The notes under the pieces: model-generated
The model's database searches: none
Seen by the model: only the letters and a program-made list of their open reading frames with translations
What the model was told of the DNA's origin: nothing
Assembly (NCBI GenBank): GCA_963745835.1
Contig: CAVUZH010000003.1
Span: forward strand, 896,001-960,000
Direction: 5' to 3'
DNA from: an uncultured delta proteobacterium
GTDB taxonomy: Bacteria > Desulfobacterota > Binatia > UBA9968
DNA length: 64,000 bases
Part shown: one piece after another, positions 1 through 64,000 of the stretch
Position numbering within the stretch: position 1 is the stretch's first letter
Layout: each line of letters begins with the position of its first letter
Position numbers and translations under genes: made by a program

Positions 1-125
1 GTAGCCGCCGCCTGTTTGATTTGATATCAAGCCCGTTCTTTCCCTGGTACATCTACGGTCGCAACTTGCCCCGACAAGTCCGTCGATCCGCGCAGTTTTG
101 GCAAAGCAGATTGAACGGCCAGTAA
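1..125 (+). CDS. Possible 3' end of an upstream gene (partial)
   Basis: Open frame from the window edge (SRRLFDLISSPFFPWYIYGRNLPRQVRRSAQFWQSRLNGQ*) ending at TAA 123-125, co-oriented with the cluster. No recognisable motif. Confidence 0.3.
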   Translation, partial: SRRLFDLISSPFFPWYIYGRNLPRQVRRSAQFWQSRLNGQ

Positions 126-279
126 CAAAAGCCAAGCCGCATCGTTACTCCCATAGAACGTGTAAACATAAAGAGTTTGAGCCCGGATAATGCAGCATAA
201 CACGAAGGGGAGGGGCCAATCCTCCCAAGCGAGGGCGACGCATCGGCGGCCGTGGCGTCAAGCTTGAGGCCAATGAATA

Positions 280-1575
280 ATGACTACAGAACGACCCTTG
301 CGCTTCTGCATGGTGACCACTTTTTACCCGCCCGATGCTTTCGGCGGAGATGCTGTCTTCGTTCAGCAACTGTCCAATGAATTGGCAAGGCGGGGCCACG
401 ACGTAAACGTGGTCTATTGCAGGGACGCCTATCGCCTAGGGGGTGGACGAACTCCATTAATCACTCACGAGGACCATCCCAATGTAACTGTTCATGCGTT
501 GAAGAGTTCGATGGGTATTTTGTCGCCTCTGGCGACGCACCAGACTGGATCGCCTCTCCTAAAGAATTCCCGGTTGAAAGGCATTTTTGAACAACCGTTT
601 GATGTTATTCACTACCACAACATCTCATTGGTGGGGGGACCACAAATCCTCCACCGGGGTCACGGTATCAAGCTCTACACGCTGCACGAATACTGGCTGG
701 TCTGTCCGACCCATATGCTGTTCAAATTCAACCGGGAAGCTTGCACATTGAGGCAATGTTTACCTTGCACTTTGATTCATAGGCGCCCGCCACAGCTTTG
801 GCGCTATACGGAGGCGATTTCGCAAGCCGTGAAACAGGTGGATGTTTTTATTGCACCGAGCGAATTTACCAAGAACAAGCATCTGGAGATGGGTTTGCAG
901 ATTCCAATTGTCGTTATACCTTACTTCACCTCGCGATGGGGCTTATCCGAGAACGATCCCGCGCCGAGTATGCCCGAGAAACCGTATTTTCTTTTTGTCG
1001 GGCGCCTGGAAAAGATTAAGGGATTGCAGCTGCTGCTCCCGGTTTTTCGCCGGTATCAAAAAGCCGAGCTGTGGATTATCGGCACCGGAGGTTACGAATC
1101 GGTTCTTCGTCGTATGGCTCGAGGATCTCCCAATATCAAGTTTCTGGGCCAGCAGTCGGGCGAACGGCTTCAAAGTCTCTACCGTGATGCTACAGCGCTC
1201 ATTGTTCCGTCTCTATGGTATGAGGTCTTTGGGATCGTAATCCTTGAAGCGTTTTCGCTAGCTACTCCCGTCATCGTGAGAAACCGGGGAGGAATGCCAA
1301 AGATCGTGGAAGAAAGCGGCGGCGGGTTTGTTTATGGGACCGAAGAGGAACTCTTGGGAGTCATGGAGCGGTTGTTGCTCGATTCAAACCTCAGGAAGGA
1401 AATGGGACAACGCGGTTACGAAACCTTGCAAAAGAAATGGCGTGCCGATGTTCACATCAAACAGTACCTGGAGCTGATCGAACAGATTGCGGCAACTCGA
1501 AAGGAGGAAGCTCCGGCGCCTAAGGATTCATCAATGTTGCCGGTCAGAAATCACGGCCGCTATGTCTCAGAATAA
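280..1575 (+). CDS. GT4 family glycosyltransferase with Cys-rich insert
   Basis: N-terminal TTFYPP..GG, FVGRLEKIKG, PSLWYEVFGIVILEA (EX7E) and an HEYWLVCP...C..C..C insert. Paralogue of 36730-38014. Confidence 0.9.
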   Translation: MTTERPLRFCMVTTFYPPDAFGGDAVFVQQLSNELARRGHDVNVVYCRDAYRLGGGRTPLITHEDHPNVTVHALKSSMGILSPLATHQTGSPLLKNSRLKGIFEQPFDVIHYHNISLVGGPQILHRGHGIKLYTLHEYWLVCPTHMLFKFNREACTLRQCLPCTLIHRRPPQLWRYTEAISQAVKQVDVFIAPSEFTKNKHLEMGLQIPIVVIPYFTSRWGLSENDPAPSMPEKPYFLFVGRLEKIKGLQLLLPVFRRYQKAELWIIGTGGYESVLRRMARGSPNIKFLGQQSGERLQSLYRDATALIVPSLWYEVFGIVILEAFSLATPVIVRNRGGMPKIVEESGGGFVYGTEEELLGVMERLLLDSNLRKEMGQRGYETLQKKWRADVHIKQYLELIEQIAATRKEEAPAPKDSSMLPVRNHGRYVSE

Positions 1576-1604
1576 CAGGCCTGTCGGAGATCAATATCGC
1601 AGAC

Positions 1605-2582
1605 ATGCAGACGGGTGAAAAGGCAAAACTACTTCATCATGATCCCGTCCGGATAGGACTCGTGGGTTGCGGCCGGGTAGCGGAATTCGGCTACTTGCCG
1701 GCGTTTAAACAAGCGAAGGGGATCAAGCTCGCCGGTGTCGCGGATATCAACCGATCCCGCTGCGAGGAGATTGCGCCCGGAGTGCCGGCGCATCAAAATA
1801 TTCACGCCCTAATCCACGCCGGCGGCATCGACGCGCTGGTCATTTCCACACCGACACGGTTCCATCTTGCAGATGCGCGCTCGGCCGCTAACGCCGGATT
1901 ACCGGCGCTCCTGGAAAAGCCGCCGGGTCTGAATCTCGATGAAGCCAGAGCTCTTTATGATTTGCGGCCTTGCCCGTGGATTGGATTTAATCGGCGATTC
2001 GATCCCGATATCGCGAAACTAAAATACCAGTCGCCTCGGGACGGAAACATACACCTAGAATTACATTATCGGAGGAGCTCCTGGAAACCGTTCGACATGC
2101 AGGATGACGCGCTTCTTGACCTGGCGCCACATCTCGTCGATCTCGCTTGCTGGCTCACCGGGGGTCAAATTCTATCGACGCGGGCTGTCTTGTTGAACCA
2201 GCGTCGAGCTCGACTCGACCTAAAGCTAGAGCGTGGCCATGCCGTCATCTCATGCTCGAATGACACCCACTACCGCGAGCGCATCGTCTTTAAAGATTTA
2301 CGGGGACGTGTCTGTGGGTCGTATAAACGCGGCGGACTTGTCTCGGCGATAGCGGCCAGACTGCACCGGAAGAGGGAGAGTCCTCTTGTGAAACCGATTG
2401 TAGGTCAACTTGAAGCTTTTGCGCTCGCCGTACGTGGCATGGTCGACTGGAGGCCTTTGGCTACGTCAGCAGAAGGCTTGACGGTCATGGCCGTGATTGA
2501 CGCGGCGCGGCGTTCGGCAGCTCAACGCGGCGTTGAGTGCCGGTTGCCGCCTGCTGTCAAACTCGTTGAGGAGCATTCTTGA
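1605..2582 (+). CDS. Gfo/Idh/MocA family oxidoreductase
   Basis: IGLVGCGRVA Rossmann motif, STPTRFH, LLEKP, GFNRRF, DLAPHLVD. Confidence 0.88.
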   Translation: MQTGEKAKLLHHDPVRIGLVGCGRVAEFGYLPAFKQAKGIKLAGVADINRSRCEEIAPGVPAHQNIHALIHAGGIDALVISTPTRFHLADARSAANAGLPALLEKPPGLNLDEARALYDLRPCPWIGFNRRFDPDIAKLKYQSPRDGNIHLELHYRRSSWKPFDMQDDALLDLAPHLVDLACWLTGGQILSTRAVLLNQRRARLDLKLERGHAVISCSNDTHYRERIVFKDLRGRVCGSYKRGGLVSAIAARLHRKRESPLVKPIVGQLEAFALAVRGMVDWRPLATSAEGLTVMAVIDAARRSAAQRGVECRLPPAVKLVEEHS

Positions 2583-4105
2583 TCGCTATTTTACAGTTCG
2601 ACGGTGTCAGTCTGCCTCTCTTCCACAGCTTTCTCGATCAAGGCCGCCTGCCGACGTTTGCCGGGCTTCGTGAGCGCGGCCACTGGTTGCCGCTCGAAAC
2701 TCCCGCCTCGAGCTGGGAAGGGTCCATTTATTTCTCCCTATATAGCGGCAAAAGTGTCGCCGAGCATGGCCTCTACTTTCCCTTTATGTGGTCCGCTGCC
2801 GAGCAGCGGGTTCGCTCGCAGGACGACTATCCGGCTCCTGAACCGCTGTGGGATCGAGTTGGCAAGGCCGGGCTTCGGTCTCTTGTGATCGATCCCTATG
2901 AAGGCAGGCGTCCCAGATCAATCAAGGGGAAGGCTGTCTCCGGATGGCAGTTCAGACACAAAGTGACGCTCCGTAGATGGTCGGTGCCTCACGGTCTTGA
3001 TCGTCAACTGCAGCGACGGTTCGGCCGGCCGTCGCTGGTGGAAGAGGTTTATGGTCGCCCTTCGGCTAATTATCTCTGCAAGATGCGCAACCGCTTGGTG
3101 GGTGCGCCCAGACGCGCGGCCCAAATCAGCGCAGCGCTGCTGGCCGAGGAGAGTTTCGATCTGGTCTGGATAACTTTGAGCTCGGGTCATATAGCGGGAC
3201 ACTGGTTTCTGGATCCGTCAAGATTGCCGCAGGATCAGGTTGATGCCGGCACAAAGGCAAAGCTCGATGCCGCGTTATGCGATTCCTATGTTGCGGTGGA
3301 TCAAGCATTATCCGACATTGTAGCTGCGCTGCCGCGGAACGCCGATATCATCGTGCTGTCGGCAAGCAGTATGGGGCCGAGCGCCAGTCGCACTCATCTG
3401 TTGCCTGGCATGCTGCAGGCCGTATTGTCAGGAAGAAATCTCAACCATCAAGCGGCTAAGGCGGCCGGTAATTCCCTTTGGCGTCTACGAGCGGCGGTTT
3501 CACCGGATCTTCGCGCACTGGTCGCCCGCGTGCTGCCGGACCGGTTAACCATGGATCTCACCGCCCGTCTCGAGATGCGGGGAGTGGATTGGAGCGCGAC
3601 AAAAGCGTTCATGGCCCCAAGCGGCGACTGCGGCTACGTTCGCCTCAACTTAAGAGGACGCGAACGAGAGGGCATCGTGGATCCCAAACAAGCTGACGGA
3701 TTACTGGAACGCATTGCGTCCGGCCTGCGCACGTTTTGCGATCCTGATGGCGCGCCCGCTATCGCGGGAATTGAATTTACCGCGAAATCTCTTGGATACG
3801 GTGATCCGTCTCATGGTTTTCCGGATTTGATTGTTCATTGGAGCGAGCGCTTATCGCCGCAGCCGTCCGGAGTTAAATCCTGGCAATTTGGCGAGGTCCC
3901 GTCTTCTGGATGGGGCAGTGGCCGCACCGGAGAGCACCGTGAGGGCGCCTGGGCGCTGATCCTGCCGGGTTCCTCACGACTGCAAGCCGCAACGATGACC
4001 CCACATATCGTCGACATTGGCCCCACTGTCTGTGCCGTCCTTGGGGTCGACAAAGGTGGGTTAACCGGCCAGCCTTTACTTGAGCCTGGAGTTCATCCCG
4101 GATAA
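2579..4105 (+). CDS. Alkaline phosphatase superfamily / type I phosphodiesterase-like protein (atypical)
   Basis: LQFDG, GRLPTFAGL, SLYSG..AEHGLY, GYVRLNLRGREREGIV, PDLIVHW, TGEH, IVDIGPT. TTG start overlaps the previous stop. Confidence 0.8.
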   Translation: MIAILQFDGVSLPLFHSFLDQGRLPTFAGLRERGHWLPLETPASSWEGSIYFSLYSGKSVAEHGLYFPFMWSAAEQRVRSQDDYPAPEPLWDRVGKAGLRSLVIDPYEGRRPRSIKGKAVSGWQFRHKVTLRRWSVPHGLDRQLQRRFGRPSLVEEVYGRPSANYLCKMRNRLVGAPRRAAQISAALLAEESFDLVWITLSSGHIAGHWFLDPSRLPQDQVDAGTKAKLDAALCDSYVAVDQALSDIVAALPRNADIIVLSASSMGPSASRTHLLPGMLQAVLSGRNLNHQAAKAAGNSLWRLRAAVSPDLRALVARVLPDRLTMDLTARLEMRGVDWSATKAFMAPSGDCGYVRLNLRGREREGIVDPKQADGLLERIASGLRTFCDPDGAPAIAGIEFTAKSLGYGDPSHGFPDLIVHWSERLSPQPSGVKSWQFGEVPSSGWGSGRTGEHREGAWALILPGSSRLQAATMTPHIVDIGPTVCAVLGVDKGGLTGQPLLEPGVHPG

Positions 4106-4278
4106 TGCCTCGTTGAGCATCGGCCCGTTTGATTTTCGCTTGACACTTTGCGGCGGACCGCGCTTCTTCGCAGGTCGTCGTCATCATTTCCGATATCTAA
4201 GGGGGGATTTCAATGGCTATGAACGCTCGGGCGAAGATCCATTGAGCGCGAGACGACGAGCATGATCACGAGCACTTT

Positions 4279-5829
4279 ATGATTGCGATGTTACAGTTTG
4301 ATGCGGCAAGTCTAACACACCTGCAGAAGTTCCTGGAAGAAGGCCATCTGCCGAATTTTGCCGCTCTTCGCAGCCGTGGCCTTTGGTATCAACTGGAAAC
4401 TCCTGCGACCTACTTCGAAGGTGCCGCAGCATGCTCGTTGTACACCGGGACTGGGCTCGGCGACCATGGCCATTATTATCCATGGCTGTGGTCGGCGGCC
4501 GAGCAGCGTGTCCGATTTTTCGATGATTTTCCCGTCCCTGAGGCATTGTGGGAACGAATCGGACGCGCTGGGTTGCGTTCTCTGGTGATTGATCCTTACG
4601 AGATGAGGCCGCCGCAGAAGATGCGCGGCGTATTTGTCAGTGGCTGGCAATTCAAAAATAGAGTGGTTCTGCGAACCAGGTCGATCCCCAGCCGAATGTA
4701 TCGTTGGCTCGAGCGCGAGCTTGGCCGTCCCCCTGAAGGGGAGGAGGTCTACGGACGTCCCTCAGCACGGGGGCTACAGCGATTGCGTAACAGCATGGTT
4801 GCCGCGCCTCGCCGCGGCGCGGATTTGGTAGAAACGATTCTCAAACGGGAAGACTTTGATCTGCTCTGGATTAGTTTGAGTGCGGCACATCTGGGCGGAC
4901 ACCGATTCTTTGATATCTCTCGATTTGCCCAGGAGATCGAGCTTGAACAGCATAACGATTTCCGAACCGCATTAAAGGATATTTATCGATCGGTCGATGA
5001 GGCTCTGGGCCGCATCATCGATGCGCTTCCGAATGACACGGACGTTATCGTCCTTTCACCGACTGGCATGGGACCGAATACAAGCCGCTCTCATTTACTG
5101 CCGGCAATGCTTGACGCGGTCTTGGCTGATGCGGCAGCGGAACATAGACAGTCACCTGCGGGCAGTTCACTGTGGCGCATTCGTTCGGTTATCCCGGCAA
5201 ACGTCAGGAGCTGGATTGCGCATGCTCTGCCCGACCGTTGGGCGGTTGAATTGGCCGCTCGGTTGGAGTTGCGTAATGTGGATTGGTCCACGACTAGGGG
5301 CTTTATGATACCCAATGATGACGCCGGGTACATACGTCTCAACTTGCGCCATCGCGAACGCGACGGGATTGTCGAGCCGGGCGATGCCGATGCCCTTTTG
5401 GAAAGCATCGCCACAGGGCTCCAATCGTTCCGCAACTCAGACGGCACTTCTGCAGTTCGAAAGGTTTTTCGCGTATCCGAGCTCGGCTTTCAAGGCCCTT
5501 GCGTCGCGGCCTTACCCGACCTGATTGTTCATTGGAATGACCGGATCGTCGAGCCCTTGGCAGGCGTTAGTTCTCCATTGTATGGCGAGATCTCTTCGTC
5601 GGGATGGGGAACAGGACGAACTGGGTGTCATACAGACGATGCTTGGGCACTGGTCCTTCCGGGTTGCTCAAAATTGAAACCTCTCACAAAAAGCCCCCAT
5701 ATTATAGACATTGCCTTCACCGCATGCACCGTCCTGGGCGTTGATACAGACGGTATGACTGGTGAGCCATGGCTGGAGCGCCGACAGGCATGCGCGTCGC
5801 GATTGGGTGCGCCGCTGCATGAGAATTAG
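4279..5829 (+). CDS. Alkaline phosphatase superfamily / type I phosphodiesterase-like protein (tandem paralogue)
   Basis: Same motifs as 2579-4105 (LQFDA, LPNFAAL, SLYTG..GDHG, GYIRLNLRHRERDGIV, PDLIVHW, TGCH). Confidence 0.8.
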   Translation: MIAMLQFDAASLTHLQKFLEEGHLPNFAALRSRGLWYQLETPATYFEGAAACSLYTGTGLGDHGHYYPWLWSAAEQRVRFFDDFPVPEALWERIGRAGLRSLVIDPYEMRPPQKMRGVFVSGWQFKNRVVLRTRSIPSRMYRWLERELGRPPEGEEVYGRPSARGLQRLRNSMVAAPRRGADLVETILKREDFDLLWISLSAAHLGGHRFFDISRFAQEIELEQHNDFRTALKDIYRSVDEALGRIIDALPNDTDVIVLSPTGMGPNTSRSHLLPAMLDAVLADAAAEHRQSPAGSSLWRIRSVIPANVRSWIAHALPDRWAVELAARLELRNVDWSTTRGFMIPNDDAGYIRLNLRHRERDGIVEPGDADALLESIATGLQSFRNSDGTSAVRKVFRVSELGFQGPCVAALPDLIVHWNDRIVEPLAGVSSPLYGEISSSGWGTGRTGCHTDDAWALVLPGCSKLKPLTKSPHIIDIAFTACTVLGVDTDGMTGEPWLERRQACASRLGAPLHEN

Positions 5830-5881
5830 AGTTGCAAAGTCGGTTGTAACTCTTAGGGAAGCAGCCCCTCGTCTTAAAGTG

Positions 5882-6952
5882 ATGTCTAAAGAACCGGTTC
5901 ACGTACAGCAAGTAAACCCAATCGAGCCAGCTGCAGAGGATCGAAAGCTGCGACCCAAGCTCGGGTCCCGCGCCACTCTCACATGGTTAGTTTTGATGAT
6001 TGGGTTGTTTGCGTTCCTCCTGTGGAACAGCGGTCCGGAAGCGACCGGCGAGCTGCTCTTGCGGGTGGGATGGGCCGCGATCCCGTTGGTGATTGTGCCG
6101 CACGGCCTGGTGATCGTGTTTGAGGCTTTCGGGTGGTGGTTTGCCTTTCCCCGGAACGGCTGTTTGATCACGGTGACGAAAATCACGCGCTTCGTTGTTG
6201 CGGCTAAAGCGATACAACTGATAACTCCGTCGATTTCACAAGCCGGAGAGTTGCTGAAAATTCACCTTCTTCGATTTGCGGGTTTGACGTCTGAGATCAG
6301 CGTGTCGTCTGTTATCGCTGCCAAAACAACGATCACCATGGCCGAACTTCTCTTCTTGAGTCTAGGGCTGGCGGCGATTGTAACCCAGGTGGCTGTCGAA
6401 TCGGCTCTGGTGGCCTCCGCTACCGTTGGAATTCTCATGTTGTGTGTCGCTGTTGCCGCTATCGTGGCATGGCAACGGACGGGGCTCTTCCGTCCTTTCG
6501 TATGGTTGAGCAAACGATTAGGCATGTTCACGGCATTGCGCTACCGATACGAACAGGTCATGTCTCGCACGGACGTTCTACTAAGGGAGTATTGGAACAA
6601 TCCAACCCGACTTTATTTATCAGGGATCGGCTATTTTTTGGCATGGTTCTCCGGAGCGCTCGAAGCCTGGGCGTTCTTGAGCATTCTCGGTCTTACCAAC
6701 GATTTTTTATCTGCTCTGCTTGTCCAGGTCTGGTTGGTGCTTGTCACGCGACTCACAGCTTTCATTCCCGGGAATGTGGGAGCTCACGAAGCCGCTATAG
6801 TGACGATGTTTTCGTTTTTAGGTTTGGGAACGGACAGCGCGATGGCCTTTGCCCTGCTTCGCCGGATCCGCCAGATTGTTTGGATCGCTCTGGGCCTGGG
6901 CCTCCTAGTCAAAATTCCTCGCGCCCAGCGTGTCCCGCTCTTGGCTGATTGA
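5882..6952 (+). CDS. Lysylphosphatidylglycerol synthase TM-domain / flippase-like membrane protein
   Basis: Many hydrophobic segments, ITPSISQAGELLK and FIPGNVGAHEAA...ALLRR motifs typical of the LPG_synthase_TM family. ATG 5882 chosen over GTG 5762. Confidence 0.8.
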   Translation: MSKEPVHVQQVNPIEPAAEDRKLRPKLGSRATLTWLVLMIGLFAFLLWNSGPEATGELLLRVGWAAIPLVIVPHGLVIVFEAFGWWFAFPRNGCLITVTKITRFVVAAKAIQLITPSISQAGELLKIHLLRFAGLTSEISVSSVIAAKTTITMAELLFLSLGLAAIVTQVAVESALVASATVGILMLCVAVAAIVAWQRTGLFRPFVWLSKRLGMFTALRYRYEQVMSRTDVLLREYWNNPTRLYLSGIGYFLAWFSGALEAWAFLSILGLTNDFLSALLVQVWLVLVTRLTAFIPGNVGAHEAAIVTMFSFLGLGTDSAMAFALLRRIRQIVWIALGLGLLVKIPRAQRVPLLAD

Positions 6953-6978
6953 GACTGAAGTGCCACGACTCTTCCACG

Positions 6979-8145
6979 ATGGAGATTCGTAAAGTGATGA
7001 GCCTGGGGAAAATCAATTGGGGAATCCTGGGGACCGGAAAGATTGCGCGCCTTTTCGCATCGGACTTGGCCCTTGCTGCCGATGCTAAGCTCTTCGCCAT
7101 CGGCTCCCGTAACAAAGAGAAAGCTCGGGCATTTGGCGCGGAGTTTTGTGTTCCCTATCGATATGGCAGCTATGCCGAGCTAGCCGGTGATCCGCGAGTG
7201 CAGGCCGTTTATATCGCGACGCCTGCTTCGGCGCATAAGGAAAACATGCTGCTCTGCCTAAACGCCGGCAAGGCGGTGTTGTGTGAAAAGCCATTCACCG
7301 TCAATGCGCGAGAGGCTGAAGAAGTTATCGCTCTGGCTCGCGCCAAAAACGTGTTTCTCATGGAGGCGATGTGGACTCGCTTTTTGCCGTTGATGGTCAA
7401 GCTACGCGAGGTCCTAGCCGCGGGAGCTATCGGCGAGGTAAGTCAGTTTATAGCTGACTTGGGCACCGCGGCACGTATGGATCCCGAAGGACGGGTGTTC
7501 AGCGCTGAGCTGGGCGGAGGAGCGCTACTCCAGAAAGGCATTTATCTTTTGTCGCTGGCGTCGATGATTCTGGGCGCGCCAACAGCCGTGCAGAGCTGCA
7601 CACTCCTGGGAGATACGGGAGTGGACGAACACACCGGCTTTCTGCTGAAGTATGCAGGGCCGCAGATGGCCTCGCTGATTTGCTCCGTGCGTGTGCATAG
7701 CCAGCGCCAGGCTACTGTTGTCGGAACCGATGGCCGGATCAGCATCCACGAGCCGATTATCTGCCCCGCAAGCCTCACGCTTTACCGATATTCCAGGCGG
7801 GATGGGCATCACGAACTGGTGGATGGCAAACGCTATCCTAAGGCCGCGCTCTCTGTCCTTCGATATTGCAAGCGAAGCCGCTTTTTGCGGCAATTGCGGG
7901 AGCGGCTCCCGAGGTTAAGCAATCGTTTCCTCCACGGTGTCCGATCGACGAAGATATATGCCCCTCCTTCGGGGGAAGGCCTCCACTACCAGGTGTCAGA
8001 AGTCATGAGATGTTTACGCGACGGAAAAGTTGAAAGCGGCATCATGCCATTGAGCGAATCGCTCACCATCATGCGCACTGTGGATCAGATAAAGCAAAAT
8101 GGTTTCGAAGAAGAGTCTGCTGATTTGCTCAAGTTCGGCCGTTAG
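6979..8145 (+). CDS. Gfo/Idh/MocA family oxidoreductase (dihydrodiol/xylose dehydrogenase-like)
   Basis: WGILGTGKIA, YIATPASAH, VLCEKP, LMEAMWTRF, GGGALLQKGIY. Start uncertain (6949-6997). Confidence 0.88.
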   Translation: MEIRKVMSLGKINWGILGTGKIARLFASDLALAADAKLFAIGSRNKEKARAFGAEFCVPYRYGSYAELAGDPRVQAVYIATPASAHKENMLLCLNAGKAVLCEKPFTVNAREAEEVIALARAKNVFLMEAMWTRFLPLMVKLREVLAAGAIGEVSQFIADLGTAARMDPEGRVFSAELGGGALLQKGIYLLSLASMILGAPTAVQSCTLLGDTGVDEHTGFLLKYAGPQMASLICSVRVHSQRQATVVGTDGRISIHEPIICPASLTLYRYSRRDGHHELVDGKRYPKAALSVLRYCKRSRFLRQLRERLPRLSNRFLHGVRSTKIYAPPSGEGLHYQVSEVMRCLRDGKVESGIMPLSESLTIMRTVDQIKQNGFEEESADLLKFGR

Positions 8146-8178
8146 GGGTGGTCTGCGACCCCGGTTCGTAGCGGCTTT

Positions 8179-8540
8179 GTGAAAATGAAAACGATTCGCA
8201 CTGTATGTATCGACAGCGACTGGTTACGCTCATCGATTCGCTGGATGTCGGCTGGTCATTACCAGACTCGCTGGCGCTCAATGTGGGCGTTTGCGCGTAC
8301 ATCCTTCTACGATGGACGTATCCGGATCGATCTGGCTGGCCACGAGCGCAAAGGAACGGTTCCTGTCTCACGATACACAACGTATGCCAGCGAGATCGAA
8401 ACCCTGTTGCGCGAGTGCATTTTTGCAACCGGCGCAGGCAGGTCGATTACTTCGAACGCTCCGGGGGCCGTGACCCACTGACTCTGGGGTCGACGGACTC
8501 GTCGAACGAAGTTTCTTTGATGTCGATCACACTTTACTAA
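8179..8540 (+). pseudogene. Fragment of a third phosphodiesterase-family gene
   Basis: MWAFARTSFYDGRIRIDLAGHERKGTV matches the 'AF....GYVRLNLRGREREGIV' segment of 2579/4279. It lacks the N- and C-terminal parts and continues in a shifted frame. Confidence 0.6.
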
Positions 8541-8736
8541 GAGCCGGATCTGTTTCGCTCCCACGGAAAAATGTTGCTTAAATAAAGGATTTCGGTGCAG
8601 TTTATTAATGCCATAGATCGTTATCTTCTTGTGGTGCGTACCGCTATCTACTGCGGGAGTTGGGTTTCCGCTATTGGGTTAAGTCTTTTTTCACGAACAG
8701 CGTCGTCAATTTTATTGGAGTGAAATAAAAAACGGC

Positions 8737-9870
8737 GTGAAACTCATTACGGTCAAAGATTGCTATCCTCTCTGCATCATCGCCCTCATACAAGTAGCGA
8801 ATCGGATTCCTTCGCCTAAATTGAGGTTGTTTCTCGTGAAAGCCGTCGCCTCAATGGCGCACCGGTTGTCAACAACAAAAAAAAGACTCAGTGAAAAGAA
8901 TGTGGGCGAAATATTTGGCGGTCATTTAAGCAAGGAGCGGATCGAAGCAATCGTCAAATCCTCATTTTATGAATTTTGGCGCGAAATTTTTTTAATGTCG
9001 CCGAGCAAAATCCCAATGGCTCCGCTTAGGAAAGTCAATATTCATGGCCTGGACCATTTACAGAACGCGGTAAACAAAGGAAAAGGCGTCATATTGTGGG
9101 AGAGCAGCCATTTTGGCGGAAGGTTCCTGGCGAAACGAATCTTGTGTGAGAAAGGCTTTGCACTGCACCAAGTCCATGGCGAATATCACATGGCAGGACT
9201 TCCCAATAACGGAAGCTTTGGAAGCTGGACAAGGAAACATTTCATACGTCCTTTCTTCGAGAATTGCGAAAGCTGTTTCGTTAAAGAAACAATCCATATA
9301 ACCGCCGGGCACTCCCTCGCCGTTTCCAAGATTCTCTTGAAGCTGCTGAAGCAGAATAGCATTATTTGCATTAGCGCAGATGTTGGCCGTGGACATAAAT
9401 TAATTTCCGTCCGGTTCCTCGGCCGCACCGAATTGTTTCCAACAGGAATGGTCACTCTTGCAAAACTAACCGGGGCGCCGATTCTTCCTTTGTTCTGCCT
9501 CCAGGAAAATGGGAGTACGGCGAGTCTCATCATTGAGTCGCCTGTTTGTCTTGAAATGGATCCGGATCGAGAGAGCAATTTAACAAAGACCGTTATTCAG
9601 TACGTGGGTTTGTTGGAGTCGTATATTATGAAGTACCCGGAACAGTACCGAAATTGGCACTTACTCTGTTCGCCACTTAGGCCTATTCCAGAAGCACGAG
9701 CCGGTTACGCTCGCCCGCGCAGCTCTTTCTCAAAAGTGATTGATTCCCCAGTACTACGTGAAATCTTTATAGATGGGTTACATGTTAGAACAGCGCGACG
9801 TAAATCACGCGGCAATGTCGTTTCAGCTGAATCTAAAGTTGTTGTCTTTACTTCTCAAAGGCAACCATAA
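8737..9870 (+). CDS. Lysophospholipid / lipid A late acyltransferase family protein
   Basis: GLDHLQNAVNKGKGVILWESSHFG, ADVG, VRFLGRTELFPTGMVTLAKLTGAPILP, YPEQY..WH. Confidence 0.8.
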   Translation: MKLITVKDCYPLCIIALIQVANRIPSPKLRLFLVKAVASMAHRLSTTKKRLSEKNVGEIFGGHLSKERIEAIVKSSFYEFWREIFLMSPSKIPMAPLRKVNIHGLDHLQNAVNKGKGVILWESSHFGGRFLAKRILCEKGFALHQVHGEYHMAGLPNNGSFGSWTRKHFIRPFFENCESCFVKETIHITAGHSLAVSKILLKLLKQNSIICISADVGRGHKLISVRFLGRTELFPTGMVTLAKLTGAPILPLFCLQENGSTASLIIESPVCLEMDPDRESNLTKTVIQYVGLLESYIMKYPEQYRNWHLLCSPLRPIPEARAGYARPRSSFSKVIDSPVLREIFIDGLHVRTARRKSRGNVVSAESKVVVFTSQRQP

Positions 9871-10978
9871 AGCTGCAGGGGAACTATTGCAGGATGGTGC
9901 TGTTCGACCGGAAGATTTTATTCGCTTCGTCGAGCAGCATTGGTTACATCTTCTGGTTTTTCCTCTGCTCAACGGATCGCCGGCACGGAAATGGCTGCCG
10001 CGCAAGTGTTTCGCTGAACTTAAAGCTTACTCCTTACGACAATGGGCTACACAGGAGCGCCTGATCCGAGAACTTTTTGGTATTTCAACTCTCTTGGAAG
10101 CAGCCGGCCATGAGTTCATATTGCTCAAGGGACCTTATCTCGCCGAGCGGTTCTTCGGGGGTATCGATCGCCGCCCATTCTCGGACCTGGACATTCTTAT
10201 CAGAAGAGAAGATATCGCAGCGGTGGAACGGCGTTTGTGCGATAACGGTTTCGCCAACAACTCCTCTACTTTACTTAGCCGGCGACTCACTACTTATTTT
10301 ACCTATTCCTTTGACTTCGTTAAGCCCAATGTTGCGGTCGATCTGCATTGGCGTTTTTCGGCCCAGCTTACCCACCGTCTCGATTACCAAGCTATCTGGG
10401 AACAGAAACAAGTCTTCAGCTTGCGCACGCATCGTTTTTGGGTATTGCCCGACGAGTACGAAGTAGTTTTCAATCTCATCTCCATCTTCAAAGACCTGGA
10501 GATGGGTATCGCCCGTTTAAGATCCTTCGTTGATTTATACTTCATCCTTAGCCGAGTCGGTGACCAACTCGACTGGGAAGCATTTCGCGAACATCGGAAG
10601 CGTGAGAAGGTTCTCCGGATCTCCGTTAGTATTCTAAATTTGTTTTTCGAGTTGTTCGACTGCAGGGACGAATTTCCAAGGGTGGCTGCAATGGTTGCGG
10701 GCGAGGAGCGACAAATCAAGGTCGTTCCCGTAAAACACTACCGGGATTTAATGGACGTAGTTCCCGGAGCGGCGCGGAACAAGATGTGGGCGTCTGATCT
10801 ATACGAATGCTCCCGGTTCAATCTGTTTCTGTGGTGGGTCCTAGGGTTGCCGTTTCGTATCGCCGTCTACCATCCAGCCAAGTATGCTCGGATAAAAGAT
10901 ATGATGAATTGGATAGGTTTTGCGCGGCCCGAACGCAGACTTGAGGCAGACGCGCTCAGGGAAATGAATAATCAATAA
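9773..10978 (+). CDS. Uncharacterised nucleotidyltransferase family protein (NTP_transf_5-like)
   Basis: ILLKGPYLA...RPFSDLDILI, VDLHW, LRSFVDL. True start may be 9782 or 9815. Confidence 0.85.
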   Translation: MGYMLEQRDVNHAAMSFQLNLKLLSLLLKGNHKAAGELLQDGAVRPEDFIRFVEQHWLHLLVFPLLNGSPARKWLPRKCFAELKAYSLRQWATQERLIRELFGISTLLEAAGHEFILLKGPYLAERFFGGIDRRPFSDLDILIRREDIAAVERRLCDNGFANNSSTLLSRRLTTYFTYSFDFVKPNVAVDLHWRFSAQLTHRLDYQAIWEQKQVFSLRTHRFWVLPDEYEVVFNLISIFKDLEMGIARLRSFVDLYFILSRVGDQLDWEAFREHRKREKVLRISVSILNLFFELFDCRDEFPRVAAMVAGEERQIKVVPVKHYRDLMDVVPGAARNKMWASDLYECSRFNLFLWWVLGLPFRIAVYHPAKYARIKDMMNWIGFARPERRLEADALREMNNQ

Positions 10979-11123
10979 ACACCTCGGTCAAACAGCCATT
11001 CGAGTCGGAAATTCGCCGCCTACCGAGAGATCGGCCTCAGCAGCACAACTTAATCAAGCTCATTCACGGGAAACCTGATTGACCCCTGAGTATCCAGCTT
11101 CTCTTCACTGTGGCGGTTCCGCT

Positions 11124-11885
11124 ATGCGTGTCGTGATCACCGGTGCCGCTGGCAGCATCGGCAGCCAATTGGTTGAGGAACTGTCCCGCTCCCATGAGCT
11201 GTGCCTTATCGACGTCCGTCCTATAAGCGGTCGAAGATCCATAATCGGCAATTTATCGGTGCTTCCAAGAGGCTGGCGGAGTTGGCTCAAACCAAAATCT
11301 ATGCACTGGAGCGAGGCGTTTAAGGGGGCTCAGGTAGTCGTCCATCTTGCCGCCGATATCGACCCTAAGGCGCTCTGGGAAAGCGTGCTCCCCAACAACA
11401 TTGAAGGAACCTGGAATGTTATCCATGCCGCAACCGAGCATGGGGTACGGCGGATCGTCTTCGCGAGCTCCAATTGGGCGGTGAAAGCGCTCGAGGAAAA
11501 ATTGGCGCCCGGCTGCTATCAACCGGACGGGCCAAAGATCGGTTCTGACGCGCCTCCATTTCCGCTGACGGCATATGGTCTATCAAAATCTTTTGGCGAA
11601 CTCGCCGGCAGGATGTTCGTCGACGAAGGAAAGCTGGAAACTTTTGTTGCCGTGCGCATAGGCAATTATGGGCCTAATCCTTCGAACGATGAGATGGTAC
11701 GCGGCCGCTGGATTGGCACAGACGACATACGCAGCCTTTTCAGGCGCTGTGTTGAAGCGGACCTCAGGGGTTTTCACGTGGTTTATGGGGTATCCGCGCA
11801 AAAGACAGCGCCTTATGACCTCTCGCACACACGTAAAGCGCTCTCGTGGCTTCCGCAGCAAGTTCCCGCCGACCACGAAACTTGA
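11124..11885 (+). CDS. NAD-dependent epimerase/dehydratase (uronate dehydrogenase-like SDR)
   Basis: VVITGAAGSIG, VHLAA, FASSNWAV, YGLSK, VRIG, VVYGVS. Confidence 0.85.
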   Translation: MRVVITGAAGSIGSQLVEELSRSHELCLIDVRPISGRRSIIGNLSVLPRGWRSWLKPKSMHWSEAFKGAQVVVHLAADIDPKALWESVLPNNIEGTWNVIHAATEHGVRRIVFASSNWAVKALEEKLAPGCYQPDGPKIGSDAPPFPLTAYGLSKSFGELAGRMFVDEGKLETFVAVRIGNYGPNPSNDEMVRGRWIGTDDIRSLFRRCVEADLRGFHVVYGVSAQKTAPYDLSHTRKALSWLPQQVPADHET

Positions 11886-11907
11886 TCCACTCAGTGGAAC
11901 ACAAAAT

Positions 11908-12666
11908 ATGCGCGTTGTGATAACCGGCGCTGCCGGTCGCATCGGTCGTCAGATGGTAGAAGAGCTCTCTGACGCGTATGAACTTCGCCTCATAGACCGT
12001 GTGCGCCTGCCTCGGCGAAGGTCGATTGTCGCCGACCTTTCTCGAAGTCATGGCGGTCCGATGAAGCGCACCTGGCGGTGCTTTGGACGTTCGGCTTGGA
12101 TCGAATTGTTTCGGGGAGTCGATGTCGTGCTCCACTTGGCGGCAGATGTCCGCAACGATGCGCCATGGGATTCGGTATACGTTAATAACATAAAGGCTAC
12201 ATGGAACGTCCTTGAAGCTGCAGCGCGATATCAAGTACCTCGGGTGATCTTCGCCAGTTCAAACTGGGCGGTCAGATCGCTTGAGCAATCGTTGGCGCCG
12301 GCATGTTACCAGCCGGGCGGTCCCAAGATTGGCTCTGCCGCTTCGCCACAACCTCTCGGTCCGTACGGTATCTCCAAAGCTCTTGGCGAGCTTGCAGGGC
12401 GAATGTTCGTGGATCAGCGGCAGTTACGTTTATTCATCGCCGTTAGGATCGGCGCCTATGCGCCCGAACCCGAAAGGACCGATGAGAGGTTAAGCGCTCT
12501 CTGGATCGGTGTTCAGGATCTCCGCAGCCTGCTGCGCCGCTGCGTCGAATCATCATCGGAAGGATTTCATGTCGTCTATGGCGTTTCAGGTCAGACGACG
12601 ACGCCCTATGATTTATCGTACACGTGTAATTTTCTCTCGTGGCAACCGCGTCAAAGCGCTCTGTGA
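11908..12666 (+). CDS. NAD-dependent epimerase/dehydratase (tandem paralogue)
   Basis: VVITGAAGRIG, FASSNWAV, LAPACYQPGGPKIG, YGISK. Closely similar to 11124-11885. Confidence 0.85.
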   Translation: MRVVITGAAGRIGRQMVEELSDAYELRLIDRVRLPRRRSIVADLSRSHGGPMKRTWRCFGRSAWIELFRGVDVVLHLAADVRNDAPWDSVYVNNIKATWNVLEAAARYQVPRVIFASSNWAVRSLEQSLAPACYQPGGPKIGSAASPQPLGPYGISKALGELAGRMFVDQRQLRLFIAVRIGAYAPEPERTDERLSALWIGVQDLRSLLRRCVESSSEGFHVVYGVSGQTTTPYDLSYTCNFLSWQPRQSAL

Positions 12667-12687
12667 AGGAAGTTAACAGATACGGCT

Positions 12688-14007
12688 GTGTTTCTCCTGA
12701 CTTATTTGAAAGCTCATATACGATCGCAGAAATCTCTCTTTTTCGACAGCGGCGTAGATCGTGAGCAGCGATGGGCATCGACTCTCGAAAATTGGAACTT
12801 GGGTGAGGCGCGAAGCAGCCTCGAGCGCATTCTTACACAGAATATAATTCCTTTCTGGTATCCGGGCGTGATTGATTCTAACGATGGCGGCTATCGCCTG
12901 AATCATGATTTGCAAGGAAGATGGAGAGGACCGGCAAGTAAATGTCTCGTCACACAGGCCAGGACGCTCTGGTTTTTTTCACGCTTAATCAATTCAAATT
13001 ACCGCATTCCTGATTGTCTCGCCGCAGCTAGTCATGGGTATGAGTTTCTAAGAGATAGAATGTGGGATCGCGAGTTCGGCGGATTTTACTGGGAAATCGA
13101 TTCATCAGGACAGAGCGCTGCCAAGCCCGAAAAGCAGATTTATGGCCAGGCCTTCGCGCTTTATGCATTGACGGAGTACGCCACAGCGTCGGGCGATTCA
13201 TCCGCGAAGGATACAGCTAAAGAGCTTTTTGGATTGATCGAAACCAAAGCGCACGACAAGCGATACGGCGGCTATAGAGACATGTTACAACGCGACTGGA
13301 CGCCGCTGTCTGAGAGCCGTGTGGCTGACGGGCATGATCGAGTACCGCGTAAACGTATGAATACGCATCTCCATTTGCTGGAGGCGATAACAAGCTTTTA
13401 TAGCTTTACTGAGGACGCGCTGGCGCGCGAGCGGCTCATCGAATTGATTCTCGTCAATAGTAACTCAGTCGTGAGAAAGGATATCGGCGCCTGCACTGAT
13501 CAATACCTGGAAAATTGGCAACCGCTTACTGCGCCTGATTACCAGCGGATATCGTACGGCCATGATCTGGAGAATATTTGGCTTTTGATGAAAGCCTGCA
13601 AAACCGCGGGTATTGCGGAAAATCTCTTATCGGATCTTTACCGGAGCCTCTTCAAGTATGCGCTTCAGTACGGGCTGGATCGAAAAAACGGCGGTTTCTA
13701 TAATTCCGGTTTTTTTAATTCGCCGGCTGACCAGCGCGAAAAGATATGGTGGGTTCAGGCCGAGAGTCTAGTCGCTGCTCTTGAGATGTACAGGCTTACT
13801 CGAGAGCAGATCTATTCGGATTGTTTCTCGCTTGTTCTCGATTGGATCGTGAACCACCAGGTGGACTGGAAACATGGCGACTGGTACGAAAAGGTCGACG
13901 AGGAAGGAAAAGCGTCGGGCGTGAAAGCTGGACCCTGGAAGGGGCCGTACCACAACGGTCGAGCTATGCTGCGGTGTTTAGATCTGCTGGATTCATGCTC
14001 GTTTTAG
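12688..14007 (+). CDS. AGE family epimerase/isomerase (cellobiose 2-epimerase-like)
   Basis: QARTLWFFS, DREFGGFYW, YGQAFALYAL, MNTHLHLLEA, SYGHDLE, WWVQAE, WKGPYHNGR. Confidence 0.9.
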   Translation: MFLLTYLKAHIRSQKSLFFDSGVDREQRWASTLENWNLGEARSSLERILTQNIIPFWYPGVIDSNDGGYRLNHDLQGRWRGPASKCLVTQARTLWFFSRLINSNYRIPDCLAAASHGYEFLRDRMWDREFGGFYWEIDSSGQSAAKPEKQIYGQAFALYALTEYATASGDSSAKDTAKELFGLIETKAHDKRYGGYRDMLQRDWTPLSESRVADGHDRVPRKRMNTHLHLLEAITSFYSFTEDALARERLIELILVNSNSVVRKDIGACTDQYLENWQPLTAPDYQRISYGHDLENIWLLMKACKTAGIAENLLSDLYRSLFKYALQYGLDRKNGGFYNSGFFNSPADQREKIWWVQAESLVAALEMYRLTREQIYSDCFSLVLDWIVNHQVDWKHGDWYEKVDEEGKASGVKAGPWKGPYHNGRAMLRCLDLLDSCSF

Positions 14008-14026
14008 AAAAGAGTCATTCACTATA

Positions 14027-14737
14027 ATGTCGTCGTTAGTCAGTTGCATCGTTCCGGTTTTCAACGGCGAGCGATATTTGGGCGAGGCGCTCGAGAGTAT
14101 TCTGGCGCAAACCTACCGGCCGCTCGAGATTATCGTTGTCGATGATGGATCGACCGACACTACGCCAGGGGTCGCGGCTTGTTACGAAGAGCAAATTCGC
14201 TATGTAAGACAAGATAACGCCGGAGCGCCAAGCGCGCGTAATCTTGGGCTGAGCCTTTCCGGCGGCGGGTTTGTAGCGTTTCTCGATGCCGACGACCTCT
14301 GGGGTGCCGAGAAGTTGGAACGGCAAATGCGGCGATTCGATGTGCGTCCGGAACTCGAACTATGTGTCACGTACTTGCAGAATTTTTGGATTGCGGAACT
14401 GAAGGCTGAAGAGAACCGCTTCAAAGGCCATCGGCTCTCCGAGCCGGTGCCTGGTTACGTTACACAGACTCTCTTGGCCCGCAGATCCGCTTTCGACAAG
14501 GTCGGCATGTTTGACGAGTCTTTGCAGGTCGGAGATACGACGGACTGGTTTTTACGCGCCGGAGAGCGGGGGCTAGTAACTGAATTGCTTACCGATGTAC
14601 TAGTTAATCGACGGATGCACGAGCATAACATGTCTATGCAGTCGGGCACTCGTCGTATGACCCCGCAAATGCAACATTCGATGTTGCGTGTCGTTAAGGC
14701 GTCGCTCGATCGCAGCCGGCTTGATCACAAGAACTGA
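14027..14737 (+). CDS. GT2 (GT-A) glycosyltransferase
   Basis: VSCIVPVFNGERYL, VVDDGSTD, ARNLG, FLDADDLW. Confidence 0.9.
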   Translation: MSSLVSCIVPVFNGERYLGEALESILAQTYRPLEIIVVDDGSTDTTPGVAACYEEQIRYVRQDNAGAPSARNLGLSLSGGGFVAFLDADDLWGAEKLERQMRRFDVRPELELCVTYLQNFWIAELKAEENRFKGHRLSEPVPGYVTQTLLARRSAFDKVGMFDESLQVGDTTDWFLRAGERGLVTELLTDVLVNRRMHEHNMSMQSGTRRMTPQMQHSMLRVVKASLDRSRLDHKN

Positions 14738-14897
14738 AAGACTTTATTCTTCGATTCCGTTCAGCTATCTACCGATTTCGATCTGAAAAATCAGAATCCA
14801 ACGGACCCTGCTGCCTTGAAGTTTTCGACCATACCGTGGGGTAAAAAAAGAATAGGCGGCGGCCTTTGTAGGAATACGGACTCGGCAGGACAACGCC

Positions 14898-15882
14898 ATG
14901 GATTTTAAATACGACGTGGAAGCGGATTGGGTTCTGTTGACGACCTGCAATTTCCGTTGTGCCTACTGCTTTGTTCCGCTTCCTGACTTGGCGAGCAAGT
15001 TAACGACGCATGGCACGAATGTTCAGTGGGCGGAAGGATTCGCGGCAACCGAAAAGACCTGGCTATTGCACATAAGCGGGGGCGAACCTTCCATTTATCC
15101 GGGCTTCGTTGATCTGTGCGAAAAACTCAGTCGGCGTCATTACTTGTCAATTAATTCCAACCTGTCGCACCGGTGTATAGAAACCTTCGGGGAAACAATC
15201 GATCCGGAACGAGTTCATTTTATCAATGCAGCCGTGCACTATGACGAGAGGCCAAGGCCGAGATCGCTTGCGGCTTTCATAACTCGTGTGCAGAAGCTCC
15301 ATATGCACCGGTTTCATGTGTTTGTCTCCTTGGTTATGACTCCTATCATGGTGAGGAACTTTCCTGAAATATCGAGGTACTTCGAATCCCATGGATTATC
15401 TCTCATTCCAAAGGTTATGCGCGACCGATTCCAAGGGAAGGTCTACCCACATGCGTACTCTGGTGAGGAGAAGTCCCTCCTGCGTGAATATTTAGCGAAG
15501 GCAAGGGAGAACTATGTTTCAGTCAAAGCCGTGATGGGTGAAACACCGACGATTAACATGCTGGATGATGACAGGTTCCTGGATTGCCCTCGGAGTTATC
15601 GCGGTAAGCTCTGTGGTTCGCGACACAACTTTGTCCGCATCGAACCGAATGGAGCTGGTGGTCCGTTGTGGGTCGGCGATGCAACTTGGCAATATCCTTC
15701 TAAAAAATGTCGCTCTTCTTAACACGCCCAAACCTTGTGACAGTTTTTACTGTCCGTACTTTTGTGAGAAATACACGTCATCGCCATTCGCGCCTGCGCA
15801 AGAAACGAAGAGAGATCTTGGTGATTTTTTCGTGTCATTGAAGGCGTGGCGAGATTCGCAACGGCAACAGCCGGAGAGATAA
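14898..15882 (+). CDS. Radical SAM protein with C-terminal Cys-rich (twitch/SPASM-like) domain; one +1 frameshift near 15652
   Basis: CNFRCAYC, SGGEP. ORF 14898-15722 continues in the frame of 15538-15882: ..LC..RIEPNG/VVRCG..LGNI..KPCDSFYCPYFC. Confidence 0.8.
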
Positions 15883-15992
15883 GGAAATAAGCACTCTGAA
15901 GGGCGGAGCGTAACGCAGCTGCGCGCCGGCTTGCGTCCACTCAACAGGATCCGCCCAGTGCTTTAAGTTCGACGTCTCGGCGGATAGAAGCA

Positions 15993-16715
15993 TTGACGAC
16001 GGAGAACTACTTTACGGGATCATCTTTGATCTGCTGCATCGTGCCAGTTTACAACGGCGAAAAGTATTTGTCCGAGACGCTGGATAGTATTCTGGCGCAG
16101 ACGTATCGGCCTTTGGAGATACTCGTGGCCGACGATGGCTCGACGGGACCGCCTCGGTTGTGGCGAGTTATGGCGATCAGGTTCGACATCTATTCCAGCC
16201 TAACGCTCCAAACGGCCGCTATATGCAACTTGGGCCTCAGGACCGCGCAACGCGCCTTTCGTTTCGTGGATGCAGGACGATCTGTGGCATCCAGACAAGT
16301 TAGGAAGTCAGATAGCTCGTTTTTAGGTATGGCTTCAATTCGACGTGAGCGTCACACATGGGCCAAAATTTTTCGGTCATGGAGCTCGAGGAGGAACGTG
16401 AGCAGTTCCACGATCACGGGGTTTCACAACCCTACCCAGTATGTGCCGCAGGCGCTCCTGGCACGACGCACGCTGTTTAACACAGTGGGTTACTTCAGGT
16501 GTCCGCTCCCAGGCAGGTGGACGCTACCAATTGGTTTCTGCGCGCAGTTGAACATGGAGCATCCTGGAGTTGTTACCCGATGTTCTGGTGTATAGTCGCA
16601 TCCTCAGAATAACTTAAGTCGGCGCATGAGTTCTGCCAGCAGAAGTGAGTATCTGCAACTCTTGAAGTCCTCGTTAGATCGCCGGCGCCTTCAAAAAATC
16701 CGAAGACGCTGCTAA
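15993..16715 (+). pseudogene. GT2 glycosyltransferase pseudogene (paralogue of 14027 and 17413)
   Basis: ICCIVPVYNGEKYLSETLDSILAQTYRPLEILVADDGST, then multiple frameshifts. C-terminal 'LKSSLDRRR' is recognisable near 16660-16690. Confidence 0.8.
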
Positions 16716-16876
16716 TGAGATTGGGACTGACTAGAAACGGTGTCAGACATTCGTGGTGTTCTCTAACGTCCATATTAAGGCCAAAGCTTTAAGGGAAGCA
16801 AAAGACCGATTGCCCCGAGGTTTAGCTAAGAAGTCGCGAGATTCTGTGTCCTAAACATCAATACATTAATCAACTA

Positions 16877-16885
16877 AGAGGAGGG
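16877..16885 (+). promoter_or_regulatory. Strong Shine-Dalgarno site of the PqqD/RRE gene
   Basis: AGAGGAGGG ending 4 nt upstream of ATG 16890. Confidence 0.7.
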
Positions 16886-16889
16886 TCCG

Positions 16890-17339
16890 ATGTTAAGTTT
16901 AAAAGATCGTTTGCGTGTGAACGAAGAAGAGGTCGCTGCCAAGGTGATCGATGGCGAGGCGATCATCATCAACCTGGCCAACGGGGTCTACTACAGTATG
17001 GACAAAGTAGGGGCTCTGATGTGGGATGTACTTCAGGGAGGACATAGCTTAGAAGAAGCGATTGTGGCCATCACTGGCCAGTACGACGTTTCGCCTGAGC
17101 AGGCAGAATTGAATGTACGAGAGTTGGTCCAGGAGCTTGTGCAAGAGAATCTGCTGCGTCCTTCAGACAACGGCGTTACCGCTGATGCGTCAGGAACGAT
17201 TGAGCAGCAGGAAAAAATGCCATACGAGACTCCCAAGCTCAATATCTATAGGGATATGGGAGACCTCCTGGCACTCGATCCTCCGGTTCCCGGTCTCGGC
17301 GACACTCCCTGGAAAGAGCCCGAAGAGCCTTCCAAGTAG
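16890..17339 (+). CDS. PqqD-family / RiPP recognition element (RRE) protein fused to a C-terminal leader-like peptide tail
   Basis: aa 1-90 fit the PqqD fold (VIDGEAIIINLANGVYYSMDKVGALMWDVL..GHSLEE..YDVSPEQAELNVRELVQELVQENLL), followed by a linker and the tail MPYETPKLNIYRDMGDLLALDPPVPGLGDTPWKEPEEPSK. Confidence 0.88.
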   Translation: MLSLKDRLRVNEEEVAAKVIDGEAIIINLANGVYYSMDKVGALMWDVLQGGHSLEEAIVAITGQYDVSPEQAELNVRELVQELVQENLLRPSDNGVTADASGTIEQQEKMPYETPKLNIYRDMGDLLALDPPVPGLGDTPWKEPEEPSK

Positions 17340-17412
17340 CGGGACGTGTGCGACTGGTAAGAGTACAAACTCGTTGATAGCTGCTGCTTCCCTTTATCCA
17401 AGGGCTTCATTC

Positions 17413-18114
17413 ATGGAACAACCGCTGATCAGTTGTATCATTCCGGTCTTCAATGGGGAGCGATATCTGGGCGAGGCACTCGACAGCATTCTCGCTCAGA
17501 GCTACCGACCCATCGAGATCATCGTCGTCGATGACGGATCCACCGATGGCACGGCTGGTGTCGTTGCTGCTTTTGGTGATCAGGTGCGCTACCTCAGGCA
17601 GAACAATCAGGGACCGTCGTCGGCGCGAAACTTGGGCATCCGCGCTGCCGCAGGCGGCTTCATTGCTTTTCTCGATGCAGACGATTTGTGGCATTCCGAA
17701 AAGCTACAACGACAAATGGACCGCTTCAAAACGCGTCGGGAACTGGACTATTGTGTAACGCATGTCCAGAATTTCTGGATTCCGGATCTCAGGGAGGAAG
17801 CAGCAAAGTATCGCGACCATCGCATCACGCGACCCATTCCGGGATACGTCACAGGAACGCTCCTTGGGCGTCGCGCCTTTTTTGAATCAGTGGGCTTATT
17901 CAACTTGGCTTTGGCCCACGGCGACAGCACCGAGTGGTTTTTGCGCGCAGCCGAACGCGGAGCGGTGATGGAACTTTTGCCGGAAGTCCTTATGTATCGT
18001 CGCCTGCACCCCACCAACCGCAGTCGGGTTCGCGCGGCTACTAGCCGTGAGGAGTATCTAAGGCTCGTGAAATTGTCGCTCGACCGCAGGCGCGGTTCCG
18101 AGCAGAACTCCTAA
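17413..18114 (+). CDS. GT2 (GT-A) glycosyltransferase
   Basis: ISCIIPVFNGERYL, VVDDGSTD, FLDADDLW. Paralogue of 14027. ATG 17413 lies downstream of the PqqD stop. Confidence 0.9.
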   Translation: MEQPLISCIIPVFNGERYLGEALDSILAQSYRPIEIIVVDDGSTDGTAGVVAAFGDQVRYLRQNNQGPSSARNLGIRAAAGGFIAFLDADDLWHSEKLQRQMDRFKTRRELDYCVTHVQNFWIPDLREEAAKYRDHRITRPIPGYVTGTLLGRRAFFESVGLFNLALAHGDSTEWFLRAAERGAVMELLPEVLMYRRLHPTNRSRVRAATSREEYLRLVKLSLDRRRGSEQNS

Positions 18115-18193
18115 ATCGCCAAAGAACAAGCCGCTTTGATCTAAGTAGCAGCGTGGCCGGATTAACCCGCCCGAATTCAGTATTGATATAACC

Positions 18194-19795
18194 ATGGAGG
18201 CTGCTAAGACACTGCTTGGCGTACTGTTGTTTGGTTTCGTATTGAATACTCTGGCTATCGATTGGGGCATTCCGAACACTCATTCGTGGAACCCGGATGA
18301 TATAGCACCAGACAAACCGCTACGGATCACTGAAACGTACACTAAGGGATGGCATAAGTACCCCTATTTACAATCCTGGATCGATTTTGCGATTTTCAGT
18401 CCCGTGCTTTTTTACTGGACGATCCGTAAGATCTATGTGCCGGCCTGCAACTCCAACATCGACACCTGCTTTAATGATCCGTATAACCAACTCAGTGTGC
18501 TGTTAATACTGTCGCGGATTATGACAGCCATCATGGCGCTCGGAGCCGTTTATTGGACTTACCAAACTTCACTATTGGTGTTTCACGACCGTCTGGCAGC
18601 AATGTTGGGCGCGCTGATCCTAACGTGTTCGAATGTCTTCGTCTTCCATGCGCAGCTTGGCAACGTGGATGTGCCTTGTCTCTTTTGGTTTGCATGGTCA
18701 CTTTATTACTATGCTCGGATTCTTCAGACCAATGAAGTCAAAAACTACCTTGCATTCGGCTTCTTATCGGCGTGTGCGTTAGCGACAAAGGAATCGATCA
18801 TCGGAGCGTATGTTCTTGTGGGACTGACTCTCTATGCGTTGTATGTGAAGCGTGTCATGCCGGAATTGAAGGCCCCGAGATTCGGGCGCCTATGGAAAAT
18901 TCATTCCGACGTGCGAATTTTGGGCCTTTTAGCGGTGCTTCTTTTTACGTACGCGCTGATCAACAACGTGTTTTTCAATTGGCAAGGGTTCACCAGACAT
19001 TTCGCGCATTGGATTGGCAGCGATGCCCTCGGCACTGCCCCTTATTCTAGGGTTCACATGGGCGCAAGGTGGCTCTTAAAAACGTTTGTTCTTCAGTTGA
19101 AGGATGGCATGGGTTCGGCCTTGCTGCTGCTGTGCATAGGAGGCTTGGTTTATGGCCTCAAGCGAAATTTCAGGGGAAGTTTGCTCCTGATCCTCCCGAT
19201 TGTTTCGTATTATTTGTTTACGATTCAAATGGTTAATTTTACCTACACTCGCTTCGGGCTCCCGGTCATTGTCTTGCTTGCGATTTTTGGCGGCTTGTTC
19301 GCCGCGTTTCTTTCACGTTCTAGATGGACACCCCTATCACTTCTTGTACTTGTAGTCGCGTTTGCACAAGGGGTTTTGATGTCGGCGAATACAATAGTGA
19401 CGATGCGCAACGATAGTCGCTACGCCACCGAACAGTGGCTGCTCAAGCACGTTCCAAACACAGAAAGAATTGGCGTGTTTGGTCTTCGCACTTATTTTCC
19501 TCGCTTTGGACTTTTGGGTTACGAAATGGAACGCTTGGCAGACGATCTTATAACGGTCGACTATTTGACGGCCAACGGCCCGCGGTATCTGGTGCTAACG
19601 TCCGCCTATTATGTCCCTTCTGAAGCGAAGCAAAAAAAAGTGGTGGATGCGCTATTCAGCCACCGTTTCGACTATCGAATAATTTGGGATTACAAATACG
19701 AATCTCCGCTGAAGCCTCTTCTAGGTGACCGCTATATGAGCGGCTTTATTAATCCCAGGATCACAGTGTTTAGGCGAGAAGGCGACTCGCTCTAA
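18194..19795 (+). CDS. GT-C fold membrane glycosyltransferase (ArnT/PMT-like)
   Basis: Polytopic membrane protein, DWGIP..SWNPDD loop, HKYP, SRIMTA, NVDVP, ALATKES, and a soluble C-terminal region. Confidence 0.75.
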   Translation: MEAAKTLLGVLLFGFVLNTLAIDWGIPNTHSWNPDDIAPDKPLRITETYTKGWHKYPYLQSWIDFAIFSPVLFYWTIRKIYVPACNSNIDTCFNDPYNQLSVLLILSRIMTAIMALGAVYWTYQTSLLVFHDRLAAMLGALILTCSNVFVFHAQLGNVDVPCLFWFAWSLYYYARILQTNEVKNYLAFGFLSACALATKESIIGAYVLVGLTLYALYVKRVMPELKAPRFGRLWKIHSDVRILGLLAVLLFTYALINNVFFNWQGFTRHFAHWIGSDALGTAPYSRVHMGARWLLKTFVLQLKDGMGSALLLLCIGGLVYGLKRNFRGSLLLILPIVSYYLFTIQMVNFTYTRFGLPVIVLLAIFGGLFAAFLSRSRWTPLSLLVLVVAFAQGVLMSANTIVTMRNDSRYATEQWLLKHVPNTERIGVFGLRTYFPRFGLLGYEMERLADDLITVDYLTANGPRYLVLTSAYYVPSEAKQKKVVDALFSHRFDYRIIWDYKYESPLKPLLGDRYMSGFINPRITVFRREGDSL

Positions 19796-19948
19796 GCACG
19801 CTGAATCAGCCGCGATCGCGCTTCTAATCGCTCTGATGCCTATCGATTTGAGTTCTTTTTATTTCCTTACAATCATTACAATCATTTGGCTTAAAACTTT
19901 ACCAGCGAATAACGAAGCAGACGGTACAGCAGCAGGGAACACGGATCG

Positions 19949-21844
19949 ATGTGTGGAATATTGGGGAAAATCACGTTTTCTGACGGGGGGTGCGCCGTCT
20001 CAGGAGAAGAGATCTCGCCCCGCCTCATCGGCCTGATGGCGCGCCGCGGCCCCGATAACGAAGGTCGTTGGAGTGATGGCCGAAGGTGCGCGATTGCGTT
20101 TCGTCGCCTCGCGATCCTGGACCTTTCCGACAGGGCCCATCAGCCGATGCTCACACCGGATGGACGCTTCGCCCTCGTCTGCAACGGAGAGGTCTACAAC
20201 TTTCGCGAGTTACGCAGCGAACTCGTTCACGAAGGCGTAAAATTTCGCTCGACCGGAGACACGGAAGTCATCCTGTACGCTCTCGTCCATTGGGGCCATC
20301 GCGCTTTGTCTCGCTTCAATGGCATGTTTGCCTTGGGTTTCTACGACTCGGTTGAAAAGCGCTTGCTCTTGGCTCGCGACCACGCCGGCATCAAGCCTCT
20401 TTACTACATGCTCACGTCCCGGGGTTTGGTGTTCGCCTCTCAATACGATCAGATTCTCGCTCACGGTTGGAGCCGTGAATCGCGTTCGTCTCCAGGGGCT
20501 CTGGGACTCTACCTGCGACTTGGTTACATTCCCGCGCCCTACGCGCTACTTCACGACACTTACATGCTCGAGCCCGGTGCCTGGCTGGAGATCTCAAGCG
20601 ATGGCCATCTTCATCGTGGCCGTTTCTTTGAGTTTCCAATCTGGCGTGAACCGACCCTCCGCGGCGAAGAGGCATTTGAAGCGGTGGACGCGGCGATCAC
20701 CGCAGCCGTGCGCCGCCACATGGTGAGTGACGTCCCTTTGGGTGCGTTTCTCTCAGGAGGCGTTGATTCTCCGCTCGTGACCGCCAAAATGCGGGCGGTG
20801 AGTAACGGCATCCTTCGGGCTTTTACCATCGGCACTAACGGAGACCATCACGACGAGTCGGCAGATGCCATTGCCTATGCCCGTGAGATCGGAGTCGAGC
20901 ACACGGTGGAGCACGCAACGCCAGACACGGCCCTGAAAATTCTGGATGATGTGGTAGCCGCCTGCGGGGAACCTTTCGCCGATTTTTCTATCTTCCCCAC
21001 CATGTTGGTATCACGACTCGCCCGCCAAGAGGTCAAAGTCATAGTCTCCGGAGACGGCGGTGATGAACTATTCTGGGGATATCCCGACCGTTTCGCGTCG
21101 GTGCTGGATAAGCTGGCTATACTGAACCAGGCACAGCACGCGGGAAATCCCGGCTGGCATCTAAAGAGATTGCTCGCCACCGACCGGGCCGGGCCGGATC
21201 CGCGCTGGCCAGGCAGCATCGGCGACATTTATCGAATCAAACACACCCATCTCTCCGAAGGCTGGCTCAAGCGTATTTTTCCCGACCTTCCGGACTGGCC
21301 GGCTGATTTCTCTCTCTTCACTTACACGGGCTTGGAGCCCGATCGGACCGCGCAGTGGCTGCGTTGGAATGAGTTTGTGGGTAACTTGACCAGGATTCTT
21401 CTAAAAGTGGATCGGGGCAGCATGTATCATTCGCTGGAAGTGAGAGTGCCGTTTTTGGACCGGGAGGTTGTTGAGACAGCAAGCCGCGTAGACTGGCGCT
21501 CCTGTCTGGATGTGAAACAGAGGCTCGGCAAGTTGCCGCTCCGCCATTCACTGGCGCGCCATGTGCGCCACCAAACCTGGACCAAGCGAGGTTTCACCGT
21601 CCCAATGGACCAATGGCTCCGGGGACCTCTGAGGCAGGTCTTTGAAGAGACCCTGCTCGACCGCCGGGAACTCGCAGGTCTCCCTCTGAATAGAGCAGCC
21701 GCGCGCGAGATGTTCGGCCGGCACCTTTCGGGCCAAGTCAACTACGATTGGCCGCTTTGGATGTTACTGAGTCTCGCTTTGTGGGAGAAGCATCACTATG
21801 GCGAAAGTCGTACTGTCCGCCATTCGCTGAGCAACATGATTTGA
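19949..21844 (+). CDS. asnB: Asparagine synthase (glutamine-hydrolysing)-family amidotransferase
   Basis: MCGI N-terminal Cys, RRGPD, RLAILDLS, NGEVYN, FLSGGVDS, SGDGGDE, KVDRGSM..SLEVRVPFLD. Confidence 0.9.
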   Translation: MCGILGKITFSDGGCAVSGEEISPRLIGLMARRGPDNEGRWSDGRRCAIAFRRLAILDLSDRAHQPMLTPDGRFALVCNGEVYNFRELRSELVHEGVKFRSTGDTEVILYALVHWGHRALSRFNGMFALGFYDSVEKRLLLARDHAGIKPLYYMLTSRGLVFASQYDQILAHGWSRESRSSPGALGLYLRLGYIPAPYALLHDTYMLEPGAWLEISSDGHLHRGRFFEFPIWREPTLRGEEAFEAVDAAITAAVRRHMVSDVPLGAFLSGGVDSPLVTAKMRAVSNGILRAFTIGTNGDHHDESADAIAYAREIGVEHTVEHATPDTALKILDDVVAACGEPFADFSIFPTMLVSRLARQEVKVIVSGDGGDELFWGYPDRFASVLDKLAILNQAQHAGNPGWHLKRLLATDRAGPDPRWPGSIGDIYRIKHTHLSEGWLKRIFPDLPDWPADFSLFTYTGLEPDRTAQWLRWNEFVGNLTRILLKVDRGSMYHSLEVRVPFLDREVVETASRVDWRSCLDVKQRLGKLPLRHSLARHVRHQTWTKRGFTVPMDQWLRGPLRQVFEETLLDRRELAGLPLNRAAAREMFGRHLSGQVNYDWPLWMLLSLALWEKHHYGESRTVRHSLSNMI

Positions 21845-21885
21845 TTCCCTGCCTATTTGCGGGGTGGTCCGACAGTGATTACGCG

Positions 21886-24204
21886 ATGCGGGTACTTTTC
21901 TGGTCGACTTTGTTTTGGCCCTACATTGGAGGATCCGAGTACTTCGGCGCCAAGTTGGTTTCCGCGTTGCGGGAGCGCGGGTACGAGTTGATCGTTTTAA
22001 CATCGCACGATTATCTCGATCTTCCCGACGAGACACACTACCAGGGCATTCCGATCTATCGGCTTCCGTTGTTGCAGGCTCTACGTGACAGCGATGCCAG
22101 CCGGTTCATCGAGATCTGCCAGAAGGTGAAGAAGCTCAAGCGAACCTTCAAGCCGGACTTGGTGCACTTGAACGGCGTCAATTCGACCACCGTGTTCCAT
22201 CTCAGGACAGTCGATGCGGAACCGGCGGCTACTTTGGTTCGGGTTAACCAAGAGCTGCTGCCGCACCAGCACCTTGGGCCGGAGACGATCTTCAGCCAGA
22301 CACTTCGCTCCGCCCGTTGGACAACCTGTGTCTCATCCGCAGTGTTGAAGCACGCTAGTCGGTTGGTGCCTGAGATTGCAAGACGCTCATCCGTTATTTA
22401 CAACGGCTTGGAAGTTCCATCCTTTTCCCCGACGCCGCTCTCGTTTGAAGCGCCTCGTTTGATGTGTGTGGGACGTCTGGTCCCGGCGAAGGGATTCGAC
22501 CTAGCATTGGTCGCATTGGCCTCGATCATCAAAAGATACCCCAACATCCGCCTGGTTATTGCCGGTGACGGACCGGACCGGCTTCAACTGGAACGGCAAA
22601 CCTCTCAACTCGGTCTGAGCGAGGTCGTCGAATTTCTTGGGTTGGTGGAGCCGGAAAAGGTGCTCGCTCTGATCAATCGGGCCACACTGGTACTGATCCC
22701 GTCCCGCTACGAGGGACTTCCGACGGTTGCCTTGCAGGCCGCGCTTATGGCCCGGCCGATTGTGGCAACACGGGTTGGAGGACTGGCGGAAGCGGTGATC
22801 GATCGGCAGACTGGTTTGCTAGTTGAGAGCGGTGACAGTCATAGCCTTGCGGAGGCGATTGCATTCTTGCTGAGTAATCCTCAAGGAGCGATCGAGATGG
22901 GAACGGCCGGTCGAAAGCGGGTGCAACAACTTTTCCTTTGGCAGCGCTGCGTCGACGCCTATGACGCTCTTTACAAAAGATTGATTGCCAGGACCGATAC
23001 GGGAAAGTCGCTTCAATCGCATGAGCCGGAAGCCGAGAATGCCGTCCAGCCATCAACCTCCCGTCTCCAAACGCAGAGAAATCAACCAGTGATGATGCGG
23101 GTCTTATTCTGGTCGGAGCTGTTTTGGCCCTATATAGGGGGCGCTGAAGTGTTCGGCACGAAACTTCTGCATGCTCTGCGACAGCGCGGTCATGACGTCA
23201 TCGTCGTGACACGCCAGGATTCGCCGGATCTTCCCCACAAAGACCAGTATCAGGGAATCCCCGTTTATCGCTTTCCGTTCTTGACGGCGTTTGCCAATCG
23301 CAGCGTGGATCAATTGATCGCGGCTCGGCAAGAGTTGGCCAAGCTCAAGCGCGAGTTTGCGCCCGACTTGGTCCATATACACGGTTTCGGGCCGAGCGTG
23401 CTTTTTCATCTGGACACAACTCAGGCGCATCCTTCCCCGTTATTGGTCACGTTGGTAGAAGAGCGACAACACCGAGAGGGCCGTGACCTGTTGGATCGGA
23501 TGCTGCGGGCGGCCGATTGGATCACCGGCAAATCGACGGCCGTGCTGGCGCAAGCGCGTCGATTCGTTCCCGAGATTGCGACCCGCTCGTCGGTCATTCA
23601 AAATGGTTTGGCAGTTCCGGCGCTCCTACCGGGACCGCTCCCTACCGATGCACCGCGGCTGCTGTGTTTAGGGCGGCTCGCCGTCCAGAAAGGATTTGAT
23701 CTCGCCCTAACGGCGTTGGCCTCGATTCATGATCGCTTTCCCCATGTTCGTCTGACCATCGCCGGCGATGGGCCTGAGCGGCCTACCTTGGAGCGGCAAG
23801 TTTCCGAACTGGGTCTCACGAATGTCGTCGATTTTATAGGTTGGGTTTCACCTGATGAGATATTCGCTCTAATAAATACATCTAGCATTGTCATAATGCC
23901 CTCTCGGTGGGAGGGACTCCCTTCGGTCGTACTGCAAGCGGCTATTATGGCGCGTCCGGTGGTGGCAACCCGCGTCTCGGGTCTTTCGGAAGTCGTAGCC
24001 CATCAGAACACCGGCCTACTTGTCGAACCCGAAGACGCCTGGGCTCTAGCCGAAGCGATCACTTCGCTGCTCGAACAGCCCGAAGCCGCCGTGCGGATGG
24101 GCCGGGCAGCCCGCCGGCGGGTCCAAGAACTATTTAGTTGGGAGCGTTGCGTGAGCGCTTACGAAGCTCTCTGGCGCCGCCTCGTAATGGACCGGCGCGG
24201 ATAA
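21886..24204 (+). CDS. Tandem double-GT4 glycosyltransferase fusion
   Basis: Two full GT-B units in one ORF, each starting MRVLFWS.LFWPYIGG and containing GRL...KGFD and EGLP. Confidence 0.85.
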   Translation: MRVLFWSTLFWPYIGGSEYFGAKLVSALRERGYELIVLTSHDYLDLPDETHYQGIPIYRLPLLQALRDSDASRFIEICQKVKKLKRTFKPDLVHLNGVNSTTVFHLRTVDAEPAATLVRVNQELLPHQHLGPETIFSQTLRSARWTTCVSSAVLKHASRLVPEIARRSSVIYNGLEVPSFSPTPLSFEAPRLMCVGRLVPAKGFDLALVALASIIKRYPNIRLVIAGDGPDRLQLERQTSQLGLSEVVEFLGLVEPEKVLALINRATLVLIPSRYEGLPTVALQAALMARPIVATRVGGLAEAVIDRQTGLLVESGDSHSLAEAIAFLLSNPQGAIEMGTAGRKRVQQLFLWQRCVDAYDALYKRLIARTDTGKSLQSHEPEAENAVQPSTSRLQTQRNQPVMMRVLFWSELFWPYIGGAEVFGTKLLHALRQRGHDVIVVTRQDSPDLPHKDQYQGIPVYRFPFLTAFANRSVDQLIAARQELAKLKREFAPDLVHIHGFGPSVLFHLDTTQAHPSPLLVTLVEERQHREGRDLLDRMLRAADWITGKSTAVLAQARRFVPEIATRSSVIQNGLAVPALLPGPLPTDAPRLLCLGRLAVQKGFDLALTALASIHDRFPHVRLTIAGDGPERPTLERQVSELGLTNVVDFIGWVSPDEIFALINTSSIVIMPSRWEGLPSVVLQAAIMARPVVATRVSGLSEVVAHQNTGLLVEPEDAWALAEAITSLLEQPEAAVRMGRAARRRVQELFSWERCVSAYEALWRRLVMDRRG

Positions 24205-24266
24205 ATCCCAATTCAAAGCTCATACCTTCGCAAGTTTGCCGCGAGATCGCCCCTCGATGAGAAATA

Positions 24267-25385
24267 ATGATGCGTGTCTTATTCTGCTCCATTAACTTTT
24301 GGCCGCATATCGGAGGCGTGGAGGTTCTCGCTGCAAAGTTCCTTCCGGCCTTGAGAGAGCGCGGTTACGAATACGTCGTAGTCGCGCCGAAAAATCATCC
24401 GGATCTGCCCGATGAAGACTCTTACAACGGAATTTTCGTGCATCGTTTTTCTTTCTATAACGACTTTAACCGCAATGGTATGGACCATGTTATGGACACG
24501 CGGCAAAAGTTGCGCAATCTGAAGCGCTCTTTTGCGCCTAACCTCATCCATATAAACGCCGTCGGCGTCGAGAATTTTTTTCACGTTTCGACGGCGGACG
24601 CACATCAATCTCCGGTGCTCGTTACCTTGCATGGAAAATGGAAGAGTCGGGCTGATGCAATCGTTGGCCAAACTCTCCGCAGCGCCGACTGGATCGTAGG
24701 CTGCTCGGCGGCCATTCTGGAGCAGGGTCGCAGGTTGGCGCCAGAGATCGCCTGCCGCTCGTCTGTTATTCACAACGGCGTGGGGGCGCCGTCTCTCTCG
24801 CCTGAGCCGATGGCATTCGATTCACCGCGGCTGCTTTGCTTAGGTCGCCTCGCACCTGAAAAGGGCTTCGATCTAGCGCTGGCCGGATTCGGGAGAATCC
24901 TTCATCGCTTTCCTCGAGCGCGTCTCATTATAGCCGGGGACGGCCCCGCCCGCGGTAAACTGGAACGACAGGCGGCAGAACAAGGCATCCGGCGCGCGGT
25001 TGAATTCACGGGCTGGATCGACCCTGAGCAAGTGCCGGCTTTGATCAATCGGGCCACTCTAGTTGTTATGCCGTCTCGCGATGACTCCCTCCCCCTGGTG
25101 GCCTTAGAAGCGGCTCGGATGGCTCGGCCGGTGGTGGCGACTCGCGTTGGTGGAATTCCCGAAATCGTTGTGCATCAAGAGACCGGCGTGCTCGTCGAAA
25201 AAGAAGACACCAACGGCCTGGTCCACGCAATCGGTTTGTTGCTTGGCAATCCGGAAGCTGCTGTTGCGATGGGCCAAGCAGCTCAAAGACGCATAGAAGT
25301 GGCGTTCAGTTGGAAAAAGCACGTCGATGCTTATGACGCTCTGTACCGAAGACTTATTGAGAATAGTCCCACCCGGGTGGTCTGA
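24267..25385 (+). CDS. GT4 family glycosyltransferase
   Basis: MRVLFCSINFWPHIGGVE, LGRLAPEKGFD, DSLPLVALEA, ATRVGGIPE. Confidence 0.9.
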   Translation: MMRVLFCSINFWPHIGGVEVLAAKFLPALRERGYEYVVVAPKNHPDLPDEDSYNGIFVHRFSFYNDFNRNGMDHVMDTRQKLRNLKRSFAPNLIHINAVGVENFFHVSTADAHQSPVLVTLHGKWKSRADAIVGQTLRSADWIVGCSAAILEQGRRLAPEIACRSSVIHNGVGAPSLSPEPMAFDSPRLLCLGRLAPEKGFDLALAGFGRILHRFPRARLIIAGDGPARGKLERQAAEQGIRRAVEFTGWIDPEQVPALINRATLVVMPSRDDSLPLVALEAARMARPVVATRVGGIPEIVVHQETGVLVEKEDTNGLVHAIGLLLGNPEAAVAMGQAAQRRIEVAFSWKKHVDAYDALYRRLIENSPTRVV

Positions 25386-25409
25386 AATCGACGGCCGGAG
25401 GCTCCATCC

Positions 25410-26336
25410 ATGTCTGCGATGCCATTTGTTCGAGGCTTTTCTATATCGGCTCGGCCTATAACAGGCTCGAAGAACGCGATTCCCTTGTTTGAACGCTTGC
25501 TAATCGAGTCCCAATCGAATTGCAATCGCTCGTGCTGGTTCTGTCCTCGCACTTATGATCGGTCCGGAAAGTATCTCGACGCAGCCGGCAAGCCGCTGCT
25601 CAATCAGATACCCACGGAAAAGATCCTCGATCTGCTCGATCAAGCGCAGGCTTTGGGGTTCAGAGGAGGCGTGGGATTTCATCACTACTCCGAGCCCTTG
25701 CTAGACAAACGCAACATCATGCTTGCCCGGGAAGCGAGGAAACGGGGCATGAAGCCCGACCTGCACACCAACGGGGATGTGCTCAAACATGATGACGCGC
25801 TGTGCGAGGAAGTTAAGAACGTCTACGAACTTATTGTCATTGGTCTGTACGACTACAAGACCAACGAGGAGCTTCACGAAAGTAAGCGGTACTGGCAGAC
25901 CAGACTAACTGGCGCCAATCTCAAGTTTAGCTCTATTGGCCTTTCGAGAGCTGGCGCGAGTTACAGCATTGGGATTCCCAAGGCGCTGGTGCCGTGGGAT
26001 CCGCGCATGGCCGTTCCTGACTTTACATTTGCCAATGCGCCCTGCCACCGTCCCCTCATCCGAATGATCATCCAACATGACGGCGAGGTGTGCAATTGCT
26101 GTGAGGACACGACCGGAGCCTTCAAGCTAGGCAACGTCTATCAGTATACCCTCGAAGAGTTATGGTACTCCGAGCACCACGTCGAAGTCGTCAGGGATCT
26201 CATCGTCGGCCGGCGAGAGAAGTATAACCTTTGCCGGAACTGCCCACTGCCTCCGACAGGTTCAGCACCGAGGGGCACCAAAATCGACATCGCTCCGAGA
26301 CGCTACGGTTTAACAACATATCAAGAGAGCAAATAA
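25410..26336 (+). CDS. Radical SAM / SPASM domain protein
   Basis: CNRSCWFC, YSEPLLD, TNGD, and C-terminal PCHRP..DGEVCNCCED..LGNV..LEELW..LCRNC. Confidence 0.88.
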   Translation: MSAMPFVRGFSISARPITGSKNAIPLFERLLIESQSNCNRSCWFCPRTYDRSGKYLDAAGKPLLNQIPTEKILDLLDQAQALGFRGGVGFHHYSEPLLDKRNIMLAREARKRGMKPDLHTNGDVLKHDDALCEEVKNVYELIVIGLYDYKTNEELHESKRYWQTRLTGANLKFSSIGLSRAGASYSIGIPKALVPWDPRMAVPDFTFANAPCHRPLIRMIIQHDGEVCNCCEDTTGAFKLGNVYQYTLEELWYSEHHVEVVRDLIVGRREKYNLCRNCPLPPTGSAPRGTKIDIAPRRYGLTTYQESK

Positions 26337-26372
26337 GCCCGCGGAGCGGCCGCTAAATAAAAGAGCACGGAT

Positions 26373-28439
26373 ATGTGTGCTATCGCTGGAATCATCAATC
26401 TCAACGGTCAACCGGTCAACGTTAGCTTACTCCGTAGGATGAACGATCAACTTCGTCACCGCGGTCGTGATGATGAAGGGTATGTCTTCATCCAGCCAGA
26501 CGGTTCGTGGGCCGAATACTCCGGAGCTGATACCCCGAGACCTCTTCTTGATACTTACCCGGCATTGCTGGATTCGCACCATCATTTCCCCTTCGCTATT
26601 GGCCTCGCCCATCGGCGCTTTGCGATTGTTGATCTGACGACAAGAGCGCATCAGCCGTTTTTCGACTCTGACAAGGTTTGCTGTGCCGTCTTCAATGGGG
26701 AAATTTTTAATTATCTAGAGTTGCGGGATGACCTCGTGAAACTCGGACATCGCTTTCGCTCGGCTTCCGACACTGAAGTGATTGTTGAAGCATATAAGGC
26801 TTGGGGAGTTGAATGCTTTTCTCGCTTCAATGGGATGTGGGCGATGGCTTTGTATGACTTTAGAAATAAACGTTTGATTGTGAGCCGAGATCGCTTAGGC
26901 GAGATTCCACTCTATTGGGCCAGAATTCGGGATTCGGTTTATTTCGCTTCTGAAATTAAAGCCTTGCTCGGAGTTTCAAGTACTCAGTCAGTTAATGAGG
27001 CCGCCATTTATCCCTATTTGGTCCGCGGTTTCCAACATGTGAACGACGAAACTTTCGTTGAGGGCATCTCTAGTTTTCCGGCTGCCACTTGGGCAGTGCT
27101 GGACCAAAATTTTCCGACCACCGCTCGACGGTACTGGCAGGCTCCAGGGCGGCGATTTGCCGAACGCGACGTGTGCGTGAGCGAAGCGATTCGCTCCATT
27201 CAAGACACACTTCAAGATGCGGTGCGTATTCGCTTGCGCGCGGATGTCCCTTGCTGCGTGACGTTGAGTGGTGGTCTGGACTCATCGGTGTTAGTTGCAT
27301 TGGCTGCTCAGTGTTCTGGGACAAAGGTAATAGCTCATACAGTCCGATTTGCGGAGAAGCAATGTGATGAAGAACCGTTTGCCCGTGCCGTTGCGCGCTA
27401 TTGTGGCGCGGAGCATCGTATCGTAGACCCGCCGCTGCACAACTTCTGGCATGAAATTCTTCCCTTTACGTATCTCGCAGAGGAGCCGTATCATGCCCCG
27501 AATATTTATATCAGACAATTATTCCACCGCGCGATGCGATCGGAAGGGTTTAAGGTAGTTTTGGTGGGCGAAGGCGGGGACGAGCTTTTTGCCGGCTATT
27601 GGAGGCATTTTGATATTCTACAAACGGAAGCCCTGCGGGCTCATCGGTTTGGCATGTTTCTGGACAATCGTTTGCGTTGGTCAGAAACCGATACCCACTT
27701 AAAACCACTAGCCAGACTCATCCTGCGGAAGATTAAGTGGAGTGTGCTGCACCCTTATCTGTCTATATTCAAAGCCAGCAGTGCTACACGCCAGGCAAAA
27801 TCCGAGCGTATGGATGGATATGTCAATCTGCCACCCCTTATGCACAACGGGGACTACTCTCGGGCGACTTTATCTCAGGTGCTGTATGATGAGGTCACCA
27901 GCACTAGTATTCCCTATTGGGTCCGGGCCAATGATAGAATGCGCATGGGCATTCCTATCGAGGGTCGATCGCCATTTCTCGATTATCGCGTGGTCGAGTT
28001 AGGGTTGACGTTGCCCGTGACTTATCTCATTCGACACGGTTGGCATAAATGGATACTGCGAAAAGCCTTCCAGGAGCTATTGCCACAAGAGGTCGTTTGG
28101 CGAAAGCAGAAGGCGGGCTTTCCTACTCCATTTCAGCGCTTCGTTGTAACTAGCCCGCCGACCATCCAGAGGCTGCTCAAGCAACTGCACAATCCTTACG
28201 TTGATTTGCCGTTGTTTGAGCGTTTTGCAAAGCATTGCGCGCAAAACCGCAACGAATGGAGCGCGCATATCCACTGGTGGCGTATGATCAGTTTTTTGCT
28301 TTGGTACGAACTGTTCGTCAACCATAACCAGGAACTCTTCGCAAGGATCCAAGAAGAACAACGTGACAGCACCAATTATGTCCACGACGAGTTCGAGCCA
28401 CAGTTTCTGCACTCCTGTATTGGTGCCAGGACTGTATGA
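26373..28439 (+). CDS. asnB: Second asparagine synthase-family amidotransferase
   Basis: MCAIAG, HRGRDD, HRRFAIVDL, NGEIFN, LSGGLDS, GEGGDE, RSPFLDY. Confidence 0.9.
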   Translation: MCAIAGIINLNGQPVNVSLLRRMNDQLRHRGRDDEGYVFIQPDGSWAEYSGADTPRPLLDTYPALLDSHHHFPFAIGLAHRRFAIVDLTTRAHQPFFDSDKVCCAVFNGEIFNYLELRDDLVKLGHRFRSASDTEVIVEAYKAWGVECFSRFNGMWAMALYDFRNKRLIVSRDRLGEIPLYWARIRDSVYFASEIKALLGVSSTQSVNEAAIYPYLVRGFQHVNDETFVEGISSFPAATWAVLDQNFPTTARRYWQAPGRRFAERDVCVSEAIRSIQDTLQDAVRIRLRADVPCCVTLSGGLDSSVLVALAAQCSGTKVIAHTVRFAEKQCDEEPFARAVARYCGAEHRIVDPPLHNFWHEILPFTYLAEEPYHAPNIYIRQLFHRAMRSEGFKVVLVGEGGDELFAGYWRHFDILQTEALRAHRFGMFLDNRLRWSETDTHLKPLARLILRKIKWSVLHPYLSIFKASSATRQAKSERMDGYVNLPPLMHNGDYSRATLSQVLYDEVTSTSIPYWVRANDRMRMGIPIEGRSPFLDYRVVELGLTLPVTYLIRHGWHKWILRKAFQELLPQEVVWRKQKAGFPTPFQRFVVTSPPTIQRLLKQLHNPYVDLPLFERFAKHCAQNRNEWSAHIHWWRMISFLLWYELFVNHNQELFARIQEEQRDSTNYVHDEFEPQFLHSCIGARTV

Positions 28440-28509
28440 TGGCCGCTTGCAAGCATCTGCATTCGCCGACGCATGAACCTCTTCAGAGAAGGAATCGGTT
28501 AAAAGCGTG

Positions 28510-28860
28510 AAACATCCTCGATAGTATTTTGGCTCAGACGTGCCGGCGATTAGAGATTATCGGCGTCGATCATGGCACGACCGATAGAACACCGACAGTC
28601 CTAGCTGGCTACGGCCAATGAGTTTACTACGTCGCGGCGCCCCGCGCGCTTTTTGACGTCGTGGGAGCTTTCAATCCCACAATCAACCACGCGAGACACG
28701 GAATGCTTTTTGCGCATCTGAACACGGAGCGAGCTGCTATAGAGGTGTTACCCGACATATTGTATCGTCGCTAGCATCAAACTAATTTCAGTTGTCTCCG
28801 AGCATCTAATAGCCCGACCAATGCTTGCAGATCCTAAAAGCTGCGCTCGCCGTCGCCGTC
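28510..28860 (+). pseudogene. Heavily decayed GT2 remnant
   Basis: Reads ILDSILAQTCRRLEIIGVDHGTTDRTP..YGQ*, then matches the 3' end of GT2 17413 (FLR...EVLPDILYRR). Large internal deletion and stops. Confidence 0.7.
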
Positions 28861-28898
28861 TCAATAAGACTTCCTGATTGAGCTGATAAATTATCGGG

Positions 28899-28990
28899 AA
28901 CCTGCGTCATCGTCTCCGGTTCCTGGGAAAGAGATTGTTGAGGTTGTTGACGGTGAGGCGATCGCAACGAACCTGGTTAACGGAAATACC
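28899..28990 (+). pseudogene. Remnant of a second PqqD/RRE gene
   Basis: NLRHRLR / KEIVEVVDGEAIATNLVNG aligns by eye with SLKDRLR / EEVAAKVIDGEAIIINLANG of 16890. No start codon, and truncated. Confidence 0.65.
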
Positions 28991-29046
28991 GAGATAAAAT
29001 GCCATCCAAGCGGCATTGAATTTCACGCAGCAATAGCTGGAAGGAT

Positions 29047-30171
29047 ATGCGAATTCTTTTTTGGTCTGAAACCTTTTGGCCTAGAATCGGCGGAGTAGAG
29101 AATCTCGCAGCCAGGTTACTGCCGGCCTTACAATCGCGGGGGCATGAGTTCGCCGTGATTACTTGGGACAATGTAGAGGATGCCGACCAAATCCTCTATC
29201 AAGAGATTCCCGTGTATCGTTTTCCTTTTTTTTCAGGAAGGCACCGAGACAGCCTGGGATCTATGATCGAAAATCGCCGGGAGATCGCCTTGCTCAAGCA
29301 GCAGTTTGCACCCGACCTCGTTCATATCAACTCGTATGGCCGTAGTGTTTTGTTTCATCTTAATACGATCAGCGCGCACCCGGCTTCCGTGTTGGTTACA
29401 TTGCACCAGGCGCTTCCAGATGAACCGGTTGCGAATGACAGTTTATTGGGTCATGTCCTGCGTACGGCGGATTGGGTAACTACTTGCTCGAGCGCGGTGT
29501 TGACTCACGCTCGACGGCTTATGCCTGAAGTCATTCCATGTTCTTCGGTTATCCTCAATGGGCTGGAGCCGCCGCCTTTCGATCCGCCACCCATCCCTTT
29601 CGATTTGCCGCGGATATTGTGTCTTGGTCGGCTGGTTCCAGAGAAGGGATTCGATTTGGCATTGGCGGCATTCGAAAGGGTTTTCCGGCGCTTCCCAAGT
29701 GCCCGTTTGGTGGTCGCCGGCGAAGGTCGTCAAGCGGGCAAGTTGAAACAGCAAACAGTCGAATTGGGATTAACTGATTGTGTAGAATTCATCGGCGCCG
29801 TCCCCCCAGAGAAGGTGGCTGACTTAATTGCACAGTCGACTCTCGTGCTGATACCGTCGCGGTTGGAAGGGTTTGGGTTGGTTGCAATAGAGGCTGGAGC
29901 GATGGCTCGTCCGGTGGTCGCAACTCGCGTTGGAGGACTCCCGGAAGTGATAGTCCATGAAGAGACAGGTCTCCTCGTCAATCAGGAAAGCAGTCCCGCG
30001 CTAGCCGATGCCATTTCGCTTTTGCTCGACCACACCGAGGTCGCGGTGCAAATGGGCGAGGCGGGTCGACGGCGGGTTGAGGAGGTCTTTAGTTGGGAGC
30101 GCTGTGTGGACGCGTACGATACCGTCTATCGAAAACTAGCCGCGACGAAACAGGAAGCGATAGGCTTTTGA
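29047..30171 (+). CDS. GT4 family glycosyltransferase
   Basis: MRILFWSETFWPRIGGVE, LGRLVPEKGFD, EGFGLVAIEA. Confidence 0.9.
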   Translation: MRILFWSETFWPRIGGVENLAARLLPALQSRGHEFAVITWDNVEDADQILYQEIPVYRFPFFSGRHRDSLGSMIENRREIALLKQQFAPDLVHINSYGRSVLFHLNTISAHPASVLVTLHQALPDEPVANDSLLGHVLRTADWVTTCSSAVLTHARRLMPEVIPCSSVILNGLEPPPFDPPPIPFDLPRILCLGRLVPEKGFDLALAAFERVFRRFPSARLVVAGEGRQAGKLKQQTVELGLTDCVEFIGAVPPEKVADLIAQSTLVLIPSRLEGFGLVAIEAGAMARPVVATRVGGLPEVIVHEETGLLVNQESSPALADAISLLLDHTEVAVQMGEAGRRRVEEVFSWERCVDAYDTVYRKLAATKQEAIGF

Positions 30172-30172
30172 G

Positions 30173-31282
30173 ATGGCCGTGATTGAAACTGAAACAATTC
30201 AAGTCTCCCCGCCGCGTGCTCCAACCGTCGATACCGACCTCGGCTTCAAAGTGATGCGGGAGGCTTTTGCTGAGGCGAAGCGCTCGCATTCTGACGCCTT
30301 TTGCGAATCAACCTACATTCTAGCTGGCCAAGCCGCGCAAATGCGAATTGTCGGACGGAAACTTGCTCAGTTTATGAATTTGCCATTTGCACATCTCCGG
30401 TCTGATGATGCGCATTCCCTGATGCCCGGCCTCACCATTGAAATCTGGGATCAGGCTGAAACAAATGTCTCCTGCCAAATTGGGTTGACACGAGACAATC
30501 TGGATTTGCATCCGAATCTAAAGCGTTCTGCGGATGGTCGCTATGCTTCTTATCAACTCCAACATTCATTGGTATGTCTCGACCGTGTGTCCGGCTTGAT
30601 GATTGGTTATATATCGAATGCGGAAGAGCTGTCACTTTATGAACGCGGCAGGCCACTGCATGTGCCCTTGAGTTTGTGGCACAAGAACCAAGACATGCTG
30701 CTAATGCATGCCGGTCTGGTGTCCCAGAACGGTCGAGGTGTGTTGCTAGCGGGTCCCGGCGGGTCAGGCAAATCGACGTCGGCTGTCATGTGTGCATATG
30801 CGGGATTTGATTATCTGAGTGATGATCTAGTTGGCTTGGAACTCTCTGGCGGCAGTTTTGTCGGACATAGTCTCTACAATTCGACTTTCATGGAGCCGGA
30901 CCATCTTAAGCGTTTTAGTCAGCTTGAACGGCATGCGATAAGAGGCAGGTATTCATTCGAAAAAAAACATCTGGTCTTGCTGTCACAGATTGCCTCGCTG
31001 CGATTCGCGCACTCCTGCCGGATTCGTTCCATAGTCCTCCCTCGCGTCTTGCATCGTCCGACATCGGTTCTTCGGCGCGCTTCGAAAGGCGAGACACTCA
31101 TGGCCCTTGCCCCGAGCTCTCTTCTCGTTGGCGAAAGAAGTCAGGGTGTGGGCGGTTTCAATAAACTCGCGCGGTTGGTGGAGCAGGTGCCTTGCTACTG
31201 GTTAGAACTGAGTAACGCTCTGGAGGAAATTCCTCTTGTTCTTGGAGGATTGCTTTCGGTGGGAGCGGGCGTTGAAACTTGA
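30173..31282 (+). CDS. HPr kinase-related P-loop kinase
   Basis: MHAGLVSQNGRGVLLAGPGGSGKST...DYLSDD (H, Walker A and DD of the HprK C-domain), ending VPCYWLEL. Confidence 0.82.
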   Translation: MAVIETETIQVSPPRAPTVDTDLGFKVMREAFAEAKRSHSDAFCESTYILAGQAAQMRIVGRKLAQFMNLPFAHLRSDDAHSLMPGLTIEIWDQAETNVSCQIGLTRDNLDLHPNLKRSADGRYASYQLQHSLVCLDRVSGLMIGYISNAEELSLYERGRPLHVPLSLWHKNQDMLLMHAGLVSQNGRGVLLAGPGGSGKSTSAVMCAYAGFDYLSDDLVGLELSGGSFVGHSLYNSTFMEPDHLKRFSQLERHAIRGRYSFEKKHLVLLSQIASLRFAHSCRIRSIVLPRVLHRPTSVLRRASKGETLMALAPSSLLVGERSQGVGGFNKLARLVEQVPCYWLELSNALEEIPLVLGGLLSVGAGVET

Positions 31283-32381
31283 GGCGGCGAAACAAGATGC
31301 CTCGAACGGGGTCATCGCCTTCGATCTAATGCGGACCGCATTCGAGCGAACTTGGAAAAGTCATCCGGATCGCCGCTGGGATTCATTGTGCAGATTTGCC
31401 GGCCGACCGGCTCGGATCAGGGTGGTGGGGCAGGGCCTTTCAAAACAGATTGCCCGGGCTTTCGAACATCTTCTGGTTAAAGAAAATCCATCGAGCCCCG
31501 AACTCAAAATCGATCTATGGGATGAAGGGGACACGTCGGTCTCTTGTCCGGTGAATACGAAACCACTGGACCCGCGTCTGCTGAAATCGAGTTCTTATGT
31601 TGAATTCGGATTAATCCTAGGCTCCCTTAACGATCCTTATATCGGCTGCCAGCGCCCCCAAGTGGTCACCTGGTTTGGCCGTCGGGAGCAGCACATCGTT
31701 GGCTGGATATCCCATCACCATCAGCTCCCGATTTACGAACGCGGCAAGCCACTGCACTTTCCGTTGTTACTGTGGCATAGCGACCGAGGCGCGGAGGTGA
31801 TCCACGCCGCCCTCGTTTCTAAAAACGGCAAAGGAGTGCTCTTTGCGGGCAAAGGCGGGGCGGGGAAATCGACGGTCGCGTTAGCTTGTATTCGAGCCGG
31901 CTTTGGCTATCTCGGCGACGATTACATCGGGTTAGAAGCATGCGCGGGCGGGCACTTCGTCGGCCACAGTTTATACAGCGCGACTTGGCTCATGGCCGAT
32001 CATTTCGCGCGGTTTCCCCAATTGATGAGCTACGCAATCTACCCAGAGCGCCCTGAGCAAGAAAAAACGCTGGCTCTCTTATCTGAAGTTTTCCCGCACC
32101 AGCTTTGCCGAACTGCTACCGTCTACGCGTTGTTACTCCCACGCATCGTTGCCGATTCGGCAACCCAGATAAGGCCTGCTACGAAGGCGGAAGCGCTTTT
32201 CGCACTGGCGCCGAGCTCGATTCTCCTTCGTCCGAATTCAGGAGCAGCAACTTTGAACAAGCTTGGGCGCTTGGTTGAGCAGGTTCCGTGCTATTGGCTG
32301 GAATTTACACAAGATCTAAATGATATTCCGCCGCGGCTACAGGCCATCATCGGTCCCGCCCGGCCGGATCACTCACATTGA
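31272..32381 (+). CDS. HPr kinase-related P-loop kinase (tandem paralogue)
   Basis: IHAALVSKNGKGVLFAGKGGAGKST...YLGDDY. Shares YERG.PLH, GHSLY, ALAPSS and VEQVPCYWLE with 30173. Start uncertain. Confidence 0.82.
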   Translation: MKLEAAKQDASNGVIAFDLMRTAFERTWKSHPDRRWDSLCRFAGRPARIRVVGQGLSKQIARAFEHLLVKENPSSPELKIDLWDEGDTSVSCPVNTKPLDPRLLKSSSYVEFGLILGSLNDPYIGCQRPQVVTWFGRREQHIVGWISHHHQLPIYERGKPLHFPLLLWHSDRGAEVIHAALVSKNGKGVLFAGKGGAGKSTVALACIRAGFGYLGDDYIGLEACAGGHFVGHSLYSATWLMADHFARFPQLMSYAIYPERPEQEKTLALLSEVFPHQLCRTATVYALLLPRIVADSATQIRPATKAEALFALAPSSILLRPNSGAATLNKLGRLVEQVPCYWLEFTQDLNDIPPRLQAIIGPARPDHSH

Positions 32382-32750
32382 CTTCCAGTCGACTCAAACT
32401 CTCGATCCTTTCTACTCGTCTCCTCTTACATGTTGAACGGTTTCGCAAGCCTGGCTTTATCTCTGGGTAGGAAGAGACGGGAGCCGCTTATGACGTTGAT
32501 GATGATCCTTAGCACAGTCTTTTGCCATCTGGTTACGATCACGACTTGGGTTACAGCGAATGTTCTAGATTGCGCAGCCCGATTGATTTGCTTCTTAACA
32601 TCCTTGTTTTGCTACCTTTGTTGCTCTTCACCTTGTACGTTAGCTGGCACGTGAAGAACCGGCAGGCGGCAGCATTGGCGCGGGAAGCGGCTGAGTCAAG
32701 ACGCTGGCCGAGCCGGGAACCATAAGGCGCTGCCGTATCCATAAACGCAT

Positions 32751-33581
32751 ATGCAGTCTTACGCACAAACTAATGTTCAGCTCTTGAACCAACTTCGCTC
32801 CGAAGGTTACTCGAAAGAGGAGCGTGCATTCATTTCAAATGCCTACCAATTTGGAATGCGTATTTTTACCGGTCTCTATTTGCCCTCAGGCAAGCCGTTC
32901 CTCGACCATCTCGTAGGCACCGCCAGCATTCTTGCCTGGCTCCGCGCGCCAATCGCGGTTGTCGCGGCGGGCTTGGTCCATGCGACCTACCTTCACGGCG
33001 ACTTCGGCTGCAGGACCGGCATCTCAGACGAGAAGCGCAAGCAGGTAATCGACATCGTTGGCACGGAGAGCGAAAATTACATCACCAGATACGATCGCGT
33101 TCTCTTGACTGCCGAGGATGTCGCGTTACTTGAAAGCACGCTGCAACAATTAAGCAAGGTTGATCGCTACATCGTTCTTATGCGTCTGGCGAATGAACTG
33201 GAGCATCATTTGGATTTTGGCGGACTTTATCTTGTGCAAGGACAAAAGCAACAAGGAGCTCACCGGCGCTATCTTGAACGGCGCCTACCGGCGCTGCTCA
33301 AGCTAGCTAACGCTCTTGGTTACGGATCTCTAGCTGCGGAGTTCGAGAAGATTCAGCGGGAAATCGCCGTGCTGAAACTGCCTCTCGAACCGGTCATCGT
33401 TTCTCGCCAGAAGGTCGCTTATCTCATTGCGCCCAAATCGTACAGGGTTCGGTTTATCATTGGAGTTCCCAAACTCATGCTCCAAGATCTGCCTCAAGGA
33501 GTTAAACTTCTGTCCCTTAAGACTTATAGAGTCCTGAGCCATCTAATAGCGCAGCTTTGGAGACCTCGTAGCAGAGTATAG
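32751..33581 (+). CDS. RelA/SpoT-hydrolase-like HD-domain protein with degenerate HD motif
   Basis: PSGKPFLDHLVGTASIL...VAAGLVHATY resembles the RSH pattern SGEPY..H...VA.IL...AALLHD, with HD changed to HA. Confidence 0.65.
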   Translation: MQSYAQTNVQLLNQLRSEGYSKEERAFISNAYQFGMRIFTGLYLPSGKPFLDHLVGTASILAWLRAPIAVVAAGLVHATYLHGDFGCRTGISDEKRKQVIDIVGTESENYITRYDRVLLTAEDVALLESTLQQLSKVDRYIVLMRLANELEHHLDFGGLYLVQGQKQQGAHRRYLERRLPALLKLANALGYGSLAAEFEKIQREIAVLKLPLEPVIVSRQKVAYLIAPKSYRVRFIIGVPKLMLQDLPQGVKLLSLKTYRVLSHLIAQLWRPRSRV

Positions 33582-33627
33582 TTCGTAAAAAAACCTCTGC
33601 TCGATAAATTACCACTATTGGCTTGCT

Positions 33628-35326
33628 GTGTACGCTCAAACCAACCTTCAATTGTTTAATCAGCTTCGTCGCGACGGCTACTCAAAGACAGACCGCGATC
33701 TTGTGCGCGATGCCTATGAACTGGCGATGGTCCTTTTTAGCGGCCGCTTTCAGCCGTCGGGAAAGCCGTTCATAGCTCATGTCGTAGGAACGGCCAGCAT
33801 ACTCGCATCTCTTCAATTGCCCATTGCGGTCGTGGCCGCGGGACTGCTCCACAACGTTTATGAACAGGGCGATTTCGGAGACGGTCGTAAATGGATCTCG
33901 ACGGCGAGACGCCGTCGGATCAGGCGCGTTCTGAGCCCAGAGGTTGAAGAATGCGTTGCCAGGTTTCCTACCTTTTCTTTGGAATGGCCGACCAATCCGC
34001 TGGCGCGCGAAAATCCGCATGAACTTCCTTCAATCGACCGCGCTGTTCTATTAATTGTTTTCGCGGACCACCTCGAACATCTCCTGGATCTCGATGTTTT
34101 ATATTATCGTCATGCGATTCAACTGCGCTATCTAGACAACTCCAAAATCGCAGTTGAGACTGCCGACCGACTGGGCCAGCGTCAGTTAGCCACGGAAATG
34201 AGAGAGGCCATTCGGAGGACGGAATTCGCTGAACTGGTCGTGGAGCTCACTGAGCATCGAAGTGGGTCATTTGTTATTGTCCCCAAATCTTGCCGCATGC
34301 GATTCTCCACGGTGCTGCGCCAGGGACTCATGGATCGGGCTCACAAAGCGCGTAAAGAATTTTTAAGGCGACGTAAGTCCGTCTACCAGAAATTGCCGTA
34401 CGGCGTAAAAGCTCCCTTAGCCAAATGGATGGGAAAGAGGGAATTACTGCGCGGCGGGCTGATCATAAAATCGGAAGAGTTTAGAAGCCTCTTCCCTAGG
34501 GATGCGAGTGCTGTGTGTGTTGCAACCGGCTTTCGTTTTGTCGAAGGTCCCGTTTGGATCGCAGAGGAAAAAAGGCTCCTCTTTAGCGATATTCCCGCGA
34601 ATCGTATTTATAGACTCGCGGCCGATGGCCGCGTCATGACATTCCAGAAGCCGAGCGGCAACTCCAACGGTTTGACACGCGACCAAGAAGGGCGGCTGAT
34701 TGCGTGTGAGCAGGGCAATCGTCGAGTGACACGGACCGAAAAAGATGGCTCGATCACGCCTCTGGCCGATCGGTTTCACGGCAAGAAGCTTAACAGCCCC
34801 AATGACGTCGTCGTGAAGTCCGATGGCGCTATTTACTTCACGGACCCCGCCTACAGCATTACGCCTGGTCGGCAAGAGCAACCACTGCGAAGGAGTCTAT
34901 CGACTCTCCCCGGATGGTGAAGAGATCTCGCTCGTGGCAGATGATTTAGCTCGACCTAACGGCCTAGCGTTCTCGCCGGACGAAACGAAGCTTTACATCG
35001 ATGATTCAGAGCGCCGTCATATCCGGATATTCGATGTTGGTGATGATGGATCACTCTCGGGCGGCTCGCTGTTTCACGATATGAACGTAAGCATTCCGGG
35101 CTCCCCTGACGGCATGAAAGTGGATGTGGAAGGGCGTGTCTACTGCACGGGCGCGGGCGGCGTTTGGGTATTCGATCCTGCGGGGAATCATCTCGGAACC
35201 ATTGTTACACCAGAGAAGCCGTCGAATTGCGCCTGGGGAGACGATGATTGGCGGAGCCTTTACATTACTGCTAGTACCTCCGTCTACAAAATACGGGTCA
35301 ACACTCCTGGAATTGGAGCTTCATAA
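33628..35326 (+). CDS. Fusion of a degenerate HD-domain protein and an SMP-30/gluconolactonase; +1 frameshift near 34890
   Basis: N-half is paralogous to 32751 (YAQTNLQL, SGKPFIAHVVGTASIL, LLHNVYE). C-half has GFRFVEGPVW, SNGL, NSPND, YFTDP / GVYR, PNGLAFSPD, PDGMKVD, SNCAWG split over two frames. Confidence 0.8.
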
Positions 35327-35347
35327 GCTCGTCCTTAGCACAGGTCT

Positions 35348-36559
35348 ATGAATAACGCATCCTATTCAACACCCTCGTTGTCGCTGGCTTTATCTCTTGT
35401 TCTTCCCACCTCGGAGGAAACCCTGTTACTCCGCACATGTCTGTTGCCGCGTGATCTGGCGCGACAAGCTTGGGAAGAATGGCGTATCCGCTACGACGGC
35501 CCCGAAATGGGTTTTATCGGAAATAAACCGTCAATAAGAAAACTCCGTCCGTTGCTCTTCAGTGCCTTCCAACAGCATAACCTTCAGGCGGATAACAAGG
35601 TCAAGACCTACCTGCGATCGGTCTATCTAAAGGAGGAACTACGGAACAAGATATTTCGTCGAATTTGCCGCGCCGTTCTTCAGTTACTTCAAAGAGAAGA
35701 TTTTACCGCCATTGTACTCAAGGGCACCGCCTTGGCGGAAACCGCTTACGGCAACCCCGTGCTGCGCCATTGCCACGATATTGACATTCTGTTGCCGGAC
35801 AATGAATTGAGCCGAGCTGCGGATCTGCTGTCATCTTTGAGCTTCCGCAGAGTCGATCTACACGCCCAACCAGGAAACCCTCAAGTCAGGATGAAGCATG
35901 AGTCCGAACTCCCTCTCGAGCTTCACAGCCGACTATTCGAGGTGCCGTACTACAACGTAGTTTCCTCAGAAATTAAGGCACGAAGTAAAAGTCGGCTCAT
36001 TGCAGACATTCCGGTGAAAATCCTCACGCCCGCCGATAGCCTGCTCCATGTCTGCGGTCACGCCTCATACTCGAGCAAGCGTCCGTCGCTGCGCTGGGTC
36101 ACCGACGCCTGGTTCATTGTCGAACGTCATCCGGACCTAGATTGGGATCTGCTTTTGGAGTCCATACATCGTAGCCGACTGTCTTTACCTTTGTCCGTAA
36201 TGCTCGGGTACCTGGCAGAAGACCTGAATGCGTCAATCCCCTCTACATTTCTGAGTCGTTTGTCCGCGGCTGCATCAAAGTGCGACACGATAGAACGCCA
36301 GCTGGCGTTGCGCGGAACACGGGCGGCCGGTCAAGCAAGTCTCAAGGAATTATTTCGAAGGACAACAAACTGGCGAGAACGAGTGTTGCTCATTCAGTGG
36401 CTGCTTTTCCCATCATCCCGATATCTGCGGTGGGTGGATGAGGTCCGAGATTCGCGCCTACTACCTTTTCACTACGTTTACCGGCCAATTCGGCACTTTG
36501 CTCGATATGTTTGGTCGAAGTTACGGGGCACCATGCGGCGTACGGCGCTTGCTGAATAG
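35348..36559 (+). CDS. Uncharacterised nucleotidyltransferase family protein (NTP_transf_5-like)
   Basis: IVLKGTALAETAY...RHCHDIDILL, LELH, LLHVCGH, LRWVTDA. Confidence 0.85.
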   Translation: MNNASYSTPSLSLALSLVLPTSEETLLLRTCLLPRDLARQAWEEWRIRYDGPEMGFIGNKPSIRKLRPLLFSAFQQHNLQADNKVKTYLRSVYLKEELRNKIFRRICRAVLQLLQREDFTAIVLKGTALAETAYGNPVLRHCHDIDILLPDNELSRAADLLSSLSFRRVDLHAQPGNPQVRMKHESELPLELHSRLFEVPYYNVVSSEIKARSKSRLIADIPVKILTPADSLLHVCGHASYSSKRPSLRWVTDAWFIVERHPDLDWDLLLESIHRSRLSLPLSVMLGYLAEDLNASIPSTFLSRLSAAASKCDTIERQLALRGTRAAGQASLKELFRRTTNWRERVLLIQWLLFPSSRYLRWVDEVRDSRLLPFHYVYRPIRHFARYVWSKLRGTMRRTALAE

Positions 36560-36729
36560 CTGAGTAAGCCGCCGCGCGATTCAACAGTTCTTCGATAGTT
36601 GTGAAAGGCATTTGTAAAAGCGATCGATTATCCTTCCCATCCGGATTCCTTGACCTTACCCGAGACCTTCTGGAGCGATTGAAACAAACCGCCATCATCT
36701 GCCGACGCGCCTGTTAGACTCGTTTGAAC

Positions 36730-38014
36730 ATGAAAGCCCGACCACTTCGCTTCTGCATGATTACGACTTTCTATCCACCGTACAACTTTGGCGGGGATGG
36801 AATCTTCGTGCACCAACTAACCAATGAGTTGGCGGCTCGCGGACATTACGTCGAGGTCATACATTGCATCGATGCGTATCGACTTATGAGACGGCCTGAA
36901 CCGACGCAACAGCTATAGTGACCATCCTAATGTAAACGTGCATGGATTAAAGAGCCGCCTCGGTTCCTTCTCTCCCTTAGCCACTCAGCAGATCGGTAGT
37001 CCGTTGTTAAAAGCAGCTCGCATCCGGAAGATTTTGGCAAAGGGGTTCGACGTTATCCATTTTCACAACATTTCCCTGATCGGCGGTCCAAAAATTCTAG
37101 AATACGGGACCGCAATTAAGCTCTACACGATGCATGAGTACTGGTTGATTTGTCCGACCCATGTGCTCTTCAGATTCAATCGAGCAGTTTGTACACAGCC
37201 GCATTGCTTCACCTGTGAACTCTCCTACAAGCGTCCACCACAGTGGTGGCGCCACTCAGGCATGATTCAGTCCGGCATTAAACATATTGATGCTTTCATA
37301 GCTCCGAGCCGATTTAGCAAGGACCTGCACCATCGGATGGGGTTGGACGCGCCTATTGTACATGTGCCGCATTTTATTCCCGGTATGCAGCCAAAGACGC
37401 CGCTGCCGAAGCGTCAAGAGCGGCCAGAATTGGGACAGAAACCTTATTTCTTATTTGTCGGCCGTTTGGAAAAGATCAAGGGGTTGCAGACACTCATTCC
37501 CATGTTTCTTCAATACCAGAAGGCGCAGTTGTGGATCGCCGGTGAGGGCACATACGGATTGGCCTTACGCCGTTTAGCGGGAGACAGTGACAACATCCTT
37601 TTTCTGGGGCATAAGACCAAAGATGAGCTGCAGACACTGTACCGAAATGCAGTTGCGCTGGTGATTCCATCCTTATCCCTTGAGGTATTTGCTTTGGTTA
37701 TCCTCGAAGCCTTCCTACAGCGAACGCCGGTGATCGTGCGAAACATTGGTGGCATGCCGGAGATCATCCAAGAGAGTGGCGGCGGCTTTGTTTATGAAAC
37801 CAATCAAGATCTGGTCATGGCTGTGGAACAACTGATAACCGATGGTGCCTACCGTGATCGGCTCGGCGCATGTGGTCACAGCGCCCTATACAAAAAGTGG
37901 ACTGCCGATGCTCATCTAACATCATATTTGGGATTGATCGGTCAAATTGCCGCTGCGCGTGATGATACATCGCCGAATTTCAAATCACTGCCAACGAGTC
38001 ATTCTTCGCACTGA
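36730..38014 (+). CDS. GT4 glycosyltransferase, paralogue of 280-1575; +1 frameshift near 36907
   Basis: ORFs 36724-36918 and 36938-38014 join (PT/NSYSDHPNVNVH vs HEDHPNVTVH in the paralogue). FVGRLEKIKG, EVFALVILEA. Confidence 0.85.
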
Positions 38015-38084
38015 ATGGTTCTGCTCGGAATTTGCATCGCATAGGATAATCTGCGGCCTACGAGTGTAGCGGTGGCATTTTCAT

Positions 38085-38366
38085 ATGAAGCACAATAAGC
38101 ATCTTGAGATCGAAACACAAATCAAGCGGTTGCTGGTTTCTGAGTTGAAAGTCAATCCCGCTCTGCTTGAGAACACGGACCCGACTATGCCGCTTTTAGG
38201 CAGAGGGATTGGATTGGATTCCGTCGAAGCTATGGCGCTTCTAGTGAGCTTGGAAGAGGAATTTGGACTGGCGATACCAGACAACGATCTGACGGTGGAT
38301 CTTTTTGAAAGCGTCAGTACTTTGGCTGATTATATTGCGCATGCGCTCTTAGAACGAACAACCTAA
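38085..38366 (+). CDS. Acyl carrier protein
   Basis: 93 aa, acidic, GIGLDSVEAM phosphopantetheine attachment motif, LEEEFG. Confidence 0.88.
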   Translation: MKHNKHLEIETQIKRLLVSELKVNPALLENTDPTMPLLGRGIGLDSVEAMALLVSLEEEFGLAIPDNDLTVDLFESVSTLADYIAHALLERTT

Positions 38367-38506
38367 ACGGTTCCCGCTTACCGGCGGTGGTATTTGTATG
38401 GCAAATTTTCAAAAGTTGAGCTTCAACTCGCGTAGAATCGTTTGACTTTTACGTTCGTGACTCCGCTCATACGACCCAGACACCATCCTTTCGACCGGAG
38501 ATTGTA

Positions 38507-39979
38507 ATGATGGAAACGCTCCCTGAAATGCTCGCAGCTGTGACGGCAGACAATCCAGGACGGATTGCCATTGTGGAGGACGAGACGGTGTTATCGTTCG
38601 GAGAGCTTAATCATCGCATTCTCTCTCTCGCCGGACAACTTCAGCGGTTGGGAATCCGGAGTGGAGATCGGGTCGCCGTGCTTCTTCCGAACGGATTACA
38701 TTTTGTCGTCAGCTACTTTGCTATTGCCGTCTTGGGAGCAGTCGTCGTGTCGTTGAACGATCAATACCAGGATGTAGAATTGCGTCGATTTCTTGCAGAA
38801 ACGAAGGCCTCTCTTTTGATAACATCCCGCCTGGCCCATGATTCTTGCCAACGAGTACTTCGGTTTTATGAAAGTTCGTGTCAGCTCTTTTTAATCGAGG
38901 ATCGCGAACAAAGATCAAATGATGAAGCTCGTTTTTCTGATTTTGGTTCGGTCCAAGCCGATGCTCCCGTTATGTACCAATTCTCCTCGGGCTCAACGGG
39001 ACGGCCGAAGCTAATCGCGCGAACGCATCGGAATTTACTTTGCGAGCTCGACAGTTTGATCCGGACGTTTGAATTATCCGCGGAAGATCGCTTCCTCGGC
39101 GTAACGCCATTTTCACATGTCAATGGATTGATGCGCAGCATGATGGCAAGTCTGGCCTCGGGAGGGACTCTCTATCCCGCCGCTCGCTTCGACCGCCACG
39201 CGGTCGTGGAAATGATCGAGAAACACCGTCTCACGATTTTTATCGGAGTTCCCTTCATGTTCGGGGTTATGGCAAAAACCAACTACCCGCGCCGACCTGA
39301 CGTTTCTTCTTTGCGGCTTTGTATTTCGGCAAGCGCACCGATGCCGGTCGAGCTCAATCGTCAATTTCAAAACAAATTTGGAATGTACGTCCGGCAGCTT
39401 TACGGCTCCAGTGAGACCGGAACGATCAGTGCTAATTTGAACGCCGACATCGGTGAATCGTTAGACTCGGTCGGCCGACCAATCGCCGGTGTCAATATCG
39501 AAATCTACTGCGATGAGAGACAATTGACGCCTGAAAATGAAATCGGAGAAATTGCCGTTAAAAGCGAGGCGGCAATTCAGAGCTATGGGTCCGAAGATCT
39601 GGACAATGGCACATTCCGCGACGGATATTTCTTTACGGGAGATCTGGGTCGGAGAGACGCAGACGGCCTACTCTTTTTACTTGGACGAAAGAAGCTCTTC
39701 ATCAATAAGGCAGGCTACAAGATCAACCCCAGAGAAGTCGAGGAGCTACTCGAAAGCCATCCTCGAATCGAGGAGGCGGTCGTTATCGGCGTCGCAACGC
39801 CTTTCGGTGATCAAAAGGTTAAGGCGCTGCTCGTGACGAATGCCCCTTGCTCGGAGCGAGAAGTTGTCGAGTTTTGCCGGGGAAAAATCTCCGATTTCAA
39901 GATCCCCAGTTTAATCGAATTCACGAACGCGTTTCCAAAAAGTCCCACCGGTAAGGTCCGAAGGGAACTGCTGACCTGA
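38507..39979 (+). CDS. Class I adenylate-forming enzyme (acyl-CoA/acyl-ACP ligase)
   Basis: FSSGSTGRPK, LYGSSE, FTGDLG, LGRKK, PKSPTGKV. Adjacent to the ACP. Confidence 0.9.
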   Translation: MMETLPEMLAAVTADNPGRIAIVEDETVLSFGELNHRILSLAGQLQRLGIRSGDRVAVLLPNGLHFVVSYFAIAVLGAVVVSLNDQYQDVELRRFLAETKASLLITSRLAHDSCQRVLRFYESSCQLFLIEDREQRSNDEARFSDFGSVQADAPVMYQFSSGSTGRPKLIARTHRNLLCELDSLIRTFELSAEDRFLGVTPFSHVNGLMRSMMASLASGGTLYPAARFDRHAVVEMIEKHRLTIFIGVPFMFGVMAKTNYPRRPDVSSLRLCISASAPMPVELNRQFQNKFGMYVRQLYGSSETGTISANLNADIGESLDSVGRPIAGVNIEIYCDERQLTPENEIGEIAVKSEAAIQSYGSEDLDNGTFRDGYFFTGDLGRRDADGLLFLLGRKKLFINKAGYKINPREVEELLESHPRIEEAVVIGVATPFGDQKVKALLVTNAPCSEREVVEFCRGKISDFKIPSLIEFTNAFPKSPTGKVRRELLT

Positions 39980-40362
39980 TCAGGATCCACTATGAACCTG
40001 TCGTAGCAAAGAGGTCCTTTTCGGTCGACTAAGACTATAAAGACTTCAAGACCAACAAAGTCCAATTTGATGTGTAGAGGCGTGCGACCTAATCGTGCTT
40101 TTCTGGTTTTCTGAGCTGCAGGTGCAGCGCCGTCTTAATTGCGCGTCGCATCTAGAACTCGTAAACACTCCTAGCAAAAGATCGCAGGTTAATGGTCACT
40201 ACTAAGGAAACTTAGAGTCCCAATTGTCTTTCACTGTAAATCTTCCAGGAATGCTTTGCCACAGTTAAACCGCTCTCACTAACTCTCTGGCGGTTCACGG
40301 CGTTTCTTACGTCGCGCGGGCTAAAAGACCGTTGCCGGCTTTTGTTAATACTCTTTGTGAGT

Positions 40363-41424
40363 ATGACTGCTAATTCAACAATAAGAATTGGTATCGTGGG
40401 TTGTGGGCGTGTAACTGAAACTCGCCATTTGCCGGCGCTGCGATATCTCGACAGTGTCGAAGTTGTAGCCTTGGCCGACATCAGCGTTGACCGTCTGAAC
40501 AAAGTGGCGGACCTGTTTGATATCAAGGCCCGATATGCCAACTATCAGCGACTGCTGGAAGAGCCCTCGATAGACGCAGTTGCGGTCTGCGTACCGGCTC
40601 AGTTTCATGTGGAGATCGGTTTGGCTGCTTTGGATGCTGGAAAGCACATCCTTGTTGAGAAGCCCCTAGCCCTGAAACTGAACGAATGCCAATATCTTAT
40701 CGACCGCGCGAGAAAAACCCCCAATAAAGTCATGATAGGCTTCAATTTGCGCTGGCATCGGCTTGTGCGGCAAGCGCGAGAAATGATCCAACAAGGACAC
40801 GTGGTAAGAATCGGCTTGATGCGAACAGTTCTGACCAGTTACCACAACGATGTTCCCCAATGGAGGCAATATCGCGAGCGGGGAGGTGGAGTGCTGTTTG
40901 AGTTAGCTGTTCACCACTTCGATCTCTGGCGCTTCTTGCTCCAGAGTGAGGTCGAGGAAGTGTCTGCCTCAACACTTTGCGGGCTGTGGGAAGACGAAGC
41001 GGCAACGGTAACCGCGCGGATGGCCAATGGTGTTCTTATTACTTCTGTTTTCGCAGAGCGGACGAGCGAAAGTCATGAGTTAGAGATCTACGGCCAATCA
41101 GGTCGTCTGAAAGTATCCTGCTATGATTTTGATGGCCTGGAATGTTTTTCGACGGCCGGCTTTTCGGGTGACATGCGGAACCGGCTGCGAAGAATTGCGT
41201 CTACAGTGAAAGAACTGCCTCGCGCGCTCTGTAAAATGAGGCAAGGCGGAGACTTCATTGCTTCCTACCGCGCCGAGTGGAGTCATTTTACCGATGCGAT
41301 CCGGCGCAACACACCGGTTGAATGTACCTTAGAGGATGGGGTACAGGCGCTGCGAGTGGTGCTGGCTGCGGCCAGGTCGGCGTCCACAAACCAGCCGGTG
41401 AACCTCAGCGCGATCACCGCGTGA
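40363..41424 (+). CDS. Gfo/Idh/MocA family oxidoreductase
   Basis: IGIVGCGRV, VEKPLA, GFNLRW, GGGVLFELAVHHFD. Confidence 0.9.
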   Translation: MTANSTIRIGIVGCGRVTETRHLPALRYLDSVEVVALADISVDRLNKVADLFDIKARYANYQRLLEEPSIDAVAVCVPAQFHVEIGLAALDAGKHILVEKPLALKLNECQYLIDRARKTPNKVMIGFNLRWHRLVRQAREMIQQGHVVRIGLMRTVLTSYHNDVPQWRQYRERGGGVLFELAVHHFDLWRFLLQSEVEEVSASTLCGLWEDEAATVTARMANGVLITSVFAERTSESHELEIYGQSGRLKVSCYDFDGLECFSTAGFSGDMRNRLRRIASTVKELPRALCKMRQGGDFIASYRAEWSHFTDAIRRNTPVECTLEDGVQALRVVLAAARSASTNQPVNLSAITA

Positions 41425-41490
41425 ACCCAGCCAAGCACAGAGAATTATGCGGCTGGCAGCCCGTAAACTAGCGAGCGCGGAAATGATGTT

Positions 41491-42537
41491 ATGACTGGCA
41501 ATAAGCTATCGCCTTCCATTGGTGGGCGTCTTCCAGAGCCGAAGCTGTCGGTAGTGATTGTCGCTGATGGCTATGACATCATTCGCAAAACGGTCAGCCA
41601 TCTCCGGGATCAATCAATAAAAGATCAACTGGAGATTGTCATCGTAGCCGAAGCTAAAGAACGTCTCGTTCTCGAGTTCCGCGAGATAAAGGATTTTTGG
41701 TCCGTGCGCGTGATTGAAGTTCCTTCCATTCTACCGTTGGCCTTAGCCACCGCAGCCGGTATTCGCCACTGTCGGGGATCGCTCGTCGTACTGGCCGAGA
41801 GTCACGCTTATCCGAGCGCGGGATGGGCGCAGGCGCTTGTCAAAGCCCATCAGCAGCCATGGGCAGCTGTGGGTGCCGTGATCGGCAACGCCAACCCCTA
41901 TAGTATGGTCAGCTGGTCGAGTCTGTTTTTGGACTACGGTCATTGTGTCGAAACCACCGTGACTGGTGTAATGGACTATTTGCCGGGTCATCACACTTCC
42001 TACAAGCGTGAGATTCTGTTGCATTATGACTCACAGTTGGAGGCCTTGATGGACTCGGAAATCCTGCTCCATTGGAAGATGCGGGAGAGGGGATACCAAC
42101 TCTATTTGGAGCCTGCGGCGAAAATCTATCACGTCAATATCTCGGCCATCGGCGCGTGGCTCTCGGAACGTTTTTATACCGGCCGGCGATTTGCGGCGAC
42201 TCGAGCGCAGGGCTGGTCGTTAGTGATGCGTTTGTTGTATGGGGGCGCTGCCGGCCTTATTCCGTTGGTGCGCTTGTCCCGTGTCTTGCGTGATATTAGC
42301 CGGTCAACTCACAGAGAGCTCTTACTCCCGCGCATCGTTCCCTCGCTGCTTTTGGGCTTGCTGGTGAGCGCCGTAGGAGAAGCAGTAGGTTACCTGATGG
42401 GCCGTGGCACTGCGACGGAGCGTCTCGCTGAAATGGAATTGCACAAGCTTAGATACATCACGAAACAGGATCGCCTCGCAATCGAAGGCGCGCCAATAAC
42501 CGGCGGTATCGGTTCCGTGGAAGCTTGCGGACACTGA
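41491..42537 (+). CDS. GT2-like glycosyltransferase (atypical DXD)
   Basis: LSVVIV, L.DQ...EIVIV, VVLAESH in place of the usual F.DDD, GHHTSYKR, LYLEPAAKIYH. Confidence 0.7.
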   Translation: MTGNKLSPSIGGRLPEPKLSVVIVADGYDIIRKTVSHLRDQSIKDQLEIVIVAEAKERLVLEFREIKDFWSVRVIEVPSILPLALATAAGIRHCRGSLVVLAESHAYPSAGWAQALVKAHQQPWAAVGAVIGNANPYSMVSWSSLFLDYGHCVETTVTGVMDYLPGHHTSYKREILLHYDSQLEALMDSEILLHWKMRERGYQLYLEPAAKIYHVNISAIGAWLSERFYTGRRFAATRAQGWSLVMRLLYGGAAGLIPLVRLSRVLRDISRSTHRELLLPRIVPSLLLGLLVSAVGEAVGYLMGRGTATERLAEMELHKLRYITKQDRLAIEGAPITGGIGSVEACGH

Positions 42538-42551
42538 TCTGGACTGCTCTG

Positions 42552-43448
42552 ATGCAACTAACGATGCCTGCAATTTCGGTTATTATTCCTACATTCAACC
42601 GGCCGAGAGAGCTGGCCAACTGTCTCGCCGCCTTTGAGCGATCCAATTATCCCGCTGACCAGTTTGAGATCATTGTTGTAGATGATGGCAGTGTCGTGTC
42701 GCCTGAAAGTACGCTTGCTTTAATCAACAAGCGGCTCGATGTCAAATTAATTCGTCAAGCCAATGCCGGCCCAAGTGCCGCGCGGAACGCAGGAGCGAGA
42801 AGAGCTTCCGGCCACATTCTGGCTTTTACAGATGATGATTGTGCGCCGGCTGCGGACTGGCTGCAGCAGATTGCGCTGCGGTTTATCGCTGAACCAGACT
42901 GCATTATCGTCGGCGGGCGGACTCTGAACTCTCTTTCCGACAACATTTTTTCGGCCGTGAGCCAGCACATTGTCGATATTGGATGCGCTCATCACAACAA
43001 GGACCCAAATGACGCTCGCTTCTTTACTGCTAATAATTTGGCTGTGCGCGCGGCCGACTTCTTCAGGGTCGGCGGCTTTGATAGGAGCTTTGGGAATACT
43101 GCGTCAGAAGATCGTGAGCTCTGCGGGCGTTGGTTGCATCATGGCTACCGAATGATTTATGTGCCGGAAGCCACCATGTATCATGCCCATCGTCTGACTT
43201 TTAGGACATTTTGCCGGCAGCACTTTAATTATGGCCGTGGTGCCTTGCTCCTGCAGAAGATACGCCGACAACAAGGGTGGCAGCTCTTTAAACCAGATCC
43301 GCGCTATTATGCGAGATTACTACGTTCATCACTGTATGCAGGGCCGATAGCAAGAGTAGTTTCGGTTGTGGCATTGCTGGTTACGGCACAAGCAGCGACC
43401 GCACTCGGAATGGCAACCCAGTGGATCAATCAGGAGCGCCGGAGATAG
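42552..43448 (+). CDS. GT2 glycosyltransferase
   Basis: ISVIIPTFNR, VVDDGS, ARNAG, AFTDDDC, GGFD, SEDRE. Confidence 0.9.
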   Translation: MQLTMPAISVIIPTFNRPRELANCLAAFERSNYPADQFEIIVVDDGSVVSPESTLALINKRLDVKLIRQANAGPSAARNAGARRASGHILAFTDDDCAPAADWLQQIALRFIAEPDCIIVGGRTLNSLSDNIFSAVSQHIVDIGCAHHNKDPNDARFFTANNLAVRAADFFRVGGFDRSFGNTASEDRELCGRWLHHGYRMIYVPEATMYHAHRLTFRTFCRQHFNYGRGALLLQKIRRQQGWQLFKPDPRYYARLLRSSLYAGPIARVVSVVALLVTAQAATALGMATQWINQERRR

Positions 43449-44371
43449 TGGGAGCGCAACTATTTTTTTCTATCATAGTGCCAACCTATAATCGCCCCAC
43501 GCAGTTGGCCGCCTGTCTGCGTTCCCTTGCCGAAATCGATTACCCACGTGATTGCTTCGAAGTCATCGTGGTCGACGATGGCAGCGCAATTTCCCCAGAG
43601 TGGGTCGTTTCTAACTTTCGAGACCAAGCCGACTTCACGTTGATTCGACAAGCGCATGAAGGCCCGGGAGCTGCACGTAATACTGGGGCGGCACGAAGCC
43701 GGGGTAAATATCTGGCTTTTACTGCGGATGATTGCGTACCAGCACCGGATTGGTTGAGTACGCTCGCGCGGCGTTTCCGGAGCCTACCAAATTGCGCTGT
43801 CGGCGGACGAACACTTAATTATTTATCGGACAATCGTTATTCAACAGCCACCGATCTCCTGATCCAATATCTCTATCACTACTACAATCGAGATGCGCTC
43901 CGGGCACAGTTCTTCACACCTAACAACCTCGCAGTTCCTGTAGAACACTATCGCGTGTCAGGCGGGTTCGATGCATCATTCACTAGCGGTACGGGAGAGG
44001 ACCGGGACTTCTGTGATCGCTGGGTGAGTCAGGGCTATGAAATGGTTTATGCTCCTGAAGCGGTGGTTTATCATTCACATTTCCTTAGCTTACCCGAGTT
44101 TTGCTTCTTACACTTCCGCTACGGTCGCGGAACATTCGGATATCGCATGAAGCGTGCGCGCAGGGCATCCGACAACATTCATCTGGAACCATTATCGTTT
44201 TATATCAACTTGTTTCGGTATCCACTTTCGAAAGCTCCGGATTCACAGAAGCTGACGATGGCGCTGCTGCTGGGGTTATCGCAGGCGGCGAACGCAGCGG
44301 GTTATATTTGGGAAAAATTCTGCTGGGAGTTGTCGAAAAAAGAAACCGGACGGTTGGAGATGCTGCCGTGA
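43448..44371 (+). CDS. GT2 glycosyltransferase (tandem paralogue)
   Basis: FSIIVPTYNR, VVDDGS, ARNTG, AFTADDC, GEDRD. GTG start overlaps the previous stop. Confidence 0.9.
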   Translation: MGAQLFFSIIVPTYNRPTQLAACLRSLAEIDYPRDCFEVIVVDDGSAISPEWVVSNFRDQADFTLIRQAHEGPGAARNTGAARSRGKYLAFTADDCVPAPDWLSTLARRFRSLPNCAVGGRTLNYLSDNRYSTATDLLIQYLYHYYNRDALRAQFFTPNNLAVPVEHYRVSGGFDASFTSGTGEDRDFCDRWVSQGYEMVYAPEAVVYHSHFLSLPEFCFLHFRYGRGTFGYRMKRARRASDNIHLEPLSFYINLFRYPLSKAPDSQKLTMALLLGLSQAANAAGYIWEKFCWELSKKETGRLEMLP

Positions 44372-44890
44372 ACGGCATGACCTTAAACTCCTGGTTTTTT
44401 CTCTGCTCGACGGTTCGCCGTTGCGACGATGGTTGCCGCAGGAATATCTGCGCGAGCTCAAAAGGTTCTCTCTACAGCAGTGGGCGAGGCAGGAAACGCT
44501 GGTGCGCGAACTCATGGCCGTCGCAACCGTTTTCGCGGCGGCAGGCCAGGAATCTATTCTCGTTAAAGGAGCCTATCTCGCGACACGGTTCTTCGGAGGA
44601 ATCGATCGTCGCCCATTCTTTGATCTAGATCTGCTCGTTAACAGAGACAAGCTGCCGGAAGCGCAGCGCCTGATGAGAGGTAGCGGCTATACCAGAAAAA
44701 TCCGCCATCCTATTCAATGAAACTTTCACCAATTACTTCGCGCACGGCTTCGACTTCACCAAGTCGGGTGTTGCAGTGGATTGCACTAGGCTCTTTCCGC
44801 CAACCCGGCGCATAACCTCGACTACCGCGCCATCTGGCAGCGGCGGCAGAACTTCGTATTGTACAATCGGAAATTTTCTGTGTTTATCCG
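44370..44890 (+). pseudogene. Truncated, frameshifted copy of nucleotidyltransferase 9773-10978
   Basis: LLVFSLLDGSPLRRWLP..QQWARQE..LVKGAYLATRFFGGIDRRPFFDLDLL is near-identical to 9773. Frameshift near 44700, stop at VDLH*, and both termini missing. Confidence 0.8.
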
Positions 44891-45585
44891 GATTTTACCG
44901 GTTCGAATTCTGGGCCTGACGGCAAGTGCCTTGGGTGAAATGTCGGGTACGGACTAGGGGAGGGAACTTCAAAGAAAGCTCGGACACAGCTCGAGTTTCA
45001 TCGTATACGCCACATCGGCAGAAGGTCTAAAGTAGAAACAACAATTCCTTCGTCCTGTGGTAGCCGCATCACTGAGCAAGATGCCGATCTCTATATAGCT
45101 GTTCATTCAAATCTGCCCCTATCAGCTTGCGTTCGAGGTGAACAAACGAGTGTGCAGCCCGACGACGCTGAAGTTTTGAGAACTACATAACGATAGCCGT
45201 AAAGGACAGACCACCATTTTGTGCAACGTAGTGCGCGACGCATAGCATATGGCCCATCCTGGCCTTGAAGGAACGGCGTGATGTTATCTCGTGCTAAGGG
45301 TAACCATTGTCAACGGTAATTCATCCGGTTCCGAAAGCCTACGTTAGGCGCGTCAGCTTTTTCGGTTACCAGAGTAGTTGATCTAAGCCGAGCGACAAAA
45401 CGTGTCGAACTTATAATCAATCGCCAGTCTCCAAGGGATTAGAAAATTATCCAGCTGGAGGATTTACGCAAACACCATATATAGTCGGACAGACGGCAAA
45501 TCATGATACGCCAGAACAGCATTATCACACTCAATCCACGCCGCGTATTTTACTTCTCAGCAATGATACTGCTACACGGAGACAG

Positions 45586-46713
45586 TTGCAGCTTTTCTAT
45601 ACCTCAAATGGTTATAGGGTAGAGCTTGCTAATTCGGATGAACACGCACTAAGTCGACTGAAGAAGAGAGACATCGACTTACTCGTAATAGATTTTGGAC
45701 ATCCGGACAGCAACAAAGTTGAAGTTGCAGTCCAACTGGAATGGAATCATCCAGGAGTATCCATTTTAACGACTGGCGATTGGTCCACCGATCATTATAA
45801 CTCGGCCTTCAGATACCGTAGCTGCGACTACATGGCTAAGCCCTTTGAGTCCCAGACGATTCACGATAAGACCCAGACGGCTTTGAAAAAAGCATACGTC
45901 TTTGCCGAAAGTACAAGTCTTCGCCAGTCGCTAAGCGATACTGAAGGCGAATTTGGGCTATTACTTAGTAAAACGCCTGCAATGCATCAGATTTTTGAAA
46001 CCATGCGAATGGCTTCACCGACGAATATGAGCGTAGTCCTCGAAGGCGAAGCCGGAACAGGGAAAGAGCTTATTGCCAGCGCCATTCACTGTCAAAGTTC
46101 TCGGCGAGATGGACCATTCATTCCCGTCAACTGTTCGGCCTATCCTGATTTCTTGCTAGAAGCGGAGCTTTTTGGCTGCGAAGAGGGGAGTCGTTTCAGG
46201 GGAGAGGTCAAGCGTTCAGGAAAGATTAAACTAGCCGATCGAGGAACTTTGTTCCTGGACGAAATCGAAAGTATGGATCCTTTTGTGCAAACGAAGTTGC
46301 TGCAAGTGCTCGAGGACTGCAATAGCGTGCACCTAGGCGGACAGCAAAGTCTTGATAGTGACTTGCGAGTAATTGCCGCTTCTAATGTTTCGTTACAGGA
46401 TCTCGTTGCCAAGGGAAAGATGCGACCTGATCTGTATTATCGGCTTAACGTTGTTCCTATTTATGTGTTACCTTTGCGCGAGCGCGCCGGCGATATTCCT
46501 CTCCTGATCGAGGACTTCCTTCGTTGGCACCCGATTGCCAATCAAAGGCGTATTGTTGGCGTATCACGTGAGCCTATAGCCCGCCTCATTCAGTACCAGT
46601 GGCCGGGGAACATTCGTGAACTGCAGAACGTGTTGGAAAAGGCCATTATAATGACTAAGGGTTCTGTCATTGAGAATATCGATTTGCCCTTCGTGAAGGA
46701 ACCGGTTAATTGA
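45586..46713 (+). CDS. Degenerate NtrC-like response regulator / sigma-54 AAA+ protein
   Basis: GEAGTGKE, LFLDEIE, DLYYRLNV, WPGNIRELQN. GAFTGA is replaced by GSRFRGE and there is no C-terminal HTH. The frame is open from 45382 and includes receiver beta-1 (RILLLSND) upstream of the first canonical start. Confidence 0.75.
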   Translation: MQLFYTSNGYRVELANSDEHALSRLKKRDIDLLVIDFGHPDSNKVEVAVQLEWNHPGVSILTTGDWSTDHYNSAFRYRSCDYMAKPFESQTIHDKTQTALKKAYVFAESTSLRQSLSDTEGEFGLLLSKTPAMHQIFETMRMASPTNMSVVLEGEAGTGKELIASAIHCQSSRRDGPFIPVNCSAYPDFLLEAELFGCEEGSRFRGEVKRSGKIKLADRGTLFLDEIESMDPFVQTKLLQVLEDCNSVHLGGQQSLDSDLRVIAASNVSLQDLVAKGKMRPDLYYRLNVVPIYVLPLRERAGDIPLLIEDFLRWHPIANQRRIVGVSREPIARLIQYQWPGNIRELQNVLEKAIIMTKGSVIENIDLPFVKEPVN

Positions 46714-46920
46714 GATTCAAGTGAGTTTGGGTAAATTCGCCAGATACTGAGGGTTTTTGTTAAGACACGGAGATTACTCCCGGCCAAGAAATGGCCGGGT
46801 GTCAAGCCTTATTCAGGTTTCAACACTGTAGCCTTGGACAACAATCATTTCGTATAATGTTGATAGCTGCTAACCATACTTGAGCTGTGCAGAATTCGGT
46901 AGAGTTATCATTGAGTTTTC

Positions 46921-48132
46921 ATGGATTTGCCTTATAAAGAGCATTTCGGCCTCAAACAAGAACCGTTCAATATCACCGCCGACCCGGCTTTTCTCTATCT
47001 GAGCAGAAGCCATCGTGAGGCTCTGGCGCAGCTCTCATATGGCATCAAAGCCCGCAAAGGCTTTGTCGTTTTAACAGGCGAGGTTGGCACCGGCAAAACG
47101 ACCCTTATTAACGGCCTAATGGACGAGCTCGATAGCGATACCCGAACCGCTCTCATCTTTAGTCACATCGCCAACCCGTTTGATCTCCTCCGTTACACCT
47201 GTAACGAGTTCGGTCTAAGATCGCCGCAGCATTCGCGGGATGATTTCTACGAGTATCTGGCTCTGCTCAACGATTACTTATTTGAAAGTTACCGTTCTGG
47301 CAAAAACTGTGCACTGATCATCGATGAAGCGCAGAATCTCTCACCAGAAGTTTTGGAAAGCGTGCGGTTATTGTCAAACTTTGAGACCTCCAAAGACAAG
47401 CTATTGCAGATTCTCCTTGTCGGACAGCCGGAATTATCCGACCGCCTTAACTCCCAGGAACTGCGGCAGCTCAAACAGCGGGTAACTGTGCGTTATCAGT
47501 TGCGTTCTCTGACGTTGAAAGAATGCCACGCATATATCTCCAGTAGATTACAAGTGGCGGGTGGCGACCCACTGCTTTTCACGCCTAAAGCCGTGGAGGT
47601 TATATATGCATGCTCAGGAGGTATTCCCAGAGTGATCAATGTGATGTGCGATGGCGCGCTAATGACAGCGTACGGTTTAAGAAAGACCTACATCGATGAT
47701 TCGTTAATCCGGCAAGTCGCGGAAGATCTCCAAATAGGTGGCACCGTCTTCTCATGCGAGAAGGTGACGAAGGAAACGACTAATTCAACGCCGCCGATAA
47801 CGAGGGAGATAGCATCACAGTCTCAGGAGGTTTCTGAGCCGATTTTGCAACAACCCTCGGTGAAAGTAGCAGAATCCGCAGGAACACGGAGCGGCGTTGT
47901 ACCTCGCATAGTCTTCGATGAACTAAGTTTGATACTCGTGGATGCCATGGGGCCAATGGCGTCGATCGTATTGAAGGATAGAGCGGCTAGTCTCGGGGAA
48001 TCTCTCGATCGATTTCCGGAGGAAAAGCTAAAAGGACTGATAGAGCTTGTCAGTGATGAGATATTGGATCCATCAATGCGGCAAGATTTTCAAAATGTTG
48101 TTCAGGAACGCGTCATGCCGCGAGTCGACTAG
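46921..48132 (+). CDS. ExeA/GspA-like AAA ATPase
   Basis: HFGLKQEPF..DPAFLY, GEVGTGKT, IIDEAQNL, LVGQPEL, LRQLKQR, SGGIPRVIN. Confidence 0.88.
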   Translation: MDLPYKEHFGLKQEPFNITADPAFLYLSRSHREALAQLSYGIKARKGFVVLTGEVGTGKTTLINGLMDELDSDTRTALIFSHIANPFDLLRYTCNEFGLRSPQHSRDDFYEYLALLNDYLFESYRSGKNCALIIDEAQNLSPEVLESVRLLSNFETSKDKLLQILLVGQPELSDRLNSQELRQLKQRVTVRYQLRSLTLKECHAYISSRLQVAGGDPLLFTPKAVEVIYACSGGIPRVINVMCDGALMTAYGLRKTYIDDSLIRQVAEDLQIGGTVFSCEKVTKETTNSTPPITREIASQSQEVSEPILQQPSVKVAESAGTRSGVVPRIVFDELSLILVDAMGPMASIVLKDRAASLGESLDRFPEEKLKGLIELVSDEILDPSMRQDFQNVVQERVMPRVD

Positions 48133-48377
48133 ATTAGCCATAAGCCACGAATCAACTTCGTTGCCATGAGCGACCAGCCATTGTAGTCGACAGTCTTCTC
48201 GTCTCCTTGTCATTTCCTGCCATATCCCTCGACTATCTGATTCCCCTGCGAGCTGCTCTAGGTGTTTCCTCAATTACGCCTGTCCTGTGCTCTTCCCGAT
48301 CAATTCTACCGTGTCTCGACTTAGTGCCGGATCGCTCATACGATGGACATCATCTCGTATCCAAGCAGAGCTATGCC

Positions 48378-48386
48378 TGCTATAAT
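48378..48386 (+). promoter_or_regulatory. Putative extended -10 promoter element
   Basis: TGCTATAAT (TGnTATAAT) about 55 nt upstream of ATG 48442. Confidence 0.4.
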
Positions 48387-48441
48387 TCGCCGCACACAGT
48401 TATTCTTGGGTTGACAGAGTACACACAAAGGGGCGTAAGGC

Positions 48442-49383
48442 ATGGCTGATCGTTACCTCATCACTGGCGGTGCGGGTTTTATTGGTTCTCATTTAGTTAA
48501 GCATGTTCTCGGTGCCGGCGGCAACGTGCGGGTTGTGGATAATCTGTCCACTGGCTCCGCTAAGCGACTCAATCAGATTCGTGACTCGGTAGAACTCGTG
48601 ACAGGTGATTTGGCCGATAATTCCGTCGCTGCAGAAGTTGTCAAAGACGTGGACTATGTTTTACATCAGGCCGCCGTTCCGTCTGTACAGCGATCCGTTG
48701 TCGATCCAGTCGGTACCAACCGGTCTAATGTTACAGCCACTTTAAATCTCCTGGAAAACTCTCGGAAGGCGCGAGTTCGCCGCTTCGTCTATGCCGCTTC
48801 ATCTTCAGCTTACGGGGACACTGAGGTTCTGCCGAAAAGCGAAGACATGCCGGCGAATCCACTTTCGCCCTACGCGTTACAAAAATGGGTAGGGGAGCGC
48901 TACTGCAAACTCTATCATGAGCTTTATGGTCTCGAGACTGTCAGCCTGAGGTACTTCAACGTCTTCGGTCCCGGGCAAGATCCTTACTCAGAATATTCGG
49001 CTGTGATTCCTAAATTTACTACCAAGCTCTTAGCTCAAGAGCCGATCACCGTCTATGGAGACGGTGAGCAGTCACGAGATTTCACCTACATCGATAATGT
49101 CATCCAAGCCAACTTGCTTGCGTTGCGCGCGCCGAATGCACCTGGGGAAGTTTGCAACATCGGTTGCGGCCAGCGGGTTACCCTTAATCAGCTAATTCAA
49201 ATTTTGGAAGAACTTCTGAAAGTTCGGACACAGGTCACTTACGCTCCAGCTAAGCCGGGCGATGTGCGTCATTCCTTGGCGGACATTACCAAAGCGACAC
49301 GCGTCCTCGGATACGTTCCGGAAACCGAAATAGAGGAAGGACTAAGGAAAACAGTCGAAGCACTCGTGAAATCCAACGACTAA
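48442..49383 (+). CDS. UDP-GlcNAc/UDP-glucose 4-epimerase family SDR (WbpP-like)
   Basis: TGGAGFIGS, HQAAVPSV.RS, ASSSAYG, SPYALQK, LRYFNVFGP, SRDFTY. Confidence 0.9.
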   Translation: MADRYLITGGAGFIGSHLVKHVLGAGGNVRVVDNLSTGSAKRLNQIRDSVELVTGDLADNSVAAEVVKDVDYVLHQAAVPSVQRSVVDPVGTNRSNVTATLNLLENSRKARVRRFVYAASSSAYGDTEVLPKSEDMPANPLSPYALQKWVGERYCKLYHELYGLETVSLRYFNVFGPGQDPYSEYSAVIPKFTTKLLAQEPITVYGDGEQSRDFTYIDNVIQANLLALRAPNAPGEVCNIGCGQRVTLNQLIQILEELLKVRTQVTYAPAKPGDVRHSLADITKATRVLGYVPETEIEEGLRKTVEALVKSND

Positions 49384-49421
49384 TGTGAGCGATCGCTCAA
49401 CAAACACTCAGGGGATCCTGT

Positions 49422-50237
49422 TCAATCGTAAGACAAATGCTTCCGGTAGATGTCGGTTCTGCGGTTCTGCAGGAGCGGCAGCTTTGCGCGGGTGTCGTGA
49501 ACTAAATTAAAGTCGATCTCAATGATTTCGACGCCTTCTCGCTCGCCAAGATCCACTACTGTCCGGCCTAACGGATCGACGATCATGCTGCGACCAATGT
49601 AGATATTGCCCACCTGATCCGGCGCGATGACGTAGCAGCCGCTTTCGAGAGCTCGGGCGCGGATCATGGTTTGCCAGTGATCCACTTTCAATTCGCCTTG
49701 CACCCAACCAGACGGCGCGAGCAGTATGTTGGCTCCTGATAAACTCAGCATGCGCCCCATCTCGGGGAATCGAAGATCATAGCAGATCATCATGCCGTAA
49801 CAGCCATCCTCGAACGTCACCGGCGCTGTCAGGTCGACGCCAGCGGCAAATTTGTCGGACTCGCGGAAACCGAAGGCGTCGTACAAGTGCAGCTTGCGGT
49901 AAACAGCCGCGATATTGCCCTCAGTATCGATCCACAGAGCGCTGTCGTATACACGATCAGGAATAGAGCAGGTCTCGTAGATCGTCGCTACGATCGCGGT
50001 ACGCGTTGCTTTAGCCGCTTCCTTCAGTGTTGTTACAAAATTGCCTTGAAGCGGCTCGGCAACTTGGGCGAGCTCCTTAGCTGTTTGACTGGCCGGTGAA
50101 AACGCCATTAAGAATTCGGGAAAGACAACCAGATCGGCGCCACCGCTGTTGCTATCTTTGACCAGCTCGAGAGCTCTGCGTAGATTTTCTCTTTTTTCCG
50201 TTGAGGACTGGATTTGGACGATGGCCACTTTGCTCAT
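49422..50237 (-). CDS. Carbon-nitrogen hydrolase (Nit1 / deaminated glutathione amidase-like)
   Basis: VFPE, YRKLHLYD, ICYDLRFPE catalytic E-K-C triad, ARALE. Confidence 0.88.
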   Translation of the reverse strand: MSKVAIVQIQSSTEKRENLRRALELVKDSNSGGADLVVFPEFLMAFSPASQTAKELAQVAEPLQGNFVTTLKEAAKATRTAIVATIYETCSIPDRVYDSALWIDTEGNIAAVYRKLHLYDAFGFRESDKFAAGVDLTAPVTFEDGCYGMMICYDLRFPEMGRMLSLSGANILLAPSGWVQGELKVDHWQTMIRARALESGCYVIAPDQVGNIYIGRSMIVDPLGRTVVDLGEREGVEIIEIDFNLVHDTRAKLPLLQNRRTDIYRKHLSYD

Positions 50238-50330
50238 GTAACATTGCTTTCCATGGTTTTCGACCGATAATCAGGATCTTGCAGTCAGGAGGGTTCGCGA
50301 CAATCTATACTCCTCACGCATTCCCACCCT

Positions 50331-51386
50331 TCACACCTCAAGCTTTTGCCCTGCCTGTTTTTTCTTTGCTTTCTCTAAAACCAACGCACCTAAAGCCACA
50401 TCGGCGACGCCTTGGCCGGCATTGTTCTTGTATAGACTGATCTGGTCGGCGTGGGTTCGACCGTCATCTTGGCCGGCCAGGATGGCGCCGATCTCAATCA
50501 ACTGTTCCCATTTGATGACGCCACGGTTGATCGGATCGAAGATATCGGCCTGCTCGTCCTGGATCGCCTGTTGAACTGAAACGATGCCCCGCACGTGACT
50601 GCGCGCGAGGGTGGCGTCGTCGATCTCACGCCGTTTGGCGGCGGTAAAGCCGCCCTTCACCAAACCGACATTACTGCCGACAATGGTCGTGACATGCTGG
50701 CCTGGCTCGAGCCAATTGCCGTCAAATACCGGAACGCTCGAGTTCGTTGCCGCTAATATGATGTCTACTCCGCGAACCGCCTCCTGTGGCGACGATACCG
50801 GTGTAATGTTGAGATTTGTCAGTGGCTCCATCTCTTCGGCGAATCGTTTGCGGTTCTCCGGATTGCGACTATAAACCTTCACATTTTTGAGCTTGCGGAC
50901 TTGCATGAGCGCAAGCAGGTGGTTTTTTGCCTGACCGGCCGCGCCAAAAATGCCAAGGGTTGAAGCGTCCTGGCGCGCCAACAAATCGGTCCCCACCGCG
51001 CTGGTGGCCGCCGTGCGCAGGCCGGTTACGGCAATGTTGTTGGGCAGCTCCGAACAGGTGATCTCACCGATAATGATTCCTTTGAGCTCGCCTTCGGCGG
51101 CATCGTAGAGCACGATTACCGGATGGTTGAGCCGCGGATAAACCTGCTCTTCGGCCATGGGTTTGACCCATTCGCAATGGGTCATCAGGCCAGTGGCTCC
51201 CGCTGCCGGGACGCCACCCTGATGCACGCTTACACGCACACCGGTGGGAATGTGAATCCGCCGCCGTGGCGCATTTAGCTGAGGATTCTCGCCCCACTCA
51301 CGAAAACCTGTGCGAACCGCTTCGACGGCTTCCGCCATTGTCACAATACCTCTGATTTCGTGCGGGCTGACGAGGAAGGTTTCCAT
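50331..51386 (-). CDS. Ornithine cyclodeaminase / mu-crystallin family protein
   Basis: TGLRTAATSA, GIFGAAGQA, AATNS..PVFDG.WL..G.HV, GQGVADVA. Confidence 0.88.
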   Translation of the reverse strand: METFLVSPHEIRGIVTMAEAVEAVRTGFREWGENPQLNAPRRRIHIPTGVRVSVHQGGVPAAGATGLMTHCEWVKPMAEEQVYPRLNHPVIVLYDAAEGELKGIIIGEITCSELPNNIAVTGLRTAATSAVGTDLLARQDASTLGIFGAAGQAKNHLLALMQVRKLKNVKVYSRNPENRKRFAEEMEPLTNLNITPVSSPQEAVRGVDIILAATNSSVPVFDGNWLEPGQHVTTIVGSNVGLVKGGFTAAKRREIDDATLARSHVRGIVSVQQAIQDEQADIFDPINRGVIKWEQLIEIGAILAGQDDGRTHADQISLYKNNAGQGVADVALGALVLEKAKKKQAGQKLEV

Positions 51387-51424
51387 CTATTCTCCTGTTG
51401 GGCTGCGGTTCGAATCAGAGCGCT

Positions 51425-51985
51425 TTATAATGTGCAGGCTACGGCGGGACGGGCCAGGAGTTCCTCTCCCCAACGCTGTAGGTTCGGGTAGTTATCGTCG
51501 ATAGGGACGCCGTATCTGTGGCGCCGCGCGTAAAAAGGAATGAAGGAAACATCGGCTAGCGAATAGTCGCCGACAATGAAACGCTTGCCGGCCATTTCCT
51601 TTTCGAGGGTACTGAGATGCTGCTGCAGAAGTTGCAGTGCTCTATCGGGCTCGCGATCGTGGGTGATATCGCTGGCCGCCGGGTGAACGCGACTGTTTAG
51701 GAAGTCGATCCAGATCCTCGCTTTAGCCCTTTGCAACGCATTCTTCGGAAGCAGCGTTAACTCGTTAAATTTTTCATCGAGATACTCGTTGATGATCGCG
51801 GATTCGTAAATCACCCCGGCGCCGTCGACAAGCACCGGAACTTTGGCATAAGGATTCAGCTCGAGCAAATCCTTCGGTTTGTTTTTCAAATTGACTTCCA
51901 CGAGCTCATACGAAATCTTCTTTTCAGAAAGGACAATCCTTGTCCTGTGCGCATAAGGTCAGGTATGACAGGAATACAGTTTCAC
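51425..51985 (-). CDS. Selenocysteine-containing glutathione S-transferase (TGA codon 9 at 51959-51961)
   Basis: SD AAAGGAGGT, then GTG 51985 gives MKLYSCHT-TGA-PYAHRTRIVLSEKKISYELV, in frame with ORF 51425-51901 (NPYAKVP, YES..INEYLDE). TGA sits at the Cys of the GST CPY motif. Confidence 0.85.
51930..51946 (-). promoter_or_regulatory. Bacterial SECIS-like hairpin (GST)
   Basis: mRNA AGGACAA-GGA-TTGTCCT forms a perfect 7-bp stem starting 12 nt after the UGA, with G at the start of the loop. Confidence 0.75.
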
Positions 51986-52108
51986 GGGATACCTCCTTTG
52001 TTGAGGTCCATATCAACTGGGTGCAAATCGTTCAAGTCGTTGAAGCAAAGCAAATTGCCGGATAAGCAGATGAAAGTGCTCATTGTTGCTTGGAATGTTA
52101 GAACGCGT

Positions 52109-52917
52109 TCATCGATTTGCCGATTGAAGCCGATTCTGCAAAGCGTCGCCCAACAGGTTGAGGCTCAATACCGTAAGCATGATTGCCAAACCCGGGTAGG
52201 TTGTCAGATGGGGCGCTACCAGTAGAAATTGCCTTCCTTCATTCAGCATCGAACCCCACGAAGCGGTCGGCGGTTCAACGCCTAAACCTAAAAAGCTCAG
52301 ACTTCCTTCGGCTGTTATCGCCGCTGCCAGGCCGAAGGTCGCTTGTATGAGAAGCAGCGGAAGAAGGTTGGGAATTAAATGAAAGATGATGACCCGGGCG
52401 GGGCTGCAGCCTAGGGCGCGCGCTGCCTGGACATACTCCTGTCCTCTTGAGCTCAGAATTTCCCCGCGGACCAGCCGCGCGTAACCGGTCCAGCCGATCA
52501 GGCAGAGCGCAAGGATTACATGATCAAGGCCGGGTCCCAACAGGGCAGTAAAAGCGATGGCAAGAAGAATGCCGGGAAACGCCAGCAGAATATCCACGGA
52601 GCGCATGAGCAGTTGATCGATCCAGCCGCCGAAATAACCGGAGACCGAGCCGATGAAGAGCGCCGATGGAAATTGATACTCCCACTGTACTGACGCCGAC
52701 CAGGAGAGAGATGCGGCTACCGAATATCGTTCGACTCAATATATCCCGACCCAGTTTGTCCGTTCCGAGCGGATGATCGGGAGTAAACACCCTCAGGTCA
52801 TTCCCCAGGTTTTGCCGGTTTGGATCGTATGGCGCAAGCTTTGGAGCAAACATCGCACACGCAACTATTAAGCGCCACTAACATGGCGCCAACGTAGATC
52901 CAAAAATTATGGCTCAT
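52109..52917 (-). CDS. dppC: Peptide/nickel ABC transporter permease (DppC-like); two +1 frameshifts near 52870 and 52657
   Basis: MSHNFWIY.. / FAPKLAPYDP..HPLGTDKLGRDILSR / GSVSGYFGGWID..AFPGILLA..EYVQAARALG..LSFLGLG split over three frames. Confidence 0.8.
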
Positions 52918-53830
52918 AGCTGATGCGAGGATCGATGGCGCTGTAAGTAAGGTCAGTGATAAAATTGACAACGAGATATCCGATGGCGACAACCAACACA
53001 CAACCTTGCACGAGCGGATAGTCGCGTGTCTGGATGGCTTGGACGGTGAGCCGGCCAATTCCAGGCCAAGAGAATATCGTTTCGGTAATAATCGAGCCGG
53101 CGAGAAGCGAGCCAAACTGCAGGCCCATGATGGATACGACCGGTATCAAGGCATTGCGCAGCATGTGTTTCAACCAAACTACCGGCTCGCCAAGCCCTTT
53201 GGCGCGCGCGGTTTTAATAAAATCCAAGTTGACGATACTCAACAGGCTGCTGCGCAGGATGCGCGTAAGAATGGCCGCCATCGCCATTCCCAGTGTGATC
53301 GACGGCAAAATCAGGTGTGGAAAGGCGCCACGGCCGGAGACTGGCAGCCAACCGAGTTGAATCGAAACCAGTATCATCAGCATTGGACCCAACCAGAAGT
53401 TTGGCATTGAAAGCCCCAGAAGCGAGAAAAACAGCGCCAAACGGTCAATCCAAGTGCCGGGTTTAAAAGCGGCGAGTGTCGCAAGCGGAAATGCAATGAC
53501 CATCGCGGCGATCATGGCGCAGATCGTCAGTTGGAAAGTGGCCGGCAACCGTGCGGCAATGAGTTTGCTAACTTCGGCGTTCTCGTAAAGAGAATATCCC
53601 AAATCACCACGCGACAGATCGACGAGAAATCCGGTGTAACGAGTCAGCAGAGGCTGATCGAGACCGAGCTGGCGGCGTAGTTCTTCTTTGTCGGCGGCAT
53701 TGGCAGTCTCTCCAAGCATCACTTCCACCGGATCTCCGGGAACAAGATTGATCAGGAAAAAAACCAAGGTCAACGCGCCAAATAGTGTCGGAAGCAGCAA
53801 CAGCAGTCTATTTACAAAGTGTCGCTTCAC
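52907..53830 (-). CDS. dppB: Peptide/nickel ABC transporter permease (DppB-like)
   Basis: PGDPV, LGLDQP, GDLGYS, TARAKGL, ETIFSWPGIG, DPRI. GTG 53830 overlaps the dppA stop. Confidence 0.88.
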   Translation of the reverse strand: MKRHFVNRLLLLLPTLFGALTLVFFLINLVPGDPVEVMLGETANAADKEELRRQLGLDQPLLTRYTGFLVDLSRGDLGYSLYENAEVSKLIAARLPATFQLTICAMIAAMVIAFPLATLAAFKPGTWIDRLALFFSLLGLSMPNFWLGPMLMILVSIQLGWLPVSGRGAFPHLILPSITLGMAMAAILTRILRSSLLSIVNLDFIKTARAKGLGEPVVWLKHMLRNALIPVVSIMGLQFGSLLAGSIITETIFSWPGIGRLTVQAIQTRDYPLVQGCVLVVAIGYLVVNFITDLTYSAIDPRISYEP

Positions 53831-55407
53831 TGGAGGTGCGGCGCCTGGCGGAGTGATGTGCGTCTCAACGAGAACAAATCGCCGTCCGGAGAGGGCGTAA
53901 AGCCAACAATCTCGGGCTTGCGCACGACTACGTTCTTCACCCACCACAGCGGAATATACGGTAGATCTTCATGGATTATTTGCTGCACCTGGTGGTACAG
54001 CCCTTTTCGTCGTCCTAGATCAGACTCCCGCCGGCCCTGTTCGAGCAAGTTATCAATGCTAGGACTATTATAGCCGCCGCGATTATCGCCGTTAGGAGGT
54101 AGGCTCGACGAATGGAAGATGTTGTAATAAACGTCTGGGTCAGCTATGCCGACCCAAGCGAGCGAGTAAAGATGAAAGTTGCCTTTTTTGATATCGCTGT
54201 AAAACGTTCCCCACTCATAAGAGCGCACTTCGAGCTCGACCCCGACACGGCTTAATTGCTCTTTCAACGTCTCGGCAATTCTTCTGCGCAGATCGATGTT
54301 CGTGGTCTTAAAAGATAGCTTAAAGCGCGGCCGCGGACCCTCTCCATCGGGATCCGGATATCCCGCCTGGTCCAAAAGCCGCTGGGCTTTGGCGGGATCA
54401 AAAGGCCAACGCGGAACAGAGTCGTCGTGCGCCCAGTTAAGCGGGGAAAGCAGCCCATTGGCGGCTGTCGCCTGGTCTTTGAGGATGTGCCGGATAATGC
54501 CGTCGCGATCGATGGAGTGGGCCAATGCCTGCCTGACCTCTCGGCGTTTCAGTATGGGATGTGTGAGATTTATGCCGATGTACTGAAACGTAGTTCCCGG
54601 GTTGGTCTCGACGATTGCATCGGTATTCTTTTCCAGCCATGGAAGAGTGTCGGGCTCGATATCGTTCTGCAAAAGCTGGATGGTTCCTTTTTTGAACTCT
54701 AAAACTCGAACAATGGCATCAGGCACAATTTGAAACGCCAGGCCTGCCAAGCGAGGTTTGCCCTCCCAGTAGGATGAGTTTGCTTTCAGATACACTTTCT
54801 CTCCTAAATTGATGCCTGCCAGCGCAAATGGACCGGAACCGGATGGTGCCTGGTGACTGCGATTCTCCCCCGGCGTCTCATTGTCAACTGGTACTATCCC
54901 AATCGTGCAGTGCTCAAGAAAAGGCGCGTGCGGCTCGGATAGATGAAAGCGGATCTTTTGCGTTCCTAGCTGCTCAACGGATTTTAGAACCCGCAGAGGC
55001 CCGCGTTTCGGCGAACGATTGCGACGATCCATGATCGAATCATAGGTAAACTTGACGTCGCGGGCTGTCAGGGCTCTGCCGTCGTGGAAGGTGACCCCGC
55101 TACGAATTTGGAAGTCATAGGTTTGTGCATCGATTCCCGTCCACTGTTCGGCGAGGTCTCCCACCAAGCGCGATTTCTCATCCAGGCGGAGAAGCGAACT
55201 ATAGATTAACGAGCTGATGCGAGCAGAGTTTGCGTCGGTAGCATAGCGCGGATCTAGATTCCCCGGGTTGCTCTCGATTCCAATCACCAAATAATCTAAA
55301 GGGGTTTTGGCTTCGGATCCGACCCTACAGCCGGCAAGTAAGGTGACGATGATCGTCCGTAAGCAAAAGCAACAAACTTTCGAAGCAGACAACTTGAAAA
55401 GTCTCAC
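53827..55407 (-). CDS. dppA: Peptide ABC transporter substrate-binding lipoprotein (SBP family 5)
   Basis: Lipobox LAGC, LDPRY, GDLAE.W, FHDG..LTA.DVKFT, GSGPF, VRQALAH.IDR. Confidence 0.88.
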   Translation of the reverse strand: MRLFKLSASKVCCFCLRTIIVTLLAGCRVGSEAKTPLDYLVIGIESNPGNLDPRYATDANSARISSLIYSSLLRLDEKSRLVGDLAEQWTGIDAQTYDFQIRSGVTFHDGRALTARDVKFTYDSIMDRRNRSPKRGPLRVLKSVEQLGTQKIRFHLSEPHAPFLEHCTIGIVPVDNETPGENRSHQAPSGSGPFALAGINLGEKVYLKANSSYWEGKPRLAGLAFQIVPDAIVRVLEFKKGTIQLLQNDIEPDTLPWLEKNTDAIVETNPGTTFQYIGINLTHPILKRREVRQALAHSIDRDGIIRHILKDQATAANGLLSPLNWAHDDSVPRWPFDPAKAQRLLDQAGYPDPDGEGPRPRFKLSFKTTNIDLRRRIAETLKEQLSRVGVELEVRSYEWGTFYSDIKKGNFHLYSLAWVGIADPDVYYNIFHSSSLPPNGDNRGGYNSPSIDNLLEQGRRESDLGRRKGLYHQVQQIIHEDLPYIPLWWVKNVVVRKPEIVGFTPSPDGDLFSLRRTSLRQAPHLQ

Positions 55408-55602
55408 GTCAAAATCTCGATGACCATATCGGTTTTAATGGAGCGGGTCAATTTAATAAACAATTGGCGGCAGATGAGAAATTGATAGCTGATCTCCGGC
55501 CGATAGATTGTATCCCGGCAACCCTCCCAGTCAGCGGGGCGAGGGCCTGCACTCGTCGCTGGCCAAGGAGCTCAGCCGTTCTGTTGGACTAAGTTGGCTC
55601 GC

Positions 55603-55630
55603 TTGAAGGTCGGGGAGGTTAGCTTATAAT
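55603..55630 (+). promoter_or_regulatory. Putative sigma-70 promoter of the ccsA-hem operon
   Basis: TTGAAG-N16-TATAAT. The -10 box overlaps ATG 55629, which suggests the real start is ATG 55641. Confidence 0.4.
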
Positions 55631-56459
55631 GACCGACGGTATGAGTTTGATTCTGCTTAAACTGACCGCGATACTTTACTTGATCGCGACAGTAAGTTTC
55701 ATTTTCTACGTAGTGCGCCGAGACACCGTTTCCAGGCTGCCGCCGTTAATCTTGGGCGCAGGATTCATCATTCACACGTTGGCGCTGAGCGCATATTTCA
55801 TGCGGGAAGGATTTCCGGCGCTAACCGAAATGCGTGAAGCGCTACTATTTAAGAGCTGGTTGATGGTCGCCTGCTATCTCTTGATCCAGATCAAATATCG
55901 ACTTACCGTTCTCGGCGGGATCATTGCGCCTCTGGCGTTTTTAATGTCTCTGGCCGGCATCGCCTTCGGCAGCGGCAGCGGAGAGATTCCGCCGGATCTG
56001 AAGACCTTTTGGTTACCGCTTCATGTTACGTCGGCTTTTCTCGGCAACGCGGTGTTCGCCTTGGCGTTTGGCGTCAGCTTGATCTATCTCCTTCAGGAGC
56101 GCCATCTCAAACACAAACGCATGACCGCCTTGATGAAGCGCTTTCCATCGTTGGAATCTCTCGATCGGCTTAACTATGTCTTACTCGGATGGGGCTTTCC
56201 GTTCATGACTTTAGGCATTGTTACGGGCAGCATCTGGGCGGGCATCTACTGGGGTAACTACTGGTCGTGGGAACCGCGGCAAATTTCATCAGGCATCGCT
56301 TGGTTGTTTTACGGCGCGCTTCTGCACGGGCGCGTCACCGCCGGTTTACGAGGCAAGAAGGCGGCCTTTCTCACGATAGTCGGTTTCACAGTGGTTCTCG
56401 GTTATTTTTTGTGGGGAGATGCGATTTTTCCGGGGAGGCACGGAGGTCGGTTCGAATAG
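55629..56459 (+). CDS. ccsA: Cytochrome c assembly protein (CcsA/HemX-like)
   Basis: Polytopic membrane protein, WLPLHV, PSLESLD, GSIWA..WG.YWSWEPR tryptophan-rich motif, directly upstream of hemA. Confidence 0.85.
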   Translation: MTDGMSLILLKLTAILYLIATVSFIFYVVRRDTVSRLPPLILGAGFIIHTLALSAYFMREGFPALTEMREALLFKSWLMVACYLLIQIKYRLTVLGGIIAPLAFLMSLAGIAFGSGSGEIPPDLKTFWLPLHVTSAFLGNAVFALAFGVSLIYLLQERHLKHKRMTALMKRFPSLESLDRLNYVLLGWGFPFMTLGIVTGSIWAGIYWGNYWSWEPRQISSGIAWLFYGALLHGRVTAGLRGKKAAFLTIVGFTVVLGYFLWGDAIFPGRHGGRFE

Positions 56460-56462
56460 CTC

Positions 56463-57743
56463 GTGCATACAGAAATCTTCATAGTTGGTCTCAATCACCG
56501 TAGTGCGCCGATCGAGGTAAGGGAAAGTCTCGCGTTCGAAAAATCCCAGATCACGGAAGCGCTCGCACGGCTCCGGAACCTTTCAGCGGTTCGGGAAAGC
56601 GTGATCCTTACGACCTGCAATCGGGTCGAAGTGGTTGCCGCCGCCCCTGAGACTGATCGCGCCATGCAGGCGGTCAAAGGATTTCTTGACCAACAACGAT
56701 CATCTTCAAATAACGGTAGCCTTAGCGATCATCTTTATACTTATCGAGGCGCCGACGCTGTACGGCACTTGTTTCGTGTCGCCGCAAGTCTTGACTCCAT
56801 GGTAGTTGGCGAGCCGCAGATTCTCGGTCAATTAAAAGAGTATTATAATGTGGCGCAGAAGGCTGGGACAGTCGGTGCGGTTCTCCATCGCCTGTTTCAC
56901 AGGTCTTTCTTTGTTGCGAAACGAGTGCGAACCGAGACCGGCATAGCCAGTCGCGCTGTCTCGGTGAGCTCAGTTGCGGTGGAACTCGCAGCGAGAATCT
57001 TTGATCGCTTCGAAGAGAAAACGGTCATGTTAATCGGCGCCGGCAAGATGGGCGATCTGATGGCGCGCCATCTCCAGCGCTGCGGCGTAAAGAGTATCAT
57101 GGTCACAAACCGTACCTTTGAGCGCGCAGTGGAATTGGCAGAGAAGATCCGCGGAAATCCGATTCGTTATGATGATTTCCCGCGCTATCTGCAATTGGCC
57201 GATTTGGTGATCGGATGCGCCGGAGCATCGGAAGTTCTCATCGATGTCGGCATGGTGGAAAAGGTCCTGCGGGAGCGCAAGCAGGCGGCGATGTTTTTTA
57301 TCGACATCGGCGACCGAAGAAATTTCGATCCAGACATCAATGCAATCGATAACGCTTATATCTATAATATCGATGATCTGAAGAGCGTGGCGGAAGAAAA
57401 TCTAAACGAAAGATCCAGCGAGGCCGAGAAAGCTGAGTGCATTGTGCAGGAAGAGGTCGGCAGTTTTCTTGACTGGGTCAGTTCACTCGAGCAGGTGCCG
57501 ACGATCACCGCACTGATAGAGAAGCTTGAGCTCATACGGCAGAAAGAAATCACTAAGTCTCTGAGCGGCGGTCTTAAGGATTTGTCCGAAAGGCAAAAAC
57601 AGGCAATGGAAGACATGACCGCGGCTATGATGAAAAAGATTCTGCATGCGCCGATTATGCATTTGAAGCAGAACGTGGATAGCGAATACGAGCTAATGTA
57701 TATCGCGGCACTGAAGAGGCTGTTTGACTTGGAGGACCAGTGA
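56463..57743 (+). CDS. hemA: Glutamyl-tRNA reductase
   Basis: GLNHRSAP..VRE, TCNRVE, SLDSMVVGEPQILGQ, IGAGKMG, NRT. Confidence 0.96.
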   Translation: MHTEIFIVGLNHRSAPIEVRESLAFEKSQITEALARLRNLSAVRESVILTTCNRVEVVAAAPETDRAMQAVKGFLDQQRSSSNNGSLSDHLYTYRGADAVRHLFRVAASLDSMVVGEPQILGQLKEYYNVAQKAGTVGAVLHRLFHRSFFVAKRVRTETGIASRAVSVSSVAVELAARIFDRFEEKTVMLIGAGKMGDLMARHLQRCGVKSIMVTNRTFERAVELAEKIRGNPIRYDDFPRYLQLADLVIGCAGASEVLIDVGMVEKVLRERKQAAMFFIDIGDRRNFDPDINAIDNAYIYNIDDLKSVAEENLNERSSEAEKAECIVQEEVGSFLDWVSSLEQVPTITALIEKLELIRQKEITKSLSGGLKDLSERQKQAMEDMTAAMMKKILHAPIMHLKQNVDSEYELMYIAALKRLFDLEDQ

Positions 57744-57798
57744 GGCGCCATGGATTTGTCCCGTGTACTTGCCTGCTGCCGTAGCGAAAGTTTGTTCA

Positions 57799-58716
57799 AT
57801 GACCACGTTGAAGATCGGTAGCCGTGGTAGCGCGCTGGCGCTGGCGCAAGCCGAGTGGGTAAGAAGAAAGCTCCAGGAGAGGGGTCTGAACGTTGAGATT
57901 ATCGTTATAAAAACCAGCGGCGACCGGTTTGTCGATCGTACGATTCAGTCCTTGGGGGGCAAAGGGATTTTCACCAAAGAGATTGAAGATGCGCTGCTCA
58001 GTGGAGAGATTGATCTGGCCGTTCATTCAATGAAGGACCTCCCAACCGAGCTGCCTAAGGGGTTAGCCATCGCAGCGGTTCCTGTAAGAGAGGACCCTCG
58101 CGACGTATTGGTTAGTAGACAGAACATTCCATTGAATGCTTTGCCGAAGGGCGCGCGGCTTGCGACCGGCAGCCTGCGACGTAAATCGCAGATACTAAAC
58201 TATCGCTCCGATCTAGTCATTGTTCCAATCAGGGGCAACGTCGATACGCGCTTGAAGAAGCTATTCGAACAAGAGCTGGATGCTATCGTCCTGGCGGCCG
58301 CCGGATTGAAGCGGCTCGGTAGAGAGGATCGGATAACGGAGTACTTAACGCCGGATATCTGTTTGAGCGCAGTCGCTCAAGGAGCATTGGCAATTGAGAC
58401 TCGGGACGATGAGCCGTCGCGTCAAGCGGTTGCTTTCCTGCATAACGATCCCAGTTTTATAGAAGTGACGGCAGAGCGATCCTTCTTACGGAAGCTCGGC
58501 GGTGGTTGTCACCTACCGGTGGCGGCGCGCGCCTTCATCGACGGTGAGCTTCTCAATCTCACGGGTATGGTCGCCGAACCCGACGGCGGCCGTCTCTGTC
58601 GCGATCGGATTGCCGGTCCGAAAGGACAAGCGGCCGCGCTCGGGACTGAGTTAGCCGAGCGCCTGATAAGGGCTGGAGCAGGGGAGATGCTTGCTAGAGA
58701 AATGAGGAGCGCCTAG
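57799..58716 (+). CDS. hemC: Hydroxymethylbilane synthase
   Basis: GSRGSALALAQ, GGKGIFTKE, AVHSMKD, RGNVDTRL, LGGGC. Confidence 0.96.
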   Translation: MTTLKIGSRGSALALAQAEWVRRKLQERGLNVEIIVIKTSGDRFVDRTIQSLGGKGIFTKEIEDALLSGEIDLAVHSMKDLPTELPKGLAIAAVPVREDPRDVLVSRQNIPLNALPKGARLATGSLRRKSQILNYRSDLVIVPIRGNVDTRLKKLFEQELDAIVLAAAGLKRLGREDRITEYLTPDICLSAVAQGALAIETRDDEPSRQAVAFLHNDPSFIEVTAERSFLRKLGGGCHLPVAARAFIDGELLNLTGMVAEPDGGRLCRDRIAGPKGQAAALGTELAERLIRAGAGEMLAREMRSA

Positions 58717-58728
58717 CGCGAGCGGAAT

Positions 58729-59571
58729 ATGGACACCGAAGTATTCTCAAGCCAGCAAGCTGTTAGCTCAGTAATGTCTGGAAAGCGAATTGTCGTCACT
58801 CGACCTCGCACCCAAGCGGGTGAACTGGCGCGTCGCCTATCTGAATTAGGAGCGGAGGTCATTGATTTCCCAACTATCTCAATCGAGCCGCCAATGGACT
58901 ATGCGCCGATGGACCGCGCTATCGAGCAGCTCAAGCGATACGACTGGTTGTTCTTCACAAGCGTCAACGGTGTACAGTCGTTCTTCGACCGGCTGCGGCA
59001 CTTGGGGAAGAACTCTCAAGGCATCAAGCATCTGAAGGTGGTTGCTATCGGACCAGAAACGGCAGGGCGTCTGGAAGCTGAAGGCATCCCCGTCTATCTG
59101 GTACCTGCGAAATACCAGTCTGAAGGAATCCTTAAAGAATTGGACCCAGCCGAGATTCGCGGTCGTCGAATCCTGCTGCCACGCGCCGCCAAGGCGCGAG
59201 AAATATTGCCGGAAACTCTGCGTCAGTGGGGCGCCTCCGTCGATGTAGTCCAGGCCTATCAAACCGTGCTGCCGCAGGCATGCCAATTCGGTTTGCACGA
59301 GCTATTTCAGAAGCAAATTGACGTGATTACTTTTACGAGCTCAAGCACGGTTGAAAATTTTTTCAAACTGTTAAAGGGGGAGGATCCTAGCCGAATATTG
59401 CAGGAAGTAGTCGTAGCCTGCATCGGCCCCATCACAGCCCGGACCGCAATCGACCGCGGTTTGCAGGTGGGTATCGTTTCCTCCGAATTTACGATTTCCG
59501 GTTTGATCGCTGCGATCGTCAAATTTTACGAATCTCCTGGGACGCGAGTTCCGACACGCAGCCGATCGTAA
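58729..59571 (+). CDS. hemD: Uroporphyrinogen-III synthase
   Basis: [34 protein letters not shown]. Confidence 0.93.
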
Positions 59572-59587
59572 GGAGCTCGAGCAGAGC

Positions 59588-60559
59588 ATGCCGTTCCCCG
59601 ACTATCGATCCAGACGGTTACGTAAGAATGAAAAGTTGCGGCAGTTGGTCCGAGAGACCACCCTCAGCGCAGGTAACCTAATCTACCCTTTGTTTGTTGT
59701 ACCGGGAACTAACGTCATCCGCCCGGTTTCGTCAATGCCTGGCATTGCCCAGCTGTCCGTGGACCGGGCGATTCTCGAATGCCGCGAGGCGGCCGCTCTC
59801 GGAATCCCAGCGGTCATCCTATTTGGCATCCCTGAGACCAAGGACGCGCTCGGCTCGGAAGCCTCTATTAGTGATGGCGTGGTGCAGCAAGCGGTGCGAG
59901 CGATCAAGGACAATGTCCCTGATCTACTGGTTGTTACAGACGTTTGCCTCTGTGAATACACCGACCACGGCCATTGCGGCTTGATCAAAAACGGCGCTAT
60001 AGATAACGACAGCACCTTGGAACTTCTTGCTCAAGAAGCGCTTTCTCATGCCCAGGCCGGCGCGGACATCGTCGCGCCGTCGGATATGATGGACGGAAGG
60101 GTGGGCGCAATCCGCCGGGTTCTGGATAGCAAAGGCTTCGATCAAGTTGTGATAATGGCTTACGCTGCCAAGTATGCTTCAGGCTTCTACGGTCCATTTC
60201 GCGAAGCGGCGGAATCGACCCCGCAGTTTGGCGATCGCCGCTCCTACCAAATGGATCCTGCCAATACCGATGAAGCGTTGCGGGAAGTCGAACTCGACAT
60301 TCAGGAGGGAGCTGACATTGTCATGGTCAAGCCCGCGCTGGCCTACCTCGATGTTATTTACCGGGTGAAAGAGCAGTTTGGTTATCCGGTTGCTGCCTAC
60401 AACGTCAGTGGCGAATATTCGATGATCAAAGCGGCGGGCATCAATGGTTGGATCGATGAAGAAAGAATTATGTTGGAGGTTCTTTTATCGATCAGACGCG
60501 CGGGTGCAGATATGATCTTGACCTATTTCGCTAAGCAGTTAGCGCGCGCCTTGGCTTAG
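59588..60559 (+). CDS. hemB: Porphobilinogen synthase (ALA dehydratase)
   Basis: [39 protein letters not shown]. Confidence 0.97.
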
Positions 60560-60638
60560 ATAATTTGCCAAGCAGTCGTTCGCGAGTGTCAGTAAGAAAG
60601 CCACCCTCTTCTGTGCGGAAGGCGTCCAGGCCGTCATC

Positions 60639-60902
60639 TTAAATCAGATTCCACAGATCCTTAATCTTTCTCTGCAGTGTGCGCTCGCACTCGGCTTCCC
60701 TTCCCGAAACGTGAACCTGAGATTCCGAAAGTCGGAACAGGAGGACCCGCGAGCCTTTTGTCAGCCGTAAGAGAAACGTATTGGAATCGCCGTCATAATC
60801 GACGTCCACGGTCACTTGTTGATCTATCCGACGGGCGACACGGTTGGCCCAAGCCGCCACTTCGGGAGCCGCCGCGTCGCCTTTTTTTTCAGCTAACATC
60901 AA
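60639..60902 (-). CDS. Hypothetical protein
   Basis: 87-aa ORF directly downstream of, and co-oriented with, the SBP gene. Protein-like composition but no motif recognised. Confidence 0.55.
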   Translation of the reverse strand: MMLAEKKGDAAAPEVAAWANRVARRIDQQVTVDVDYDGDSNTFLLRLTKGSRVLLFRLSESQVHVSGREAECERTLQRKIKDLWNLI

Positions 60903-60917
60903 CGGCCGGGTTGACGT

Positions 60918-61928
60918 TTATTTCTTCTTGTAGAGCCCGTCGATAAAGCCGCTCTGCTCGAGTTCACGGATGAAAGTAAAGTCCACGAATTGTTCCGGCT
61001 TAGCTGTCTTTGCGCGGGGATCGCGTTCACCGATATCTTCCATGACCGTTTTTAGGCCCTCGAGACTCGGAATCTGTTTTTTCGGTAGCAACGCTTCAGT
61101 CAGGATATTCTCGCGGCTCTTCTCCAGGATCTCACGGTCGACATTGCTTCCCATGTACTTGCCCAAGGTTTTTACGGTGGCCTCTTTATCGGTCCAAATT
61201 CTGTGTACGGCCTCTACGTGGGATTTAACATATCTCCGGACTATATCAGGATTTTCACGAATAAATCTGCGCGTTGTTGCCACGCCGGTATGTTGAAACA
61301 CCAAGCCCATTTGCGCCACGTCCGCTACCACCGCTAACCCCTTTTTCTCGGCGATGAAGTTAGAAGGAGGATTTATGACGGCGGCAGTGACTCGCCCGGT
61401 CAAGAGCGCGCCTAGCCGGTCTGGTCCACTGCCGACCTGTACTAGAGTGACGTCCTTGCCCGGGGTAAGGCCAATCTTTCTCAGCGCGAACCGGGCAATC
61501 GAATCCGTTGCTGAGCCGAAACGGCTAATTGCTACGGTCCCACCTTTAAGTTGTTCGCCGCTTTTGATCCCCGCCTTTCCCATCAGAACATAATTTAGCG
61601 ATGTCATCCCCGCAGCAATGAACACAGCGTCAGAACCGGCCAAAGCGCTGTTAACCAAGCCCGGTCCGGACACCTGCGTGACCGGAACATCGTTGGAAAC
61701 CAGCGCAAGGATTGCCGTGGTGCCGCCGGTGAAAAAAATCAACTGGGCATCTAGACCATTCTGAGCGAAAATTCCGGTTTCCTTCGCGACCCACGCCGGG
61801 AGTTGATCGGCGCTGACTGCGCTATACCCCACGTTGATTCGAGCCGATTGGGCACCGGCAAACGAGGGGAGAGTTAAAAAACATGCTACCGACAACAACG
61901 CGGCAGCGTATGCTCTGAAAAGTCTCAT
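60918..61928 (-). CDS. ABC transporter substrate-binding protein (NMT1/SsuA-like)
   Basis: Signal peptide, PAWVAKETGIF..NGLD, LKGGTVAISRFGS, FVDFTFIREL. Confidence 0.85.
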   Translation of the reverse strand: MRLFRAYAAALLSVACFLTLPSFAGAQSARINVGYSAVSADQLPAWVAKETGIFAQNGLDAQLIFFTGGTTAILALVSNDVPVTQVSGPGLVNSALAGSDAVFIAAGMTSLNYVLMGKAGIKSGEQLKGGTVAISRFGSATDSIARFALRKIGLTPGKDVTLVQVGSGPDRLGALLTGRVTAAVINPPSNFIAEKKGLAVVADVAQMGLVFQHTGVATTRRFIRENPDIVRRYVKSHVEAVHRIWTDKEATVKTLGKYMGSNVDREILEKSRENILTEALLPKKQIPSLEGLKTVMEDIGERDPRAKTAKPEQFVDFTFIRELEQSGFIDGLYKKK

Positions 61929-61977
61929 CGGGTCCTCCAGAAGGAATCTAGGTAAACAGTACTAGACCAAGGAGCTC

Positions 61978-62017
61978 CAAACAAGCAAGCCCGTGCCGAG
62001 GCAGGGCTTGCTGTTTG
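61978..62017 (-). terminator. Hairpin, probable intrinsic terminator after the peroxiredoxin gene
   Basis: Inverted repeat AGCAAGCCC-TGCC..GGCA-C-GGGCTTGCT followed by TGTTT on the minus strand, about 60 nt past stop 62078. Confidence 0.6.
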
Positions 62018-62077
62018 TTGTTGGATGGTTTTCAGGTTCAAAGCAAGGTGATCGTGCGGGATGAGTTGTGACCGATT

Positions 62078-62626
62078 CTAACTGCCTTTGTTGACCTTTT
62101 TAACTTCGGCAAGCAACTCTTCAGTGGAGAGAAGATCCTTCGGCCCATTGCTCGGACGGACGTTGAAGTAACGTACCACGCCCTCCTTATCGATAATAAT
62201 GTATGAACGCTTCGCTTGACGTCTTTCTTGGTCGAAAACGCCGAACGTCGTCATGGTTTTTCCGCTTGCATCGCTGAGTAGCGGGTAATTGATCTTGGCG
62301 AAATCGGCAAAGGCCTTCTGTGAGAAGGGGCTGTTAACACTAATTCCCAAGACTTCGGTATTTTCCGCTTGAAACTGCTGGTAGTTGTCCGAACCGGACG
62401 CTTGCAGATCCTGTATTCAGGTAGGACTAAAGTCCAGAACGTAAAAGTTGATAAGAACATTCTTGCCCTTGAGACTACTCAACTTTAGTTTGCCGCCTTT
62501 GCTGCTCTCAAGCTCAAAGTCAGGCGCCTTATCGCCGACCTCGAGCGCCGGTGCTACGGAACTTGCGCCGACAATCACAGCTATTGCTATCGCCAATGAA
62601 AACATGAATTTTTCGGTTGATTTCAT
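62078..62626 (-). CDS. Selenocysteine-containing peroxiredoxin (AhpC/TSA family) with signal peptide; TGA at 62417-62419
   Basis: SD AAGGAGG and ATG 62626. Reads VGDKAPDF..LINFYVLDFSPT-TGA-IQDLQ..EVLGISV..YPLLSD..KRSYIIIDKEG. ORFs 62417-62659 and 62078-62350 are in the same frame with no other stop between them. Confidence 0.88.
62387..62399 (-). promoter_or_regulatory. Bacterial SECIS-like hairpin (peroxiredoxin)
   Basis: mRNA GTCC-GGTTC-GGAC. The loop begins with GG, 21 nt after the UGA. Confidence 0.65.
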
Positions 62627-62990
62627 AACTTCCTCCTTTTGACGAAAACTTCTGGTCAATATTCGTAAAATTTACCGCTTTATCTCTCAGTTCATGGGTA
62701 CTGTCAACTGCAACAAGAGAACAAGTATGTGTTGATGTTCATGGGGCGCTTTAGTTGATTGACGGAGGTGAGAGAACTAATCCCACTCGCCGATCGTTAA
62801 CACATGCGATCCTGTGAGACAGCCGGACGATATGACGGAATTCTAAGGCCCGAATGCGCTCTTTCGCCGTATATGCTGAGAACGTTACCAAGTAACCTAT
62901 GTCACGGCGATGATGCGCCGACTAAAGTCCAAAGTCACTTTCCGAAGTCACCAACTCGATGGCAAGAGCGCTCTAAGAAGACTGGCCGAA

Positions 62991-63593
62991 TTAGAGAATC
63001 GCCTTGATCGCGGATCGTTGTTTCATTCGCTCGACATAGCTTGCCAACCGCGGCAGCGACTTATCCGGCAATACGCCGAAACCTTCGAGCCGAATAAAGC
63101 GGGGAATCAGGGCTGCGTCGGCAAGTGAAAAATCTCCTACCAAGTAGGATTGATCGCCGATCTCATTCTCCAGTCTTTGCAGCATTCTTCTAAGCTCGGT
63201 CTGCGCCCCCGCGATCACATCCTTATTTTGTTCCTTCTCATCTTTCACCATTTCCATGCGTAGTTTTTGATATTGACCCTCCAGATGGGTTAATCCGTAA
63301 TCGGTCAAGATGCGAGCTTTGGCTTTTTTAGCGGGGTCCTGCGGCATGAGGGGCGGTGTTGGATATTTCTCGTCAAGGTATTCATTGATGATACAGGATT
63401 CATACAACACCGTGTCGCCATCAGTGATCACGGGGACTTTTCCATTTGGATTCAGTTTGAGGAATTCAGGCGTTTTTTGCGCATGCGCTCTCAGGTCAAC
63501 GGGAACTGTTTCGTAAGGCAGATTTTTTTCCGCCAGAACAACCCGTACCCGTTGGCAATTAGGTGACGACTTAAAATCATATAGCTTGATCAT
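62991..63593 (-). CDS. Glutathione S-transferase family protein
   Basis: KLYDFKSSPNCQRVR, LNPNGKVP, YESCIINEYLDE, FSLADA. Confidence 0.92.
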   Translation of the reverse strand: MIKLYDFKSSPNCQRVRVVLAEKNLPYETVPVDLRAHAQKTPEFLKLNPNGKVPVITDGDTVLYESCIINEYLDEKYPTPPLMPQDPAKKAKARILTDYGLTHLEGQYQKLRMEMVKDEKEQNKDVIAGAQTELRRMLQRLENEIGDQSYLVGDFSLADAALIPRFIRLEGFGVLPDKSLPRLASYVERMKQRSAIKAIL

Positions 63594-63731
63594 TGTCTGT
63601 CCTTTCTAGATCAGGATTGATACCGCACTTATACTGAGATTCCGTTTAAACGCAAAGGCGAAGCTGAAAACTCGCTTGATATGGCCAGTCTTTGATGTTA
63701 AGCGAATAGCGATTGGCCGGATTGTTTTCCG

Positions 63732-64000
63732 ATGAGCGCGGAAGAAGCAGCTGCTACAAAGATCGTTACCGGGATAAAACAAGCCGGTATCAATTTGATC
63801 GCCACTTTGCCCGACGTCAACCTAGCGCAGCTGCTGCATGCTGTCGATGAAGACCCCGATCTTCTACACGTGCCACTGTGCCGCGAGGAGGAAGGAATCG
63901 GGATCTGCGCAGGGGCCTATCTTGTCGGAAAGAAGTGTGCCGCGGTGATGCAGAACGGTGGCTTCTTCAACAGTAATAATGCCATCATCAGCACGCTCTT
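63732..64000 (+). CDS. ThDP-dependent decarboxylase alpha subunit (sulfopyruvate decarboxylase ComD-like), partial
   Basis: ATG 63732 gives MSAEEAAATKIVTGIKQAGINLIATLPD..VPLCREEEGIGICAGAYLVGKK..VMQNGGFFN, running off the window end. Confidence 0.8.
   Translation, partial: MSAEEAAATKIVTGIKQAGINLIATLPDVNLAQLLHAVDEDPDLLHVPLCREEEGIGICAGAYLVGKKCAAVMQNGGFFNSNNAIISTL

Follow-up and report, generated by a model that had tools for sequence, protein, structure and literature searches.

Inside capsule loci, the linear polyphosphorylated peptide (LPP) gene clusters of Bacillota bring together a discrete lasso-B1-like RRE, an HprK-like kinase, a PF14907 nucleotidyltransferase (NTase), a signal-peptidase-like protease and an MsbA-like pump (Popov et al., Nat Commun 2026, PMC13381572). 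In the portions of that report available to us, the LPP leader carries the motif YxxPxVLxHQxIxFETxxS, the YxxP part of which binds the RRE in the crystal structure; LppB is insoluble without its leader, RREs tell similar leaders apart, and the kinase LppK is strictly Ser-specific, accepting neither Thr nor Tyr. The NTase LppN was inactive in a heterologous host, and the final product and biological role of LPP are given as unknown. Related tailoring steps have been described for lasso peptides, with an HPr-kinase homologue phosphorylating Ser in paeninodin and an NTase placing a hexose on the phosphate in pseudomycoidin (PMC8498205, in the portions available); LppN and PbaN share Pfam family PF14907 with the NTases of the locus described here (PMC13381572, supplement).

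This study analysed a window, meaning the whole stretch of 64,000 nt at positions 896,001-960,000 (forward strand) of contig CAVUZH010000003.1 (GCA_963745835.1; host genome completeness 97.1%), through Pfam and NCBIfam scans of 40 ORFs in it. An initial annotation had proposed that a 45-kb cluster in the window is a candidate undescribed system in which a phospho-primed peptide or protein scaffold is elaborated with a glycan. Its gene list was borne out, with corrections to some genes, and the precedents that it named, the paeninodin kinase and the pseudomycoidin NTase, are correct (PMC8498205). As the closely related LPP clusters have since been published (PMC13381572), the module cannot count as entirely undescribed in kind. 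All window features given below lie on the forward strand.

The conserved four-part module

Comparison across loci shows that the window contains a single copy of a module that is widespread and has four predicted parts: an RRE protein with a leader-like tail, an HprK-like kinase, one to three small GT2 and a PF14907 NTase. The RRE-tail protein (149 aa; 16890..17339) matches Pfam PqqD over residues 23-89 (E 2e-14) and ends in a tail of 60 residues. Directly 3' of its gene lies a small GT2 (17413..18114; Pfam Glycos_transf_2, E 3.5e-35), with a paralogue at 14027..14737 (E 1.5e-30) whose counterpart in the closest relative, L009, is 92% identical, and a degenerate GT2 pseudogene at 15993..16679, a garbled ORF with 45% identity (133 bits) to an L009 GT2 and with no indel listed in two independent metagenome contigs, X5 and X6 (the latter only up to 16250). 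Both HPr-like kinases of the initial annotation are present with an intact P-loop followed by DD, namely kinase 1 (369 aa; 30173..31282; TIGR04352, 57.5 bits), orthologues of which adjoin the RRE-tail gene in other phyla, and kinase 2 (381 aa; 31236..32381; Pfam Hpr_kinase_C, E 1.4e-7; TIGR04352, 49 bits). Their Hpr_kinase_C matches are weak, and TIGR04352, the family given for lppK (PMC13381572), is their best NCBIfam match at scores far under its cut-off of 200. The two NTP_transf_5 (PF14907) proteins were likewise confirmed, at 9773..10978 (NTase 1, E 7e-37) and 35348..36559 (NTase 2, E 2.1e-37; best match to the cassette-flanking NTases of other phyla), while a broken third copy had been overlooked at 44370..44852 (75.7 bits, with one TGA and one TAG within the match).

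Linkage was counted with phmmer, using the window proteins as queries, at 60 bits or more and no more than 6 kb from the RRE-tail gene. A tail-bearing orthologue was present in 47 loci of many phyla, with a GT2 nearby in 43, a kinase in 35 and an NTase in 30. Thirty-three loci extend at least 4 kb downstream; all 33 have an orthologue of the adjacent GT2, 25 have an HprK-like kinase, 25 a PF14907 NTase and 22 the full trio. NTP_transf_5, GT2 and GT4 neighbours were confirmed by Pfam in the scanned subset of loci. Fusion ORFs were also seen, joining GT2 to kinase in L025 and GT4 to RRE-tail in P0196. The co-occurrence to which the initial annotation had looked for support was therefore found, with tail-bearing PqqD homologues numerous and kinase, NTase and GT2 kept nearby across phyla. 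Its inclusion of radical SAM and AsnB enzymes as parts of the system finds no support (radical SAM in 1/33, SPASM in 2/33 and AsnB in 2/33 loci), nor do ACP/ligase genes accompany the RRE-tail gene in a conserved way. Counting against the reading favoured below, the module genes are spread across 35 kb here, whereas they are adjacent in most other loci, kinase and NTase were each missed in 8 of the 33 loci at the threshold used, and the comparison loci are all MAGs with ORFs predicted by a simple script.

The surrounding polysaccharide locus

The 45-kb cluster is the distal third of a co-oriented locus of about 155 kb, the same-strand array running about 106 kb further upstream into L002-L006. 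Upstream, the array contains a NusG-like gene, Wza, Wzc and PGT (L003), Wzy_C (L005), two Wzx (L005, L002) and, 24 kb upstream of the RRE gene, an MsbA-like ABC transporter (L002). The absence of Wzx, Wzy, Wza, Wzc and PGT noted in the initial annotation is thus true inside the window, but all were found in the same array, and together with the transporter they largely favour the ordinary polysaccharide locus that it had named as the competing explanation. As polysaccharide export genes lie upstream, no new system is required to account for the abundance of GTs or for the AsnB, ACP/ligase and redox enzymes. The array resembles Wzx/Wzy-dependent loci in its NusG-like antiterminator, Wza, Wzc, PGT, Wzy_C and two Wzx, and in its many GT2, GT4 and GT-C, sugar-nucleotide enzymes and acetyl-, carbamoyl- and methyltransferases; it differs in its unusual size with nearly all genes on one strand, in its richness in LPG_synthase_TM and PMT_2 membrane proteins, and in the RRE/kinase/NTase module embedded in it. 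The LPP clusters are described as similarly sited, in polysaccharide loci where a tyrosine kinase, GT1 and GT2 also occur and where the array includes an MsbA-like transporter (PMC13381572).

Within the distal part (280..44852), Pfam and NCBIfam identified GT4 and GT2 enzymes, GFO/SDR/AGE sugar redox enzymes, two AlkP-like proteins, an LPG_synthase_TM flippase-like protein, an LpxL-like acyltransferase, an ACP and an AMP-ligase, confirming the earlier assignments. The previous estimate of about 12 glycosyltransferase domains also held, at six GT4, six GT2 (one degenerate) and one PMT_2-type GT-C membrane glycosyltransferase (18194..19795); a GT2 remnant lies at 28517-28813. Auxiliary Cys domains had been assigned to two radical SAM enzymes, of which the protein at 25410..26336 has a SPASM domain (E 7.8e-11), whereas Pfam sees only the Radical_SAM core in the frameshift-split gene at 14841..15882. 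In the latter, the tblastn match to the unbroken orthologue of L009 (346 aa) runs through frame 3 and then frame 1, with the frameshift near 15655-15680, and base 15655 is absent in X5 and X6. Both AsnB-type glutamine amidotransferases score above the asn_synth_AEB cut-off of 267 and start with MC (19949..21844, 349 bits, MCG; 26373..28439, 388 bits, MCA), and the second reaches 243 bits with the lasso cyclase model, under its cut-off of 525. Compared with the paeninodin and pseudomycoidin pathways as described (PMC8498205), the window shares a B1 RRE, an HPr-kinase homologue and a nucleotidyltransferase, but its AsnB proteins retain the catalytic Cys and have the scores of genuine asparagine synthases, no B2 transglutaminase-like protease was found among the 40 window ORFs, and a separate precursor is absent in the window. 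Two HD/DUF6817 proteins at 32751..35326 (Pfam), the second an SGL fusion split near 34.82-34.92 kb with base 34887 absent in X6, have HD homologues in 5/33 loci. The locus ends at 45586..49383 with a sigma-54 activator lacking an HTH, a TIGR03015-like AAA ATPase and a TviC-like epimerase (Pfam, NCBIfam); both 'PEP-CTERM' models score under cut-off there, and no exosortase was found in the genome.

The leader-like tail and its possible acceptor role

The RRE-tail protein consists of a lasso-B1-like PqqD/RRE domain (residues ~12-90), a linker (93-110) that varies across homologues and a conserved tail (111-144). Its nearest profile match is TbiB1 (5v1u, E 6.4e-19), with further matches to PbaB1 (9x90) and LppB (9x8z), and its ORF is indel-free in X5 (16676-17794) and X6 (16689-17393). 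A homologue search gave 1321 matches at E<=1e-3, the best 120 of which had 98-100% query coverage and 67-97% identity, and the tail alone retrieved 2123 cluster representatives at E<=1e-3. From Y112 onward (17223..17339), the tail comprises [YF]xxPx[LV], then xx[YFH]x[DE]M...LDP[PI] and a short variable end; the joined motif was found by regex search in 45/45 intact orthologues of at least 12 phyla, P115, M123, D130 and P131 are invariant in 52/52 aligned sequences, and conservation of the tail exceeds that of the RRE domain. Its register is that of the LPP leader (Y0, P+3, [LVI]+5, M or I at +11), which is also summarized as [Y/W]xxPx[V/L], but the phosphorylated Ser position of LPP is an invariant Asp here (+18), and the motif is fused to the RRE instead of residing on a separate precursor of 35-200 aa (PMC13381572). 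The fused type further differs from LPP as published in its constant small GT2 partner, and it occurs in many Gram-negative phyla, whereas LPP is Bacillota-restricted according to its authors.

The match to the LPP leader and to RREs of leader-dependent pathways, the binding of YxxP and the insolubility of leaderless LppB (PMC13381572), the linkage across phyla and the GT2-kinase and GT4-RRE-tail fusions all argue for the reading that we tentatively favour, at somewhat less than even confidence: the tail is a built-in leader, the RRE-leader protein a permanent subunit, and the enzymes modify a separate, leaderless acceptor, with radical SAM, AsnB, ACP and redox genes belonging to the polysaccharide pathway. 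The initial annotation had instead taken the RRE-tail protein as the substrate, the kinase phosphorylating its tail or linker, the PF14907 enzyme adding a sugar and GT2/GT4 extending it into a phospho-glycosylated protein or peptide that may pass to membrane machinery. This we consider unlikely. The phospho-primed tail is not backed by sequence, because aligned orthologue tails contain no conserved Ser/Thr/Tyr past the leader-like motif and LppK refuses Thr and Tyr (PMC13381572); some tails moreover stop 7 residues after DPP. Signs of an exported product are likewise missing, since no TIGR02228-type signal-peptidase-like protease, a component of the LPP set as described, was found in the genome or among 134 neighbour ORFs scanned, the MsbA-like pump occurs in only 5/47 loci and is not conserved in the fused-type cassette, and no discrete leader-bearing precursor was found within 10 kb in fused-type loci. 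The same genome offers a contrast on contig C25, where a classical cassette of RRE, small precursor, kinase and NTase has a separate 61-aa precursor with the same motif and an invariant Gly-Ser. The tail is thus probably not the acceptor.

Several observations nevertheless fit a substrate better than a built-in leader. In every characterised relative, kinase and NTase act on a leader-bearing peptide (PMC8498205 and PMC13381572, as far as available), and no other such peptide was found in fused-type loci. L009 carries three gene copies encoding identical RRE-tail proteins, with coding sequences 2-3 nucleotides apart and different flanks, a multi-copy precursor pattern that suits a consumed substrate more than a catalytic subunit, and the variable linkers can be read in the same way. 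To our knowledge, neither HprK-like kinases nor PF14907 enzymes have a glycan-directed activity.

The predicted complex with kinase 2

The complex of the RRE-tail protein and kinase 2 was predicted with an ipSAE of 0.76 (runs 0.73, 0.77, 0.76) against 0.12 for the best of three controls, in agreement with a built-in leader. Of 157 solved complexes, 116 attain the ipSAE mark used, as do 2 of 215 mismatched pairs, counts that hold only roughly because own alignments were used; the runs share at least 50% of contacts, with partner pLDDT of at least 75. The model would place both RRE and tail on the kinase, through kinase residues 206-207 (P-loop) and 316-348, one face of the RRE sheet (residues 12-38, including 32, 34, 36 and 38) and tail residues 120, 122-123 and 125-127. 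The tail would come near the P-loop, a substrate-like arrangement that favours modification of the tail over a built-in leader.

The classical role of HprK is the regulatory phosphorylation of a small protein, and the kinase could accordingly phosphorylate the RRE, for instance at S36, and control polysaccharide synthesis, with NTase and GT2 merely co-localised. Y34 and S36 are invariant in 52/52 sequences, the S36 position is G or N in the two lasso B1 proteins compared, both residues fall in the predicted interface, and the cassette lacks an exporter or peptidase. We regard such a switch as improbable: residues 32-38 are only part of the RRE-sheet interface, every one of the 25 listed contacts with the lowest error involves kinase residues 317-347, and the invariant leader-like tail, the tight PF14907 and GT2 linkage and the fusions are left unexplained. 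The closest characterised kinases are, in addition, biosynthetic (PMC8498205 and PMC13381572, as far as available). It is very doubtful that the tail instead keeps the RRE auto-inhibited until the real precursor, encoded at another site, displaces it, in which case the module would tailor an unlinked LPP-like peptide. The C25 precursor and the ability of RREs to discriminate similar leaders (PMC13381572) would suit this gate, but the C25 cassette owns its RRE, kinase and NTase, the lack of a separate precursor within 10 kb extends to fused-type loci of other phyla, and a covalent tether makes displacement hard.

Under the favoured built-in leader, the [YF]xxPx[LV] part would sit in the RRE cleft in cis and the xx[YFH]x[DE]Mx[DE]LL part would touch the kinase, so that the RRE-leader protein could be a permanent subunit assembling or activating the kinase and probably the NTase and GT2. 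These enzymes would put a phosphate and a phosphate-linked sugar on an acceptor without its own leader, most likely a glycan or lipid-linked intermediate from the surrounding locus. Engineered leader-to-enzyme fusions make RiPP enzymes leader-independent, as in cyanobactin heterocyclases and lanthipeptide synthetases. They likewise tether a leader in cis to a recognition domain, but are laboratory constructs of catalytic enzymes, whereas the fusion predicted here is natural and belongs to a stand-alone RRE. Overall, the module is, judging by its predicted proteins, related to the tailoring sets of paeninodin-type lasso peptides and of LPP peptides, and represents a previously undescribed form of a peptide-modification system whose first report dates from 2026.

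Gene content of the window and the surrounding polysaccharide locus

The initial annotation had drawn a single 45-kb glyco-tailoring system around a PqqD/RRE protein with a peptide tail, and a scan of 40 window ORFs with Pfam and NCBIfam recovered every gene type that it had named. The PqqD/RRE protein itself (16890-17339, + strand, 149 aa; hereafter the RRE-tail protein) contains a PqqD domain in residues 23-89 only (E 2e-14). Both HprK-like kinases (kinase 1, 30173-31282; kinase 2, 31236-32381) retain an intact P-loop and DD motif, and their top NCBIfam match is TIGR04352, with scores of 57.5 and 49 bits (cut-off 200). Two intact PF14907 nucleotidyltransferases (NTases; 9773-10978 and 35348-36559, E about 1e-37) are accompanied by a broken third copy (44370-44852). 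The window also encodes two radical SAM genes, the first of which is a single gene with one frameshift (14841-15882), six GT4 domains, six GT2 genes of which one is degenerate (15993-16679), one GT-C protein, an ACP, an AMP-ligase, an LpxL-like acyltransferase, a flippase-like membrane protein and several sugar oxidoreductases, together with a further GT2 remnant (28517-28813). An NTase lies 6 kb upstream and the kinases 13 kb downstream of the RRE-tail gene, such that the parts of the module discussed below are dispersed in the window.

The two AsnB amidotransferases are of the true type; a lasso reading of these genes was rejected, since the cyclase model scored 130 and 243 bits against a cut-off of 525, the asparagine synthase cut-off was exceeded and Cys2 is kept. 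Among the 40 window ORFs no B2 transglutaminase-like leader protease (PF13471) was found, and the SynChlorMet cassette models stayed below their cut-offs (ScmD 32.6 bits vs. 100, ScmC 29.2 vs. 125). A sequence search of the PDB gave no match for the NTase and weak HprK matches only for the kinase.

In the source genome (7.28 Mb in 25 contigs, completeness 97.1, contamination 9.33), the ORFs of the 120 kb upstream of the window were scanned for families, and the polysaccharide genes were found to run on unbroken, nearly all on the + strand. This array opens 106 kb ahead of the window, at L003:13270-19728, where a NusG-like gene lies together with those for Wza (Poly_export + SLBB), Wzc (Wzz + GNVR + P-loop) and a PGT (CoA_binding_3 + Bac_transf); the PGT (C3:795141-795707) scored 228.9 bits. 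The intervening genes encode GT2, GT4, PMT_2, five LPG_synthase_TM and a WecG-family transferase, and they are joined by a split Wzy_C gene (33.5 bits vs. a cut-off of 31.7), two Wzx genes (a fragment at L005:18836-19582 and L002:7941-9443), an MsbA-like ABC transporter 24 kb upstream of the RRE gene (L002:11331-13193; TIGR02204, 257 bits, below cut-off), AsnB, an AMP-ligase, hexapeptide acetyltransferases, carbamoyl- and methyltransferases and deoxysugar enzymes. The Wzx/Wzy-dependent set (PGT, Wzx, Wzy, Wza/Wzc) is absent inside the window, and each of its parts is found upstream in the same array. The initial annotation had itself allowed that export genes just upstream would reduce its cluster to an ordinary polysaccharide locus, and because such genes were found, this largely applies to the bulk of the 45 kb; the system as drawn mixes the RRE-tail module with a Wzx/Wzy-type polysaccharide locus that is very large but otherwise ordinary.

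From L003:13270 to window position 49383 (about C3:789270-945383), approximately 155 kb of polysaccharide genes run almost uninterrupted on the + strand, broken by minus-strand ORFs in two short stretches (near L005:16.7-19.9 kb and L006:1.5-4.7 kb). This array, which may be one locus or several in tandem, holds at least five LPG_synthase_TM flippase-like proteins upstream and another inside the window, as well as numerous PMT_2/DUF2079 GT-C proteins, two Wzx, three carbamoyltransferase genes and paralogues of AsnB and AMP-ligase. At the locus end, a sigma-54 activator (45586-48132 region) stops after the AAA lid without an HTH domain, is possibly truncated and is followed by a TIGR03015-like AAA ATPase, both resembling parts of PEP-CTERM systems. 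A PEP-CTERM/exosortase reading was rejected, as the genome has no exosortase (PF09721) and both models fell below their cut-offs (TIGR03015 273.8 vs. 324.5; TIGR02915 267.7 vs. 502.6).

Near-identical DNA occurs in soil and rhizosphere metagenome runs from several studies; over 15001-35000, the window was compared with contigs from two of the DNA and two of the RNA-library runs. Runs X5 and X6 cover the RRE-tail ORF without indels. Many genes across the region are split by single frameshifts (window 15647-15680 and 34823-34920; stretches L001, L005 and L006), including radical SAM, HD-SGL, carbamoyltransferase, sulfatase, PMT_2, DegT, GT4 and PGT genes. One base is absent at 15655 in X5 and X6, the latter having an extra A behind 15647 so that only X5 restores the radical SAM frame, and one base is absent in X6 at 34887, at the HD-SGL split; because independent contigs lack these bases, at least some of the splits are probably assembly errors and not pseudogenes. 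The degenerate GT2 looks like a real pseudogene, since no indel is listed there in X5 or in X6, whose contig reaches only 16250. At 17513-17555, a conserved GT2 motif region, the depth of the X5 contig spikes to 42.7, with numerous loose ends to either side; contigs from unrelated organisms are recruited here, and the spike is not a feature of the locus. Contigs of the RNA library X17 match seven cluster pieces at 99-100%, both kinase genes included, with DNA carry-over possible and uncovered parts carrying no information.

Distribution and neighborhoods of the RRE-tail family

Homologs of the RRE-tail protein numbered 1321 at E<=1e-3 among 1381 candidates, the best 120 of these 1321 being 147-183 aa long with 67-97% identity over 98-100% of the query. 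In the alignments, a variable linker (residues 93-110) is followed by a nearly invariant tail (residues 111-144). Scanning one genome per species yielded 47 tail-bearing loci, all from MAGs, labeled as delta- and gammaproteobacteria, Methylomirabilis, Binatia, Rokubacteria, Gemmatimonadota (many), Rhodothermales, Acidobacteria, Isosphaeraceae, Phycisphaeraceae, Verrucomicrobia, an anammox bacterium, Ignavibacteria, Solirubrobacteraceae, Polyangiaceae, Geminicoccaceae and Eubacteriales; tail-bearing orthologs are known from at least 12 phyla. Occurrence among relatives is patchy: 10 of 41 genomes (the window's own included) have a match at E<=1e-3, as does one of seven other genomes of the same genus, and full-length tail-bearing matches are confined to G006 and G018. 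For the unpublished genomes G012 and G018, hit status alone was used.

Over 52 aligned sequences, E23, Y34 and S36 of the RRE and P115, M123, D130 and P131 of the tail are invariant. All 45 intact orthologs contain the motif [YFW]xxPx[LVI]xx[YFH]x[DE]M, a count that omits the frameshifted loci L038 and L039, both of which have the tail. A tail sub-type, F.xP.L.K[YF]TDM.[DE]LLLLDPIHD[VI].[DE].GWP, was seen in five loci (L045, L048, L049, L053 and L055) from anammox, Syntrophobacteraceae, Ignavibacteria, Polyangiaceae and Eubacteriales MAGs, linked with GT2 in 5/5, a kinase in 4/5 (not L049) and an NTase in 2/5 (L053 and L055).

The tail has no model in Pfam or NCBIfam. Of 1.84 billion cluster representatives, a tail-only profile matched 2123 at E<=1e-3 and 125 at E<=1e-10. 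A search of the ESM Atlas gave only 'PqqD family protein' clusters, and just 2 of 1445 candidates passed as longer fused forms. The tail-only profile also listed many proteins of 44-116 aa as putative stand-alone tail peptides; the 21 that were examined are mostly fragments, internal-Met calls and contig-edge artifacts. Another match, P0197 (3353 aa), consists of about 38 tandem 83-aa repeats, each with a leader-like F/YxxPxVLxxYxxM segment and then a Ser/Thr/Pro-rich stretch; it could be a poly-leader substrate or a repeat protein that resembles leaders by chance.

Gene neighborhoods were tabulated by searching six-frame ORFs of the 47 loci with 33 window proteins (phmmer), counting matches of at least 60 bits within 6 kb of the RRE-tail gene. 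Over all 47 loci, GT2 was a neighbor in 43, the kinase in 35, the NTase in 30 and GT4 in 17; in the 33 loci with at least 4 kb of downstream sequence, the counts were 33, 25, 25 and 14, with HD (5), AGE (6), SDR (6), radical SAM (1), SPASM (2) and AsnB (2) as minor neighbors. Kinase, NTase and GT2 occurred together in 22 of these 33 loci, bearing out the co-occurrence for which the initial annotation had proposed this tally. The usual order is (NTase) - RRE-tail - kinase - GT2 (one to three) - NTase, the kinase gene frequently abutting or overlapping the RRE-tail gene. From 20 loci, 148 neighbor ORFs were picked, of which 14 were left out for size (5 of those being scanned separately); the Pfam scan of the remaining 134 agrees with the phmmer tally and found no signal peptidase or ABC transporter among them. 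Natural fusions join GT2 with the HprK-like kinase (L025:7344-9239) and GT4 with RRE-tail (P0196, 511 aa), and P0195 (281 aa) is a tandem of two RRE units, in the first of which the tail is reduced to its YxxPxI..YR part. In the 47 loci, the Wza, Wzc, PGT and Wzx proteins of this genome had no phmmer match, a weak negative because Pfam finds Wzx in L019 and L020. Giant neighboring ORFs were rejected as conserved glycosylation targets, those of L016, L045 and L027 being, respectively, FG-GAP/reprolysin with a T9SS tail, RHS and of no family.

Relationship to LPP and paeninodin-type systems

The lasso-pathway precedents cited in the initial annotation, for the kinase and for the nucleotidyltransferase, are backed by a review (PMC8498205). 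A closer comparison is provided by the linear polyphosphorylated peptide (LPP) clusters of Bacillota (PMC13381572, Nat Commun 2026), which are embedded in capsular polysaccharide loci and are termed Bacillota-restricted by the authors of that paper. As described there, the precursor motif is YxxPxVLxHQxIxFETxxS, the kinase LppK polyphosphorylates a Ser three residues past the cleavage site but not a Thr or Tyr, LppN was inactive in a heterologous host, LppB without leader was insoluble, and the final product and its role are unknown. The window shares with these clusters a match to the discrete-type lasso-B1 RRE, its profile matching TbiB1 most strongly (6.4e-19), followed by PbaB1 9x90 (4.9e-14) and LppB 9x8z (1e-8), as well as the PF14907 NTP transferase, the family to which the same paper assigns lppN. 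The LPP kinase is placed there in TIGR04352, the model that the window kinases match only well below its cut-off. An MsbA-like export pump also belongs to the LPP set; the array here has its below-cut-off MsbA-like gene 24 kb upstream of the RRE gene, and 5 of the 47 fused-type loci have such a pump. Counted from the Tyr of each motif, the tail and the published LPP leader share P at +3, [LVI] at +5 and, at +11, M (Ile in LPP); +18 is an invariant Asp in the tail and the phosphorylated Ser in LPP. An LPP cluster as so described thus has a separate precursor with a polyphosphorylated Ser; in the window the motif is instead fused to the RRE and is followed by no conserved Ser. No discrete precursor was found in the window gaps or in the 47 loci, and the archaeal-type signal peptidase I that serves as LPP leader peptidase (TIGR02228) had 0 matches in the whole genome, which is 97.1% complete.

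Apart from the RRE-tail gene, the genome has a single PqqD gene, on contig C25, in a cassette (L007:11379-13934; C25:171379-173934) of a PqqD without a tail, a 61-aa ORF, an HprK-like kinase and a PF14907 NTase. The cassette is flanked by a CapD-like dehydratase and a UDP-glucose dehydrogenase and sits inside another polysaccharide locus. The precursor-like 61-aa ORF (L007:11707-11889, between the PqqD and kinase genes) has 70 homologs of 41-89 aa, with the first 36 residues nearly invariant and the remainder variable, which is the pattern reported for LPP precursors in PMC13381572. It contains YAAPVIL, Met at +11 and an invariant Gly-Ser at +18/+19, so that the separate precursor with a conserved leader and Ser is present here, and it also holds a KRREFVK stretch and an AFA site, which by sequence resemble a twin-arginine signal and a signal-peptidase site. 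The cassette shows an LPP-like cluster outside Bacillota, without a dedicated signal peptidase in the genome. With this ORF on C25 and the RRE-tail protein in the window, both the discrete-precursor and the fused form therefore occur in one genome.

Combined, the sequence comparisons show a conserved module of RRE-leader, kinase, GT2 and NTase, related to LPP clusters and embedded in a polysaccharide locus. It represents tailoring of the LPP/paeninodin type in which RRE and leader are naturally fused and a GT2 is obligatory, and it is widespread outside Bacillota. Searches of the open-access literature gave no description of an RRE that carries such a leader-like tail.

Candidate roles of the tail and implications

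A complex of kinase 2 (32-row alignment) and the RRE-tail protein (52-row alignment) was modeled, and the prediction supports binding, with an ipSAE of 0.76 (runs 0.73, 0.77 and 0.76) vs. 0.12 for the best of three controls. Among solved complexes, 116 of 157 attain the mark used, as do 2 of 215 mismatched pairs, counts that hold only roughly here because self-made alignments were used. Contacts agreed by at least 50% between runs, with a partner pLDDT of at least 75. To our knowledge no RRE-HprK-like complex has been solved, and a high score through memorized structures therefore seems unlikely. The score expresses the confidence of the model and not measured binding. The modeled interface joins kinase residues 206-207 (P-loop) and 316-348 to the RRE sheet face 12-38, including the invariant Y34 and S36, and to tail residues 120, 122-123 and 125-127. 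An HPr-like regulatory switch acting on S36 appears improbable, and the tail serving as a pseudo-leader gate more improbable still.

We tentatively favor, at somewhat short of an even chance, the tail as a cis leader and not a core, because no conserved hydroxyl follows the motif, some tails ending 7 residues after DPP; because the related kinase is Ser-specific (PMC13381572); and because there is no peptidase in the genome or among the 134 neighbor ORFs and no discrete precursor in the window gaps or the 47 loci, with an MsbA-like pump in only 5 of the 47 fused-type loci. The kinase, and probably the NTase and GT2 as well, would then have the RRE-leader as a permanent subunit, and these enzymes would modify an acceptor without a leader, for which the simplest candidate is the glycan that the surrounding locus makes. 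Against a cis leader, the characterized relatives all modify a leader-bearing peptide, and the tail lies near the kinase P-loop in the complex model. Additionally, the closest relative (L009) has three RRE-tail genes (L009:6198-6644, 11639-12085 and 14225-14671) encoding identical proteins from coding sequences that differ by 2-3 nucleotides, as would suit a consumed substrate; each copy precedes GT2/GT4 genes, and copy 2 differs in its flanks. The same triplicate fits the RRE-tail protein as its own scaffold, which we consider rather unlikely.

A consumable protein primer is a further reading, to which we give a low probability: the kinase and PF14907 enzyme would put a phosphate-linked first sugar on the RRE-tail protein, possibly at the invariant Asp130 or a linker residue, and GT2/GT4 enzymes would build a glycan to be handed to the Wzx/GT-C machinery. 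If true, this would be a ribosomally made, RRE-self-recognizing primer that ties RiPP logic to capsule biogenesis, and it would account for the presence of LPP and paeninodin clusters in capsule loci.

The LPP paper (PMC13381572) leaves open the role of the PF14907 enzyme, the final product and the reason for siting in capsule loci. The fused form is far more widespread (2123 cluster representatives with the tail profile at E<=1e-3, at least 12 phyla) and has a fixed minimal gene set of RRE-leader, kinase, GT2 and NTase. Because its leader is inseparable from the RRE, it offers a simple four-protein system in which peptide and glycan can be compared as substrates of the kinase and NTase. Should the tail be a natural cis leader, the leader-fusion trick of RiPP engineering would have a counterpart in nature.

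Follow-up and report, generated by a model that had tools for sequence, protein, structure and literature searches.

A widespread PqqD/RRE-domain protein carries its own leader-type peptide and is accompanied by kinase, nucleotidyltransferase and glycosyltransferase genes

RiPP recognition elements (RREs) are known as stand-alone proteins or as domains of enzymes, and they are understood to bind a leader supplied in trans. The closest described relatives of the protein examined here are the discrete lasso-peptide B1 proteins, such as TbiB1 (5V1V/5V1U) and TfuB1 (6JX3), bound to YxxPxL leaders in which Tyr, Pro and Leu lie at i, i+3 and i+5, positions -17 to -12 of lasso leaders (PMC10368454); the contacts of these residues with B1 are taken here from structure entry titles and from that paper only. 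In phosphorylated and phosphoglycosylated lasso clusters (paeninodin, pseudomycoidin and bsf), the A, B1, B2 and C genes are joined by a kinase K and a nucleotidyltransferase N. The HPr-kinase homologues phosphorylate Ser of leader-bearing lasso precursors, and the nucleotidyltransferase adds one or two hexoses to that phosphate (PMC8498205; PMC10368454). In the bsf cluster the discrete RRE BsfB1 greatly accelerates the HPr-kinase homologue BsfK, and how B1-type RREs activate such enzymes was raised as an open point (PMC10368454). A leader or substrate and its recognising protein also occur in one chain in two other settings. In engineered leader-in-cis RiPP enzymes the cis leader keeps the enzyme switched on. 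Borosins undergo backbone N-methylation (PMC8429565). Borosin precursors are fused to their methyltransferase. In both settings a peptide is fused to a catalytic enzyme.

We analyzed a 64,000-nucleotide stretch of an uncultured delta proteobacterium of the Binatia (contig CAVUZH010000003.1, positions 896,001 to 960,000; hereafter the window), in which a sequence-only reading had reported a PqqD/RRE domain fused in cis to a lasso-leader-like tail. That observation was confirmed: the open reading frame encodes a 149-aa natural protein that consists only of an RRE, a variable linker and a 40-aa tail, and the enzymes are separate genes. The relevant features are as follows.
16877..16884 (+), Shine-Dalgarno site AGAGGAGG, five bases before the ATG
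16890..17339 (+), gene for the 149-aa RRE-linker-tail protein, stop codon included
16956..17156 (+), PqqD/RRE domain, residues 23-89 by Pfam (the model places strands from residue 7)
17163..17216 (+), variable low-complexity linker, residues 92-109 (SDNGVTADASGTIEQQEK)
17217..17252 (+), leader-type strand, residues 110-121 (MPYETPKLNIYR), with Y112, P115, L117 and Y120
17253..17291 (+), predicted amphipathic helix plus proline motif, residues 122-134 (DMGDLLALDPPVP)
17292..17336 (+), variable C-terminal end, residues 135-149 (GLGDTPWKEPEEPSK), with a half-conserved G-L-x-D-x-P-W
30173..31282 (+), HPr-kinase-like P-loop kinase a (369 aa), the predicted binding partner
31236..32381 (+), HPr-kinase-like P-loop kinase b (381 aa), a paralogue 38% identical to kinase a
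9773..10978 (+), NTP_transf_5 nucleotidyltransferase a (PF14907, E 7e-37)
35348..36559 (+), NTP_transf_5 nucleotidyltransferase b (PF14907, E 2.1e-37), the copy whose orthologues accompany the fused gene in other loci
17413..18114 (+), family-2 glycosyltransferase (GT2) of about 233 aa directly downstream (PF00535, E 3.5e-35), with a paralogue at 14027-14737

First, the identity of the RRE was examined. Pfam PqqD (PF05402) matched residues 23-89, covering profile positions 1-67 of 67, at E 2e-14 and 54.1 bits against a gathering cut-off of 23.4. A profile search of solved structures matched TbiB1 at E 1.4e-20, as well as two further lasso PqqD-family chaperones, with 27-31% identity over 76-88 columns, and the top six Foldseek hits were TbiB1 or TfuB1 in complex with leader peptide (E 3e-6 to 6e-4). 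However, the NCBIfam lasso B1 models NF033536 and NF033530 scored 53.1 and 38.3 bits, below their cut-offs of 80 and 70. The PQQ-pathway PqqD model (TIGR03859) scored 12.9 bits against 46, and the PQQ, mycofactocin and SynChlorMet PqqD identities were all rejected on scores. The statement that stand-alone PqqD proteins end at about 90-100 aa held in the sequences seen: solved PqqD/B1 chains were 91-119 aa, and tail-less relatives in the same phylum were 88-123 aa. The very strong Shine-Dalgarno site was also borne out. Among 37 mechanically assigned + strand starts in the window, several of them uncertain, it gave the strongest pairing to a generic anti-SD, -12.5 kcal/mol against -9.5 for the next best.

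Next, we investigated the conservation of the tail (MPYETPKLNIYRDMGDLLALDPPVPGLGDTPWKEPEEPSK, residues 110-149), since a tail not conserved among homologues had been named beforehand as grounds for rejecting the idea. The tail is far more than chance. The gene was the only copy in the 7.28-Mb genome, but 1321 proteins matched at E<=1e-3 among 1381 candidates, and the best 120 were 147-183 aa long with 98-100% coverage. In a 118-row alignment the mean information content was 2.90 bits for residues 111-135, 2.27 for the RRE and 0.92 for the linker (residues 90-110). These rows were picked for length and for carrying the tail motif, so the contrast is partly by selection; without that filter, 123 of the 150 best 50%-identity representatives carried an LLALDP-type motif. 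The tail pattern, Y-x-x-P-x-L-x-x-Y-x-D-M-x-D-L-L-A-L-D-P-P-x-P, was found across at least seven phyla. In the 118 rows, Y112 was present in 112, P115 in 114, L117 in 110 and Y120 in 93 plus 20 with Phe; D130 and P131 were invariant, and D122, M123, A128, P132 and P134 were kept in at least 95% of rows. The most invariant residues, D130, P131, P132 and P134, were not hydroxyl residues. W141 was present in 75 of 97 rows, and in 116 tails the length after DPPxP was 4-25 residues, with a median of 13. Met110 was not conserved in 28 close homologues, where the position was L, V, M, A or S, so the tail is not a separate reading frame with an internal start.

The AlphaFold2 model gave a pLDDT of 90-97 for the RRE and 97 for residues 111-120, with a strand at 118-120, whereas the two ten-residue blocks covering the linker (91-100 and 101-110) had means of 72 and 78, the short helix at 124-127 had 65 and the C-terminal end about 52. 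In a natural protein with two RREs, each RRE was followed by its own PY..P.L..Y strand, modelled at pLDDT 79-91, and only the last unit carried the DMxDLLxLDP part. Docking of the YxxPxL stretch in the RRE cleft is inferred from these confidence values and from homology with B1-leader complexes.

We also searched for free relatives of the tail. A 28-position profile of residues 109-136 was run, with filters off, against 4630 stop-to-stop segments and hit six tandem ORFs of 31-36 aa at one related locus, L046, at E 1.7e-5 to 3.2e-4, aligned to profile positions 1-17 or 1-18. These ORFs sit beside an 88-aa tail-less PqqD, an HprK-like gene and an NTP_transf_5 gene. So the first 18 residues of the tail are homologous to a real precursor leader. 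Cassettes of this sister type were also seen at the loci L039, L042 and L043; they belong to the same phylum and in one case to the same genome. The enzyme trio is the same, and the peptides share K-x-x-Y-x-x-P-x-L-x-x-Y-x-D-[LMI]-x-D with the tail, but they are separate genes in several copies, end in short Ser/Thr-rich stretches, and have no LALDPPxP and no GT2/GT4 array. The penultimate leader Thr (or Ile/Val) of lasso leaders, 15 residues after the Tyr, is present as Thr in the peptides of L046 and L039, whereas in the fused tail position 127 is Leu in 104 and Phe in 12 of 118 rows. TIGRFAMs uses the name 'HPr-rel-A system' for such a trio. We found no description of this cassette in the papers searched.

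In the window itself there was no other small ORF bearing YxxPxL. In 17 tail-bearing loci the tail profile hit the fused gene in 16 and nothing in L037, whose divergent tail scored above E 1, and the only other hit was one degenerate remnant in L001. A word-based search for proteins of 30-80 aa resembling residues 105-149 gave eight hits, none of which shows a split form. At least five are plainly pieces of the fused gene: three (P0272, P0275 and P0276) begin inside the last RRE helix, one (P0278) carries upstream RRE-like sequence and one (P0277) lacks the YxxPxL part; the other three begin in the linker. This search needs shared 5-residue words, so distant free peptides could not appear in it, and those of L046 were found by synteny. 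An ESM Atlas look-up of the tail gave no usable hit.

The fused gene keeps company with HprK-like kinase, NTP_transf_5 and GT2 genes, often also GT4, and this cassette is kept in Planctomycetota, Nitrospirota, Actinomycetota, Acidobacteriota, Binatia and proteobacterial MAGs. An HprK-like gene was present in 10 of 12 loci and 3 of 4 further loci, and GT2 of this type in 11 of 12 plus 4 of 4. The kinase is the next gene downstream in L003, L009, L012, L035, L037 and L038; in L005 and L007 a GT2-like ORF lies between the two, and in L008 the kinase frame directly downstream is split. In contrast, the radical SAM genes, considered as partners, were not part of the conserved neighbourhood (3 of 17 tail-bearing loci including the window). 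The SPASM enzyme recurred only in the window, L002 and L012, and the other radical SAM only in the window and L001.

Both window kinases carry the catalytic motif H-x14-G-x2-G-x-G-K-S-x15-D-D reported for the lasso-type kinases (PMC10368454), in kinase a as H179, G194, G197, G199-K200-S201 and D217-D218. It was also present, with the same spacing, in 7 of 10 aligned kinases; the other three have E-D as the last pair, and one of these has Arg for the second Gly. However, the NCBIfam HprK_rel_A model scored 57.5 and 49 bits against a cut-off of 200, so equivalog membership is not supported. A controlled co-fold of the protein with kinase a gave a median ipSAE of 0.71, while the best of three controls gave 0.29. 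That mark was reached by 58 of 80 solved complexes and 2 of 110 mismatched pairs, counts that hold only roughly because our own alignments were used. The runs shared at least 65% of contacts, and the pLDDT of the partner was at least 74. The predicted interface comprises kinase residues 304-337 against RRE residues 12-36 and tail residues 120, 123, 126 and 127. Such a result is the confidence of the model and not a measurement. By sequence, no RRE-kinase complex is in the PDB, and only HprK/P P-loop matches appeared.

The lasso core machinery was then sought. No B2 leader protease (Transglut_core3, PF13471) lies in the window, and a search of the whole genome gave one borderline match (25.8 bits) on another contig. 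The two AsnB homologues scored 129.9 and 243 bits on the lasso cyclase model (NF033535, cut-off 525) but passed the ordinary asparagine synthase model (349 and 388 bits against 267), and both begin with Met-Cys as glutamine amidotransferases do. A lasso cluster was therefore rejected for the window. In comparison with paeninodin, pseudomycoidin and bsf, the RRE, the HPr-kinase homologue with the same catalytic motif and a nucleotidyltransferase occur together here as well, but the peptide is fused to the RRE, its motif lying 20 residues after the domain; there is no conserved Ser acceptor; and the cassette is joined to GT2/GT4 genes in a roughly 48-kb polysaccharide-type locus.

We next asked whether the C-terminal end carries a conserved acceptor, because the sequence-only reading held that the tail folds back onto its own RRE and presents an Asp/Thr/Ser-containing segment, including a penultimate Ser, to tailoring enzymes. 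Ser148 was kept in at least 90% of 28 close homologues only, in which its neighbours vary. Of 133 representative tails, 27 have no Ser or Thr and 25 have no Ser, Thr or Tyr after DPPxP. Although 77 of 116 tails have Ser or Thr in the last five residues, which looked slightly high, the analysis of the 133 representatives by position showed no enrichment (0.06-0.17 per position against 0.153 in the linkers). Taken together, the earlier interpretation was only partly supported: recognition element and precursor-type peptide in one chain is a fair description of the ancestry of the protein, whereas the penultimate Ser was conserved only among close relatives and no analysis showed that the tail is modified.

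The best explanation, in our view, is that the protein is a lasso-B1-type RRE carrying on its C-terminus a leader-type peptide descended from stand-alone precursor peptides. The Y112-x-x-P115-x-L117-x-x-Y120 stretch would fold back and occupy the peptide-binding site of its own RRE, the RRE sheet and the following D-M-x-D-L-L-A-L helix would together form the surface bound by an HPr-kinase-like kinase, and the D-P-P-x-P motif with the flexible last 4-25 residues would be held out from this complex. Of these elements, the fused architecture, the conservation of the tail, its homology to free peptides and the company of the kinase, nucleotidyltransferase and GT2 genes rest on sequence comparison, while the docking in cis is inferred, the binding of the kinase is a prediction passed against controls, and activation of the kinase and any modification of the tail are hypotheses. 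We hold the anatomy (fused leader homologue, cis docking and kinase partnership) with good confidence. We favour, but only tentatively, a mechanism in which the protein acts as a permanently leader-loaded B1 subunit that switches on and positions the kinase, and through it the nucleotidyltransferase and glycosyltransferases, as the natural counterpart of engineered leader-in-cis enzymes. The published precedent is the acceleration of BsfK by BsfB1. The absence of a conserved hydroxyl residue anywhere in the tail, the location of the best-conserved residues in or next to the predicted interface and one GT4-RRE-tail fusion (P0281, 511 aa) favour an adaptor over a substrate. However, in every characterised case that we read the peptide bearing the YxxPxL leader is the substrate of the kinase, so that by plain transfer of function the tail should be a substrate and not only an adaptor. 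Nor does an adaptor explain why D130, P131, P132 and P134, which are not in the confident interface, are the most invariant residues, and the GT4 fusion is a single contig that could reflect a lost stop codon.

The strongest alternative, possible and only somewhat less favoured, is a precursor in cis, the earlier interpretation in adjusted form. In this view the tail is leader plus core, the kinase held by the RRE-leader surface phosphorylates a residue in the free C-terminal end, NTP_transf_5 puts a sugar on the phosphate, as in pseudomycoidin, and GT2/GT4 enzymes extend it to a protein- or peptide-anchored phosphoglycan. The homology to stand-alone peptides beside the same trio, the activities of the two enzyme families in lasso clusters, the usual leader/core pattern of a conserved part followed by a variable end, the lack of another YxxPxL-bearing small ORF in the window and the retention of Ser148 in close homologues agree with this view. 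The dosage also looks like that of a precursor: the gene has the strongest Shine-Dalgarno site, L001 has three protein-identical copies (99.3-99.6% DNA identity) with unrelated flanks, and the sister system has six tandem peptide genes. However, besides the tails without hydroxyl residues, in the lasso register (Tyr at -17) the penultimate leader Thr would fall on L127 and core residue 3, the BsfK site, on P131, neither of which is a hydroxyl residue; no protease or exporter was seen in the cluster; and no modification was observed in any analysis. A bolder form of this view, which is unlikely on present evidence, is that a ribosomally made protein primes a glycan, with the RRE holding its own leader, the free C-terminal end phosphorylated by the HprK-like kinase, or the invariant D-P-P region otherwise activated, NTP_transf_5 attaching the first sugar to it and the arrays of GT2/GT4 enzymes extending it. 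If true, the product would be a peptide-anchored phosphoglycan made inside PEP-CTERM-type polysaccharide loci in many phyla, a new class of glycoconjugate built by RiPP logic, and the small kinase-RRE-nucleotidyltransferase cassettes with tandem peptides would be its free-peptide ancestors.

A purely structural extension, in which the extra strand and helix only stabilise this RRE subfamily, with an undetected separate peptide substrate or none and with the neighbouring genes hitch-hiking, is very unlikely. RRE-like domains that appear vestigial are known (PMC7470986) and much of the tail is modelled with low confidence, but the tail is better conserved than the domain, its low-confidence DMxDLLALDPPxP part is nearly invariant across phyla, which a mere stabiliser would not need, the cassette is kept across phyla and the co-fold passed its controls. 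Least likely is an HPr-like acceptor, in which the folded RRE domain itself and not the tail is the substrate of the kinase, as HPr is for HprK/P, phosphorylated at the family-specific Ser36 at the start of helix 1 as a regulatory switch for the glycan pathway, since, although Ser36 is kept in at least 90% of 118 rows (Gly in TbiB1 and Asn in another solved B1), residue 36 lies in the predicted interface, the kinase side of that interface is its C-terminal region (residues 304-337) and HPr sits on the C-terminal helix of HprK/P, the heterodimer model puts no partner residue at the P-loop (194-201), the first RRE of tandem proteins has Arg or His at this position and nothing else points to it.

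Literature searches on PqqD with HPr kinase, nucleotidyltransferase and glycosyltransferase, on RREs with a fused precursor or a leader in cis, on HprK-related kinases, and on PqqD with exopolysaccharide or PEP-CTERM found no description of this protein family, although subscription journals and supplements, including supplementary figures of PMC10368454 and PMC7470986 that might show similar clusters, lay outside them. What is new in comparison with the lasso B1 proteins is the leader-type peptide on the same chain and, in the window, the setting without lasso machinery. An ancient and widespread natural protein of this kind is a natural version of the engineered leader-in-cis design, gives a handle on how B1-type RREs activate HPr-kinase-like enzymes, and ties RiPP-type machinery (RRE, kinase and nucleotidyltransferase) to large polysaccharide loci in uncultured soil and sediment lineages, where these genes are currently annotated only as 'PqqD' or 'hypothetical'; this suggests that peptide-tailoring machinery is reused inside a sugar-polymer gene cluster.

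Fusions to enzymes were also sought. A search for longer proteins gave two at E<=1e-3 among 1445 candidates, one tandem RRE and the GT4 fusion, which is weak evidence either way. Finally, models for the XrtA/PEP-CTERM exopolysaccharide system were compared with the genes of the window: pepcterm_ATPase scored 273.8 bits against a cut-off of 324.5, PEP_resp_reg 267.7 against 502.6, the amidotransferase 381 against 817 and the stp2 glycosyltransferase 249.6 against 409.

First, the gene itself was examined. The ORF on the + strand at 16890-17339 encodes 149 residues exactly as the sequence-only reading had written them, and the observation of an RRE fused to a leader-like tail held. The ORF is preceded by AGAGGAGG five bases before the ATG. 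Pfam PqqD matched residues 23-89 at E 2e-14. The two lasso B1 models of NCBIfam were the best hits but stayed below their cut-offs (53.1 against 80 bits and 38.3 against 70 bits), and the PQQ, SynChlorMet and GeoRSP PqqD models scored far lower. The genome (7.28 Mb in 25 contigs) has one copy of the gene.

Next, we investigated whether the tail is conserved. A word-based search found 1321 proteins at E<=1e-3 among 1381 candidates, and all of the best 120 were 147-183 aa long and covered 98-100% of the query. In 28 close homologues the stretch PYExPKLNIYRDMGDLLALDPPVPGLGDTPWK was almost invariant, while residues 90-110 varied freely. An exhaustive search of 50%-identity representatives gave 6849 hits at E<=1e-3 and 1023 at E<=1e-10, and 123 of the best 150 carried an LLALDP-type motif. 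The window protein was then aligned with six close homologues and 111 representatives chosen for a length of 135-165 aa and presence of the motif, a selection that inflates tail conservation somewhat. In this alignment of 118 rows D130 and P131 were invariant, and Y112, P115, D122, M123, A128, P132 and P134 were kept in at least 95% of rows, L117 in 110 of 118, Y120 in 93 (plus 20 Phe) and W141 in 75 of 97. The mean information content was 2.90 bits for residues 111-135, 2.27 for the RRE, 0.92 for the linker and 1.32 for residues 136-149. Twelve loci from species genomes, annotated as Binatia, Thermoleophilaceae, Nitrospirota, Isosphaeraceae, Phycisphaerales and Phycisphaeraceae, a betaproteobacterium, Vicinamibacteraceae and three "delta proteobacterium" MAGs, carry the family; all twelve have the tail, and one of them is frameshifted. 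However, the distribution is patchy. In a sample of 201 genomes of the window's own phylum, 18 had a match at E<=1e-15, but only four genomes matched through the tail, while the other 14 matched through the RRE only.

The fold was predicted by AlphaFold2 using the 118-row alignment, which gave a mean pLDDT of 85.1 and a pTM of 0.74. By blocks of ten residues, pLDDT was 90-97 through the RRE, 72 and 78 in the linker, 97 for residues 111-120, 65 for residues 121-130 and about 52 after that. DSSP placed a strand at 118-120 and a short helix at 124-127. The six best Foldseek matches in the PDB were TbiB1 and TfuB1, lasso B1 proteins crystallised with their leader peptides (E 3.4e-6 to 6.1e-4, 25-31% identity), and the family profile matched TbiB1 at E 1.4e-20. 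Lasso leaders carry YxxPxL at positions -17 to -12 (PMC10368454), so the confidently placed part of the tail is the motif that this kind of RRE binds, although its position in the binding cleft is inferred. We also analyzed natural proteins with tandem RREs, of which P0122, P0127, P0131, P0136 and P0162 have two and P0132 and P0138 have three. Every RRE in these proteins is followed by its own PY..P.L..Y-like stretch, but only the last unit continues into DMxDLLxLDP and the W-containing end. A model of P0122, built on only five aligned rows, placed both strands at pLDDT 79-91 with disordered linkers, which fits a unit of RRE plus own strand.

The origin of the tail was also investigated. A word search for free peptides like the tail gave 8 hits, of which at least five are plainly pieces of the fused gene and the other three begin in the linker, so none shows a split form. 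In contrast, synteny gave the answer. Regions of 20 kb around twelve of the matches from the phylum sample were analyzed, and the tail-less PqqD genes there (88-123 aa) lay next to an HprK-like gene in 5 of 8 loci and next to an NTP_transf_5 gene in 6 of 8. Small peptide genes with the same motif were present in the following of these loci:

L046, 7588-8930 (+): six tandem ORFs of 31-36 aa.
L039, 6708-7100 (+): three peptide ORFs.
L042, about 10288 (+): one peptide ending in seven tyrosines.
L043, about 9980 (-): one peptide ending in seven tyrosines.

A 28-position profile built from residues 109-136 of the alignment was run with filters off over 4630 stop-to-stop segments of those eight loci and found exactly the six L046 peptides, at E-values of 1.7e-5 to 3.2e-4, aligned to profile positions 1-17 or 1-18 (K-x-P-Y-x-x-P-x-L-x-x-Y-x-D-M-x-D-L), while the next hit had E 0.65. 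The L046 neighbourhood holds a B12-radical SAM, a DUF362 protein, the peptides, the kinase, an 88-aa PqqD, NTP_transf_5 and a TetR regulator, but no B2 and no cyclase. All the L046 and L039 peptides have Y..P.L and a Thr 15 residues after the Tyr, which is the lasso -2 position, followed by 5-12 variable residues in short Ser/Thr-rich ends, whereas the fused tail has Leu at this position. These small kinase-RRE-nucleotidyltransferase cassettes look like an undescribed linear RiPP-like family. In the window and sixteen other tail-bearing loci, the same profile hit the fused gene in all but L037, whose divergent tail scored above E 1, and otherwise only one degenerate remnant in locus L001; the window has no other small ORF with YxxPxL. 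So the first 18 residues of the tail are homologous to a genuine precursor leader, while the LALDPPxP part and what follows are specific to the fused family, with a variant that reads DP[IV]H[ED]V...GWP instead. Another tail-less relative, at L040:8648-13900, sits in what looks like a true lasso cluster with kinase and nucleotidyltransferase, having NTP_transf_5, PqqD, an HprK-like gene, an AsnB-like gene of 636 aa and, downstream, a small ORF with W-E-T-P-E-M...G......T.

We next examined the genes that accompany the fused gene. The window holds a + strand array of about 48 kb of sugar-modifying and glycosyltransferase genes, which also contains two HprK-like kinases, two NTP_transf_5 proteins, two glutamine-dependent AsnB homologues, two radical SAM proteins, a PMT_2 membrane glycosyltransferase, HD/DUF6817 proteins, a sigma-54 response regulator and an ATPase close to the XrtA/PEP-CTERM ATPase. 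The last two, at 45586-48132, end the array; the regulator scored 267.7 bits on the PEP-CTERM-box regulator model (cut-off 502.6) and the ATPase 273.8 bits against a cut-off of 324.5, which hints at an exosortase-type polysaccharide locus. Across the twelve genome loci, several of which are short, BLASTP against the window's proteins found an HprK-like gene in 10, this type of GT2 in 11, GT4 in 11 and NTP_transf_5 in 8. In four further tail-bearing loci the counts were kinase 3, GT2 4, NTP_transf_5 4 and GT4 1. The kinase is the next gene downstream in L003, L009 and L012 and in L035, L037 and L038. However, in L005 and L007 a GT2-like ORF lies between the fused gene and the kinase, and in L008 the kinase frame directly downstream is split. 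The radical SAM and AsnB genes are not constant. HD_4/DUF6817 proteins follow the kinases in the window (32751-33581 and 33628-34920), and relatives recur in the tail-bearing loci L002, L010 and L036; they may be a further member of the cassette, possibly a phosphohydrolase. The only B2-type match in the genome was a borderline one on another contig. Both window kinases carry the catalytic motif that was mutated in BsfK, the HPr-kinase homologue of the bsf lasso cluster.

Locus L001 has three protein-identical copies of the fused gene within 8.5 kb (6198-6644, 11639-12085 and 14225-14671), with 99.3-99.6% DNA identity and unrelated flanks. Two of them are followed directly by a GT2 gene, and the first by a radical SAM gene and then a GT2. 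The degenerate tail remnant of this locus, joined to a GT2 N-terminal remnant, lies at 11233-11562. This points to repeated duplication of a module of fused gene plus GT2, with the coding sequence kept identical.

Binding to the kinase was examined by co-folding kinase a, one of the two window kinases (with a ten-row alignment from the window and loci), with the fused protein (with the 118-row alignment). The model supports binding but does not show it. The score was 0.71 (three runs: 0.72, 0.60 and 0.71), and the best of 3 controls was 0.29. That mark was reached by 58 of 80 solved complexes and 2 of 110 mismatched pairs, although these counts hold only roughly because our own alignments were used. 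The runs agreed in at least 65% of contacts, and the partner's pLDDT was at least 74. The confident interface comprised kinase residues 304-337 against RRE residues 12-36, that is the sheet, plus tail residues 120, 123, 126 and 127. By sequence, the PDB holds only HprK/P P-loop relatives of this kinase and no RRE-kinase complex, and recall of a like complex by the model is therefore unlikely. The prediction agrees with a published experiment, in which the discrete RRE BsfB1 of the bsf lasso cluster greatly accelerates the HPr-kinase homologue BsfK (PMC10368454).

Two readings of the tail, as adaptor or as substrate, were compared. By homology, the peptide with the leader should be the kinase's substrate, and the nucleotidyltransferase of pseudomycoidin adds hexoses to such a phosphate (PMC8498205). 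The substrate reading is supported by the leader homology, the leader/core-like pattern of conservation, the strongest SD of 37 starts, the three identical copies in L001 and Ser148, which is kept in close relatives. However, of 133 representative tails with a DPPxP-type motif, 27 have no Ser or Thr afterwards and 25 have no Ser, Thr or Tyr, and fifteen of the 27 have the Trp motif and natural-looking ends. No C-terminal position was enriched for Ser or Thr (0.06-0.17 per position against 0.153 in the linkers). In addition, the invariant residues are Asp and Pro, and the residues next in conservation sit in the predicted protein interface. One GT4-RRE-tail fusion also speaks against the substrate reading; in P0281 (511 aa, one 17-kb contig) a GT4 glycosyltransferase is fused in frame to the RRE-linker-tail unit, and in L002 and L003 the GT4 gene overlaps the start of the fused gene, but P0281 is either a real fusion or a lost stop codon. 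Therefore, we tentatively rank first a permanently leader-loaded B1 subunit that would activate and position the kinase module, and we place a precursor in cis second, as possible and only slightly less favoured. The proposal of the sequence-only reading, that recognition element and precursor are in one chain and that the tail folds back onto its own RRE to present a C-terminal segment with a penultimate Ser to tailoring enzymes, is partly supported.

What we hold firmly is the anatomy: a B1-type RRE, a fused leader homologue docked in cis, and a conserved partnership with an HprK-like kinase and NTP_transf_5 outside any lasso pathway. The conserved tail, its leader homology and the gene neighbourhood come directly from the sequence comparisons, whereas docking in the cleft is inferred, binding to the kinase is predicted, and activation of the kinase and any modification of the tail are hypothetical. 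RRE-glycosyltransferase fusions are mentioned in the RRE-Finder papers, but literature searches, which did not reach supplements or subscription journals, found no description of this family or of the peptide-bearing sister cassette. The family differs from the lasso B1 proteins it resembles in carrying the leader homologue on the same chain, and it is of real interest to people working on RiPP recognition and on polysaccharide loci of uncultured lineages.

Irregular or composite genes were also seen within the window:

15993-16595 (+): a GT2 paralogue directly upstream of the fused gene that loses its frame after about 50 residues, a pseudogene or assembly error.
28529-28621 (+): a second GT2 remnant between AsnB homologue b and GT4 gene c, likewise a pseudogene or assembly error.
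14898-15722, 33628-35326 and 11079-12666: several other genes that look cut or overlapped; the radical SAM is 274 aa, against 346 aa for its 89%-identical orthologue in L001, the SMP-30/gluconolactonase domain is split over two ORFs, and two epimerase ORFs overlap by about 200 bases; the genome has 9.3% estimated contamination, so sequencing frameshifts are possible.
21748-24204: an 818-aa protein made of two complete GT4 glycosyltransferase units, which related loci have as two separate genes of about 370 aa (for example L012:5433-7684).
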